A stretch of 64,000 nucleotides of DNA from contig JARDVH010000163.1 of the NCBI GenBank assembly GCA_030324005.1, forward strand, positions 105,294,764-105,358,763. Direction: 5' to 3'. Of the stretch, positions 1 to 64,000 are shown piece after piece. Both the position numbers and the translations under genes were made by a program. This stretch comes from Negaprion brevirostris (Eukaryota). Numbering within the stretch: position 1 is the first letter of the stretch; each line of letters begins with the position of its first letter. The notes below the pieces were generated by a model. That model was not told the origin of the DNA. It saw only the letters and a list, made by a program, of their open reading frames with translations, and did no database searches.

Positions 1-1378
1 TTGCAGATTCATATCTAATGTTGGACACAGTTTTGCATTTTGTTTGCATATGGTCTACACTTGGCCAGTTGTGAACAGAAGGGACATGGGGCTCTATTTT
101 ACCATTTTGATTCTAAGTGCTGGGCAGACTTGAAACAGTGTTTCAGATCCAACTTTGTAAGGGGGTTCTCAGGCACCCCTATACACACTGCCTGAAAAAG
201 CATCAGAAATTCTGAATCATGCTGCACAAGCCTGTGGGTGGGGCTTAACACACCCAAAATCCTGCAGCTCAGATCAGCACCTGCACATGTGCAGGGAAAA
301 AATGCTAATGCAGCACCCTTGCCACATTGCTCCCAGGCTGGATATGCCTTCCTCTGGCTCCCCCAGAACACTGACCCCCTTATCTCCCTACTCCACTCCA
401 CCACCCAGATTGACCACGGGCCCCTTTGATATCTCGTCCCCTGCTCAGCACACTTCTCACTAACAAATGCCCAAATTGGACTTGTGGAGCTGTTTGTTTC
501 ACATCAACTCTGGATGGGTGAGCACAGTGGTAAGGGGGAAGTGTCGGTAAAGTTGGGCGTGCAGCCTATTAAGTCAATTTAAATGCATTTAAATGGCTGT
601 TGTGCCCAATCATGGCCATTTTCAGGCCTTGATAAAAGGAGGAACTGGTGTGGGGGCAGGCATGAATCACACTACTCGCCTCATGTCTAACTACCAATCT
701 TTCATGCCCAAAAACAGACAACTTAATGGTAAAATCAGGCCCATGGTGTTTGATTAGATCTATCAATCCTATCAACGTGAAGCCAACATACCTAGCATTA
801 CACTAACACTGATTCATATACCACATTACTTGTGATGGATAGAATTGCTGAAATCTTGCTGGAGTTACAATGGCAGGATCTTGCATCAGGTTTCCCAACA
901 GGAAACCTCATTGACAATAGCAGGACCATAAGAACACTGCCAGTGAGCAGCGCACTCTGTCTTCACCACAGTGAAACATACCAGAGGGGGAGGAAAATCC
1001 ATCTCATTGCTGAAGCTAAATTACAGGAGTTACACAACCAAATTGGATTTCTGAATTACTTACAAACNNNNNAAAAGCTATAACCAGCAGATGGAAGGAA
1101 AGAATGGTAAACAGTGCCTGAAGGATCAATGACAGGCACAAAAGCAAGGGTCAGATAGCACTCAAGTCAGTCTTTAAGCAAAGCCTACCTCTGCTCAAAA
1201 TTTGTTAAAATATTACTCCAAGTGCCCAAGTAGTAAATACATTTTAAAAGAAACTTGTAAAGGAGGGGACAATTTGGGTGGTTGCAACAGTCCAAAAAAC
1301 AAACTTTTTGAACACAGAATTTTGCACTACAGAGACCCCCCAGCAACCTTATTTTCCATTAATAATGGCAGATTTTAC

Positions 1379-1481
1379 CTGTGATTTCCCCTGTCCTGAG
1401 AGCAAAAGGAATGACGATATCAAAAGGTTTCAAGCCCAAGCCATCTATTCCATCAACTGGTGTGTAGGCACCATCAAGAAC
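1379..1481 (-). CDS. FLNB: FLNB exon 31 (103 nt), VLDGAYTPVDGIDGLGLKPFDIVIPFALRTGEIT
   Basis: ccaag/gtaaaa sites; KPFDxVIPFA motif. Confidence 0.94.
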
Positions 1482-3523
1482 CTTGGAAACAGGATGAAAA
1501 ATCATTTGAAACCTACATTGCCAAGTCAAAGTCTCAACAGCAATAAAAAAATGCTAGCTTGCCATTGTTGCCTATGTGACAAGAAAGAACAAAGTGGTTC
1601 ACAAAAATTTAAATTACTATGCAATTCTTAAAAAGAGAAAAGCCATTTCATGTCAGTTTCTGAAATAGAAGGTACATTGTGTTCAATGGAATGGATGGAT
1701 TCCCAGGTTATCAATGCAAGGCATTCACAATGTGAAAAATCTCCCACCAGCTGTTTGAATTACAATTAAATCTGAAACACCAAGAGCTAGAAAAAGGCCT
1801 CCAAATGGCAGTACATGAGCTGGGCTATCTTCACTGCTCTAGGGGCTCAGCTCCAACTGGACTAAGTTAGCTGTAACCAAGAGGTTTTAAATAGTTAATC
1901 AGCTATTTACAGACAATAATACATTTCAACTGCAGTGTACAGAGATAAAAACAAACAGGNNNNNNNNNNNNNNNNNNNNNNNNNNNNNNNNNNNNNNNNN
2001 NNNNNNNNNNNNNNNNNNNNNNNNNNNNNNNNNNNNNNNNNNNNNNNNNNNNNNNNNNNAGGAGCTAAAGATGTCAATCCATTTAGAGAAGGTTCTTCTT
2101 GGCTTGTGCCTGCAAAGAACAGTAGAGCAGCAAAAGAAATAGAAAGTAAGTAAAAGGATCAAAGTGCAATCTCAATTAACAAGCAGTGCTGCGCCCATTT
2201 GTTGAGTTTGAGGGAGGTTATTAAACTGCATTATTATTTAATGTTAAAAACCATTCAGATTTGCATCCTCAAAGAAATCAAATTCAGATTCGCCGGTGCC
2301 ATGGGGAGACAGGCATTCCCTCATAATATTGAGGTGGAGGGCAGCAGTTAAAATGAGCAGCATTTCAAAGTTATATTTTTTTCATGACAAATGATTAGAT
2401 TCTGCAACAATGTCGAAGCAGGCAGAGCAAGTGTAGCCTGCAAGTTTAATTTTAGGTAAACGGGGAAAAAGTTAGCCTATTATACCCCTTTTATGGGCTC
2501 ATTTTGGTGATAACTGAAAGATTGTTTAAAGAAATTCAAATTAACATTATTATTGATTGGTTACTTTTCAGAAGTGGCAATAAAGCTTAAGTAGATAAAA
2601 CAATAAAGTTGGCAACATTTATACCAACTTCATTTTCTCTAAGGATCGGAGTTTCAAATGTCCGATCACAAGCTATTCATTTTACAGCTTTGAGGATAGC
2701 AGCATTAAAATTACTAGCACTGGGGTAAGGCAGCTGGCAAAAATCCCAAAAGCTGACATTTATTTACAAAACCTTCAAGCAGCCCAGTGGTCAATCCTTT
2801 CAACTGCTAAACTGTGAATGACAATATTGACATGTTACCTCACTCTTGGGAAATATTGTTTCCCAACATCAAGTCACCATAATCAGGATGAATGTTATAT
2901 TTTCTACTGGTCAAAAAATGTGTTAGATTTTATTTAATTCATGCAAGTAATGGAAATTTTCCAAACCTTTTCTTTCCTTCAATCTATATTTCAACTGAAG
3001 TGTCTGAGCTGCAAAGGAGGAATACTGAAACAGTCCCTACCCCACCATCCAAGATGTTTGAAATCTGATTAAAAAATGCAAACTATTTCCCAATAGTCAT
3101 TTATAAAGTTGCTGCTTGCTGGTCGTGATTTTTTTTAGTATTTAGAAGGAGATTGCACCTCTTTAAAGTTAGTGACCTTTAATTGGCATTGTTACAGCTT
3201 TAAACTGCCTAACACAACAGGCAAACCACATTTCACCAGCCTGCTACTAGTGGGGAGTGCGGTTAGAAAATAACGTTGCATACCCAAAATTAAAAGTCGC
3301 TGATAAAATAATAAACTGCAGACACTGCATTCACCTGTTTAAAATAGAGAGAGTGTTTAACATCCATCACGTAATCAAAGTACAATTCACAGTAGCTAAA
3401 ATAGTTGGATAATTGAATAGAAAAAAGAAATCAAGCAGTCCAAATGGCAGATCCCAGCAAGCGTGAACACTAGCTTTGGAAGAAAACAGGAGAACAGCAA
3501 GTTCAACATATTAAAATCTGTAC

Positions 3524-3613
3524 CCAGGGTTGGAAGCCAGGGGGATATGCATTTAGGGATTGCTGCTGCTGTTGTACCATCTGCTGTGGCACTACTGGAA
3601 CTTCATCTGTGGC
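3524..3613 (-). CDS. FLNB: FLNB exon 30, hinge 1 (90 nt), ATDEVPVVPQQMVQQQQQSLNAYPPGFQPW
   Basis: ctag/gtacag sites, phase 0-0; ATD start and NAxPPGFxPW end match human H1. Confidence 0.9.
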
Positions 3614-4849
3614 CTAGTGAATGGTAAACAGCAAGTTAGTTCTTTCTCAAAACACATTTGAATAATTTCAGTTAATATTCAAACTAGCTGTTCAAAATGT
3701 ACTCAAATTCTACATGCAGTAATACATTTAATTTTGTATTGAATCATTCAGGTATTTTTAAAAATGCATCAGCATCCATATGTAGAAGACCAACTATTAT
3801 TCATGTTAAATTGATAGTTTTCACACTCACACTCAAATTTCATTGTAAAATGACATATTCCAACTCATGCCATGGGAGATGAGCATGAAAAACCTTGGTA
3901 TAAAACTAGTATTTGCAAAACCAGTGACTGCATCAGTTAATATTTATCAGAATTATTTTTGCTAGCTCAACTGTCATTTGGTTTCAGGTTCTGATCATGG
4001 AAGAGGTTTCTGAAACCTCACTCCTGAGCAATTGCCTTTTTTAAAAAAAACTTATTCATACTCAGATTACAGCACTGAAGGAGGCTGTCATTTGGCCCAT
4101 CATGCCCATGCCAGCCAAAAAGCAGCATCAGGCATAGTTGCACATTCCAACTCTTGGTCAGTAGCCTGCAACATTTCAAATGAATATCTGAAAGGTTTAA
4201 AATGTGTTAAGGTTTGCAGCAGCTACCACCCTTTCCGGCAGTGAGTTCCAGACCACCATCACTCGCTGGATGAGAAATAAATTCCCAATTCTCCTCTATC
4301 ATTACACCTATCAAGGGAAAATCCAGCCAAATGTAGTTACGTTTAGCCATTTGGGATTATATTTTCAAGATGTAGTAGGACACCACATTCGAAAATTAAA
4401 GAACAGACAGAGCACTTTTTATTTAGACTGAAGAACACGAATTGTTCTTTATACTCAAGGACCATTGGAGAGAATAAAATTACAATCAAGGGAGCAATAA
4501 GTAGGTAGAATGAAGACATGGGTGTGTAATTAGTCTGCAGGAGCGATTAGAAACGCTGAACTCAAAGCTGTTAATTGGTAACAATGGAAACCAAACAGTA
4601 GATCAAGTGCTAAATGTTTAATGACAAGCTTAATAAAGTACATCTAACCCAACCTGGGGAGAACAAAGGCTGGGGTTTTGATGGAACAAATATACATTAG
4701 CTCAAATGATAATGCAGAAGAAACTAGAAGATATGCCAAGGCTGATAATAAAGGCTTGATAATAGCACAAAAAATAACAAGACTCCTGTGTAATTATGTC
4801 AAAGAATAGTACATGTTATTTGGCTCCAGTCTATGAAAGAAAAGATTCA

Positions 4850-5480
4850 GGTGGATATGGAAACAGCATTGCTGGAGATAAGTATTCAAAATGGAAGCTG
4901 CATTCAAATCAAATGGAGGGAACAAAAATGTCAAAAGCTCAGCTGGTATTCATTCCAGAATGTTGGAAGATTGGACCAGTGATGGTGGGGGCATTTAAAC
5001 TCAGTGCAATAAGAAGGATTGATGGTAGGATATGTGGGAACAAAAGGTTATAAGTGTAGTGTTCAGCATGAAGAACTCAACTTCCAAAACTTTTCTACAA
5101 TGACATCATGATCAGGGAGTGTTACACAACATATTTTGGTGTTGTAGAATATGAATATTTCAATGTTAATGGACAAAATCTTAAATCAAAATAAGAAATT
5201 CAAAGCAGTCCATTATACAAGGATGCATTATAAATTCAGTTTGGACTTAAATGGCAAACAAGTTTGGATGGCACATTTCAAAATTGCTCCATTTGCCAAT
5301 ATTTTTTCTGCATATTCGGAAACTAGAAATTGGGGCACACCTCATTTACAGATCCAACACAAAGCCTCTTAATGTTCAATATTCATCCTGGACATTAAGA
5401 GGAGGATGGCACCATATTGCAAGGACAGGGTAAGGATTATGGTTCTATTGAACAAGAGCATTTGGTTTAGAATTGGGCAA
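4850..5480 (+). mobile_element. Highly degraded CR1-like fragments
   Basis: Weak similarity to RT-region and 3' CR1 motifs. Confidence 0.35.
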
Positions 5481-5876
5481 TATTAATCAGACTTGGGATT
5501 AGTTTGGATCCATTAGATTGCAGATAGGCTAGTTATCAGATTAGAAGTCAGCAGAACACTATGCTTTGAGATAAGGAGCTGAAATATGCTAAATGTTGAG
5601 TAGGCTTCATTATCAAGAGCTAGGGAGGTCAAAATGAACTAAATCACAATTTTTAAATTACTTGGTCTGCCACAGCTAAAGATTCAACTGTGTTAGATTG
5701 ACAAACAGAACAAATCTGCAGATAGCAATCTTGACTGAATAAATTTTCACTTGTTTTAATTAAAACAAAAGTGACAGTATTAAAGGCAATTGATCCTTTT
5801 GGACAATTCCAATTGCAAGCAGTAGATATTTCATCTCCCATAATTTAAAAAGAAACCCAAATAGGAAGAGGCTCAC

Positions 5877-6124
5877 CACTACAGTGAATGGACTGTTGGC
5901 AACATCCACTCCTCCAAAGCGAACATAAACAATGTAGGTTCCTTTCTCAGGTGCTGTATAGTAGATGTTATAAGTTCCATCATTATTTTCAATAACATCA
6001 GCTTCCACTTCGGTCCCATCAGGGGTGCAGATTGTGCAGGTGACTTTGCCCTTGCCTGCAGCTTTTGCATCTACTTTCATTCCCAGTTCCTCTCCCAGCT
6101 GAACAGTGGGTCCAAGACCAGAAC
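5877..6124 (-). CDS. FLNB: FLNB exon 29 (248 nt), [15 protein letters not shown]...SPFTVV
   Basis: taag/gtgagc sites; ORF 5760..6080. Confidence 0.96.
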
Positions 6125-6515
6125 CTTAAAAAGAAAGTTAATAACTATGCAATTTACAATTTATTTTAAATTAAATCATGCAGTTGAAGTAATAATTTGC
6201 ACTGCAATTGGACAATGGACCATCTAGATAGGAAACGAGTCCAGGTTTTTGATGCCGTGATGAAGGAATTATGACAGCAGTACCACTTGGTAGGATGGCA
6301 TATTGGCTTGAAAGTTAACTTGCAGGTGGTGGTTCTGTTCAGCACTAGGACAGTCAAGTAATATTGCAAAATGTATTGGTCAGCAATACAAATGTGCTTT
6401 TCCCCTGGTTCTACTCCAATGCTGCAGGCTTCTCCAGCACAAAGCCAGGCATGGCAATTATTAGCCCATTTTGACAGTCTCATTGTACATAGAAAGTAGA
6501 CAAGTAGACAGCTAC

Positions 6516-6705
6516 CTGACATCGTACACTTGCTGGCATCACCAGTAGCTGCTGCACGGATTCGGTAAGGAGATGCTGGGATCTCATCACCCCCATATTT
6601 GATCACAATGGTGTAACGTCCAGTCTTGTCTGGTATGTAGGAAACCTTGTAGGTACCATCATTATTATTGTGGATATTAGCTTTCTTTGGCTTCCCTTCT
6701 TGATC
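6516..6705 (-). CDS. FLNB: FLNB exon 28 (190 nt), [17 protein letters not shown]...SKCTMS
   Basis: gcag/gtagct sites. Confidence 0.95.
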
Positions 6706-7933
6706 CTGCAGGCAACAACAAAAAAAACAGCTTTACTAAAATTATCAAGCTTTTTAAATAAGCCACTTCTGACAACTGTCACTAAAAAGTACAAATCATT
6801 TTAACATTGGAATTTTACAGCTCAGTTGTACAATTCATCCAGAAAAACAAAACATGTTAATATACAACCTTTTAAAGCAAATGCTCAAGTCTAGGAAAAA
6901 TGGTTGATTTATTTAAAACAAGTAGGATATTCTAGGGAGATGGTTGAGTGTTGGTGTTAACAATGGCAGAAAGTCTTTTCACCCTAGATGTGTTCAGTTA
7001 GTTGCAGTGAACAACCTACACCAAGATTACAATGGCAACTACAGTCTTCTCCACATCCTTACAGCCAGAAATAGATAAAGCAAGGAGTAAAATGGTCATT
7101 CAGCAAAAAAAGTTTTTGCAGGTACTTTTAAAAAGATCAGATGTGGGACTGGTTAGACCTAGTACTGCATGACACTTAGACAAATCAGTATTCAACAGGC
7201 ATATTGTTGTGTCAGACTATCCTAGCTCTTGTAATTCGCTGCCAATGATCAGAAAGACAACTACTGTGCAGCACCTACATTACAGAAAAAAGGACAATGA
7301 TTAAACTGGGATCAGCAACAGGTTCATGAAATAAGCTATTAAACAGAATAAAGGCTTATTTTAAAAGGTATTATTGCATAGTTGAGGAGCAATATGGCAA
7401 GAGTTGCAAGTCTATTTGAACCAGCATGCAATTGAGTTATTGTAGGTAAAGGAAAAAAACTTATTTGGAAGCTAACTTGTTTAATATACCTTGGAGATTG
7501 TTCATCCTTTATTCTTAAGATAGCAGTATTAAGAAGGCAAAATAAAATCAGAACAAATCCAACAGTAATTTAAATCAAAGTCCAGCTGAATGAAGCAGGC
7601 AATCTTAGCTGTCACTGGCTAAATTGCAGATCAAGCTTTCTATTGTTCAATTATAGGCTGTCCCTATCAGAATGCAATAAAGATTCTGATGGAGTTTAAT
7701 ACTACTAGAAGACTGGGATGTCAACTCAAAACACTGCTGCAGAAGCAACTAGGACAACAGGCTTACTTGCCCACTTTCCACTTAGAGTCAGGTTTACAGC
7801 AAGGAAACAGGTCCTTTGGCCCAATTTATCCATGCTGTCCCCTTTTTGTAAAACCACTATTTGCAGGGAAAGATTTTAAGACTGATGCACATTCATCCTT
7901 TATCTGCTTGGAAGGGAAACATTTGAAACTTAC

Positions 7934-8090
7934 AGTTACATGTACTGAAAGGAGTCCTTCTCCAGCATCTTTGGCATCAATGGTAAATTCTACAGGTAGA
8001 CTAGCTTGAACACCAGAAGAATTGAGGCCTGGCCCACTTGCTTTCACTTTGCTGGCATCATGAGTTGGCAGAACCTTAACCCTGTAAGGA
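7934..8090 (-). CDS. FLNB: FLNB exon 27 (157 nt), [16 protein letters not shown]...SVHVT
   Basis: ttag/gtaagt sites. Confidence 0.96.
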
Positions 8091-8866
8091 CTAAAGAAAC
8101 AGATGATAATTAATCTGACACACAAAGGACTGGAATCAATTATGAATATTACTATCAACTTGTGATATTTACCATCAGTAACAGATTAAGATGTCTGACT
8201 GCGTGTATGTTGTTTTTTTGGGAGAAAATCCAACTGGAATGTTTTCAATTCCTTTTATACTGATGGATATATATTTTTACTCCAAAAACAAAATTGCACC
8301 CCTCAGGTGCAGTCAGATGCATACTTAGCTAATACTCAGCTAGATCAGAATGCCACTTATATGTAGTTTTGTTTGGCACTTGGAATATCCAATTAATTGA
8401 AAAATGAAACAATCAAATTGGACCAATTGAATTTACAAAAAGATGTCATTCATGGACACATGAACACAAGCACGTGTATGAATATGACAGGTTTAAAATT
8501 AGGCACTTCAAATTAAAAATTTAAACAAAACAAATAGTCTTACTATTGGCATGAATAAAGGGTCAAATAGATTGTAAATAGAAGGACAAGCACTAGTGAA
8601 ATTTAGTCAATGAAAATTTGAGATCATTGTGGTGTTGGAAATCAACAAGGTAGATTTCTGTTCAGTCCTGCTAACCCAGAGCAAAATATTGGTAGAATAC
8701 AACCTTGAATCAGGACAATTATTTCTCCTTCAAATCCTGGTCTGATGTTTTCAATCTGTTTATTCAGGGGTTGGTGTTTTTAGATTATGGAACTGTTGTC
8801 TTATTTGTAAAGAGCCAAGGTTGACAGCAACACAGTTTAGCCCTGAGGGTTTAAGTTTGATGTTAC

Positions 8867-8990
8867 CTGCGAGGAATCTCTTCATCTCCATACTGGATGG
8901 AAACAGAATATGGCCCTTCGACTGAAGGTGTGTAGTTGATAGTGTGAGTGCCATCACCATTGTCAATAACCTCAGCAGGCTCAATTATGG
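8867..8990 (-). CDS. FLNB: FLNB exon 26 (124 nt), AIIEPAEVIDNGDG...EEIPR
   Basis: gcag/gtaaca sites. Confidence 0.96.
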
Positions 8991-9467
8991 CTGCAAGAGA
9001 AGAAATGAAAATATCAAAACTCGTGCACATCAGTCCAAAGCAAAAAAGGTTAAATAAAGTAACCACCCTTTTCATTAATCCAGGTAGTCAGCTGTGCACA
9101 AAAAGCTGGTTAGTCTTTTAACTAAATGCACTGCCATCTAACAGTACTAAATGCTGCAAAACTATAAAGCAGAGTCAAGACAGACCATTTCACTAGCTTT
9201 AGTAGATTTTTAATATTAAGCCATTGCAGAAAATGAGTGCGGGGGGGAAAAAGAGACATCCATTTGGAGTCATTTGCTCTTGGTATTCCATAGCTAAGCA
9301 AACATTGCTACTTGAGTTCATATTAATTTTGTGATTTACTCATTCAAAGTTTCATGCACATTTTAAGGTTTGCTTTAAATCAGAGCAGTACTGCAAGTAG
9401 ATTTAGAGTGGCAATGTTGTGCACCTACTCCAAACTGCCTGGCCATAAATGAAGCAACACTAGGTCA

Positions 9468-9722
9468 AAAGTAGGCTTACATTAACAAGGTAATAAAGTT
9501 TGAGAAAATCCCCTAGTTGCCATACTCTGGCACCAGTTTGGGTGCACAGAATTTAGCATGGCCAACACACCTAGCCAGCATGTTTTTTGGACTGTGGGAA
9601 GAGACTAGAGCACCAAGGGAAAACCACACATGAAAGGGGGAAAATCTGCAGACTCCAGTGACTCAAGTCAGGAATTGAAATTGGTTCCCATCACTGAGGC
9701 AGCAATGCTAACCACTGTGCTA
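9468..9722 (-). mobile_element. tRNA-derived SINE (HE1-like head, alternative tail)
   Basis: Reverse-strand head gcacagtggttagcattgctgcctca; body tttagcatggcca..tttggactgtggga. Confidence 0.7.
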
Positions 9723-10351
9723 CCCAATAAGGCATAATCTTGTGGGTTTAATACAGCCCCAATGCAAAATACTGCAACTGAAAATCAAATCACATTTTAA
9801 TTTTGAGTAGATTCACAAACCAGCCCATGTTGAGCCGTCTACACCTCAATTAAAACACATTGAAGCAAACCCAAAAAACAACTTTCAATGAGCAAAATAG
9901 TTGTTTTTTTTTTTAAAACCAGTTCTGCAGTATCAAGACAATCACAACCAAATAAAAGCTGTGAAGCAATCTGCTCATTCAGGATTCTTCAAAATTTATG
10001 TCCGGAATTTGAAAAGAATTCAACTAGGTCATGCAAAAATTTGCCATGAAATGCAACAGAAACGTGCAATTTTAAATACTGATTTTCACTTTGGAAAATA
10101 GTCAACCAGATTTCTCTAATCAGAAAGGGGCTACCAAATAAAAATGGAATTTGATTTAAAAATCCTTTATGCAAAATTAACACAAGGTCTTGTTAAGAGT
10201 GACAACATGGAAAGTAAAATTCTACTTGAAGCATTAAGCCTAGCTCTTTGGCTCTTAACGTGAAAGCAGACAGGACCAGCTTAGTTGTTCCCGGCCATAT
10301 ATGCCCGCCACCTTTCTTGCCTTGGAGATTANNNNNNNNNNNNNNNNNNNN

Positions 10352-10444
10352 NNNNNNNNNNNNNNNNNNNNNNNNNNNNNNNNTTAAAGAAGTCTGCAAT
10401 CGTTTTCAAAGGGCTGCGCCACGGTTGGGGCTGTGCCTCACCAA
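10352..10444 (-). CDS. FLNB: FLNB alternative cassette exon (25a), VGEAQPQPWRSPLKTIADFFK...; 3' end lies in N gap, left coordinate assumes 93 nt
   Basis: ttttctgttctag acceptor, phase-1 open frame, matches recalled human isoform insert SQSWRSPLKALSEFFK. Confidence 0.82.
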
Positions 10445-10770
10445 CTAGAACAGAAAACCTTTAACTTGCAGCAAATCTGAACAGTCACTCAAAAGGTGAC
10501 AAGTGATGCCCTTAACCAAAAGAGCACAATGCTTCGTAGCTGTGCAACTGGTCAAAAACTTATGATAATATTCAAAAAAATCCACTCCTAACAAAGTCAT
10601 ACAAAGCATGTACCTGGCACACAAGCATTGTATCATATAACTGAATTATCAATCTTAGACTCAGACCCCTCATCCTCACGTCCAAAGAGTGAAAGGTTTG
10701 TATAGGCCTGTATCATGAATTAGCATTTTTAATCAATGGCTAATTAAAACTGCTGAGGTTATGATTGTAC

Positions 10771-10938
10771 CTTTTGGTCCCAGCACAGTCACTTGGAGGG
10801 GAGCTTTTCCAGCCTTGCTACAGTCCACGGTGAAACGTTGTGGAACTTTGGCTCGTACTCCTGAACTCAGCCCAGGCCCACTACACTTCACTTTGCTTGG
10901 GTCCACAATATCTTTGACTGGCACCTTAAATGGACTGC
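10771..10938 (-). CDS. FLNB: FLNB exon 25 (168 nt), [17 protein letters not shown]...LGPK
   Basis: gtag/gtacaa sites. Confidence 0.96.
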
Positions 10939-11571
10939 CTACAAACAAAAAAAAACTTCAATGATTTGCACTTTGGATCATTTTAAATGACAATGAAAAA
11001 AAAGTACAGATTTCTGTTTTCACTCAAAAAGGTGAATGTTAAAATGGACAATTAGACAAGTCTGCAACTGACCCAAGAAAATGCAGTATCCACAAATCTA
11101 AATATTGCTAAGTCACTGTACAAACACAAAATGAATTCCAATCAACCTTTCACACAATCCATTCTAAATTTTAATATTAATAGGAAATTCATCCCAACAG
11201 TAAAAACAATGAAAAATTTAATCAGAATATTAGGAAATTCTGCTTGCATCATAAATTATATGAAGTACATTAAATCAGGGTTTAGCCAAGAGATATACTC
11301 CATTATACAGGAAGGAGGCAAAATTTATTGTTAGACAAAGCACTGCCATTTGAAAATAGTGTAGAATGAAAACATTCTGAATAAATAAGGGGAGATAAAG
11401 ATGGAGTTCAGAGCTATGTTAACAACAGTTTCCTCCTATGACTAGACCTTTGAAATAAGCTCTAAAATTATTGAAAAATGACTTGTTCTAAATAATACCC
11501 ATGTAATCCTTAACTTTGGTCTACAGTTGATTTAAAGCAGTAGATTGAGCAAAACAAATGTAAAGGCTTAC

Positions 11572-11732
11572 CAGTTATGTGCTGTCCTCCATAAGTAATA
11601 TTCAAGTCATAATCTCCAGGGGTGTAAGGGGTATATTCAACACTGCAGCTGCCATCTTTGTTATCCTTGCAAGAGATCTTTGCCTCTGAAGGTCCTTCAA
11701 CAGTAATACCAAGGCCACCAGTACCTGCTCCT
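11572..11732 (-). CDS. FLNB: FLNB exon 24 (161 nt), [27 protein letters not shown]...QHIT
   Basis: gcag/gtaagc sites; hand-translated. Confidence 0.96.
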
Positions 11733-12250
11733 CTGCATCACAAGATTTTTAGTTACTAGCTTTGTTAGAGTAGGAAAAATATATTACAATTCCCACGAGT
11801 TTAGCATTGTGCCACTATTCAATTCAAAATGAATTGTTCCAGGGCAGTGAACAGTTAAAAGTGGTGCAGCCTACAAACTTTCATGCCGGTTGCTGTAGGG
11901 TAATGAATTGGCAGGTCAGTAGTCAAACCCACATCTAGACCCAAGGAAAATGGAAAATGGAACATGTCTCAAATGAAGGTTCGATAGACAAATAGCTGCA
12001 GTTCAGATGTTTGTGGGTCACAAACATTGACATCAAACACTGGTAAATATAATAAACTTGTAGATCACTATATGCATGCTGTTTTATTTCATGAGTCAAC
12101 TTCTATGGATTCAACTATGTTTTTGATCAAGAATGAGGGTAGCTTTTGTGTGTTCAGTATGGGAATGTAGTTGCCATGAAATGAATCCAGTCTCTTAAAA
12201 TCCCAAATGGAATAAATTGAACTCTCCAGTCCAAAGCAAATTAAGAATAC

Positions 12251-12413
12251 CTTGTTACCACAGAGAACTTGTTCACTTTGTTAGTCAAGCCCTCCTGAAG
12301 TCCAGGTCCACTTGCTGAGACACGCAAAGGGTCACAACCTTCAGTGACTCCTACCTTGAATGGGCTCTTCGGAACTGGTGCATCATCATAGGTTACATCA
12401 ATAGAGTGTACAC
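12251..12413 (-). CDS. FLNB: FLNB exon 23 (163 nt), [11 protein letters not shown]...FSVVTR
   Basis: acag/gtattc sites. Confidence 0.96.
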
Positions 12414-13100
12414 CTGTACACAAAAAATATAAATTTGACTGAAAGTTGTGGTTAAACCCTTACCATGTTCTAATACTGGGAATAGCAAGACATTGATTTC
12501 ATTTAACAAGAAACAGCATTTTTAAGAGTTTTGGCTGTGACAAATGGTAAGTGAGAAAGTACAACATAACGGAGCAGGAGTAAGCTATTCAGCCATTCAA
12601 TACAACCATAGTTGAACTTGTCAACTCCACTTTTTCCAACTATCCCAAAATTCCATCTCAAGCTCAAAATGTATTCAAAGATGGAGCACCCACAACTGTC
12701 TGGAGTAGGGAATTCTAAAGATTCCCAAACACCCGAGTGNNNNNNNNNNCTAGCCTGTAAAACCTGATCAGAATCAGAATCTTTCTGCTGTGGGTGCTGC
12801 TTTGATCTTAACCATGCACTTGTGGACTGAGCGGAAAACAAAATCAGGGTTAATGATAGTCAATTATTAATTTATAACCTGAAACAGAGTGGCAGCTATT
12901 ATTACTACAATGTTGGTGTGGACTGTAGCATTTTGTCTATCCAGAAATTGAAATACTTTAACTGATAAAAATTTTGCATACNNNNNNNAGGGTTAGATAA
13001 CGCTGAAGTTAAAAGGACATCCATGGAATCAGGTCTCATGGGTTTGGACTCAAATTAGGATGATTAATTATGCCTTCTGCACAGTGAATTTCCATCATAC

Positions 13101-13274
13101 CCTTTTCATATGGTGTGTACTCCACGGCGTATGTCCCATTTCCATTATCCTTAATCAGACAATCAGTGCGAGATCCTGAAGGATTTATGACACCTGCTTT
13201 GAGATGGTTTCCTCCCACCTTGGTCAGTGAACTTGCATCAACAATAAAGTCAGTTGTAGCATCACAGAAAACAC
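13101..13274 (-). CDS. FLNB: FLNB exon 22 (174 nt), GVFCDATTDF...YTPYEK
   Basis: gtag/gtatga sites. Confidence 0.96.
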
Positions 13275-15470
13275 CTACAAAAAGCAATGCAGCTTTAAGT
13301 AAAATCGAACCAAGTAAAAAAATGACCATTACCATCCTGGCCACTTTTTAGCCTTAGCTGTGCAATGTATTGTGTTATGGACCAGAAAATCTCACTTCTG
13401 TGCATTCAAGATCAGCTGGTTTGGAAAAGTCCCACATTGGAACATTAAAACTACACATTTTCTTGGACTTAGCAAGTCTGAAATTCTCCTCTTTGACTGT
13501 GCTGTATCCTTTTGCTCAAAGTCAGGACAAGGACCTCAGTTCACAAAAGGTCAGCTGTAATGCTCTGCCTGAGCTAGCACTTGTTTGAGTATGAGGACTG
13601 CCAGCAACCTTCAGGCATGCTGTGTGCACCAATACAAAACAACTGGAAAGAATGTTTACAAATAATCATGGAATTGTAATTTAAAACACAAATATTGAAT
13701 GACAGATCTAGCTCAAGCTGATTCATGAAATTCAAATATATACCCAGATTTAACAATTACTCAAAATTGATTTCTAACTGACATTAGAGTCCCATTAATA
13801 GAAGATTGAGACAATAAGGAAGGGAATTTTTACAAAGCTATGACACAAATCACTAAATCTACTTGGTGCATTCATGAAGTTTCAAGCACTTGTGTAACCA
13901 CCACAATTATAGTACTGAACTATTGCACTGGCAAAGCTTACTAACAAACTCTGCTTGGGAACATAATGTCTCATGATACATCTTGTCACGCTTTGAATTT
14001 GCTTTTGCTTGACTGTCCATTTGTCATCCATGGAAATAAAGAACTTCTCTTACTAGCCCCTTCTCAGAGCTGGAATCAGGGTCCCTTGGCTAGAATTTGT
14101 GGTTATGTCAATTTAAGATTTGATCTACATTCCTTCGCAAGGTTTGTTAAAGGTCTTCTGCTCCAGATTCCTTAATCCATTGTCCAGATTATGTTTGGCC
14201 ATCTCCAAAGCTTGTCGTTCCTATTTTAGGGAAAATCAGGCCTATGCACAGTACTCTTGCTGTCTTCAAACCAGTGCACTCTACAAGTTCAGCTATTATC
14301 CCTGTCAGAATAATGTTCAGTCTCATATACTCAAATTGTTAACCACTTTACTGCACTTAAGTGACTCAATCCACCAATAATTAGTGAAGGCCCCTCCCCC
14401 AACATGAAACATCTGACAGTGATTAGCATGACTCCAATAGTCATACATTTAGACAGGCTAAGTAACGATCAAAAAATCTATAGTGTACATGAATTAGATC
14501 TTTATGATTGCTTCCCTATTAAAAGGAAGCTACTTCCTTTAAGTAGGTTTGCCACAAAGTTAAAAAATGGCAAATATTTTCCAAAATGGTTTGCTCTCTA
14601 CTGTTCCAAAATATTAGAAATAAAAACATGATAGAATGCAACAGGTTTACAGCTTTGTATACTGATCACAAAATGAAATGTTGGAACACTTAAATGTTAT
14701 CGTACAAGTTGTGCACCAAATGGAAATAGATTTCCTGCCTCGTGTAATTGTAGTTCAGATTGAACTTTGTTCAGTCAACTTACACAATACTGACAAAATG
14801 ATCAGGTTATCTATAACAATGGTTAAAATAAAGTTTAACTTGATACAGGCAGCTTTAAAGCTAGCCAATTTTAGAGTTAGAATAAGATTACACAAATATA
14901 CATATTCCAAAGAATAGCAGGTACATGTGACTGCCAATTTAATTAACTACTAACCATTCAAACCTGCAAAAAAAAAATGTTAATGACAGCAGGAACCAAA
15001 GCATTGGTCTGGGCTCAAAGGCTTGTTGACAATCCAAGATATGCTGCACTGTTAGTTAACCTCATTCAAAACATGACCTCTTAGTCTTCATCTGCCCTCA
15101 AAAAGGCAGATGTAAAAGATTTTGTATCACTCAAGAACAGTGAACCTGCCCTGACTGGCCCTCCACCACTTAACTGTACAATGAAAACCTGGCTATTTGT
15201 ACCATTGCTATCGTCAGTGCACTCTTGCGCACAGATTTTTTTGCTACATTTTCTGAAATAAAGCAGTGCTAAGCAAATTGCTTTGGGATATCCCTATTTT
15301 ATTTTGCCAAATATTTTATTTAAATTGACTCTAGCCATAGTTCAATTTCACTTCACATGATATCATGCGCTGATTTTATTGGCAGGGATACAATAAATAT
15401 CGAAGTGGAAAAATGCTTGCTAAAAGACCACAAGAATAGCCAAAAAGGTTAAGAAATACAAACAGCTTAC

Positions 15471-16068
15471 CACGTCCTTCAATTCCAGGTCCATATACTT
15501 TAACACTGCTTGTATCCACTGCTGGATCCACCTGCAGCCGTACTGGAAAATTGGGCACAGGCTGCCCTCCGTATTTCAGTGCAATTGTGTGAGGACCATG
15601 CTGACGTGGAATACAGCTGACTGTGTGAGTGCCATCACCATTATCCTGAATGTGGGCTTCAGCCTGAACACCATTCTCTGATACTGGCTCTATGGTCAAT
15701 TCACCAGGGCCAGCTTTAGAACAGTCAACCGTGAATAGTCCAGCTTCTCCAACTTTTCCGCGTTCCAATCCAGGACCAGAGGCAATAACTTTGGAGGGGT
15801 CAAAGGGCAGTTTCACATCTGCCTTGAATGGAGAACCCGGAATGTGAACTTCTTCAAACAAAATATTAATAAGATATTCACCAGCTTCATTTGGTAAATA
15901 GGAGACTGAGCATGTTCCATCCCCATTATCAGAGCACTCAATCTTGGCTTCACATGGACCTTCCACAGTGAGACCCAGCCCACCTGTGCCAGCTCCTTTG
16001 GTGTCTACAGTGAATTCAGCAGATTTGCCAACAACACCATTTTTGAGGCCTGGCCCATACGCTTTTAC
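15471..16068 (-). CDS. FLNB: FLNB exon 21 (598 nt), [11 protein letters not shown]...GPGIEGR
   Basis: gtag/gtaagc sites; ORF 15376..15966. Confidence 0.97.
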
Positions 16069-16467
16069 CTACNNNNNNNNNNACAAAACAAACAAGGCAA
16101 CGAGATGCAGTCACAAGTGGAAAGCTAAAGATATCACCTACCCCAATTCAGATTCAAGTCTTAATAGAATAGCAACTAATTTAACAGCTGAATGGCTTAT
16201 CCTGACTAGGATACCTCCAAGAGTAATCTTTGTCTTGCATGCTACAAAAATGGGAGCGCTCAAGTTTCAACTTGGATTGGAAACTCAACTGCACTGTGCC
16301 ATCAACTGCATTCTAAATTGGCTTGCTTTTCAGTGTAGAGGGAGAGAATCTCTACTTGCTCAATTCTTCAGTTCCTAAATTTGGTGGTTTTTACAATCGA
16401 AAAGAATCTAGAAGCTTGAAAAAGGTACAAAACACCACAGCAAAAATCTAAGTTAGTAGCCACTTAC

Positions 16468-16730
16468 CTTGGAAGGATCTGGAGGTAGTGCAGCTTCCAG
16501 AGTGAACGGGCTGCCTACAATTGGATTCCTGTCATACATCACGTCTACCGTGTATAGTCCTTCTTCCTTGGGGATGTACTTGGCAACACAAGCATCCTTA
16601 CCAGTAACTGGCTCTACTACACAAGGCACAGGTTTCTGTGAAGGACTCGAGATGGTCACATCCACTTTACCTTGCCCCCCTGCTCCTTTTGTGTTTATGC
16701 TGAACTGCTGATCTTTCCCAACCTCTACTC
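16468..16730 (-). CDS. FLNB: FLNB exon 20 (263 nt), RVEVGKDQQF...PPDPSK
   Basis: ttag/gtaagt sites; ORF 16453..16785. Confidence 0.96.
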
Positions 16731-17641
16731 CTAATAATAGAAACAAAAATGTATTTGTCATGCAAACAGGCAACCACAAACACATTAACAGTTACCTAGT
16801 GTATAATTCTTCAGACAAGAGAATTCAGGAATAGGGACATTTTCTAAACATGCACCCAGAGATTGGCATTTTCTGGCCAATCACACTGGCAAGATATTGC
16901 AGTCCTACCAATGGCAAAACCTACTGACAGTTTCCTGGCAGCAGAGGGTTTGTGTGCATGTTGAAACAAAGTGTTGGGGTGGGGGCACTGAATATTCTGC
17001 CCCATGTCTCACCTTCTGCACAACACCCAATACTACAAAATTAAATTTACATTTCATCTCAGAATTCACATTGGCAGTGTTTATCTTTAGGGGGACCAGA
17101 GGTGGTGAACTAGGTTAGCATTGGACAGAACTAATTGCGTGCAAAAAAATGGATTCATTACAAAATCTGACCCGTAGTCAGCCTCAGTAACATCCTAAAA
17201 AAAGTCTTGTGCCTAAACAAGAATCTTCAGAGGTCACCCTTGAACCAACCACCACAAAAACACAATTGGAACACCGTAAAAGAATAGCAGAAATTCAAAA
17301 ACAGATCAAAACTGATATTTAGCCATCACTAAAAAAGGTGGTCCAAAACACAAAAATACAATGCAAACTAAAAATATGACATGGGGAAAATGGTATTTTT
17401 GTTGGGTTGCCAGTTTTAGTTAAAGGCATACCAAAAAGACAGTGAAAAAGGATCTGAAATAGAAAAAATGTTGATGAATCAATTCTATTAGACGCTGGAC
17501 TAGAAGTAGTGCAATTGTAATGTATGTTACATGAAGCATTTAGCACAGAAACAAAGCTGTAACACTGTTCAATTCAAAACCAACTGATCTACAAGTACAA
17601 ATACATTTCTCTCGAAGCAATTCAAATTGAGATGTACATAC

Positions 17642-17759
17642 TGTTTTCAAGACCATTAACCGTGATCTTGCTCATGTCAAGTGGATATGCTACCTCTATG
17701 CCGAAAGGACTCTTGGGAATTGGATCGCCACCATAGGTCACAGCAATTCCCATCTTACC
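17642..17759 (-). CDS. FLNB: FLNB exon 19 (118 nt), GKMGIAVTYGGDPIPKSPF...GLEN
   Basis: tcag/gtatgt sites; hand-translated. Confidence 0.95.
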
Positions 17760-17864
17760 CTGAAATACACATTAGAATAATACTTTGTATATTTTACAAA
17801 ACAGGCTAGAGCAGTTTTACCCAAATAAATAGATTTCACATGAATATATGACAGGCAACTCTGC

Positions 17865-20140
17865 CATGGAGCTTGCTCAGAAATTCAACAAGATCATGGT
17901 TGATCAGATTGTAAATCCCATTGACCTTGCACAAAGATATATCTATCTTTGCCTTAATATTCAAAGGCCCAGCTTGCCTTTTGAGAAGTTCAAAAGGCCC
18001 CTGGCCCCTTCATTAGCCTCAAATTAAATCACTAATTTTTAAACTGTGACCCTAGGTTCTCCCACAAGAGGCATCTTTTCCACATCCACTGCCAAGCCCC
18101 CTCAGAACACTTAAGATTTCAATCAAGTCACCTCTTACTCATGTATCCACCATTTACAAGCTGAACCTTCATGACAACCTGTTCATTCCAGATATCAGTA
18201 ACCCTTTGTCAAACTGCTTCAAATGCATTTATTTCCTTTAAAGGAAATCAATATGGTACACACTATTTCAGATGCATCACCAGTGAACTTTTGTAAAAAG
18301 TTCCCCTCAGAATAAATAATATTCTATTAGTTTTCCCAACTACTTTCCTTGCATACTAACGTTTACAATTCATGTGCTAGGACATCCATATTCTTCCTAA
18401 TCCAAGCTCTGCAATTTCTCACCATGATGTGCTTTTGTATACTTCCTGCCAAAATGGGCAATTTCACATTTGCCTACATGATACTCCATTTGTCAGATCT
18501 TTGCCCACTCACTTAACTACTGTCACTTTGTAGCCTCCTTGCATCCTCTTCAGAGCTTGCTTTCCTACCCATCTTGTCTCAATATCATCTGTGCATTCAT
18601 CCAATTCATTTACATAAATTAAGTAAGTTGAGTCCGGGCACTGACTGGTAGGCCAATTACATTCTGCTAGAAAAGACCCACTTACGGTTAGCCCCAGTTT
18701 CCTTTAGCAAGTCAATCTTCTATTCATGCCAATGTTACGTCCCTACAACATGAACTTTGTTTTCTGCAATAACCTTTGTGGCACAGTCATGTGTCTTCTA
18801 GAAATCCAAGCACTGTACATCCAACAGTTCTCCTTTATGTACAGCATGTGACTCAGAACACAGCACAGGAAACAGGCCCTTTGGCCCAACAAGCCCACGC
18901 TGCCATTTTAACATTGTGAGTGCCCTCTTCTACCTATGACCTTTGTCTACGCCTACTGGACTCCACAATAAAGGAATTANNNNNNNNNNNNNNNNNNNNN
19001 NNNNNNNNNNNNNNNNNNNNNNNNNNNNNNNNNNNNNNNNNNNNNNNNNNNNNNNNNNNNNNNNNNNNNNNNNNNNNNNNNNNNNNNNNNNNNNNNNNNN
19101 NNNNNNNNNNNNNNNNNNNNNNNNNNNNNNNNNNNNNNNNNNNNNNNNNNNNNNNNNNNNNNNNNNNNNNNNNNNNNNNNNNNNNNNNNNNNNNNNNNNN
19201 NNNNNNNNNNNNNNNNNNNNNNNNNNNNNNNNNNNNNNNNNNNNNNNNNNNNNNNNNNNNNNNNNNNNNTTCCCCTGCCCACGTTAAAGATAGTTGGCCT
19301 ATAGTTTCTGGTCTCCCTTTGACTAAAAATAGGGATATGTGCTATTTTCCCATCTAATGGAATCGTTCCCAAATCTAGTGAATGCTGGAAAATTAAAACT
19401 AAACTATTTTACTAACTACTACTTTGAGGACTCAGGAAGTTTCAGGACTCAGGTCAGCCCCATAGCTCCAACTACTTGCTCAATTCCATTTCTCTGGCAA
19501 GTCTAATTTTCTGGAGTTCCTTTTCCCATTTCCTGATGGGCTATTTCTGGAATGTTACTTATATCTACATCCTCTATAGTAAAAGAGGGATACAAAATGC
19601 CTATTTCAATTTGTTAGCCATTTCCTTACTTTACATTATTAATTCTCCATACTCACTTTCTAAATGACCAACACTTAGAAACTCTCGTCTTAATACTCCC
19701 TCAATCTTTTAGTCATTTATATTCTGTTCAATTTTCTGACCTACCATTCACTTCACTGCAAAATGCTTTTTCTTTGTGATATCTTTAACTAGTTAACAAC
19801 AGATGCTAGGTTTTTCAATGAAATTCTTTGCTGGATTGTATCTATATAGATTATAGATATATTGACTATTCCAAAATATTTGTTGCTGCATCTCAATTGA
19901 TGTATCCTTTAACTCTATGTGCCAATTCACTTCTACTTTCATGCCCTCATAACTGTCGTTCAAGTTTTAAATACTAGTTTTGCCTCCAATATCCTATTGG
20001 TCTAACAATGCAAAATTCAATCATATTAATGATTACTGCTACCTAGGGATACCTTCAGGAGGTCATCAATTAATCCCACTCATTGCACAGTACCAGGCTA
20101 GTATTACCTGCTCTGTTGCTGTTCCAAGAAACTATCCCAA
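17865..20140 (-). mobile_element. Degraded CR1-group LINE
   Basis: GTIPLDGKIAH..NYRP remnant; cattttggcagg and mei-like CR1 segments. Confidence 0.6.
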
Positions 20141-20197
20141 AGATCTTGCTTCCATGCAAGAAATAATGAAGTACGATAGGTGAATACCAGTACCCAC

Positions 20198-20367
20198 CTG
20201 CTGTAGTGGTGTATACTTGACTGTCTGCGAGTAGTCATAATTATCAATAATTTCAAAATCAGCAACGGCATCTCCTTTTGCAGGTCCACTGAAACGTGCT
20301 TGAAGTGGGGCCTTCCCAGCACCTTTTGTAAAGACGGTGAAGTGGGTTGGCTTCCCAAGTTCTACTC
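20198..20367 (-). CDS. FLNB: FLNB exon 18 (170 nt), [12 protein letters not shown]...YTPLQQ
   Basis: acag/gtgggt sites. Confidence 0.96.
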
Positions 20368-22120
20368 CTGTCCATTGAAAAAACATTACTCAGAGCTTAT
20401 TATGCAACAAATGCTATCAGACAACAGGGAAACTAATGGGGAGGGGGCAGCATTCCCCCAAAAATGATAAATTTGCCCTGCAGAATACAATTTCAAAATA
20501 TTCCAGAATAAGTAACCACTGATCCTTGCTCCCTCACAACGAGATTACTCCTTCAGAGGTCTGTAATTCCAGGTAGCCTGAGACCACTGGTAAAACATGG
20601 GAATGACTGCCAGCAGCTAGAGTTGACAGCACCTTATTCCAGGCCAAAATTATTAATGAGTATTTGAATTTGAAACCATTGAACAAGTTTGCAAAAAGAT
20701 GGCCAGTTGAGTATAAGCATTACATTGAGCACAAACATCAGTCCAGTATTGTCCCCTCAATCAAAGTCACACAACAAAAATGTGCACACCCAAAATCTCA
20801 ACTTGTCCATTAGAGCAAAAAGAATACAATATTGGATAACCCTGACAATTAAGGCAAACATGTTATTTACCATGGCTGATTACATGCATTGACCATTATC
20901 CTTTCAAGGCAAGCAGGTTTTCTTCATTTTCTGGAGTCAAGAACAGTATAAAATACCACAGAATGATAGAGTTGAATACCACTTTAACATCTGCTTAGAA
21001 GTACCTTGATTATTTACAGTTGCTCCCTGCAGAGATTTCCAGAATGAATTGAGGCTTGCTCAAGTAATAGGCATTACGTTAAAAATTATACTCCACAAGA
21101 ACATACCAGGCAAACCAAAAGCAGACAGTCTTTTGGCCCAGGTTAGCTTTCTTCAACAAAAGCTACATAGTGGTTGAAAAAGGAAAGATCGCCATGGGGG
21201 TTAGGGGCACAGAACAGCACTATTCTAAGTCATAAGGAAACCACATGGTTTCCAGAGTCTTTTCAGATTTATCACATTACATTGCTCGATGACAAAGACA
21301 TATGGAGCTGCCTATTTTGAACAATCAAGTCATGCACTGACATAAATAGCCTTTTAACCATAATTATTTCATACTGCATTTCTGCAGTAACACAAATATT
21401 TCAATATTTCTTCACACCACAGAACCACACAGCCTCAGTTACTTAAATCTGATTGCTTAGTTTTTTTTAAAAACTGCAACCAGCAGNNNNNNNNNNNNNN
21501 NNNNNNNNNNNNNNNNNNNNNNNNNNNNNNNNNNNNNNNNNNNNNNNNNNNNNNNNNNNNNNNNNNNNNNNNNNNNNNNNNNNNNNGTTTTTTTTAAAAA
21601 CTGCAACCAGCAGCAAGCACCAAATTTGTTGTTATCGACATTCATTAAGGCACTCTGAAGTTGCTCAAAGACAGCTGTGGAACCAATACTTCCATCATAA
21701 TACATCACTCTTAGCTATGGACATGCATTAGAAAGTGGATCAGAGTTCTTTTCCAGGACTACCATAAGGAGAAGCTTGTCATTGACAAAGAAACAGGCCA
21801 AAATATTCAATTACAATTCAGGGAACTGATTAAGATTGCTTGCAAAAGCGACAAAGACTTACAGGTTGAGGAATTTCAATTTGATCTACTAAACCTGAGC
21901 AATGGTTCAAAACAAAACAACGTACCCTGCTTTATGTAGCAAGTCCCAAGATATTTTACCAAGTTCACATGCATGCTTTGGAATATTTGATACACAATGT
22001 TATAAGCTGTGAATACTAGCAAAAAACTTTAATAGCACAGAACAAGGTGCAAAATAGACAAAGATCTGAAGGCTGAACTGACCTACAAATGCTCTCATGG
22101 GATTAAGTGTTGACTCTTAC

Positions 22121-22211
22121 CAGTTTTACTTAACCCCGGACCTTCAGCCTTAACTTTGCTGGCATCATGTGATGGATCCACTTTAACTCTGAAAGAGCCC
22201 ATGGGAATTTC
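22121..22211 (-). CDS. FLNB: FLNB exon 17 (91 nt), [30 protein letters not shown]
   Basis: atag/gtaaga sites; 90-nt upstream intron. Confidence 0.95.
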
Positions 22212-22301
22212 CTATTGAAAAAAGGATGGAGGATCAGCCAATTGCACAAACTACAAGAGCCAAGCTGTAATGCTGGGTAGCTTTAGTTACAGGATACAAA
22301 C

Positions 22302-22462
22302 CTGACCAGCAAACAGTACTTTAATGGTGTACCGACCAGCAGCAGGCGGTGTATATTTGACTGTGAAAGTATCGTTAGGATTTGTAATGATGTCAAACTC
22401 AATGTCCTCCTCAGATTCACTAATCACACGAGCATCACATTTTATGCCAACACTGACATCAC
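22302..22462 (-). CDS. FLNB: FLNB exon 16 (161 nt), [16 protein letters not shown]...LFAGQ
   Basis: tcag/gtttgt sites. Confidence 0.95.
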
Positions 22463-23059
22463 CTGAAGACAAGCGTAAAAGAGAAGTTACAATTGACCTC
22501 AACTGGAAACATGTGTAAATCTGCTTAGCTAGTATCACATTTTCCTGATAACCAAATACAAAATTTCCTTCCATATTGCACATTTGCATTTCTGCTTGGC
22601 CTTCTGCATGGTAATGGGGATGCATCAGTCTTGACTAGTAATATTAACAGGGTTTGACCACTGACTATTGCTACCAAGTAAACTTGGACTTATTACTATG
22701 ACAGGAATCAGAGTTCCTGTGGCATACCCGTGCACAAATCACAAGAGCAAAGTTCAGGAATCCTGCCAATTTTTTCCTCTTCAACATAGTAAAGTTAGTT
22801 TTAACGTTCCTATTTCCTAGTCATCTGAAGAGATCAACATGGACTTGGGATGAAACCAGAGATCACCCCAGTCTCATCAGTTCGGTGAATACTGAAAATT
22901 CATGAAGTCGTTGACTCATGTGGACTGTTTCATCTGACATCCTGTTCAATTGTTATTCTTTTAGGATTAGGATTTCAGAAAAAAAGTCTTAAAGCCAAAT
23001 GTTTGCTCACCACCACTGAACTGGTCTATTCTGAACCAGAGCAAAAATGCATGATCAAG

Positions 23060-23770
23060 AAAGGTTGGACAGACAAGTGGCAAGTCACATTCACACCTCA
23101 CAAGAGGCAGACAATTCCAAGACAGAATTCAACCTTCCCCTCGTGACATGACTATCACTGAATCCCCTACTTTAGCAGTTTGCATTGACAAACAATAATG
23201 CAATTGGACTCAATGCAAATACTGTGGCTACAAGGGCACACTACAGACTTAAAATTCTGCAGATGGTTGCTCACCTGACTCCAAAGCCCAACCACCATCT
23301 ACAAGCCCAAGTCACGAATGTGATGGAATATTCCCCACTTGCCTAGTTGAGTGCAGCTTCACTCAAGTTTGACACCATCCAGGTCAAAGCAGCCCACTTG
23401 ATTGGCACCTCACCCACCAACTTAAATATTCATTCCCCCCAGTACTGCATACCATTTATAAGATTCACTGCAGCACCTCCCAAGCCCACAACCTGTATCA
23501 CTGAGAAGGACAAGAGCAGCAAATGCATGGGAACACCACCATCACCTACAAGCTCTCCTAGCCACACACCATCCTGACTTGGAAATATACTCCTATTCCT
23601 TCACCCTTGCTGGGTTAAAGTCGTGAAACTCTCATCCTAACTGCACTGTGGGTCTACCTGCATCACACGGACTGCAGAAGTTGGGAGGTGGCTCACTATT
23701 ACCTTTAAGGATAATTAGGGATGGGTAATAAATGCTGGACTAGCCAGCAACACCCACATCCTGTAAACGA
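23060..23770 (+). mobile_element. L2/CR1-group LINE 3' end
   Basis: TIYKPKS..VMEYSPLA*LSAA..KFDTIQVKAAHLI; tail gggtaataaatgctgg..ccacatcctgtaaacgaataaa. Confidence 0.7.
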
Positions 23771-23886
23771 ATAAATATAGAGTGAGTCAGTCTTATGGTA
23801 TGACCACAACTGGAAGAGCAACTGTGCAGAAATGGTCGAGGGAAACAAGAAATGAATAGCATACATTTTCCAGGCCTTTTCCTTAC

Positions 23887-24010
23887 CTTCCCCAGCTTCT
23901 GTGCAATCCACTGTAAAATGAGTCGGTTCATTAGCTTTCAAACCAGTTCTTTCAATGCCGGGACCAAAAACCTTCACCTTCTGTGGATGACTCCCCTGGC
24001 CGATATTAAT
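23887..24010 (-). CDS. FLNB: FLNB exon 15 (124 nt), [18 protein letters not shown]...EAGE
   Basis: ttag/gtaagg sites. Confidence 0.96.
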
Positions 24011-24541
24011 CTAAAGACACAAGTTAATTTAGAAAAACGAAACAGCTAAGCAGTCATTTTAAACATGCCTGTGCTTCACATAACTCTGTAGATAAATATA
24101 CACTTCTGTGGGGTACTGAACTATTTAAGAGTCACAAATCATCCCAAAGGGGCCATAACTAATTTCCTAAAAGTTTCTTGGCATAAAGAATGAGTTTCAA
24201 ACAGATTTCAAATTTAAATTTGCTACTTGGGAAATTCCCAAATAGCAAGGAGTTCAGTACAACCCTGGCTCCAGCTAAGACTTGGTCATTATGGAGAATA
24301 AAAAGAGCATCAAAATCCTGAAACCATTTGTGTCAGAAGTTAAGTCTTGGCAAGTGTCAACACATCTGCATGAGGAAAAGGGCAAACTGACTACTTATAC
24401 ATAACTACTGAAAGCAAAATTGAAGTTCTAACTATGTCTTGCAAAGCAAGAACAGACATTAGGGTACAGGCCATTGACAGGAACACCATCTTCCTACTAC
24501 ATGCAAGATCAAGGGAATGACAGAAGTGAATGCCAACTTAC

Positions 24542-24685
24542 TCTGAATGGGCTGTTGGGGACATTGACTCCTCCCCATGCAATTGCAACAGTGTGCTTGA
24601 TCGGTTTGGTCGGAATATAGGAGCAGGCTGTTAATCCATCGCCTTTATTCTTTACTTGAACATTGATAGGAATGCCTTCGGAATC
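24542..24685 (-). CDS. FLNB: FLNB exon 14 (144 nt), [12 protein letters not shown]...PNSPFR
   Basis: atag/gtaagt sites; hand-translated. Confidence 0.95.
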
Positions 24686-24710
24686 CTATAAATTGCAGAT
24701 ACAAACAGTC

Positions 24711-24941
24711 ATAGAATCCCAACAATGCAGAAGGTAGCCATTTTGGCCATCGACCCTGCATCGACAGTAATTTCACCCAGACCCTATCTCCATATTTACT
24801 CTGCCAATTAACCTAACCTGCACGTCTTCAGTGTGGGAGAAAACCCACAGAACATGCAAACTCCACACAAGGCATTCACTCAAGACTGGAATTAAATTCA
24901 GGTCCCTGGTGCTGTGAGGCAGCAGTGCTAACCACTGTGCC
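24711..24941 (-). mobile_element. HE1-like tRNA-SINE with CR1/HER1-type tail
   Basis: tagaatccc..gcagaagg..gccatt..ggccatcga tail; ctggtgctgtgaggcagcagtgctaaccactgtgc head. Confidence 0.75.
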
Positions 24942-25479
24942 ATCCAATGGAAAAGCTTTTTACATTAAAGACTGCCTTATGCAGCAGGATCTTTATCTAG
25001 CAGTGCTATTAAAACTTCAACAATATCACTTATAAAGGTGATAAGAATTCAGCTGCAGGGAGGAACTTTAAGTCTTGAACACTAAATGTCACAAATCTAA
25101 ACACAAATTTTAAGCCAAAAGTGGGATCCTACTTCTCAGGCAGTGTTCAAAACAAAAAAGATTTCCATCCCCCTCTCCCCCCCAAACTGCACATTACAGG
25201 ATTACAATCCATGCAAGTGCATGTGTCATGGGTGTACAAACAAACAGGTGTTACTAATTCACTGTACTAAGCAGCCTCTGAACCAGAGCGTCTGGGGCCA
25301 ATTTTCTATTCTGTTGCCAAAGAATGTCAACCTGTCTTTTTTTTAAAAATAAAAAGTTTTCTATTGCTTCATATTAGATAGTTGGCAAGGGCATATTTTC
25401 CAAATTGCATTGGAAAGTTCATACGATGATAAGACTTGCATAATAGTGGGGAACAAAATGCAGAATTGGTTCTTCTTAC

Positions 25480-25593
25480 TTGTGCGTAAATTTTTAGTGG
25501 TGCCTTCCCAGCATCTTTAGCATCCACTGTGAATTCAGCTGGTTTGTGAACAATGCAGCCAGTTCTCTCCAAGCCAGGACCATAGGCTTTAAC
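25480..25593 (-). CDS. FLNB: FLNB exon 13 (114 nt), [21 protein letters not shown]...IYAQ
   Basis: acag/gtaaga sites. Confidence 0.96.
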
Positions 25594-25919
25594 CTGTGCG
25601 AGGAGGAAAACACCACATCTTGTAACAAAAAGTCACCGTTCAATAGATTCCTCCATTCTTCAGAATATACAATATCATAGCTGCCATTTAAAATATCTAA
25701 TATATAGATATCCCTTTCAGGATTACCAAATTAGCCTAAACCAGAAATGTCAACTATAGGACTAAGAGGTATTTTAAGCTTATTTGAATGACTTTGCATT
25801 TTATTTACTAATCTTTGCAACATACAGCACCAATGCATCATCTACATTGTAAAATGCAGCTTAGAAAACCTATACATGCTTATTTAACCACTTTCCACAT
25901 TCATCTGGCTATCAAGGCT

Positions 25920-26120
25920 GATGTGGAGATGCTGGCATTGGACTAGGGGAAACAGTAAGAAGTGTCAACACCAGGTTGAAGTCCAACAGGAGCTTGGTGC
26001 TCTTGTCAGACGAGCAAAGGTGAACTCACCTGATGGAGCAGAAGGTGCTCTGAAAGCTAGTGGATTTTGCTATCAAATAAACCTATTGGACTTCAACCTG
26101 GTGTTGAGAGGCTTCTTACA
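25920..26120. mobile_element. Same palindromic Penelope-derived family, degenerate hammerhead at ~26030-26060
   Basis: Head gatgtggagatgctggcattggact; inverted caacaccaggttgaagtccaa / ttggacttcaacctggtgttg. Confidence 0.75.
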
Positions 26121-27289
26121 GTATCATGGCTGAGCCAGACTGTTACTAAATAAGGGGGAAAGCCCTGGTCATCAAGCACATACAATACAGTTAGACAGAA
26201 ATGAGCAAGCTACACCAAGTTGTAAAATGGGTTCCATGTCAATGTACATCCCAGCAGACCTGATAATCTTGAATAAAAAGCACTGCAACCAACTTTAAGT
26301 ACTGATCATTCTTGAGCGCTAGAATTTTGCTTTGCTAATGACTTAATGGTNNNNNNNNNNNNNNNNNNNNNNNNNNNNNNNNNNNNNNNNNNNNNNNNNN
26401 NNNNNNNNNNNNNNNNNNNNNNNNNNNNNNNNNNNNNNNNNNNNNNNNNNTTTGTTGTGTTCTTAATATATTCAGGATATGCATCAAAGTGATTTAATCT
26501 CCTTTGCACCTGCCTCAAGTAATTAGCCAGAGTGTGTGAGCAAGAGACAGGAGGCAGCGTTCTACGAACTACCTTACAATATATGCCATGATCAAGTTTT
26601 ATAAAAATGAATTTAAGACAAACATTTAATGCATCAGAAGTTCTGTGCATTTATTGAATTGCCCTTTGTATGCTTCAGAAGTGGTGTTTACAATGACCTG
26701 GAGTTCAGTCTGAGCAAGCACAAGCGTCACCTGCATACTGGAACTCAACAATTGAAGTGATTTTGTTTCCTCCTATTTAAGGCTTGGACAATTTACAGCA
26801 GACACTTCAAAATACTGCAGTATCACCAGCAGCGAGATTGTAAGATCTTGCAAATCTGTTGGCAAGATAATGTTCCAACAACAGCCCTCCAAGCCAACAT
26901 GTCCAGCATTAAGGCATGTAACAGTTCTGTTGGACATGACATTCATATGCTGAGGCCACATTCCCCAAAAGCAACTACTCCACTCAACTTGCAGCAAAAA
27001 AACTTCCAGGAGGATAGTGGAGATGCTTTCAGAGATGTCCTCAAAGCATCAATGGTGGTTAAACATCCCCACTGACACATGGCAATCCCTAGAAAAGATT
27101 TATTTGGGACATGACAAAATGAGACTGTCAGGAACAAAGATGAAGTGAAGCTCCAAAGTGTGTACAAACTTCTCAACTCATCTACTCGACCATCTAAGCA
27201 CCAACTGCCCCACAGAGATGTACTATTACTATCTCAGAACCCATCAAATAATGGGAACAAGTCATACTTGATTCCCAAAGGACTCTTGC

Positions 27290-27483
27290 CTTATCAGGAT
27301 GGAAGGCACTTGATGCAGGTTGAATGGTGGCCATAAAAGGACTATCCACGATGTCGTCATCATCGCACAAAACATGCACTGCATATTCACCAGGTTCTGT
27401 TGGCCAGTAGCGTACATTACAGGAGCCATCACTCTGATCATCACATTCAATCTTGGCTTGAGAGGGACCCTCCACTGCAAAAC
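27290..27483 (-). CDS. FLNB: FLNB exon 12 (194 nt), [14 protein letters not shown]...FHPDK; non-canonical GC donor
   Basis: gcag acceptor; AAG|GCAAGA donor gives the expected length and phase 0. Confidence 0.9.
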
Positions 27484-27927
27484 CTGCAAAACAGAATAAT
27501 CTTTCAACATTTGTAGCTCAAATTCAAAACAAAGTTACAATTATCACTATCACAAAGAGAAGTGTTGAAGTTGCTTGCATGTTAAACAAAATTTGGTCCA
27601 TCTATAACTGGATGAGCTTGTCATTGTAGTCACTTTTCACTCAGCGTGATATTCCATTTTAACAAGCCAAATAAATGTATTTAACAATCCGAAGCTGTTT
27701 CACGCAGCACAAGTGCCTTCTAAAGCAAATTTGGTGAAATTTGTGAAGCCCGAAAGAGAGTGTGCAGTTGATGTAACATCTAGGTGCATGACAAGAACAT
27801 TCTGTAAATGGAGTTCTTGGGAACAAGTTAATCCTGCAACTCCAATATAGAAACACCAGTCTTGGTCTCAAATCATAACTGCTATCGTACTTAATGTAAA
27901 AACATTTTGCAAAACTAACAACTTTAC

Positions 27928-28064
27928 CTAGCACACCAACATCTGTCCCAATAGTTTCTACGACAAAGTCTGCCGACTTGCCAACAACTCCTCCATCAAG
28001 GCCAGGTCCCCAGGCTCGTATCTTTTGAATGCCTGCTTCAGGTCCAATCTGAATTTCAAAAGGA
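27928..28064 (-). CDS. FLNB: FLNB exon 11 (137 nt), SPFEIQIGPEAGIQKIRAWGPGL...VGVL
   Basis: ttag/gtaaag sites; hand-translated. Confidence 0.95.
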
Positions 28065-28362
28065 CTAATAGAAGGGAAAATGTGTGTGTTCAGGTTGAAA
28101 CCACTATCACAATATTCTCGTCATTTGCACTACACCAAAGGGTTTAGCATTGAATTTTGTTACATTTAGTGCATTAACAGTTAAGAATGATCTTACCAAC
28201 ATTTAAAGTGTAATTCATGTAAACACAACAGGAAATTGAAAAAATACAATGTTTCATACAAANNNNNNNNNNNNNNNNNNNNNNNNNNNNNNNNNNNNNN
28301 NNNNNNNNNNNNNNNNNNNNNNNNNNNNNNNNNNNNNNNNNNNNNNNNNNNNNNNNNNNNNN

Positions 28363-28462
28363 TCTCCATTCACCTGACGAAGAGGGTGTCCCCTCGAAAG
28401 CTTGTGAGTTTATTATCAAATAAATCGGTTGGACTAAAATCTGGTGTTGTCAGACTTACCAC
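28363..28462 (+). mobile_element. Same family, right arm; left part lost in N gap
   Basis: Hammerhead followed by caaataaa..gttggact..tctggtgttgtcagactt. Confidence 0.7.
28368..28409 (+). ncRNA. Minimal type I hammerhead ribozyme motif (Penelope-associated)
   Basis: AUUCAC-CUGACGA-A-GAGGG[UGUC]CCCUC-GAAA-GC-UU-GUGAGU: full core, stem I, stem II and palindromic AGCU stem III. Confidence 0.75.
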
Positions 28463-28859
28463 ATTGAAGAGTTCATAGTTACACAAACGGAAGCAAAGTC
28501 ACAATCATTTCAGGATGAATCAGGAACATTTTTTCTTGCCGAACAGTACATCTGTTACTCACTAAGGGAGAAGTTTCATTCAAAAATATCCCATAGCTTT
28601 AGTTTGGGATTGGGACAGGGGAAAGATCCAGATAGTTAGATGAAATGCACAATAGTTTTAAGGCTATATACAAAAAGTTACAACAGTGGATGAATAGAGG
28701 GGCCTGAGTTTTAAGCAGTTCACTTGTTTTAAAGAGTGGCTATAATGAGGGGAAATTTTCAAAGAAACAATTGATTTATTTTTGAACTAGAAATAAACTT
28801 AAAATTTGTTATCCTCATTTGAATGTATCAACTGAGCTTTGCAAGACAGACAAACTCAC

Positions 28860-28992
28860 CTCCTGGGAATGTTATGGCCACCCCAGGTGATAGTGACGAT
28901 GTGTTTTCCAGGTGTGACAGGGTAGTACTCATAGGAAATGGCATCCCCGCCATCCAAAAGATCTTTTTGTTTCACAGGCTGCTCCAACCCTT
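28860..28992 (-). CDS. FLNB: FLNB exon 10 (133 nt), KGLEQPVKQKDLLDGGDAISYEYYP...NIPR
   Basis: acag/gtgagt sites; 6 nt longer than the human exon as recalled. Confidence 0.93.
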
Positions 28993-29124
28993 CTGTCAAG
29001 GAGATATAACCAACAGACTGAGACATGCAAACAGAACTTGGATTAACCAAAGTTAATTGCATCAACGCAGTCTCTGCTACGTTAAACATAGATGCAGTGA
29101 CTACTTAGTGGAAAATGTTTACTG

Positions 29125-29545
29125 TTTGCACACATGACCAACTTTCCTGTTGCTTGCAATAGGAAAATGTTGGTCACGTGTGCAAATGGAGCAGTTTGCT
29201 CTCATGCCCACATCTGGTCCTTGACCTGCTGCAATGTTCCAGGTGAAGTCCAGTGCAAGCTGGAGGAGCAGCATCTCTTTTGATTGGGTACATTGCAGTC
29301 CTTGGGATTTGAGATCAAAACTTTAGATTCAAGACTCTTCTCCATCTTAAAACCCCTTTAAAAAATGACCCAACATGTATTGCCACAATTCAAACTATCC
29401 CCCTTCCACAGGAGACTTTTATTTGTAAAGTTGCAATCTCTTACAGCACTAACACATTCTCCCTCAAGAGTCAAAAGGACTCTAAACACTGACTCAGGTT
29501 TCTCTAATAGATGCTGTCAGACCTGCAGAGTTTTTCTAGCATCCT
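29125..29545 (+). mobile_element. Degraded Penelope-like element, GIY-YIG C-terminus plus pLTR-like segment
   Basis: Remnant peptides FPVAC, CSHAH, LLQCS, KLEEQHLF*LGTLQ. Confidence 0.6.
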
Positions 29546-30432
29546 CCGCTCTTGATAATTGTTTCAAGGCTCTTAGCAGGTAACTATAAAAAAGTAGTAA
29601 AGAGCAATATACAATTTTATGTGCCACAGGGGAAGCGTTAAGGTCACTGATGAAATCACATTTTAAATAAAGGGACTGGAAATTCAGTGTTAAAGATAAG
29701 GTTGTCTAGCAGCACAATTCATAAAATCCAATTTTAAAACTAACCTATCTACTACTTTATTGCTAGTGAAAGCAAATCTCACTTGATGCCCATATATATT
29801 GTTAATTCTGAGAAAGCAATACAACAATTAACAGGAAGTACATTTACAGAATATTAACATTCACAAACTTTAAAAATGGTGGAAAACAAAACTGCAAGTT
29901 TTAGATTTAGCAAAACATTTAATGAGGGTCTATTCACTAATTAACAGAACAAAAATTGAATTCAATGTCTCATTAATGACAGTCACATGGTCATGGACAA
30001 AGACCTCAACAATGCTAATCATGATGGCGTTACTCTTTTTGGCCCTTTGACCCCAGTGAACAAGGTAAGCACAAAACTGAAACAGTCTGGGATGTGTGGC
30101 AGAATCATAGACTTGATCATTCAAATGCTGGAAAATAGGATTAGAACTGTTGGCTGGTTTGTCTTTTAGTGCAGACGTGATGGGCTGAAGGGCTTTTTTG
30201 TGCTGTATACCTGACTTTATGACTCAACTTCAAATTGCTATTCCAAAGTTATAATAAAAGACAAGCAGTAGGGATCCTAGTCTGAGAGCAAACCTGTATT
30301 GCTGAAATGCTCGCTTAGTTCCCTCTTAGTTCATGTCTTGCTAGTTTTTTAAACTTGGGGAAAGAGGTTAAGAGGACAATTAACCAGGTTATTTGTTCCA
30401 ACAAAACCCATCCTTTCAGCAAAACAACTTAC

Positions 30433-30570
30433 TTGGTCCTTTCACCGTCACTTTCAGGTCACCACTTCCAGCCCCTTTAGTATGAACTTTAAAGTCAGCA
30501 ACTTGGCGAATTCTCAGTCCTTTAGGTTGTAGGCCACGCCCAGTAGCACGACAAGCATTGGGATTACAAG
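30433..30570 (-). CDS. FLNB: FLNB exon 9 (138 nt), [18 protein letters not shown]...VKGP
   Basis: ccag/gtaagt sites. Confidence 0.96.
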
Positions 30571-31795
30571 CTGGAACAGAAAGGAAAATTGAAGTTTCCA
30601 CTGAGTCCTGTAAAGTTGTGTTTCAGGCTAAGGGGAATGGGACAACAGAATAAAGTGAATAGACCCAGTGGAGATAAAATGGTACCAATTGTAACTGGCA
30701 AGTTTAAAGTTGACAATTCACAGAGAGGAAACCCTCAGTTACAAGTCACTGGAAGTACAAAGGGATATGTACCAACCAGAACAGACATCTGAGCAAGTTA
30801 ACATTACAGGGAATGCAAGGCACCATTGGCATTTCATTCCCAATTTTTTTGGGGCAGGGACAAAAAGAGCTGGAAACTTGGATCTGATACAGACACGGAA
30901 TTGGTTAATACCTTTGGCACTGGAATAAGTGCAATCTGGAAACCAAAACTTTGAGTTTGAAGTAAAGATTATTTTGCTATGTGCTATCAAATTAACTGGC
31001 TTGAAGTGTGTGACAATGGATTTTCTTTTCAGATCATTTGCTCAGAAATTGTTTATGCACACTCCAGATTAACCAATGCCAACTTCCTTTTGCAATAATG
31101 AAACACAAGTGTAAATGAAACAAACACTTCCTTTAGTTTCTAGCTACATTAAATGCCTTGAATTGGCATTGAAAGTAAATATTGAGCATGTTCAGAATAA
31201 ATCTTGATCAAGAAAGATATTTTGTAGACAAAAGGAACTGCAGAGTAGATACTGAACTGCATGAACAGATCACAAACTGCTAGAAACAGATAAGTTTGAC
31301 ATTGCTAATACATGAGGCAATCAAAACAAATCTCAACTAAAAAGGGCTTCACAGGATGTGTCTTTTCCTACAGATTAGGAATGACTTACTAGGCTATTTC
31401 AGAGCACAATTTAGAGTCAACTGCGTTGCTGAGCACCTGAAGTTGGCACAGGTAAGAATGGCAGATTGCCTCCTCCCCCACAAAGGGACAATAGCGAACC
31501 AGATGGGTTTACGATCAAAAGTCTAATCATTTTCTAGTTGCCATTATTGATGATAGCTTTACAATTCCAGATTTTTAAATTAGCATTTAAATTTCTTGCT
31601 GTTTGAGAGAGATTGCATTGTGTCTTCCCTTCCGCCTTATCTTTCATACTTCAGTGAATCTGAAAGATTTGTAGCAAGACTTCAAATGCTCATTGAAAGA
31701 TTTTCCCCAAAGAAAACATTAATCTTGAGCTTATGGGTTTTAAAACATGAAGAATGCAATCAGCACTTGTGCAGATGAGCAGACACATCACCCAC

Positions 31796-31993
31796 CTTCA
31801 CCTACAGCGACAGAATACGGGCTCTTGGGTATTGGCGATTCAGCAAATGCAATTTGGATTGTGTGGTGCCCTGCTTGCAAGGGTCTGTAACTGCACCGAT
31901 AATTATTGTTCCCCTTGTCTTCAATCGTTACTTCAGTATCAGTATTACCCTGAGGATCCACTATCACCACTTCAATATTGCCAACTCCAGCAC
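31796..31993 (-). CDS. FLNB: FLNB exon 8 (198 nt), GAGVGNIEVVIVDPQG...SVAVGE
   Basis: AAG acceptor, gtgggt donor; ORF 31788..31970. Confidence 0.94.
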
Positions 31994-32542
31994 CTTTTAA
32001 AAGACAAAAGAAAAGTAAGACTCTTTATACCAAAGGAGCTTTCATTCTGATTTTGACACTTAATTCCTTCAACTGTTATTTCAAAAACCTCAAAGCATTC
32101 AGATTAAATTGCTACAACAGTATTTTAACAAGCAGTGCTTGGCTACAAATCAAAGTTCAACACAAGTCAAACATGTCAAATATGGACTACCCAAATGCAA
32201 TATTAGAAATATCAGTTATAGCATGCTGTTATGCACAGTTGCCCCCAATGTGTAGTGCTAGCCAGCCTTCTAAAGGAAGCTCACCATAAAAATGCTAATG
32301 TGTGCGCTTTAAGTGATTTTAAATTCCAGCCATTTTAATAGGTAGCTACAATATATTCAAAATCTCTGGGTCACCTCAATTCAAGTAATTTAGCCTTCCA
32401 TATTAATACAATTTCTTCACATTCCTAACTGTAACATGCAATTTTACACCAATAACCAACACTAATATTTTGAAGAGCAATTTATATATAAAGAGGAAAC
32501 TTCTTATTTCCTCCCTTACCCACACAGAATTCAAAAGTATAC

Positions 32543-32705
32543 CTGCTGTATAAATATCAAAGTAGGTTGGCTTATTGGCAATGTTTCCGGCAGATTCCAA
32601 GCCAGGTCCTCGTGCCGTCACTTTACTGGCATCACCTTGGGCCTTGTCAATGTTGACTTCAAAAGGACTTTTGGATATGTGCTGTCCAGCAAATAAAACA
32701 GTTAC
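32543..32705 (-). CDS. FLNB: FLNB exon 7 (163 nt), [17 protein letters not shown]...DIYTA
   Basis: ccag/gtatac sites; ORF 32403..32720. Confidence 0.96.
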
Positions 32706-33151
32706 CTGGAGAGACACCATTATACGGCAAGGTCAGCCATTATAGAAACAAATGTCCAGTGGCAAAGAAGGACTTGAACTAGGAAATGCAACATCTTATA
32801 CTTTTATTAAAACATATTGTTTACTCCCACACCCTTCAGGGTTACAGACGTAGATTGAGTTTTTCTAAAGAGGATAAAAGTGTTCCTTATCAGACAGCAC
32901 TGGAATTTCAGATCCCTGGGCCATTAACATGATCACAATATTTCCACAGGGAAAAAAAAAAATCAAAGACATGCCCCAGCTCATATGGAACAGGACAGCA
33001 GAGTAACCTGGTTATTAAAATTTAAAAAATCATTTTAGAGCACAAATAGAAAAGCCTAGTAACACCTTGTAATCAGGGTGATGGCAAGATTCCTGCACCA
33101 AAATATTCCAAAAGAGATGGAACAATTTTGTAGTGAAATGTATATATTCAC

Positions 33152-33229
33152 CTTATGACATCCTGCAACCTTTGGTATATAAATCACCGAGTAAGTCTTG
33201 TTCTTGTCATGGTTATTGGTCACCTTTGC
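33152..33229 (-). CDS. FLNB: FLNB exon 6 (78 nt), AKVTNNHDKNKTYSVIYIPKVAGCHK
   Basis: ctag/gtgaat sites; in frame. Confidence 0.95.
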
Positions 33230-33939
33230 CTAGCAAGAATTTAAGAACATTAGAACCTTTGCAATGTATTCACTCATACAAAACCACTGATTATTTCACA
33301 AGAACACATTTCAGGCCAAGAACAACTCAACTTGTATGCAGCTGCAGAGCAATTATTTCCCTACATTAAGATCCAACACATAGTAACGAGAAAAATGGCA
33401 AGATAGCCTGTCTTTTTTGGGAGGCGTTTATTGGTTAAATACAAATACTGGCTATGTCACTGAGAAAGCCCCAGCTCAATTGTGCTGTAGTGTCTTGTAC
33501 ATCCATCTGAACAGGGAAATAGGACCTTGGTTTAAACATTAAGGAGTACTTAGTACTGCGCTGAAGATTCCACATCTGTCAAGTGGGGCTGGGACCTATT
33601 ATTGCGTTAGCGTAGCAAAATCAATTACAGTACGATGTAACAAACTATTGCTTAAAAACAATTTCAGCAACTATTCATATCTGTATGAAGTGATTGACCT
33701 TTTATATATTGATGCTGACAGATCATAGCAACAGTTACTGTTCAACTTAAAATAAAACAAAACTTCAGGCATGAAAGTTAAAATCTTACCAGCAGCATCT
33801 AATGAAAAGTAGGATCATATATGCAATTGCACCTTGGAACTTTAATTAAAAGATCTAGTCAAAATTAAGTGGTTCAGAATATAAACAGAACCTGAGTTTG
33901 ACTTCATTCTGAACCCAACAGATCTTTTAAATGAGAACA

Positions 33940-34765
33940 ATCTTGGGCCAGTGGGCTGACAAATGGCAGATGGAGTTTAAGTTACATAAACACAAGGTGA
34001 TGCATTTTGGTAGACTGAACCAGAGCAGGACTTACTCAGTTACTGGTAGGGTGTTGGAGAGCATTACAGAGCAAAGAGATCTAGGGATACAGGTTCATTG
34101 ACCTTGAAAGTGGAGTCGCAGGTAGACAGAGTGGTGAAGGCATTCAAGCAAGCTTGGTTTCATTGGTCCAAACATTGACTACAGGAGTTGGGGTGTCTTG
34201 AAGTTGTACAAGACATCGATATGGCCACACTTGGAATACTGTGTGCAGTTCTGGTCACCCTATTATAGAAATGATATTAAACTAGAAACAGTGCAGAAAA
34301 GATTTACCAGGATGCTACTGGGATTTGGTTTGAGTTACAAGGAGGGGCTGGGACTTTTTCCTCTGAAGCATAGAAGGCTGAGGGATAATCTTATGAGATC
34401 TATAAAATGAGGGGCATAGATCCATTAGATAGTCAACATCTTGTCCCAAAAGTAGGAGTCTGAAACTAGAGGGCATAAGTTTAAGGAGACAGGGGAGCTA
34501 CACAAAAGGGTCCAGAGGATGCAATTTTTTTTTCCCCCCCACAGGGTGGTGAGTGCCTGGAACAAGCTGCCAAAAGGCAGTAGAGATGGGTAAAATTATG
34601 TCTTTTAAAAACCATTTAGACAGTTACATGGGTATGATTGGTATAAATGGGATATGGGCCAAATGCAAGCAAATGGGAATAGCTTAGGGGGTCTAACAAA
34701 AAGGGCAGCATACACAAGTTGGGCAAAAGGGCCTGTTTCCATGCTGTAAATGAAGATTCTTAGAA
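33940..34765 (+). mobile_element. CR1-group LINE (HER1-like) 3' fragment
   Basis: WADKWQMEF, VMHFG, PHLEYCVQFWSP, VQKRFTRML; 3' tail gggcctgtttccatgctgta. Confidence 0.85.
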
Positions 34766-36040
34766 TCAGAGGTTATCTACATTCACAAGGTACCTCACAA
34801 GAGGCTATTGCAGAAGGTAAGGGGGCNNNNNNNNNNNNNNNNNNNNNNNNNNNNNNNNNNNNNNNNNNNNNNNNNNNNNNNNNNNNNNNNNNNNNNNNNN
34901 NNNNNNNNNNNNNNNNNNNNNNNNNNNNNNNNNNNNNNNNNNNNNNNNNNNNNNNNNNNNNNNNNNNNNNNNNNNNNNNNNNNNNNNNNNNNNNNNNNNN
35001 NNNNNNNNNNNNNNNNNNNNNNNNNNNNNNNNNNNNNNNNNNNNNNNNNNNNNNNNNNNNNNNNNNNNNNNNNNNNNNNNNNNNNNNNNNNNNNNNNNNN
35101 NNNNNNNNNNNNNNNNNNNNNNNNNNNNNNNNNNNNNNNNNNNNNNNNNNNNNNNNNNNNNNNNNNNNNNNNNNNNNNNNNNNNNNNNNNNNNNNNNNNN
35201 NNNNNNNNNNNNNNNNNNNNNNNNNNNNNNNNNNNNNNNNNNNNNNNNNNNNNNNNNNNNNNNNNNNNNNNNNNNNNNNNNNNNNNNNNNNNNNNNNNNN
35301 NNNNNNNNNNNNNNNNNNNNNNNNNNNNNNNNNNNNNNNNNNNNNNNNNNNNNNNNNNNNNNNNNNNNNNNNNNNNNNNNNNNNNNNNNNNNNNNNNNNN
35401 NNNNNNNNNNNNNNNNNNNNNNNNNNNNNNNNNNNNNNNNNNNNNNNNNNNNNNNNNNNNNNNNNNNNNNNNNNNNNNNNNNNNNNNNNNNNNNNNNNNN
35501 NNNNNNNNNNNNNNNNNNNNNNNNNNNNNNNNNNNNNNNNNNNNNNNNNNNNNNNNNNNNNNNNNNNNNNNNNNNNNNNNNNNNNNNNNNNTTATAATAT
35601 TTGAGACATGTTCATTAGCCTGCTACAGAATTCACTTAAACCCAAGTACCCATTGATAACAAGAATGTTCAATACAGTCAGAGAGCTAGCAGGAATTTAA
35701 GAACATTTGCAACAATTTCTGGTCAAGATAAATAATAATTGGAAAGCCTTAGAACACCTCCAGGCTGGGAGCAGGCAAAATAAATCTGTCATTTATCTCT
35801 ATGCCTCAGGTAGTTTGCTGGAAGTGAGGTGTGGTAATACAATGAGGAAAAGCGAGATAAGATTTGGTGCTATGACAGACTTAGAACGCAGAAAAACTAC
35901 AGCACAAACAGGCCCTTCAGCCCACAAGTTGTGCTGATCATATCCCTTCCTATAGCTCTCAATCCTATTAAAGCCTTGTGCTATCATTTTACTTTCTACC
36001 AAAGTGTAATATTTAGAATACAAATACAAAGTTAAATTAC

Positions 36041-36159
36041 CTCCTCTCGCTGATTTTCTGGGTCATCCACAAAGACCATCACCTCACCTTGCCCAGCACT
36101 GATTGTTTCAACAGTGAATTTAGCAGGATGCATCACAACATTACCCAAAGGCTCAATTC
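36041..36159 (-). CDS. FLNB: FLNB exon 5 (119 nt), GIEPLGNVVMHPAKFTVETISAGQGEV...
   Basis: gtag/gtaatt sites; in frame. Confidence 0.95.
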
Positions 36160-36311
36160 CTACAAAATAAAAAGTGCAAGTGAAATATTTCAGTAATCGA
36201 TGCAAGCCAGGAATTGCCCCAGCTAACTTCTGAGCACAACCTGAAGGGAGGTTTTGGACTCAGATACGAGGTACAGATGGCAAGATACTTCAAATTCAGC
36301 TGGAGACTTAC

Positions 36312-36459
36312 CTGGACCATAAGCCCTTGCTTTCTTAGGATTCAGCTTAGGTTTTAAGGGGGCTCCAGGTTTAAGTTTGGCTTTGGGGAACTGTGACAAA
36401 TAAGTCATTACTGATTGCTCATCAACATTTTGATCTATGATTTCCTCTGGGGCAATCAC
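36312..36459 (-). CDS. FLNB: FLNB exon 4 (148 nt), VIAPEEII...KKARAYGP
   Basis: ccag/gtaagt sites; ORF 36223..36459. Confidence 0.96.
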
Positions 36460-36644
36460 CTGGAAGAGAATAGATATTAAACAATTTTAAAAATCAAATG
36501 TAGATTTTCAATCTAATCACAACTTTTGGATCAGGTTCTAAACCACTACTGTCAGTTGCAATATTTACTCAAGGAAGAAGAAGTTTGTCACAAATCTAAT
36601 ATGAAGGACTTCTGCCAAATAAACTTTTTTTTTTGAGATAACCA

Positions 36645-36950
36645 GAGTCAGTCCCTACTGTGCAGGAGGCAGCCATTTGACCCATCAAGCCTGCACCAAT
36701 AACAATCCAAGCCCAGACCCTAGCCCTGTAACCCCATGTATTTATTCTGCCGATTCCCCAACACCAAGGCACTTTAGCATGGCCAGTCAACCTAATCCGC
36801 ACATTTTTGAAGTATTGGAGGAATACTTGAATTACCTGAAAGAAACCAAGGCAGACACAGCAAAAGTGTGAAAACTCCACACAGACAATTACTCAAGGCT
36901 AGAATTGAACTCAGGTCCCTGGTGCTGAGGTAGTACTAACTACTGTGCCA
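36645..36950 (-). mobile_element. HE1-like tRNA-SINE
   Basis: Same head, body and tail motifs. Confidence 0.72.
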
Positions 36951-38641
36951 CATAGCACTGCTCCATTAATTCATTCAGCCACTAGAATTTACCAATTTTG
37001 AACTGATGTCAGAGAATCATGGGCAAATCAGAGTAGAACACAATACACTAAGCCAAAAAATATTGGGTTGGGTTGACCCAGATCAGCCCTGACACTGTCA
37101 GAAGTTGCAGGCTCATTATATCATAAACCAAATGACCTACTTGTATTCATGGTGACTTTTACTCAAGGTACAATCAGTTGTACAAGCCAAAGCAAAGAGC
37201 AACAATAAATACAAGGAATGAGCAGGCAGAATTTGTTGCAGTTTAGGAAAAGCAGTTTCAGATAAGCTTTAAATAGAGTAGCACATGCCAGGTTGGACTG
37301 GGCAGCACCAGCAGTCAAGTCTGGACACTTAAAAGGATGAGGGTGTCAGCAGTACATGGATGTAAGGAGGACAGAGACAGGAAGTCAGTGGCCTTAGTAA
37401 CAGGAGAAGTTGTGTAGCTGCAAGCTTTACCAGAGTTTAAATGGAGCAAAGTTACAAAAAGAGCTTGGTTCAACTCAGTGTAGTTACATAAGAGTTGGGA
37501 AATGAATCAATGTTGAAGGCACACTGAGGTTGGGACCAAGGTGATTACCAATTTTGCTATCTCATCTTGGCCCTCGGGGCATTACAAACAGGAGAGCATT
37601 TTGCCATCAAATAAGCTAGAAACTACTTAAAAAGTCATGCTAAATATATCTGGAGAGCAATCTGTAGACACTTGTATGCGTGACTTGTTGGGCCACTCAT
37701 TGTTAACTGGGCATCCAATTATCTGCCAAAGATTTTTAAGCTTTTCTTCTGCAATAATTGAAGTGTTGCACATCAAATACTGTGTGGGTGTTTTTAAAGC
37801 TTGTTTTTAATTGATTTTTCACTTTCTTGAAGCAGTATTTCCATCATGCTCAATTTCAATTAGTCAAGATGTTATTAAAATATTTTCCCAGGAAATGAGT
37901 GGGATGTGAATGAATAAGCAACTTAATTGCAGCAAAACCATCACTGCAACAGACAGTATTAATTAGTGCCACTGTATTGAGAAACAATAGTTTCAAAAAA
38001 GACATTCAGAAAATGTTAGCAGCTTGTGGCTGAATTAAAATCAGTACCCATATTAGATTTTGAAACAAAAGTTTAGACCACATACAGAATATTTATACAC
38101 AGCTATTTGCAAGCAGCTCCTTTATAAATGAAGCAACCAGAACTGCTTACAACACAAACCAAGTTCTAACCTTAGCAAGGACCACAAAAACAAAGGGCTC
38201 AGGTTGAACCCAAGAGCAGTAACAAGCCTCAGGTTAACTGCTCAATGATAAAATGTACTGTGACATGAACCACAGGATAATTGCTTATCATACACAAAAG
38301 TTTTCAATTCTACAGCAAGTTATTGCAGTAAATGTGTGACAATGGGCAAATCAAGTTAAGAGGCACTGTTTGCAAATTTAAACACAGGAACCATTCACTG
38401 CTCAAGTATCCCACCTTAGGTTTACATTAGAGGGCATTGTGGGAAAGTGATGCAAAGACCCATGCCTGTCTGCACACATGCAGATCTTGGAAGGTAACTC
38501 TTGCTACCCCACCACTCAAGCCATGACTTAGCTATTGGGAAATTGCATGTGTATTACTCAATCCAAGCCTCAAATCATTACATTGGTTATATTTACAGTA
38601 GGACTTAAGATTTACTAGAAGAGTTATGGATTAGTTTTTAC

Positions 38642-38739
38642 CTGTGGAACTCCAAGCCAGTCATCTGCTTGTTGCATAGCTTCACGTGCATTATCCACTG
38701 GTTTGGCCGCATCCCAGATCTCCCAGTCAGGACACAAAC
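38642..38739 (-). CDS. FLNB: FLNB exon 3 (98 nt), [33 protein letters not shown]
   Basis: tttag/gtaaaa sites; hand-translated, not in ORF track. Confidence 0.96.
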
Positions 38740-39950
38740 CTAAATAAGAAAGTGCTCTTATTATAAAATGCAACTTAAGAGCAGTGATATTCCCCTCCCT
38801 GCAAAAGCCAGACTTCAGTGAACAGGAGGCCAGAAGTCAAGGTAGTTCAAGTGTTTCCACGTGTGGATCAGGAATGGGCTGCTCATGCACAATTCAGCAA
38901 GTTCTTTTGAGCAAAGATGGGCTCAGCACGAAGGTGCAAAAAAAACTGGGTCATGTGATTCAGAATTAGGGCACCATAAATCAGAGAAGAGTCCCAGGAG
39001 GGGACAGGGAGAGATCCCAATTAAGTTGTCAAGGAGAAAGACATCCCAGCAGAACTGTAGTTAACAAACTTGTGAAGAGTGCTCAGCAGAACAGGGAGGG
39101 GAGGGAGGGAGGTCCCTTTGGGACAGCAATATCTGATCAGTACAGCTGGAGAGCTGACATTGTACTCTAGTTGGTGTTTAAATCTGGGGAACATGGTGTC
39201 TCAGATGGCAGGATTGAACACAACGATAGGCTGTCATTCACGCCACCCAAATTGAAGCAACTTTGAGGTGAGATTGTTGAAGGTGAAGGTCCCTTGAGAG
39301 AGAGGAGTTTCAATGAGACTGGTCAACTCTTACTGATATCTGACTTGGTTATGGAAAAATCTGTCTTGGTCACATCTGCCATTTAATGTGTGGGGTTACA
39401 TTTGACCACAGTTTACCTGTTTTCTCCCATTCTGGGATATGAGGACAAATTGATACAGTAAACAGTTTTACCTTTGACTTTCTATCTAGTATTTATTTTT
39501 GTTTGCTCTAAACCAGTGGAATCTTGTGCATCCTGAATCTCAAAATTTTGCCCACTTTAACACAAAACACATGTTTTCCAAGGCTGACACCCAAGTTTAG
39601 GCTCAAAAAGATGGCACAAGTATAAAACTTGACAATTATCCCATTGAGAGAGAATGCATTTTTGAAAATAATCCTGTAAAAATGAACTGTGTAGGTGCAA
39701 GCCAGGAATCATGATAGCACATCCTCAGACAAAAAGATCATGAATTAATCTTCCCTTATGGGCCCACACATGCACTCAATTTTAAACTTTACCACTTCTG
39801 GTAAACAGGCAAGTTAACCAGAATCCAGAACATAGCTCATTCAGCCCACTATTGGCTAATTGCATGAAAGGGAAAACAGGCGAACCTTAAAAAAAAAAGC
39901 AGGTTGCAATATTCCAATCTGCACCAGTTTGCATTCAACATGATTCCTAC

Positions 39951-40199
39951 CTGGAGCACAGCTGTCAACCAGAGCACCCAAGGCTTTTCCATCTTTCCAG
40001 TCATTGCTGAAATTGGTGATTGGCAAATCCGGTAATTTATTCTGAATCCATCCCAACAGCCTCTGTTTGGGTGTCTGGTTTTTCGTGTCATCAGCTCCTT
40101 CATCATCCCAAACAGGCATGGAAATAGAGTAGTGAAGAATCAAAGTCCATATGAGACCTAGAATGAGTTTCAGATTTCCATCCACAATAGCTTTGCTGT
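39951..40199 (-). CDS. FLNB: FLNB exon 2 (249 nt), [31 protein letters not shown]...CAP
   Basis: tttcag acceptor, gtagga donor; calponin-homology sequence. Confidence 0.97.
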
Positions 40200-40744
40200 C
40201 TGAAAAATAAAAATGCAGGAGAACTACATTAGCATTTTGAAGAAGTGACTTCAAAGATTTCATGAAAGATTGGATCAAAATAAGGTGCCTTCTCCCCTCG
40301 TTTGTTGGCCATTTGCATGCCATGTAGGAGTCAGTGGTTCAGCTGGGATTTGTTGTCTATCCCTGTCACCAAGGTCAAGGTGGTGATTTAATACAAATAT
40401 TTAGCTTGGCATGGCTTCATGCCTCAACTCTGGCTGGGTGTGGAACTGGAGTCATACGCAGGCTGGATTAAGAAAGCATGGCAGGTTTCTTTTGAAAATA
40501 AAACTGGCTCAAAACAAAAAGTCCAACAATAAGGTCATCCCAATGGAAAATAGGTTAAAAATAAAATCAGAATTTGAAGTGAATGAGACTTCTCAATGAG
40601 CACTTCAGTGCAGCCATCTCTGGTCATGTGTAATCCCCTCCACTGCAAGTTTACTTGTGTGAATGTGTACATACACAAAGTCACAGTTTACCACCCCAAA
40701 ATGTCAGAGAACAGATAGGGCAGAATGAGTATTTGAAACAGTAT

Positions 40745-42705
40745 GTAAATAGCCCAATTTGAAGAAGCATATTAGACCAGATATTGGGGAATGAGCCCGG
40801 CCAGGTGATCGAAGATTTCATGGCAGAGCATTTCGGGAACAGTGATCATAATTCTTTAAGTTTTAAAAGGTGCTTGTGGATAAGGGCAGAAGAAGTGGTC
40901 TTTGGGCAAAGGTGTTAAATTGGGGGAAGACTAACTACAACAGTAGGCAGGATCTGGAGATTGTAGATTGATGGAGGCTGTTTGACAGCAAATCATCTGA
41001 AATGTGGGAGTGTGTCAAATGCCAATTAATTGGCATTCAGGACCAGTGTATACCTGTGAGGATGAAGGATAAGTGTGGCCAGTATCAGGAACCCTGGATA
41101 ATGAGGGTTCTCTCATTTTCTTTCTGACAAGGCTCAGATGGATAAAAAAGCATTAAGGTCTAAAAGGCTTAGGATAGATGAAGCCCTTGAAGAATATAAA
41201 CATAGGAAGGAACTAGGAGGGCTAAAGGGTCATGAAAAGCCTTGGCAAACAGGATTATGGAAAATCTTAAGGCATTTTACACATATGTAAAGAGCAACAG
41301 GTTAGCCAGAAAAGGGTTGGCTCACTCAAGGATAGTGGAGGGAATCTATGCTTGGAAGCGAGGAAATGGGTGAAATACTAAATGAATACTTTGCCTCAGT
41401 ATTCAAAGAAGCGGACTTGATGGATGAGGAGCCTAGGGTAGGGTGTGTAGATATTCTGGATCATTTTCAATCAAAAAGAGGTACAGGGCATATTAAAGTA
41501 GGCAAGCTCCCAGGGCCTGATGGAATCTACCCCAGAATACTGAGGGAGGCAAGGGTGGAAATTGCTGTGGCCTTGACAAATTTGTACCCTCATTAGAATT
41601 TCACCTGTAGCCAGAGGACTGGAGCATAGCCAATGTTGCTCCTTTGTTTAAAGAAAGCAGCAGGGATAATCCAGGGAAATTATAGGCCAGTGTGTTTTAC
41701 ATCAGTGGTACGAAATTATTTGAAAAGATTCTTAGGGACAGGATTTACTCAAATTTGGAAACAGACATTAGTGATTGACAGCATGTTTGTGAACAGGGAC
41801 TTCCTCACTAACTTGAGTTTTGTGAGCAAGTGACAAAGATGAGGGAAAGGCAGTGTATAATGTATACACGGACTTTTTGATTTTGTCACCTGCATTTGAA
41901 AAGTATTGTTTCTTGTGTGCTATACAAAGCATACCATTCAGAGAAGGAAAAGAGTGCAGAAAAAAAAGGAGTGATATAGTCATAGTTAGGGTGTAGAGAA
42001 AGATTTAATGCAAGGTTTTTCCATTCAAAAGTCTGACAGCAGCAGAGAAGAAGCTGTTTGAGTCGGTTGGTATGTGACCCCAGACTTTTGTATCCTTTTC
42101 CTGATGGAAGATAGTGGGAGAGAATGTTTGGGGTGTGTGAGGTCCTTAGTTATGCTGACTGCTTTGCTGAGGCAATAGGAAGTGTAGACAGTCCAACAGG
42201 CGGAAGGCTGGTTTGCTTGATGAATTGGGCATATTCACAACCTTGTGGTGTTGGGCAGAGCAGGAGCCATACCAAGCTATGATACAACCAGCTTTCCACG
42301 GTGCATCTGTAAAAGTTGGTGTTTTAGTGGACATGCCAAATTTCCTTCATCTTCTGCAAAAAGTAGAAGTGTTGGTGGGCTTTAACTCTAGTGTCAACAT
42401 GGATGGGGGTGGGGGGGGGACACTAGGACAGGTTGGTGATCTGGACATTTAAAAATTTGAAACCCAACCCTTTCCACTTTGTGCCCATTCTCCTTTTACA
42501 CTTCCTGAAGTCACTGACAATTTCCTTTGTTTTGTTAACAATCTCAAAGCCTTTGACAAGGTACCTCATGATTGAGTGATATGAAAGGTGAGGTCACATG
42601 ATCAGAGGAGAACTGTGATGTGCATACAGAACTAGCTTGGTCATAGAAGACAGAGGGTAGCAACAGAAGAGTGTTTCTGAAGGGAAGGCAGTGATAAGGG
42701 TCACC
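40745..42705 (+). mobile_element. CR1-group LINE ORF2 fragment, interrupted at ~41878-42542
   Basis: EMGEILNEYFASVF, PGPDGIYPRILRE, NYRPV; resumes with KAFDKVPH. Confidence 0.8.
41880..42540 (-). mobile_element. Rex1/Babar-like non-LTR retrotransposon 3' fragment nested in CR1
   Basis: GCIIAWYGSCSAQ..KVVN motif on minus strand. Confidence 0.6.
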
Positions 42706-45009
42706 CATTAAGACAAAGAATATTTTGGTTGCAGTCAAGAGATTCTGNNNNNNNNNNNNTGGAACTCCACATTCTTGATCAATAAGGAGCCCCTTTATTG
42801 CTCTCATGGGCATTGGAAGGGTTTTTAAAATGCTGTGAACATAGTAAGAACTATTGATGAAAAGATCTGGCCTTGAAAAAAGTTGTAATTAATCAGAGTT
42901 TTTTGATAAGATTTAAAACTTATTCTAAATGTTGCAACATTGGGAATTCCTACTTCATGAGAATCTCCCATTGTTATTTTACTTTGTGCAAAATTAAGAT
43001 TGGTTTAATTACTTTTACTCGTTGACTGTTGTAGAATTGTGGCGGATTGGCCAGCTTGACGATACATACTGCATTGAGAATCCTTAAAAAGGACACTACA
43101 ACCAGTTACCAAATTTCTTGTCAGACATCAGCAAACTGTCACAGGTCATCACTACAAAGTTATTTAAAATCAAATCTAGATGCTAGACAGTCACAACATG
43201 CCAGTTTTCCAAGCTTTGTCTGTCCATCATTCCTAGCTTGGTTTAGCATTCACATTCACAGAATGTGGGCTTTAGGACTTTAACAGTATTGCATTGACAG
43301 GTATGTTCTCCAAGGTTAAAAATCAGGAGCCCAACTGCCTGCAAGTGAAGTGAATCAAACTCTCTGCAATCCTCTACTTCTAGTCTCCTGCACATCAGAC
43401 TTCCATTGCTTCACCATTGGTGGGTGTGCCTTTTGTCACCAAGGTTCCAAAATGTTGAATTCCTTGTGTTTTTAAACCATGAGATTCAGTGCCAAATTGT
43501 TTGAAAATGATCTAATGAAGCACTTCCTATTCTTAAGGCATCATATAAACTTAGCAGCAGCTTAATAATTACCACTATTTAACATAATATATTGCAGTAA
43601 CTTTTAAAGATTAAACCACCATATATTAGCATTTAGTCTGTTTCCTACTAAAGGCAACAAGCTATCAAATTAGGTAGCTTTTCTGAAATAACTGGAGATT
43701 AATCACAAGATGCAACAGATTAAACAAGCCCAAATTTCATTGTGGTTTAATTTTATAATTATTTGAAATAGCTAGCAGTTGCATTTTATTTATTGCAATG
43801 TATGAACATCCAAGTGAATAATTTGAAACAAGTTTGAAAAGCAATTCAGGATAAGCTAGCTAACAGTTTAAGCAATGCCTATGTGGCACACCAAGCACCA
43901 CTGGCTCATATTGAAAACAGCACCTTTTACTTTAATTAGTAAGAGCATAACTCTTACTCTGCATCCAGATTATACACACAGATTGGGGAGAGCTGACAGT
44001 TGAAGGATCAATTGTAGTACACTACTTTCTAGAATATGAACGGTTTAAGAGATAGTTGAATGAATTCAAATTAGTGCAATCTTCTGCGCCAGCACCAAAC
44101 TTTTATCCACCCGACCCCTTTAAATTTGTTAATGTGACTGATGTTTGAAAAGCTATATAATTACTATCTGATTAGCTGGGCTGATTACCTGCAAAAGCAA
44201 CACAGCAGCAGGGAGTCATCTGGCTTGGCAAATCAATTGGAATATAAAAGGGGATTAGGCAGAAGACACGTAAAAGACGGAGGGCTGTTGATCTGTACCC
44301 AGTTTTTCCCTGAAATTCTGAACATGCATCATTACATGGCTCTAAAATTATTGCACTTGGGCTAATAGCACTAAGTGGAGTACTACAAGTTTAAAAACTT
44401 GTCAAGAGGAACAGCATAGAGAGATTAAGGGAATAAACGGGTCATATTAATGTTCCAACTTCTTTTGAAGCAAGCTTCTATTGTAACCAGTGTCTTTACT
44501 TTTCCAGTCCAATTAATCAGGGCCCCAGTGATAAAAGTGATCAGGAAAGTTTGCGCTGACAGCTCAGTGAAGTACCATCTCAAATATTATCCTGATTCTG
44601 CTAGGTTATTTTGAGCTGCTTTATTGGAGGAGGATTATTGATAGAGCTGAAGTAAAGTCTCACTCCTGACTAATACACAAAGGAAAAACCATTAAGCAAC
44701 TGAAGGCATTTCCTTGACTTCTTGTTGTCATATCCTGCAAGTCATTACTTATACCTGACAATCATGGCCATGATTGTAACAACCACTATTAACTTGTTAT
44801 CTTGGGGCTCCTTATGTTCCCTACTTCCCTTGATACAAAAGAACCCACCCTTCAACTCTTGCATTTGTTTAGATCAATAGGCCAGCCTAACTTACAAGAA
44901 CATGTCATCCACCAGATCACAAAATATTGACTTGCAAGAATGAAATTCCACAGATGTTAACATTCCAGCAACCCTTCCCACTGCTCTTTCAGCATTAATG
45001 GTGTGGTGC

Positions 45010-45095
45010 TGCAGCTCTATAACTTCTGCATCATTTGAAAAGCAACATTTAATTTTCTGTTCAAGGCAAGAGCCAAGTCTGTTAAAAAACTTCAC
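45010..45095 (+). mobile_element. Penelope-like GIY-YIG C-terminal remnant
   Basis: FEKQHLIFC resembles the LEEQHLIFRLG motif. Confidence 0.4.
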
Positions 45096-45967
45096 CAGAA
45101 AGATCAGATTTCAAAACAGAGTACAAGAGTTATCTGGATTGATTCAGTTGATGAGTAGCAAGCTTTTCATACTCATACAGCTTACTACAGGGCAAGATTG
45201 TCAGATGCTAAGAGATCAACTGTCTGGATTACAGAGCTCCAGACATATTCTAGCTTTACAACAAGCTTGGTTTTTATCCAATTTATCAGTATTTTATTGC
45301 ACAGGAGCACTTATCTAGCTCAGTCCTTGAACTGGTGAACATGCAACTTGAAGTGTAAACGTTGTGATTTGGAGAGGACTGCAGCATCAGGATAAAAATA
45401 CTTTGGCAGATGTTAAGGTCATTTTGATGGTTTGGCATTCAGCCATAGACTACTTTCTGACACCCAGTTATTGCGACTACACTAAAACAGACAAAAGCCA
45501 AAATCAAAACACCAATTACATTTGGTAGCACTTAATGGGCATGGCTGTGTTATTAAATGCAAAAAAGCCACAACTAGCATTGGGTATGCACCCAGTCCAG
45601 TAATGTCAAAAAAGAAAGTTAGCATTCCTTTCATCTGTCTATTGTTCCGCTTGGGGTTCATTGCATTAAATTAAAGTAGTTCGATTTCAGTTTGCTCATG
45701 CACCAACTGACATTTTAGCATAAAGTATTCACTTGTTTCTGCCACTAAAAGCTTCATTTTGTCTGGTAGTGGGAATGCAATCAGTAACACCAAACTCACA
45801 TCAAGAACAGATCCAGAATCACTCCTATGGACTAAGATATTTAAGAACCTCAATCCATGATAATTGGAACAGAGGATGTCATTTTCCAAAAATGACAACG
45901 TTACACAAAGGCCATTTTCCCCAAAGATCAAGACATTGTATGCTTTTCTGCTGTCCAAATTCAGACA

Positions 45968-46248
45968 GAAGTCTCACAACACCAGGTTAAAAGTCCAACG
46001 GGTTTATTTGGTAGTAAACCCCACTAACTTTGTGCGCTGCTCCTTCATCAGGTGAGTGGGGAGTTCTGATCACAGACAGGGCATATAAAGGCACAGTTTA
46101 CAGAATACTGATTAGAATGCTCACCTGACGAAGGAGCAGTGCTCCGAAAGCTAGCAGGGTTTACTACCAAATAAACCCGTTGGACTTTAACCTGATGTTG
46201 AGATTTCTTACTGTGTTTACCCCAATCCCAAGCTGGCATCTCCACATG
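45968..46248. mobile_element. Palindromic non-autonomous Penelope-like element (inverted pseudo-LTR arms with hammerhead motifs)
   Basis: Arms ~45968-46056 and ~46119-46209 are inverted copies; terminal gcatctccacat shared with other copies. Confidence 0.75.
46121..46155 (+). ncRNA. Hammerhead ribozyme motif, core intact, stem I weakened
   Basis: CUGACGA-A-GGAGC[AGU]GCUCC-GAAA-GC-UA. Confidence 0.6.
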
Positions 46249-47567
46249 ACGTTCAAATTTAGCCATGAAGCCCCATTAATTTTTGGCTGAACTCAGTCAG
46301 GCGGCACTTAATGTTTAAAGTTGCCTAGATATAGCAAGGCTTTCCATAAGGAGGCTTTGACAAGAGGTCACTGCTTCAAGTAGTCAGCATTGCCCAAAAT
46401 CTCCACTTGTATTTCTTAAGCTCTCAAATAGTTTCCCAAACCTGGTACATAAAACACAGCTGAATGTTACTTTGCAAAGCTGCTCCTGATATAATGTGAT
46501 ACTTACTGCAAACACAACTTATTTCAAATAACTGAAAGATAAGTTTCCTCCAACATCCCATCAAAACAAACAAATGTTGAGACAAAATCTTCATGACATC
46601 CGGAATCAAATATTTCTGGTGACCAATTGATTTTGTAAACAAAATGGTTAAAAGTCTCACTTAACAGTCAATGGGAAAAGCTCCATTGGGTTAAATGTTT
46701 AACCCAAGCAAGCATCACATCAAAAGAAAGCTATTTAAATTCTCAGTATGGTCTGCAATGACAGTGCTTACATGGCTCTTCATCCCTACAAAGTTGGTGG
46801 ACCTTAAGCCCGTGCACTCCCACGTACTGAAATATTTATAGATCAAGTACTGAAAACAGCTCCCACAATAGGATTTTGACAATGACAGTGATACATGTCC
46901 AAATCAAGATGAGGCTTGAGGCAATGGCAATGCATCTGCTGCCTTTGGTTTTCAAGGTTTTGACTGGGAGGTGCCAGAAGACCTGTGGTGACTATATATT
47001 GATTACAGATTGGATAACAGTAAATTTAGAACACATGTAGAGTCATTGGGACTAAAACAGCAGGTGTATAATTTAACACTAGGGTTTGAAACTACAATTG
47101 CATACATAGATTTCTCTAGTTTTGCTGCAAAATACCTACAAATGCAGATGACAGATTGGTCTGGTTTTAAGAAAATGGCTGTTCTCAAAATACATCACTG
47201 CACTTGGGCAAACTCCAAGAACTTCTGTTGCAATATTGCCACTCCCTCCCCTTGCTCTGGCTGCATGGTAGAGGAGACATTTCACAGCAATTTTGGGAGT
47301 AGTTAGGTTTGACATTATTGCACCAGGACAGAAAAAAGGTCAAAGTTTATTTTAGATGCCTAGGTTGAAGTGGCACCATGAAGCAATTCAATGTATTTTA
47401 GGGATAATAGTTCTCAAATAATAGCTCAGTACAGTATTGGCAGTTTTCAGTGGAATCAAGAGGCAAATGCAGACAAATGTGGAGAAATGGGAAGATGAAA
47501 AGTCAACATCAATTTCCACAAAGTGTACCTATACACTGATTTAGACGAGGGGACTCAAATGTTAAAT

Positions 47568-47860
47568 CAGAATCCTAAAGTATAGAAGGTGGCTGTTCTG
47601 TCCATCAAGTCTACAACTTGCTAACAGAGCATCTTTCCCATGCCTACCCACTCCTTACACCCCATCCTGTAACTCCACATATTTGCCCCTCACTTAAACA
47701 ATCTGGACACCAAGGGGCAATTTAGCATGGCCAATCTAATCTGAGGTGGGTATGCTGGCGTTGGACTGGGGTAAACACAGTAAAAAGTCTGACAACACCA
47801 GGTTTTAAACCTGGTGTTGTCAGACTTTTTACAATCTAATCTGCACATCTTTGGACCAGA
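47568..47860 (-). mobile_element. Partial HE1-like SINE hosting the palindromic insertion
   Basis: aaggggcaatttagcatggccaatc...ctgcacatctttggac split by the insert. Confidence 0.68.
47744..47832. mobile_element. Same family, internally deleted perfect palindrome inserted in a SINE
   Basis: 26-bp perfect arms 47780-47832; 12-bp flanking direct repeat. Confidence 0.75.
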
Positions 47861-48524
47861 TAAGGGAAAGAAAGTTATAAACCCTATCTTTAACACTGAA
47901 TTTCATCCTTAGCACAAAGTCAAGAAAAATTTTGCTCCCAAAAATTATCAGGACTACATGATACTTCACCTACTACTGAACATTCAGGGTTCAGCAAGAT
48001 CATGGTCATACCTCACAAATGGTCACTATATTTAGTCTTAAAGATTTTTGCTCAGTATATGGGAAATTTCCATACACGGAGTTCAAAATTAACAGTCAAG
48101 TTTAACCATACAAGTTAGGCATTTCAAAGCTGTTGCACAGAATACATATCCTGCACACTAAACACATTGTTCCAGATTTTCTTTTAAAAACTGAGCACTG
48201 TTGCAAATGTAAAGTTCATTTTATATTAAAACAAAAGAAAAGGTGACATATGGCTTGCTCCAACGATTCAGCAATCAAGCCACTCAGACTGGAGTTGGCG
48301 CAAGACACTCACACCCGAGTAGCAAGGAGCAATCTCCAGCGTAAATCACACATTCAAAGTCAGCTCTGGCATTCGAAACAAAGTTGCCTAATCAGTTCTG
48401 CGTTTAGAAAAGTTTCTTAGAAAAAAGGAAGCAAGCCACCGAAAGAAAATATCAAATGTTCAATTATCTGGAAACGAAAAGGGATGGTGTAAATATTGCA
48501 TGGAATTTTCATTAAATGTCTACA

Positions 48525-48927
48525 GTAGAATTCCTACAGTGTAGAAGGATGCAATTTGGTGAGTCTGCAGTGACTCCAACAAAGCATCCCACCAAGACCC
48601 TATCCCTATAACCCCATGCATTTAACCTGCTAATCCCCCTAACTTACACATTTTGGGGCACTAAGGGGCAATTTAACATGATTAATCCACCTAAACTGCA
48701 CATCTTTGGACTGTGGGAGGGAAACCGAGCACCTGAAGGAAACCCACAGACTCAGAACCCATTGCTGAAATCANNNNNNNNNNNNNNNNNNNNNNNNNNN
48801 NNNNNNNNNNNNNNNNNNNNNNNNNNNNNNNNNNNNNNNNNNNNNNNNNNNNNNNNNNNNNNNNNNNNNNNNNAATCAAACTTGGGTCCATGGTGCTGTG
48901 AGGCAGTAGTGATAATCACTGTGCCAC
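48525..48927 (-). mobile_element. HE1-like tRNA-SINE spanning a gap
   Basis: Tail, body and head motifs present. Confidence 0.72.
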
Positions 48928-50819
48928 ATGATCACAGGAGGACCTTTTCTGTAGTTGTGTACTGAATAATAATGGTAAGTCAATGTTGTTTTCATTACAG
49001 TAAAAGTCTCACTTGAAACTCATGCAATCCCACTAGATAGCCATTGGAAAAAAAATCTTTGTGCATAAGGAACTATTACTATCTCTGGAGAGATCACTGT
49101 TACAGTCCCAGTTGGTGTTAACACTGACGTGGAAAAATCCCAGAATGGAACTCTGGCTCAAATGACTGCAAATGTAGAATAGTCACAGGACTAACTAGTT
49201 TTAAGCAAAGAGAAAACATTAAAAATGTAAGAATTGGGTTGTAATGCAACTTGCCCCTCATCTTAAATACACTGATTTTATGATTACCACAAATTACAAA
49301 GTACATCTTAAACTACAGTGAGTCAGTCACTAAGTCCCTTTAAACACAGATTGGTTGTTGTCAAATAGACTCCTCTTTGAACTCTATGGATTTTTCCCTC
49401 AGAATTCCCCCAAATGATCTTCAAGTTCCAAACTCCACTCCTAAAACACATTAAAACCTTCTCCACATTAGGTGGTTGGCATTCTAAAATCCAGTCCAGG
49501 TTTTCCAAATGAACTTAAAGCTTCTGCAGATGCAGGTTCTAAGCCCTTCCTTTAGGATTTTTTCTGGACTGCTATACAAACTGTTTGCAACTGCTTTAAC
49601 TCTCCATTCTCAGACTAAAATCAAACTTTTGATTTGCCCGATTCTGCTCCCACTTTAAATTTGGTTACTGCAATTGTTTAGCTCACTTGTTTACTCTTCC
49701 TTGAATTCTTCAGACAACCTTGGTCGCTTGACTTCAGTCTTAAGACACTGCCCCAATTCCCTGGTTATCTGGTTCTAATGGAAGCCTCTTTGCAGCTCCT
49801 GTCCAAATTTTTGACTGACAGAGTTGAAAGATGTCCACTTGTGTCTTTCCTCAACTACAATATATCAGCCAAAAACTTAAAAAGCTTTTTACTTTACGAG
49901 TCCCCCAGTTGCTGAGCAACCACTGTCAGTTTATTTACTCTTCACACCATAATCTCTCTAAACAGTCAGAACTGAACCAACCCCCACATTAGATTATCAG
50001 GGAAAAATTAAATTGAACACTCAAAATTATATCACTTTTCTAATATTAACCAATACAAATCCCTTAAATTCCTTGTTTTCACTAACTTTACAAAAATGTC
50101 AGCAAATGCTATCCACCTTAATAGAATTATCCAGCTAAATGGAGCCATGAGCGTCAAAACAATTATCCCACTTGTAGATGTGCAACCTACTCCTTTCCCA
50201 AAAATCTGAATATTTCAAACTGGAAACACTTAGGAAAATTGGATACTAAGTTCTAACTTGATACTAAACATCTATGAACATTAGTAGGCTACAACACCCT
50301 GAAGCTGCTCTACCATTCAATAAGACCATGGATGATCTGATTTTAATTAGAACTCTACATTCCCACACTGACCCCACCCACCTTTACCTTTCCCCCACTC
50401 CCCAGATATTTCTATGTTTATAGACTTAAATAGGCAGGCATTTTCCACAAGCTTCAAGAATTTCAGAAATACAGAATTGAATCACAAATTGTTGCTCATC
50501 TGCTCAATATCTTCCAGATACACAAAAGCAACATTTCTTTACAAACTTATTGCTCAGCAATATTGAGATCTCTGGATTAATGGAATGTAACTACACAGAG
50601 ACAGGAAGTTACTCAAAAAAGTGTTAAATTGTGTTTATCCTCTAGACTTTACACTGGCAACAAATTCTATAATGGGTTGATTTGCACATTCAAATGCATA
50701 AATTTCAGAATGCAAGTCAGTTGGATAGGATGCATCACCAATTCCACAGGAACAAGCTCAAACTCTACACCTTTGTCATTGTTAATGACCAGTGCTTATA
50801 GAACTCAAGTACTTTGCCC

Positions 50820-51270
50820 AATTTTAACTGCTGACCCAACTGACCATTAGATTTACATTTCCTCAATTAGATTAATATCCTATACTGGGTGTTCACTTTG
50901 ACCAGAAACCAAACTGAATCAGCCACAAATACCATGGCTACAAAAGCAGGCCAGAAATCCTGCAATTAACTCACTTCCTGATTCCTCAAAGCTCATCTAC
51001 CACCTATAATGTAGAAGTCTGGAGAGCGATGCAATACTCATTGGTTGCTGGACAAATGCAGCTCCACCAACACAAGTTGACATTGTTCAGGACAGAGCAG
51101 TCACTCCATCTACCACAAGTGTCTGCAGTATTACCAACAAGGTGCATTGCAACAACTCAAAGCTCTGACAGCACCTGCTAAACCCACAACCTCCTCTTAC
51201 CCCCTAGAAAGAGGAGGATAGCCGATACATAGAAACATCACTTGCAATCTCCCCTCCAAACTGCACACTT
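50820..51270 (+). mobile_element. Same LINE family, degraded
   Basis: gcagctccaccaacacaagttgacattgttcaggacagagcag matches the 23350-23400 region. Confidence 0.55.
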
Positions 51271-53467
51271 GTTTTACAGAATGTAGTTGACAAGTTCTAA
51301 GTAGATAACATTGCAGTCAATGGTGGGCTAAAATTCATGTGCAAATTCAATGCTTCATTCCATGGTGCAGCCAGATCACAACATACCACCACTTCTGGAA
51401 GAAAAAGCAAATGCTGGAAACATTAGTTAGGCTGTGGAATGAGCTCAGACCCTTTTTAAAATCACATGAAAGCTTGAAATTCTCTTGTTTGCTTACCATT
51501 TTTGACAGTGTCTGCATTAGTACTGAAGTTACAAACCAAGCCTCAAAAAGCAAGCCTGGACAGGTGCAAGCTAGTTTTGCATCTCCTCCAAATAATTGGA
51601 TTAAGTGACCACAGCCAACATGAAGCAGGAAGGATCATTTCAATAGTATTGGAAAAGATTTCTATTTATGATTAACCATTTTACCAACTTGTGTGTCTTC
51701 ATGCATTTGAAGGGCAGGGGTTCTGGTGTAGAACACAAGACCCAGAACATTGTGATGCACTACCACCCTGTATCATTCACCACTCAATTTTTCTTGAAAA
51801 GCAGCAATTGCTTGCCTCAAATTGTTCCCAGGTAAACCATTCCATTCTCAATGAAGTGAAGCCATTCCTACCATCCTGAGGCTTAGATTCCAAAGCAAAG
51901 ACAACCTTCATAAAAATGGCTCTCATCCTCTTTCCTTTCTCAATGGGAAGAAAATCATCCCAAGTCTCCATCACGACTCAAGCTTCAAGCCCAGTCATCG
52001 AATGAAACATTTTTAAAAAGGATACCCAAAACTGCCATAACTAATGCCTTTGATTCAATGCTTTGTTCTGACATTTAACACAGCAATTGGATTTACCCTG
52101 CAGCTGCAGGTAGATGTCACTCACCCTGGCAACAGGTCATTCAAATTTTAATTTGCAAGGGTGCCACCTGACACCCATGCCCCCACCCCATTCCTAGTCT
52201 ACTTTCCCTCTTCTTGGACAGTCTTCTAAACTATGGTCTTGGTCTATATTGGAACCATTCACCATCCTTACAAGTACATAACTTAATTGGACAGGTTAGT
52301 GTCTGCAGGACCCATTTCTGAACCTCACCCAGGTCCGTTTACCTGGCTCCCCATCAATTGCAAGCAAGGCTGAAATTTGCTCTAGGGTGTGAATTCCTCC
52401 CCTTCCTTAGTGTGGCTGTCACTCCACCTAACACTCCTGCTCAGTGACTGAGCAAGAAAGATTCTAGGTGGAGAAATCTTTACTTGGAGCAGTCTTGCTT
52501 TCCCATTAATGAATTCTACATCATTATCAGGTAGAGAGGAAAGAAATGCCATACCACAAGGTCCAAACCTCAAGACATATTAGTTTCTTTATAAGTGATT
52601 TCAAATCATAAAGCAAAGTGGCCAAATATCCAGGAAAATAAAAAACATTGCAAAATTTAAGTTGTACAAGTTTCAAAAGGGCAGGACAAAAAAAAAACAG
52701 TAAAAAGGGCTGATGCTTCAAGTGGTCTTAAAATTCTCCAAAAGGGAGCACTTGTTTCCTCTCAATTTAAGGTATTAAAATCAATACTCGTGCACCACAG
52801 TTGCAGTTAAGGGATTTCTCAGGAGCACACTGCAGGCAAAGGGGTGAGCTTTTAACTGTAGCTAGTTAAAATTCTAAACCATCTACGTTGACATAGCAAC
52901 ATTATCCAAAAGTGTAGACAAGAATGAGTCATTTAAAGATTGGGCAAGTTTTCTTTTTAAATGCTAGATTATACACTACCTAGTTTCCTTTAGGCTATTC
53001 ATCTGCTCACTTAATATTTAAAAGGTAATTGGAGTCACCTTTTAAGTGTTCCTCTACCATTGTAAACTAAAACAGAAAAAACACCATTTAAATACATTAC
53101 ACTGTCAAGCTGAAGCCTTTAAGATGTCCACGGCACTGGATTTAAATGCACTGCTGAACATGTGACAGCTGCAGCAGCAAAGCACTTCAGAGTCATTGTT
53201 TTCCAGTTTCCATTCACCATATTTTTCAGAACTGCGCTTGGCTTTTAAATAGAAACTTCATGCACAGGTAGTGTAGCTGTTCCAGTTACAGTTTGCTCTA
53301 TTCTTTAGTGGAAATAAAAACCAGGGAACATGGTAGGGTGTGAAGACACCACTGATGGGGCTCAAGATTGCCTAACAGGTCTTGGCATCAAAAATGTTAA
53401 GTACATCTTGCCAGTGTTAATGCTAATTACTAAGTTTCAATACATGTCTTGTAAATAAGATTGCATT

Positions 53468-53745
53468 ACAGTTTAATGTCACAAGTAGGCTTACATTAAC
53501 ATTCCAATGAAGTTGCTGTGAAAATCCCATACTTGTCACACTCTAGCACCTGTTTGGGTACACTGAGGAAGAATTTAGCATGGCCAATGCATCTAACCAG
53601 CATATCCTTTGGACTGCAGGAGGAAACCAGGCCATCTGGAGGAAACCCACAGACATGGAGAGAACGTGCAGACTTTCCAGACAGAGATCCAAGCTGGGAA
53701 TTGAACACAGATCCCTGGCAGTCTGTGCAGCCCCACCTATACCAC
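53468..53745 (-). mobile_element. tRNA-SINE, alternative-tail type
   Basis: acaagtaggcttacattaaca..gaaaatccc tail; shared body. Confidence 0.7.
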
Positions 53746-54169
53746 TAACTTATGCTAGAAATCAGATGATTAGAGAACCAAAAGTAGTGCAAGTTAGAAA
53801 CATTCAGTAGCTTTTAAAGGAAAGGCTTGGATTGTAGAATGGAATACTACAACTTAAAATCATTCATTCCAAACAAAAACCCATCTTCAACCAATTATAC
53901 ACTATACAATGAACACAAACCACAAAAGGCAAAAATTTTGCCTTCAAATCCAGATGTTAGGCAGTGTTTGTATTCAAAGTTAAGCAAAATGGGTTTGAAT
54001 GGATGAGCTAATGATTGACAGCATAGCCCTGACATTTCCAAATAATTGTTTATCAGAAGCTGCAGTCATTATACAAAATTTGCCTTGTGTGTATACATCT
54101 TCTGCTCAAATATTTGAACAATGCCAGCTGTCTTTTTAGATAGATCATGGGCAGATTAAAATAACCAGG

Positions 54170-54320
54170 ACTGACAGCATCTGCTCAGAGAACAGAACTA
54201 ACATTGAGTCTGGATGATTCAGCTGTGGCTCTCCTCTCCCCACAGATGCTGTTAGACCTGTGGAGATTTTCCAGCATTTGTTTTATTTCAGAGTCCAGCA
54301 TCCACAAATATTTGCTTTTT
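54170..54320. repeat. Penelope-associated short inverted-repeat remnant
   Basis: gacagcatctg / cagatgctgtt and ccagcatt..ttttatttcaga..ccagcatcc..tttgctttt; similar to 29500-29545. Confidence 0.45.
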
Positions 54321-57300
54321 AATTAGGCATTGCTGGAGCAATGAAATCTTTTATTTGCACAGCACAAATCCATATTACAGACCTACAAAGAGACACCAGT
54401 TACTGAGCAGCAATAGAATTAAACATTAGCTAGAAACTAAACCATTTAGACATTAAAAGTGAATTGCAGAAGGAAGCAACCAAGACAATGAACTACATAC
54501 AATTTCTTTTGGACAGGTAGTGGATTTAACGGAGTGAAAATTTTCAGTCTTGGATCAAAAATACTTCAGTGCTGCATCAGGCTGCAGCACACATTGCACT
54601 GAGCACAACTTATGCATCAAGTGCAAACTAGAGCGTGTTTGAATTTTTAGGAATCATACTTTTTTCATGTGCCTTCACCTTAAATGTTCTCTTCCCTAGT
54701 GCACATTTTATAAACACCAGGATGCAAGCAAGCTGGAGATTCCAGATTTGTTAATGGTACATTCTAAAAAGGACTCAAACATGAATGAGAGTTCTCTTAA
54801 CATAAGTATTGAATTTGATGTTTTCCCCAGGAATCTTAGCTATAAAGATGTTCCTGTATTAAGAGGTGAGTGAAAGAATCTAGCCATTTTGCACCAGAAT
54901 TAAAAATGATAAACTAAGGGTTATACAGCTTCACCATGATTGATGTGCAAGACTACACAGGAAAGATGGTCGTAAAAATATTTAAGCCAAAGTGTTTAAG
55001 ACCATCTGCAACTTTTCAACAAATCAAGTGTCCAATTCAGATCTTGCACAATGCATTCTGCATGCTAGTCAATCTGCAATGGATCTTTTAGGACTCTTTT
55101 GGAACACCCATGATACTTACTCTAGCTTGGCAACTGGAAGAATTCAACACCAACATGTTATTAACCAAGTCTTTTGGTACATTTATCTTTCCAATGCTCA
55201 AAACATGAGGACTTTAGAACAGGTACACATTATACTGGTTGCAGAAATTCAGATTTTTAAGGAGGTACAAATGCAAGGTTATTGCAGCTTGAATTGACAG
55301 TTATTCCATTAAAGTTTAATGCAAGACTATTTGATTTAATAAGTCATGTGCTGCCCTCAAACATGCAGTTGCCAAGTATTAAATTGAAATTTGCAATTTT
55401 TGCCCACAAGTACTACACATCTAAAACAAATGGCATTATACAAAGCTTAATCCATTTTAAACACCAAAACATGTTTAAAAAATTGCAGATATTAAAAGTT
55501 CCCTCCAATGGGCATAACACATTTGGGTCTTTATTGGGTCAGGTGCATGTAGTTGCAAAGTGTAAAAACTCACAATATAGCTTCTTGGAGCTGTATGCCA
55601 AGATGGCAAAAGTCAGCACAGGACAAACTCGCAATTCACACAGATGTGTGATAAATAACTATAACAAAGCAGTCAATGTAGGTGTTAACTGCTATGCAAA
55701 GAACGATGGAAGAAAATAGTACCCAAGTAGTGTGTCAATACTTTTTTCCCCCTCCAGAGAACTTGGAGTCACACAGCTGAAGATCAACTGAATTTTAGAT
55801 TTAAATCCTCAGGCAAATACAGCAATGAATCTGACTACATTGGGGTACCATTCACATACACACAGGGCAGGGTAGGTGTAGGAAAATGCTTTGTTGAAGG
55901 GGCAGCGTGGGCTTGTTGGGCCGAAGGGCCTGTTTCCCACGCTGGGTTGTTCTTTGTTAAGTTGGATTAAGCATTTTAATAAAACCCAGAGACCTGGATT
56001 GGGAGCAGAGATTTTTAAAACCCCCCCTCCAAATACCTGGAGACAGTCAAAATGCCGGTCTCATCAAGCTGACTCCTAACATGTAACCAGTGACAGCAAT
56101 GGTTTCTGGACTTAATAGTAATGAAAGGAGCCTCCCCTTCAAACACACAGGAAGGTCATTAGTTACCAGAGACCACAGAAGTCTGGACATAAAATGCCAT
56201 TGTAGAAGTTCATAGCAGCCAAAAATATCAGTGATTTAGTCCTAAAGTCTTCAAGTATATAAAAGAATGAAAAAATTGTACAACCTTTATGAACTGAAAA
56301 TTCTACAACCTGAGTATTTTACTTAATATATTTCACTGTTCCTTCTCTGGAAGTTTTTCTACAAAACAGAAAACCACGGATCACACTGACTAAATTACAC
56401 CAACTACAGTAATCCCTTTGATACAACCTTCCCTGGGCAAGACCAGTCGTTCATTTCTCAAAATAAACATACCTATTAATCATTCATTTAAAGGAGCTTT
56501 GTTCTAATAGGGGAATGAGAGAATTATTATTACAAGGAAAGTTTCAACAGCATCAACTGGTGTAACTTTTCCCTCTTATCTGAATATACAGCATGGGTGG
56601 AGTGGAAGAGGCAAGTTACTTCCTGAAATAGGAAACACTAGTATGTTTTAAACCAGCCACACCTCGACAAGCCTTGAATGTCAGCAGGTTTGTTTTCGAC
56701 AGCAATGATGCAAGAAGGTCACAATGCACGCCAAGTCTTGATGTATTAAGTCTCATGCAGAACCAATGTGGCTTTCAACAAGAAAGTCGAAATTCAGAGA
56801 GAGTGTAGCTGGTCACAACTTCAGCACGTTTTAAAAAAAAACAGCCTTTACCAGCAAGTGGAACTTCAAGTGCAGAAACTAATTTTCAGAGTGCACTATG
56901 GTGACACATCAGAATGTTGACAACAACAATAAAACCCACATTTTGCCACCAAGGAATGAACAGCATATCCTGCCAAATATTTTACCATCATGTTTAATTT
57001 TGAATATATAACAAAACACACAAACATAGCCCTAATTCAACATTACTTTAAAATGAACTTGAGTTAGAGAGAAAGAAAATCCAGAAAAAAAGGTGGAAGT
57101 TGCTATGCAAGTTGCCAGGGCTTGATCTTAGCACGTAACATTACTGCCAGCCATTCAACAAAAGCAGCTGTGAGTGAAGCTCTTTGTACCTAGCTAAATG
57201 CATTCCATGCTGATGAAATCACTTTTCCTGCAAGTGGGATGAAAGCTCAGGTCACCAAGAGCAGACGCTTAATCCAACTGCTTGCAATTTGTCCTCCATC

Positions 57301-58764
57301 CATGGATTTCAGAATCCTTAGCTGCAAGAAGAGTTGAACTCTACCATGGATTCATTCACTACAGACTGTTGATAGGAAAGCATCCAAGAGATTGGATCAA
57401 AAAAAATTTAAAAAGGATACACAGCCTAAGACCAAATTCACATAAGCAGTTAGTTAGAAGGAGCAAGTGGTTTGTATTTTGCCTTAGGGGGTGCGAAGAT
57501 GCTCAAGGAGTGTGGAGGTCTTGTATACATGAAAGATGCTCACCAATGAGGTTGTTTGTATGTATGTGGGGAAGAAAGCACAGGAGGAGAGATTAAATGA
57601 TGCAAAAGTATGAGAATTTATTCGAGGATAATAATTTTAGCAGGAAATATTGCACACACTGGAGCCACAGTAGGAGAGAAAGAACAGAAGCAAGCATAGG
57701 GACATGTCAGATCAGGGTAAAGCCTCAATACCCATTTAAGTATCACATTTGGAGATGGCAAAGGATTATGTAGTAGAGCACAAAATAGGTCATAGTTCAA
57801 AATGCTGTTAATGCTCCATCCATCATCTCAGCCTTTCAGTACATCTTATTCCCATTTCTCTTTTGTCTTTGTTTAAAATGTTCCTTCTAGGACAGAGTAT
57901 TTTATGTTCTATCCACTCATGGAAAGGCATTTCTACATGTCCTATTAAGGAAATAATTAAAAGCCCCAAACAATTCACTCTTCCAATGGGTGTAATTTGT
58001 TTTGCATCAGTCCTTCCAATTTTGTTTGCCACTGCATAGCTCTGGTGTCCATAATGTAAAAAAAAGACAAAGCACTGGAGAGTTAATTGAATTATCAGGC
58101 TGCACAAAAATCAATACTTTTGAATTCTACATCCTTAAATGAACTGTAATGTTGATAACTGACTTGCAATACAGGTTTTAAATCTGTATTCAGAGATCCA
58201 TTTGTTCTTTTATCCCAGTCTCAAGTTGGAGGTGATGTTTCTATTTTGCCCTACCAATGGACATAACTTCAGTTCATTTGACACATCACTGCTCATTATG
58301 AGTTTCTAATTTCTTCTGCCATTGTGTTGTCTTTGCCCATGTCAACTACAGCAATATCTATGCCCCCAGACCCTAGCAGCACCCTACATGAGCATTAGTG
58401 GCAGGTGGGTTGAGACAGTTTATGGAGAGGCTTGAAGTAAGCAGTCTACACTGGTGTGAATGGAAGCTCAATTAAGGTTCCAATAAAGATACCAAGGTTA
58501 CAAATAGTCTGCTTCATATTTTACATGAAATATAGGGACCCAAAGTAATAGCTACAGTTCAATATTTAACTGAAAATGGTTGTTTAATCATGATTGGATA
58601 TTAGACAGAAGCAGTGGACGAGTTGGAAAAGTGAAAACTTGGAAGCTTCTGATGTCTGGATGATGTTACTGCAGAGCATCATTAATCATAGAACTCCTTC
58701 ACTGAAGGAACAGGCCATCAAATTTGCACCAACTCTGCACAGCAGCATCCCACCCACTCCCTGC

Positions 58765-58995
58765 ATGGTGGCACAATGATTAGCACAAATCTAGGTTTGA
58801 TTTCCAGCTTGCACATTCTCCTCGTGTCTGTGGGTTTCTTATGGGTGCTCCAGTTTCCTCCCACAATCTGAAGAATGTGCTGGCCAGGTGCCTCAATCGT
58901 GCTAAATTCTCCTTTGGTGTACCCAAACAGGCAAATTGTGACGACTAGGGGATTTTCATAATAACTTCATTGCAGCATTAAGGCAAGCCTACTTG
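58765..58995 (+). mobile_element. tRNA-SINE, alternative-tail type
   Basis: atggtggcacaatgattagcac head; gactaggggatttt..aagcctacttgtgact tail. Confidence 0.68.
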
Positions 58996-60296
58996 TGACT
59001 AGTAAACAAACTTCAACCCTTGCACATTTATTATGGCTAATCCACCTAATCTACACATCTTTGGACAAAAGGACAATTTCAGCTCCTTGAAGAGCATGTT
59101 GATAGTGGTGGAAGCAATCACTACTGGAGTTGCTCAGACCACAACTGGATAGACAAGAAGGGAATCAAAGACAACCCCACTCAATTGGAGAACTGTAGGA
59201 GCATTGAAAGATGTGGTTGATCTGTTAAAGGCTGCAGACAAGGAGAGAAACTGCACTGTTAGAGGATGCAATTTGTAACTGGTTAGAGTGGTTTCAATAT
59301 ATGGTCAGGACAGAGATTCAAACATACTTGTAGGAAAGATAAGTGGTTTTAGAAGCTGGCTACTTAATTTCCCTATCCTCATCACCTACTGCTTCATCTA
59401 AAATAGCTTAGTATCTCAACACACCACAACAGCATCCTATGAATCTACAGGGATACTCTTATGGTTTTTGAATCAGGCCCATCATCTGCAAAGCCCAATA
59501 TTCAACCTGCATTACTTTCTGGGAATTCATTGAAATATCTACACACTTCAGGATGATTTATAATCAAGACAACTTGATAACTCAAACAAAAGCAAGCCGT
59601 AAACAGCCTATCCAGAAATATACATGTTAATACCATCAAGTTGGAACTTGTTCTATGGCTGGCTAATTAAAATAAATGTTACTAGTTTAATGTTCACCAA
59701 TATAATTATATGAATCAGTCTTGATTTAGTATTCAATGAAGGAAGCAAACAAGACATGTGCAAGACCTTGAAAGATTGGTCAGGAGCAAGAATTCAACCC
59801 AGGTAGATGTAATCCAGATTCTATTAAAAAATAGTTGAAAAGGTACTTAGGATCTAGTATAAGAATTGATCAGAAAGGCAGCAGCTCCGATTACACTACT
59901 GAGATGAATTTTTACAGCTATTCATCAAGTGGGAATTCAGAAATTACTTTTACCGGTATTTGCCACTGGTGGAAAATACACAAAGATACTAATCAAGTTT
60001 AGGGTAATTACTTAGTGCCACTGACAACCACATTTTTGTAGTTAGTAATTCTGCTCAAAAGGGGTAGTTAACTTTAAACTACTCAAGTCAAGAAGGCACG
60101 TGGGGCATGTATTAACATTCCAAAGAGTTACTACCTCAGCAGACTGACGGCCAATTCTCTGCACTACTCATCCACATTTGCATGTCTNNNNNNNNNNNNN
60201 NNNNNNNNNNNNNNNNNNNNNNNNNNNNNNNNNNNNNNNNNNNNNNNNNNNNNNNNNNNNNNNNNNNNNNNNNNNNNNNNNNNNNNNNNNNNNNNN

Positions 60297-60530
60297 CCAA
60301 TATTTCTTGCCCATCCCTAGTTGCCTTTGAGGTGGTGGTAGCGAGCTGCCTTCCTGAACTTCTGCAGTCCACACAGTGTAGGTACAACCACAGTGCTGTT
60401 AGGAGGGAAGTCTAAGATTTTAACACAGTGATGTTAGTTCCATCAGGATGACACATGGCTTGCAGTGGTGTGCCCATGCATCTGCTTCCTTTGTCCTTCT
60501 AGACAGTAGAGGTTGTGGCTTTGAGGTGTT
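60297..60530 (-). mobile_element. Same LINE family 3' end, inverted
   Basis: gcccatccctagttgcctttgaggtggtgg..ttctgcagtcc..acagtgctgttaggagggaa. Confidence 0.55.
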
Positions 60531-61925
60531 GGAGTATCAGCCATCAGATAACTAAAGATCAAATGTGAACACAAGCTCTCAAATCGCAATGCAAGTGCGA
60601 CAAGGCTGTAACACCAGGCTAGTTGGTATTTAAGGGTCTTACCAAGATTAGACAATAGCTAGAAACTAATCTCAATTTATGCAGAATGGAAATACTAAAT
60701 TCTAGATTATACTAAATGGAAGTTAGACAATTAAATTGCAGTTCTAAAAGAGACTTCCAAAGCACATTTTGCCCCAAGCAGTGACTGGAGTCATTCTACC
60801 ATAATTCTATAAATTGCTAATCTCAGCTGCATTTAAACTTCCATCCTGGATAGTTCAGGGAGAGGAGAGGAAAGGTGGCATTTCTGCAATAAGTAACTGG
60901 AAATTCAGAGTGCTTGCTTAGTTAAGAATACTGCATGTAGTGTGTCCTGAAGGAACCATTCTTGAACTATACTTTAATGAACGATCAAAGTTGGATTCTT
61001 ATCTTCTGCATTATACAAAAGCAGGCTTGAAGTTAAGTATTGCAAGTCACCAACCCATACCCATTACTCAGTCTATCAAATTTCATTGCATTACTCATTT
61101 TTCCCCAATCCATCACAAAAGATTTCAAAATGCTCAAAAAGGCAGCTATTTAAGGGTTATGGGGAATTAAGGACAAGGGAAGAGCTTTCAAGTGCTTGCG
61201 TTTTCAGCTATTGATAAAGGGTCTTAATGTGAAAAGTGTTGTGACAATGTTTACTTTTCCAACATCTCGTTGTCACTATGCAATAGTGGGTGAATGGGCA
61301 TTTAAATACAGCACAATCTTTGAACTTGAAGGTTCCCCTCAAGCAGACTATAGCTTGCAGTACAATGAACCACAACTTGAATTGTGGAGGACAGGACATC
61401 ACTGCAATGGAGCCACACATGTCAGCTTGCAGGCTCAGACAAACCAGTCCCTGCCACCAGGAATGCTGGGAAGGGGTAGAGTGTCATGTGAAGTTCCAGA
61501 ATCTGGTTCTCACTGCCATTTTCACGCCTCCATGGATTTTCTGAAACACAGCCCAGAAGGATAATGTCACCCTAAAAAGATTACTTGAGTTTAAAAACAC
61601 ATTCATCTAACTTAAAATTGAATAAGTTACATCTGGACTATTTTTAGATGAATGCAAGTTAACTCAAGGCAGCTAGAAACTGAACCATGGATGTTGCTGT
61701 GAAAACAATTATGCACATTGAAATTAGGTATGAAGTGTCAGTCCCATCCAGCACACCTTTACCCCCAATATACTAGCAGTATTGACTTGTCCAGTTGCTC
61801 AATTTCACAATTTAGTGATGTTTACTTAACTGTTGGTCTTTATTTTTATTCCAATTCAAATCAAGTCCAATTCAGAGTCTTATACATTTTAGCTTAATTT
61901 GAAGCAACTTTTTATTTTAAAAGTG

Positions 61926-61958
61926 GCATCTCGGCCTTTTGGCTAAGATGCAAGTGAG
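61926..61958 (+). pseudogene. U2 snRNA 5' fragment (about nt 4-36)
   Basis: 21-nt exact match TCTCGGCCTTTTGGCTAAGAT to U2 nt 7-27, then g-CAAGTG. Confidence 0.8.
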
Positions 61959-61980
61959 ATCAAGCCTTGGAGGATGTGCA

Positions 61981-62263
61981 ATGCCTATTCCAATCAGCTT
62001 GGGTCATGTAGATCAAAGCCCAAGACAGGTGATAAGAGCCCTGTCTTGTCACCTTGGATCAGGAGTGTCTCAATTTGTTGAAACTCTGAATTGGAATAAA
62101 AACAATCCAATCAGGTCAAGTCCAATCCAGACTCTCAACAAGTGAGACATTCCTGATCCAAGTTGATAGGTCATGATGTGGGTATGCTGGCGTTGATAAG
62201 ACAGGATTCTCACCTCCTGTCTTGAGCTTGACCTACATGATCCAAGCTGACTGGAGTAGGCAT
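61981..62263. repeat. Long imperfect inverted repeat (~115-bp arms) directly downstream of the U2 fragment
   Basis: Left arm 61981-62095 aligns to the reverse complement of 62121-62263 (roughly 85% by eye, 30-nt insertion in right arm). Confidence 0.85.
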
Positions 62264-62587
62264 AGCTCCTCAAAACTGTTGGTCTCTGAAATGGATGAAA
62301 TCTGGGAGGACCCACTCGAAGCAGATTTAAATGACAGATTGATAAGTAAAGTTGTGTTATCTGATTGTTTAGATAAAGATACCTTTGGTTTGGCTTTCAT
62401 TTAAGTACTGCAAGTGATTTATCTACACCATTCAGCCCCTTTTCTAATTGTAGAAAATCTCACTAAATTGTTCAGTATAAACAATAAGTAATTGGTTACA
62501 ATTTGGAGGCCCAATTGGGTGTACACTCATCTTTCCACTTCAATGCAAGGGTTGTGCAACATTTATGATAATTGTCAAAGATCAGCA

Positions 62588-62760
62588 AGTCACAATGCCA
62601 GGTTAAAGTCCAACAGGTTTATTTGGCAGCACAAGCTTTTGGAATCTCAGGCTCCAGCCCAAAACTCCAAAAGCTTATGCTGCCACAAACCTGTTGGACT
62701 TTAACCTGGCAGTGAGACACCTTACTGTGTTTACCCTTGTCCAACACTAGTATCTCCACA
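62588..62760. mobile_element. Same family, palindromic copy lacking ribozyme cores
   Basis: gccaggttaaagtccaacaggttt / aaacctgttggactttaacctggc; ends in tatctccaca. Confidence 0.75.
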
Positions 62761-64000
62761 AAGATGGCAGCAAAGGATTGTACTGCTCAGATAGAGTCCA
62801 AAAAGTAATAGAAAATATATGGTTCAAAGAATTTTGTGAATCTCAAATTTGTGAACTTTAGTTTTACATAGCCTGGAAGTTAAATAAGAAAAAAAAAAAT
62901 CAGGTAATGCTAAAAAGGTGTAGATGGGGAAGGGAGATGGGGGAAAGAAGATAGATCTGATCAGATCTGCTTTCAAAGCTGAAGTTTAAAATAGTTAATG
63001 CAGCAAACTTAAATTTTTGCACAAGTGCTGTTGTACATGTTTAATTCTCAATAAATTATGCTTCATAAATTCATGGATATCTACCTGTAATGCTGTAAAC
63101 CAAATACTTATGTTTCAAGAAGCTTCCCAGTGGACCTGCTCAGACAAATTCAAAGCTATATTTGGATAGACTGGACTTATTCATAAATCAAGTATGAAGA
63201 AATTCCAGTGCTTAAAAACAAAATTCATCTAGGAAGATACAATTGTTGAATGGGACTCAATTAGTTCAACTGACCATGAAATTAAAAGTGAAAATGAACT
63301 GGAGATCCATAAATTACAGATGGAGATGGTCACTTGTTTCATTTTCTGCTGTATCAAGATTGATCTTTGGCAACTATTAAAGCAAAACAGTCCTTACAGT
63401 TCTTTATGGCCTCAGGACACCAAGACACTGCATTGGCACAATAAGTGCAGTTATAACATCAAACAGCCAAAATGCCATTTGCTGCTCAAGATAATTACCC
63501 ATTTGTTATATTTGAGAAAGGACTAGTCAGTGATTTGAATTAATCCAGACTATTTTGAATAGTGTCACCTGATCTGCTGTGGATAGATGGGATCTCGGCT
63601 ACAACTTGAACAGTATCACTTCCCCTGCACAGAACATGCCTAGGCTGTCAAGACTAGTCCTTTCCAAGGGTGCAAACTATTACAGATTAATTCTGCCTCT
63701 GAAGTATAATTCCTTCCACATTTAAATACATTCTAAAAGCAGAGACAAGTGAAAACTTTTCAAAAATGACCTTCTCTAAAAGCAGAGGTTAACTTAGTAG
63801 GTCAAAACAAGTCTTCATGGTGCATCAACTGGACCCACATGCACTGCTGGAATTCTATTGCAAGCATGTTTTACCAGATACTATACTACCCACATCAGGC
63901 TGAACACAAGTCTCCAATTTTGAATTAAAGAATCAAGTACTGTATTAATTTTAGAATTGAGATTTATCCAAGTTAATAATTTCCTCTCCACCATGTTTCA

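Follow-up and report, generated by a model that had tools for sequence, protein, structure and literature searches.

The introns of the vertebrate filamin gene in the window (the whole 64,000-nucleotide stretch of DNA analysed here) contain a group of short repeats that carry all, part or none of a hammerhead ribozyme, and these loci raise the question of whether their palindromic form is that of a mobile unit or a by-product of the way in which some larger element integrates. Repeats of this sort are typical of shark genomes. A preliminary, sequence-only reading favoured the first answer, and proposed an ORF-less hairpin retroelement derived from Penelope and mobilised in trans. The analysis below favours the second: with a probability of roughly two in three, the loci are dead-end integration products of endonuclease-bearing Penelope-like elements (PLEs), and their palindromes were likely built at insertion rather than copied as hairpins.

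The five copies previously described as sharing an arm (A to E) were all recovered in place (5/5), and a sixth locus (F) had been overlooked. A 22-nucleotide arm sequence has six matches with one to three mismatches, none of them exact, compared to none in 100 shuffles, while a profile built from eight arms detects nine arms at the five loci A to E with E-values from 5e-38 to 2e-5, the next-best match lying at 0.33 and the best match in the reversed window at 0.1. Four of the copies (A, C, D and E) are inverted pairs and the fifth, B, starts at a gap, as had been reported. With 62,240 non-N bases, the five copies correspond to about one per 12.4 kb, which agrees with the earlier estimate of one per 13 kb; the first 25.9 kb of the window yielded no copy in the arm profile search. 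The elements, which range in size from 23 to 284 bp, are as follows.

25920-26121, no strand assigned: copy A, a palindromic insertion (inverted pair)
28363-28459, forward strand: copy B, a sense arm without tail, its left part lost in a gap of 100 N at 28263-28362
45967-46250, no strand assigned: copy C, the longest palindrome of the set (inverted pair)
47744-47832, no strand assigned: copy D, an inverted pair without ribozyme
62169-62191, reverse strand: copy F, 23 bp, a tail alone
62583-62760, no strand assigned: copy E, a palindrome whose arms start at stem II and lack the 5' core box

Two of the copies contain hammerheads with intact core boxes.

28368-28409, forward strand: hammerhead of B, the only complete minimal type I motif
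46120-46158, forward strand: hammerhead of the right arm of C, core boxes and stem II intact, stem I with two mismatches

The motif in B consists of a 6-bp stem I, CUGACGA, an extra A, a 5-bp stem II and GAAA, with a palindromic AGCU replacing stem III and a predicted cut after 28403. A full minimal-hammerhead descriptor matches once in the window, in B, and in none of 100 simulated windows. Stem II reads GAGGG/CCCUC in B and GGAGC/GCUCC in C, with all five pairs held in each and three of the five changed on both sides, which upholds the earlier claim of compensatory change; A and C share a stem II type. The related claim that three copies retain CUGANGA...GAAA stands for two, B and the right arm of C, and fails elsewhere: the sequence in A is CUGAUGG, GAAA is without its G in the left arm of C, and the 5' box is missing from D and E. 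The core was also expected to be better conserved than its flank, but the difference (42/44 in the core versus 184/208 in the downstream arm, p 0.13) is not significant. A search with Rfam detected no hammerhead family in the whole window at E-values up to 10, nor did a search with B by itself. Weak Rfam matches to microRNA-type hairpins at D and E, below the gathering score, were rejected as generic.

The arms themselves share a common non-coding segment, comprising the ribozyme, AATAAA and the arm motif, and are joined head to head at their 5' ends. Their main parts are listed here.

25920-25954, antisense: tail of the left arm of A, an arm whose stem II region is scrambled (25991-26023)
from 26024, sense: right arm of A, with the broken core
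left arm of C, antisense: without tail
46075-46108: spacer of C, about 34 nt unpaired, with TATAAA at 46084
46212-46250, sense: tail of the right arm of C
47744-47779: tail of D, which is joined to a perfect 26-bp inverted pair
62726-62758, sense: tail of the right arm of E

The tail is an extension of 33-39 nt that is present on one arm only in 4/4 palindromes. The sequence-only reading correctly noticed that this sequence recurs (in A, C, D and E, and also in F), but took it for a terminal head; read along the ribozyme strand, this sequence is a 3' extension, that is, a PLE 3' tail seen in reverse. In both C and F the far end of the tail carries an ATG, as a candidate start only, and AG, a candidate splice acceptor, is present in two of the four tails in an alignment judged by eye. 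When positions are counted from the predicted ribozyme cut site, the outer ends of the ten arms prove to be fixed, at +55 to +60 in the five without a tail and at +91 to +97 in the five with one. The inner ends are variable, and the centres differ in 4/4 palindromes: about -33 in A, -45/-78 in C, +35 in D, and the 5' edge of stem II in E. The start of the left arm of C at -78 and the starts in E at -15/-13 hinge on gap placement in the alignment; judged by eye, that arm of C extends to about -45, and the arms of E begin with stem II, on its 5' edge. An arm start precisely at stem I was not retained for C, where the fold pairs 11 nt farther upstream. The arm profile search found no same-strand tandem arms at any locus.

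The insertions are flanked by target-site duplications of 7-15 bp at all five loci for which both flanks can be read, with p-values from <0.001 to 0.019, compared to 0.50 and 0.09 for two unrelated palindromes used as controls.

25910-25921 and 26122-26133: duplication of A, 11/12 identical, empirical p 0.002
45953-45967 and 46251-46265: duplication of C, 12/15 identical, empirical p 0.008
47732-47743 and 47832-47843: duplication of D, 12/12 identical, a score reached by 0 of 1379 null pairs
62576-62582 and 62759-62765: duplication of E, exact over 7 bp, p 0.019
62162-62168 and 62192-62198: direct repeats of F, 7 bp

Empty sites support two of these assignments: the other copies of the host repeat that contains D carry the target once, and F sits in one arm of an unrelated palindrome, an arm which is 30 bp longer than its partner.

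Short, ORF-less insertions with inverted arms and a duplicated target could in principle be MITE-like DNA transposons with terminal inverted repeats, in which the match to a ribozyme would be incidental. This reading is already disfavoured and is very improbable, since the ends are asymmetric, with a one-sided tail in 4/4 palindromes in place of symmetric terminal inverted repeats, the duplications (7-15 bp) and the sizes are neither fixed nor uniform, a copy made of tail alone exists, and a full minimal hammerhead with three two-sided changes in stem II is beyond chance.

A Penelope origin, together with the minimal hammerhead, is instead supported by anatomy, and here the preliminary reading was borne out. 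The assignment, which is one by likeness of layout, follows from the form of the ribozyme, the one-sided tail, the inverted 5'-truncated arm and the target duplications, as compared with those described in PMC4209133, PMC3846280 and PMC8557442. The traits shared with GIY-YIG PLEs are a minimal type I hammerhead (B has all of it, A and C parts), a tail of 30-40 bp at a single end, fixed 3' ends with variable 5' truncation and an inverted copy joined at its 5' end (10 arms), and short target duplications of varying length (5/5 loci). None of the 128 stop-to-stop frames of at least 72 aa in the window matches a Pfam family for reverse transcriptase (RT) or GIY-YIG, as is expected for truncated copies; the same search gave filamin and calponin-homology exons. 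No open frame that starts at stem II, as in the Poseidon element of Anolis carolinensis (PAc), is common to the arms. Searches for related DNA gave no match among plasmids and, with a first pattern, none in GTDB genomes; a second, 20-nt pattern gave three GTDB matches that all end within 4 nt of it and were set aside as chance. A search of the literature for sequence motifs gave no paper, and none was found in the supplements of PMC8557442, PMC11167929 and PMC4209133 (two of its three files, in which there is also no shark entry).

If the repeats are PLE sequences, it must still be decided how the palindromes arose. The outer ends are fixed, the centres differ in every case and one copy lacks a second arm, so the hairpin does not look like a mobile unit. 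Arms are more alike within a locus (mean 0.87, 4 pairs) than between loci (mean 0.74, 32 pairs), which makes a single source for both arms of a palindrome likely. Six arms span the predicted cut site and 0/10 begin there, as would be expected if the template RNA was uncleaved. Under the preferred reading of the loci as integration scars, and by analogy with PAc, the protein of a full-length PLE, with RT and endonuclease activities, would nick both target strands 7-15 bp apart, and each nick would prime a cDNA on PLE RNA that had not been cleaved. The two cDNAs would begin at opposite boundaries of the tail, the first at the far one and the second at the near one. They would end prematurely, after about 20-175 nt, and the joining of their ends, followed by repair, would leave a palindrome with a one-sided tail. 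A single cDNA that stopped at once would leave a scar of tail alone, such as F. The hammerhead would then be a passenger from the pseudo-LTR, selected in the source elements, as the compensatory changes in stem II suggest, and now decaying.

Several points weigh against this reading. Four palindromes are few, and each could belong to a fixed-centre family of its own elsewhere in the genome. The centres might also have come to differ through later central deletion in palindromes that were once longer, no RT or GIY-YIG match among the frames searched ties the arms to a PLE, and the ribozyme core is not significantly better conserved than the downstream arm. The small number of palindromes leads back to non-autonomous hairpin retroelements, in which formed palindromes would be transcribed and copied whole in trans by PLE protein to give small families with fixed centres. 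On either strand, every palindrome does present a sense arm that has the fixed PLE end, a TATA-like box precedes the core of C by 41 nt, and sequences bounded by pLTRs are mobilised in trans by PLE proteins (PMC3846280); moreover, the four complete palindromes comprise at least three sequence variants, so their differing centres need not exclude different families. However, the centres differ even between A and C, which have a common stem II type, F has no second arm, the ribozyme core is absent from D and E, and RT would have to traverse the hairpin of C, whose fold energy is about -142 kcal/mol. Copying of whole hairpins is therefore unlikely, and the earlier proposal of an ORF-less hairpin mobilised as a unit is opposed by the four different centres, the variants, the tail-only copy and the damage to most of the ribozymes.

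The centres also carry information about the event itself. In three of the four palindromes they are symmetric to within 2 nt (P about 3e-4 under independent uniform truncation, although the symmetry criterion is post hoc and the left arm of A is scrambled), which two independent truncations do not explain, so that concerted synthesis or a fold-back step is needed. In the fold-back case a single cDNA would stop early, fold back and be copied toward its own start, and the second arm would be terminated by the endonuclease or by stalling at the tail boundary. The near-symmetric centres fit this, as do the perfect 26-bp pair of D, which is centred on a TTTAAA palindrome, the greater length of the tailed arm of C (if the spacer TATAAA is read in the right-arm sense), and the published view that the tail results when the endonuclease resolves an intermediate (PMC8557442). 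Folding back on stem II would nevertheless leave one copy of it, and E has two; the centres of A and E have no microhomology or loop by eye; and the fixed tail-less end is accounted for more simply by the second site at which RT starts in vitro (PMC11167929). Fold-back of a single cDNA is accordingly rather improbable. A tentative elaboration, which is possible but doubtful as a whole, treats the palindromes as a high-copy fossil record of the Penelope integration step, in which a dimeric RT would extend two cDNAs in lockstep from the two nicks and the two tail-bounding starts and stall at the same point, often the edge of a ribozyme stem, before the ends were joined; some hairpins might then be re-copied as small antisense-locked families that feed small RNAs against the parent.

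The palindromic form also bears on ribozyme activity, which had been supposed to involve cleavage as dimers. Dimer cleavage needs two copies of the same sense, and an inverted pair places one sense and one antisense copy in each transcript. Folding gives a stem II pair probability of 0.95-0.97 in the C arm alone and 0.00 in the whole of C; the antisense arm, which would be made first in a palindrome transcript, is thus predicted to block the ribozyme, and not to dimerise with it. This predicted masking illustrates how an intronic ribozyme could coexist with an uncut host transcript. For annotation, such palindromes are mistakable for MITEs or, as the weak matches at D and E indicate, for microRNA precursors. 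A genome with one scar per 10-13 kb would offer a very large sample of junctions, with which to distinguish fold-back from double priming, and hairpin families from palindromes that formed de novo; if the lockstep reading is true, mapping the centres, tails and duplications across the host genome would give a direct readout of the mechanism.

The finding is mostly ordinary, since minimal PLE hammerheads, inverted truncated copies and one-sided tails have all been published, and its value is a practical one. Animal non-LTR retrozymes are described as ORF-less, related to PLE pseudo-LTRs, equipped with a type I hammerhead, and present in hosts that include a chondrichthyan (PMC7229834; bioRxiv 10.64898/2026.07.22.740005). 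They are head-to-tail tandem repeats with a ribozyme in each unit, an arrangement that is absent at all of the present loci, which are head-to-head or single and mostly without an intact ribozyme. The metazoan PLE hammerheads of PMC4209133 agree closely with the motifs found here in the absence of helix III, the palindromic positions 15.2-16.2 (AGCU), the extra base between A9 and G10.1, the G10.1-C11.1 pair, the short helix I and the occurrence of variant families with compensatory stem II changes; stem II has 5 bp here and 7-8 bp in the Schistosoma motifs. That study also records opposite-strand pairs of minimal hammerheads separated by 100-700 bp, with most motifs being probable truncated PLEs, and the opposite-strand pairs of the present loci are about 100 bp apart. 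In PAc, both strands are nicked and extended, and RT starts at two internal sites bounding the tail on unprocessed RNA (PMC11167929); the loci share with it the order of a ribozyme, about 55-60 nt and a tail with two fixed ends, and a presumably uncleaved template, but not the ORF that starts at stem II in PAc.

A closely similar layout is that of insertions of endonuclease-bearing PLEs with inverted pLTRs (PMC3846280; the Fig. 2 legend of PMC8557442; Penelope of Drosophila virilis, PMC2377424). PLEs typically show inverted 5'-truncated copies and a tail of 30-40 bp (PMC8557442), and in Pen2a_Av of Adineta vaga a shorter pLTR lies alongside in inverted orientation, one of the pLTRs has a 31-bp tail, the duplications are 8-10 bp long and a TATA box lies inside the pLTR (PMC3846280). 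How PLEs come to have such tails and inverted repeats is still treated as a matter to be settled (PMC8557442, PMC11167929). The present loci differ from these insertions in that both sides are cut to 25-175 nt, so that no ORF lies between them, and in that the duplications extend over 7-15 bp; they have in common with them the shorter inverted arm joined at its 5' end, the one-sided tail, the target duplication of about 10 bp, the TATA-like box and the hammerhead within the repeat.

The repeat-family loci listed below behave like truncated Penelope-like elements (PLEs) of the endonuclease-bearing kind, and all four features tested here were found. The five loci claimed by the sequence-only reading exist, far beyond chance, and profile matches are confined to them: a profile built from eight arms recovers nine arms at these loci and no other match below E 0.3 in the window. 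An arm is a repeated non-coding segment which comprises, in order on the ribozyme strand, an optional upstream part, the hammerhead, AATAAA, the arm motif and the end. A sixth piece, F, holds only 23 bp of the recurring terminal sequence or "head", and makes one arm of the unrelated palindrome that hosts it 30 bp longer than its partner.

Loci of the repeat family, with palindrome centres as offsets from the predicted ribozyme cleavage site (cut)
25920-26121, both strands: A, inverted arm pair, centre about -33
28363-28459, forward strand: B, sense arm adjoining an N gap
45967-46250, both strands: C, inverted arm pair, centre at -45 and -78 (left arm adjusted by eye), with a 34-nt spacer containing TATAAA
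47744-47832, both strands: D, inverted arm pair, centre at +35
62583-62760, both strands: E, inverted arm pair, centre at the 5' edge of stem II (adjusted by eye)
62169-62191: F, tail-only fragment

Measured from the predicted cut, five of the ten arms end at +55 to +60 and the other five at +91 to +97. The arm extension, or tail, is 33-39 nt long and is confined to one side in each complete palindrome (4/4). The "head" does recur as had been proposed; it equals this extension, reversed, and on the ribozyme strand stands at the 3' end. The tails of C (46246-46250) and F (62170-62176) end just past an ATG. Since tail and ORF start overlap in other PLEs (PMC2377424, PMC3846280), the parent element's ORF may begin at this codon. 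Arms are more alike within a locus (0.87) than between loci (0.74), and at least three sequence variants are present (A/C; B/D/F; E). The inner left arm of A (25991-26023) is a patchwork in which stem II pieces of both orientations are mixed and a deletion has occurred, suggesting template switching or local inversion at the stem-loop.

Direct repeats flank A (11/12 identical), C (12/15), D (12/12), E (7/7) and F (7/7). Tested against 1379 random pairs of flanks, every one of these has an empirical p no higher than 0.019 (the score of F takes in bases of its host palindrome), compared with p values of 0.50 and 0.09 for two unrelated palindromes. D is inserted within another repeat, and copies of that host repeat hold the target once; the host is a SINE-like dispersed family (9459-9728, 24855-24948, 36761-36950, 47686-47856, 48636-48926, 53471-53674 and 58810-59066). 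Two further dispersed families, one at 23467-23733 and 60302-60535 and the other at 7793-7855, 18857-18913, 34690-34750 and 55892-55948, have copies that are 72-86% alike. The palindrome hosting F in its right arm (61973-62271, about 300 bp, arms about 82% alike) has no clear target duplication, and a portion of its central sequence is repeated at 61840-61880; directly before the palindrome, about 30 nt (61923-61955) match the U2 snRNA 5' end (E 0.055, below the gathering score) and may be the end of a U2-derived or U2-targeted retroelement. A short palindrome at 29125-29186 (21-nt arms, 90% complementary) has no family match and no significant duplication. Set against other classes, the family failed a tandem-unit test for membership of the non-LTR retrozymes (layout from bioRxiv 10.64898/2026.07.22.740005), and both a symmetry test and a fixed-duplication test for membership of the MITEs.

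A descriptor search of both strands of the window for both core boxes with at least 3 bp of stem II gave four places, two of them in the family (B and the right arm of C), so that the earlier count of three copies with both motifs was too high. Only B adds a stem I and the minimal form of stem III, a combination with no match in 100 simulated windows, and its fold agrees with the minimal hammerhead described for PLEs in PMC4209133, with an extra base after A9, G10.1-C11.1 and a palindromic AGCU. Beyond B and the right arm of C the cores are broken: A reads CUGAUGG, the left arm of C has no G12, and D and E have no 5' box. Between B and C, identity is 11/11 in the core, 4/13 in stem II and 37/50 in the downstream arm, and the proposed compensatory change is borne out, with three of the five stem II pairs altered on both sides. 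Across four arms the core (42/44 kept) is better conserved than stem II (36/52, p 0.0008), whereas its margin over the downstream arm (184/208, p 0.13) is not significant; the test is biased by the fact that B and C were first noticed through their cores. From these comparisons, selection acted on the ribozyme in the elements from which the copies derive. The present copies give no sign of its upkeep.

Within a palindrome the ribozyme is likely to be inert, because either strand gives the antisense arm first; in fold predictions the pair probability of C stem II is 0.95-0.97 when the arm is folded by itself and 0.00 when the complete element is folded (hairpin z -13). Cleavage as a dimer, as had been suggested, requires a second copy of the same sense, and an inverted pair has none to offer.

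All six loci are intronic. The window lies within a minus-strand filamin gene of a vertebrate (exons 5763-40338), with filamin-repeat exons at about 5.8 to 32.7 kb and, near 40 kb, a calponin-homology exon matching filamin B and A chains. The interval 40.2-64 kb is likely to be intron 1, because residue 100 or so of filamin B is where this exon begins, and a six-frame search of the window did not find the motif of the filamin first exon. The window has about 38% GC and is depleted in CpG (0.15 of expected). The best-kept cores (28374, 46125 and 26030, forward strand) are antisense to the filamin transcript, and none of the four readable left arms, which are sense in the pre-mRNA, has an intact core, a number too small to separate selection from chance.

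The arms are joined at their 5' ends, at positions that vary by copy. On a minority view, that of the sequence-only reading, these are ORF-less hairpins copied as units; with four palindromes, separate fixed-centre families may still underlie them, and pLTR-bounded DNA is known to be mobilised in trans (PMC3846280). Central deletion after insertion could also produce variable centres. By analogy with the anole element PAc, the palindromes were likely made at insertion by double priming. The PAc protein, a predicted dimer, nicks and extends both target strands, and reverse transcription begins at two internal sites bounding the tail, on uncleaved RNA (PMC11167929). Two nicks 7-15 bp apart would each prime one cDNA, one per start site; both would halt early and then be joined, yielding a one-tailed palindrome and a duplication, while a single very short cDNA would leave a tail-only scar such as F. 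Six arms span the cut site and none of ten begins there, in line with an uncleaved template. In A, D and E the centre lies at most 2 nt from symmetric, which tells against independent truncations (P about 3e-4, by a post hoc criterion); synthesis would therefore have been concerted or have included a fold-back step, simple fold-back being disfavoured at E, where stem II is held twice.

No RT or GIY-YIG frame was found among 128 frames in the window. None of the papers listed by full-text searches deals with this family; repeat libraries and most subscription papers lay outside their reach, and the family may already be catalogued. The DNA collections searched for relatives were prokaryotic, and homology to PLEs was judged by anatomy rather than from full-length element sequence. 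On that anatomy, these loci are laid out in the way published for Penelope insertions. PLE insertions are frequently 5' truncated, with an inverted 5'-truncated copy adjoining the 5' end and often a 30-40 bp tail at one end (PMC8557442); the PLE studied in PMC3846280 has an inverted pLTR (pseudo-LTR) shorter by 37 bp than its direct counterpart, a 31-bp tail on one pLTR, 8-10 bp duplications and a TATA box; Penelope itself has inverted repeats that vary in size, with a 34-bp repeat where the ORF begins (PMC2377424); and PLE hammerheads occur in opposite-strand pairs spaced by 100-700 bp, most motifs being solitary and probably derived from truncated PLEs (PMC4209133).

Follow-up and report, generated by a model that had tools for sequence, protein, structure and literature searches.

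The 434-bp insert at 61840–62273 of the 64,000-nt Negaprion brevirostris stretch analyzed here (the window) is composed of three pieces of one high-copy monomer carrying part of the U2 snRNA, laid out in the order minus-plus-minus (pieces A, B and C), and the exact 12-bp repeat that brackets it is a true target-site duplication, recognized as such from an empty site seen in one contig of one run. The preliminary description of this DNA had taken the U2 piece and the ~280-nt fold-back behind it as a single element or structured RNA with U2 as its head. Neither part of that reading survived, since the two arms of the fold-back turned out to be inverted copies of the same monomer and the U2 piece was found to lie internally, behind a leader shared by the family.

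The assembled contigs of 8 of 16 public runs (organisms A–G and one more; X3–X5, X7–X10 and X16 were left out) were aligned to the locus. Between 311 and 4,542 contigs aligned per run in all eight runs, and the summed contig depth, which was 2–21 in the flanks of seven of them, rose to 10^4–10^6 in the arms of the fold-back with sharp edges at ~61840 and ~62273, values which are not copy numbers and support ‘very abundant’ only. The insert thus consists of copies of a very abundant short repeat, with a monomer length of at least ~240 nt. No second full monomer copy was found within the window, no ORF of 120 aa at the locus, and no Rfam match at the gathering level within the window, the miRNA matches in that scan being discarded as generic hairpin matches. 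Patterns taken from the family body had no match in viral, metagenome or prokaryote contigs, and the U2 21-mer had none in viral contigs. The earlier proposal of a mobile, non-coding, U2-containing repeat is supported.

The 12-bp direct repeat, reported before and exact at both copies, begins at 61828 and 62274 and nowhere else in the window. Three exact 12-mer pairs spaced 300–600 bp apart occur within the window, so that such a repeat is by itself unremarkable; this pair, however, coincides with both edges of the repeat-depth block (chance ~1e-5). The preliminary description had looked to an empty orthologous site holding one 12-mer, and such a site was found in run X15 (organism G), where one contig with a depth of 21.4 spans both flanks and joins 61802 to 62274 through 28 intervening letters that match window positions 61802–61827 at their first 13 and last 10 positions. 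One 12-mer is kept there and the insert is absent, which identifies the 12-bp repeat as a true target-site duplication. In six of the eight runs (X1, X2, X6, X11, X12 and X13) the site is filled, with flank contigs entering the insert from both sides, while the flanks had no contig cover in X14. Among the matches listed for the seven runs with flank cover, whose contigs break inside repeats, no partly filled site was seen.

Features of the insert and its target site. Positions are those of the window; a dot marks features without strand.
Feature	Position	Strand	Basis or remark
Left copy of the 12-bp target-site duplication	61828–61839	.	exact repeat; single copy at the X15 empty site
Piece A, 41-nt 3′ end of a family member; AATAAA and a short A-rich end abut the left duplication	61840–61880	−	loose ends, alignment
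Piece B, leader, U2 piece, hairpin body, AATAAA (62095–62100) and short A-rich end	61883–62105	+	
AT-rich leader	61883–61922	+	common to many copies, upstream of the U2-like part
U2 piece, nt 7–33 (stem-loop I with three more pairs)	61929–61956	+	Rfam alignment, nhmmer
Monomer hairpin, 9-bp stem and 10-nt loop	62021–62048	+	second copy at 62198–62223 in piece C
Piece C, a further monomer copy facing B tail to tail	62106–62271	−	loose ends behind 62271
Foreign 30-nt insert in piece C	62169–62198	+	short stub of a different, probably Penelope-like repeat
Right copy of the 12-bp target-site duplication	62274–62285	.	two extra letters (62272–62273) just before it

The division into three pieces follows from the way in which other copies of the family depart from the locus. 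Past 61880 these copies read like 62136 onward, and before 61839 they have unlike flanks with a T run, which makes 61840–61880 a third family piece. Behind 62271 they show the reverse complement of the U2-side stretch of piece B (among the rows listed, in 7 of 8 runs), which indicates that both arms are copies of one monomer. Read in U2-sense orientation, this monomer runs from the leader through an extended U2 stem-loop I and a repeated U2 nt 24–31 into several successive hairpins, followed by AATAAA and a few A; at the locus the tails hold only about two A after the AATAAA signal. Piece B misses ~20 nt of its tail, and piece C is without approximately its last 20 nt and is cut on its 5′ side before the U2 piece. 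B and C agree at 107 of 133 positions (80%), and ortholog contigs of X11 and X13 bridge the A–B joint, reaching the U2 part from the left flank by way of 61880. Piece B is more divergent from the family majority than the flanks are between organisms; an older source copy could account for this divergence, which was not counted as evidence. In the orthologs of X2, X11 and X12, right-flank contigs carry 38–56 unaligned letters before 62242 (window 62186–62241), suggesting an indel or rearrangement of piece C shared by that group.

Both piece A and the foreign insert in piece C were absent from the first reading. The latter is edged by a 7-bp repeat (62162–62168 and 62192–62198) and matches the end of another repeat in the window, at 47742–47763, in 21 of 22 letters. 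Another copy of that repeat (~45960–46260) contains what we take to be a hammerhead-like core, and hammerhead motifs are described in Penelope-like elements (PMC4209133).

Enclosed by one 12-bp duplication, the three pieces likely arrived together, by target-primed reverse transcription of more than one RNA copy in a single event. An enzyme of presumed L1/Tx1 type would have nicked the target and started synthesis from the A-rich 3′ end of piece A; cDNA made on further copies (B and C) would then have been attached, and in the last step the 5′-truncated end of C would have been sealed to the opposite side. The same result would follow from a transcript of a composite already present elsewhere in the genome. 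The polarity of the locus is clear, with the left duplication adjoining the A-rich end and the right one adjoining the truncation and the two extra letters, and an A-rich end at one duplication with a truncation and extra letters at the other is a signature of target-primed reverse transcription. The tail letters of C match a recurring family variant absent from A and B (compared by eye), and B and C are independent copies from separate templates. One duplication round three pieces, separate templates and no intermediate together favor one event, or the copying of a ready-made composite. The target site, however, is unlike what we take to be the A/T-run L1 consensus, which counts against the proposed mechanism. 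L1 insertions derived from two RNAs, in the same or opposite orientation, are described in cultured cells (PMC11702581), yet this precedent comes from human cells with induced L1 and not from the fish germ line. The single event is further weakened in that the empty site is one contig of one run, that seven runs are few and their contigs break in the repeat, so that an intermediate could be missed, and that no partner LINE was found and the monomer as seen lacks its 5′ end.

A serial origin, in which a minus-strand A+C copy inserted first and created the 12-bp duplication, and B later entered its 3′ end in the opposite direction, duplicating 25–31 nt, is rather less probable. The stretches 61850–61880 and 62106–62135, which flank B, are 84% alike over an A–C overlap of ~25–31 nt, as for a decayed duplication round a nested B, and in the X12 ortholog 5 nt are missing at 62111, making this overlap tighter. 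On the other side, the differences between A and C fit recurring family variants and not random decay (judged by eye), an observation that only weakens the serial origin; A resembles the B subtype; and no site with A+C only was seen in the seven runs with flank cover. Insertion in one event from several RNAs is kept as the preferred account of the locus.

As for the monomer itself, the exact 21-mer at 61929–61949 equals U2 nt 7–27, as had been read from the sequence before, and the similarity extends to nt 33 (61956) with one G inserted. With a U2 profile built from 86 distinct real U2 sequences from public contigs, nhmmer gave the piece an E-value of 2.7e-8, and the chance of such a match within the window is ~2e-6; its score is nevertheless below the Rfam gathering threshold (20.6 vs 46 bits). 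U2 nt 1–6 are altered, the stretch that pairs with the branch point is absent from the piece, and directly after it 61957–61964 repeats U2 nt 24–31. At 61954, ~99% of the depth is A, which indicates that the family is slightly less U2-like than the present copy. The profile search found no other significant U2 piece on either strand, the 3′ part included. Two candidates were rejected as too weak, namely 61976–62000 as sense U2 nt 31–55 (18/25, E 20) and an antisense match to U2 nt 148–184 (3.5 bits, E 0.014).

Before 61915, 30–195 contigs per run share a 30-letter AT-rich stretch like 61883–61914 (8 of 8 runs, agreement 0.66–0.89), which places a leader of at least 38 nt in front of U2 nt 1. 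U2 nt 7–33 is internal to the family and not its 5′ end. The junction between U2 piece and body is spanned by contigs in 8 of 8 runs. In X15, the U2 part (61910–61967) reaches a depth of ~10^6, five to ten times that of the body, and the letters of leader and loop are different, a hint that other or younger families possess the same U2 module. Elsewhere, a metagenome contig (L062, 1–1760) carries nine U2 21-mers in 1.8 kb in a tandem-like array, and eukaryotic contigs within bacterial genome bins (L162, L154, L155 and L158) also hold U2 sequence: in L162 and L154 a U2 5′ piece is fused to non-U2 sequence, possibly as Keno/Utopia junctions or tailless retrocopies, and L155 and L158 each have two U2 21-mers near each other.

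The leader bears on a further reading, which concerns the family and not the build of the locus, that the monomer is the 3′ untranslated end of an autonomous LINE of L1/Tx1 type, mostly present as 5′-truncated stubs and with a U2-derived hairpin inside. Sequence shared for 38 nt or more ahead of U2 nt 1 in all eight runs, with no start seen, would be expected of such an end, as would AATAAA and the A-rich tail, and some crocodilian Tx1 families are described as carrying U1/U2 pieces, though at their 5′ ends. Against this, two contigs (X12 record 20 and X6 record 26) continue for ~1,190 letters upstream of 61915, unbroken and at low depth, so that those copies pass into apparently unique DNA. 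We consider a LINE end unlikely, yet worth retaining beside a short non-coding family.

The fold-back with a sub-hairpin in each arm, noted before, was confirmed. Its arms (~61966–62105 and ~62106–62271) fold at z = −12.9 on the plus strand and −14.0 on the minus strand against shuffles, compared with z = −2.75 for piece B alone. The earlier choice between rod and cruciform could be narrowed by comparing both folds: the rod is favored by 8 kcal/mol (plus) and 13 kcal/mol (minus), with 106–114 inter-arm pairs. The sub-hairpin of each arm is the monomer's own hairpin, seen twice. In this hairpin, the listed differences from the family majority (B and C together) fall on 5 of 20 loop letters vs 1 of 36 stem letters (p = 0.018, with C counted by eye and small numbers), the X15 variant has another loop and unchanged stems, and no compensatory change was seen in it. 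On these small numbers, the monomer hairpin does look constrained at the family level.

A single mobile or functional structured RNA, combining U2 piece and fold-back, would draw on the very stable rod and on the presence of the insert at the orthologous site in 6 of 8 runs. This reading is very improbable and already largely refuted. The depth at the B–C joint (62111) is 4–82 in four runs, that is ~2–15 times the flank against ~10^4 times in the arms, so the joint is near single-copy. The arms depart from the family majority at 14 places, of which 12 can be mapped to the other arm and only 1 of those 12 is shared, so that private changes go uncompensated. The foreign 30-nt insert splits one arm, and the right arm differs in X2, X11 and X12 through the unaligned letters described above. 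The long rod is a by-product of two tail-to-tail family copies with no sign of maintenance, and the fold-back probably has no functional role. By its predicted fold, the rod would make the filamin pre-mRNA double-stranded at this place; an antisense effect on U2 was set aside as unlikely, the antisense stretch being mostly self-paired in that fold (mean pairing 0.65).

A 5′-truncated Keno or Utopia sitting in a U2 gene fragment is scarcely credible: a U2 5′ piece is indeed followed by a tail with AATAAA, but U2 stops at nt 33, short of the insertion site at nt 38/39 near which its end had been placed in the first reading, no U2 3′ part follows, nt 1–6 are altered, and the actual target site carries no U2 sequence. 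No insertion at U2 nt 38/39 with nt 39 onward as the 3′ flank was found, and an ORF for reverse transcriptase and endonuclease is absent at the locus, as it would also be from a truncated copy. A tailless U2 retropseudogene was rejected because leader and body are common to many copies, and a MITE or fold-back DNA transposon because the insert ends are not inverted repeats of each other and the central joint is near single-copy.

The gene around the insert is a minus-strand filamin with filamin B as its best match, in agreement with the FLNB assignment made before, and the insert likely lies in its first intron. Motifs that we take to mark filamin exon 1 were not found in the window, no CpG island was found at 40–64 kb of the window, and three N gaps lie between the exon at 39949–40200 and the insert. 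Inverted stubs of a second, probably Penelope-like repeat family occur at 45967–46208, 47780–47832, 62589–62718 and 25919–26125, which indicates that long fold-backs from inverted repeat copies are common in the window. At 47715–47860, a Penelope-like stub presumably lies within what resembles a tRNA-type SINE tail. A dispersed ~200-nt repeat is present in four copies of 70–75% identity (9459–9654, 53471–53674, 58810–59007 and 48652–48751).

What is new here is the empty site, the abundance in all eight runs, the shared leader and the three-piece composite build; given such abundance, de novo libraries may well include the repeat. Within the literature searched, snRNA-derived SINEs are reported from crocodilians only, and how these SINEU elements are transcribed is stated as an open question (PMC4494074). 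With the conserved leader ahead of its U2 piece, a second, abundant lineage offers a direct candidate for the missing promoter or 5′ signal. The empty site shows retroposition-style mobility, the locus provides a natural, inherited example of a multi-piece inverted insertion, and a fold-back that is probably non-functional removes the most exotic part of the first reading. It is quite possible, and proposed here tentatively, that sharks possess a family of snRNA-derived retroposons that ranks among the largest so far encountered, has no entry in repeat libraries and is independent of SINEU in crocodilians. It would have an AT-rich leader, a lengthened U2 stem-loop I without the branch-point-pairing part and a hairpin stack with constant stems, and its reverse-transcriptase partner would be able to splice several RNAs into one germ-line insertion. 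If so, multi-RNA insertions would create ready-made intronic dsRNA, and dated presence/absence sites such as the filamin locus would be of use as markers in phylogeny.

The two ~80% alike family copies in opposite orientation resemble the inverted Alu pairs of introns, which give long dsRNA open to editing by ADAR; the dsRNA here is predicted. Like complex L1-mediated insertions, the locus combines several pieces of cDNA, oriented alike or oppositely, in one insertion, whereas the former arose somatically in human cells in which L1 was induced and the present one is old, inherited and built of short non-coding copies only (PMC11702581). With Keno (Tx1 clade) and Utopia it shares U2 5′ sequence beside retroposon sequence; in Utopia, U2 resumes at nt 39 downstream of the insertions, at the same site as Keno, nt 38/39 (PMC4640811). 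Those elements are flanked by U2, whereas the U2 piece of the present family is carried within the element itself and the DNA targeted is ordinary and intron-like. As an abundant short retroposon of cartilaginous fishes, the family is comparable to CmiSINE and SacSINE1, in which tRNA heads are combined with CORE or Deu domains and L2 tails; the main text of the paper describing them contains neither ‘snRNA’ nor ‘SINEU’ (PMC5499810), and SINEU is cited as crocodilian in PMC4758252. Our literature search, with Repbase and Dfam outside its scope, found no report of a U2-bearing retroposon in sharks.

The closest comparison is with SINEU-1 (simplest form SINEU-1J) and SINEU-2, the snRNA-derived SINEs of crocodilians (Kojima 2015, PMC4494074). 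Like these, the shark family is high-copy and, in the part seen, apparently short and non-coding, with a short U2-derived piece (nt 7–33) that is in part internally duplicated, T runs speaking against Pol III, an A-rich 3′ end, here with only about two A after the signal, and target-site duplications of ~10 bp; for SINEU-1, too, no partner LINE is identified in that source (PMC4494074). One snRNA–body junction recurs over many copies, as from a master element and not from independent chimeras. Unlike SINEU, no U1 part was found in it, the body is a hairpin stack, the host is not a crocodilian, and the U2 piece sits behind a family-wide leader (at least 38 nt in 8 of 8 runs) and not at the 5′ end, 5′ extensions (31 and 42 nt) being described for SINEU-2 in subfamilies only (PMC4494074). 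Because the snRNA part is not a 5′ head, the family is not filed as a SINEU member; this apparently undescribed U2-bearing family works like SINEU and is set beside it.
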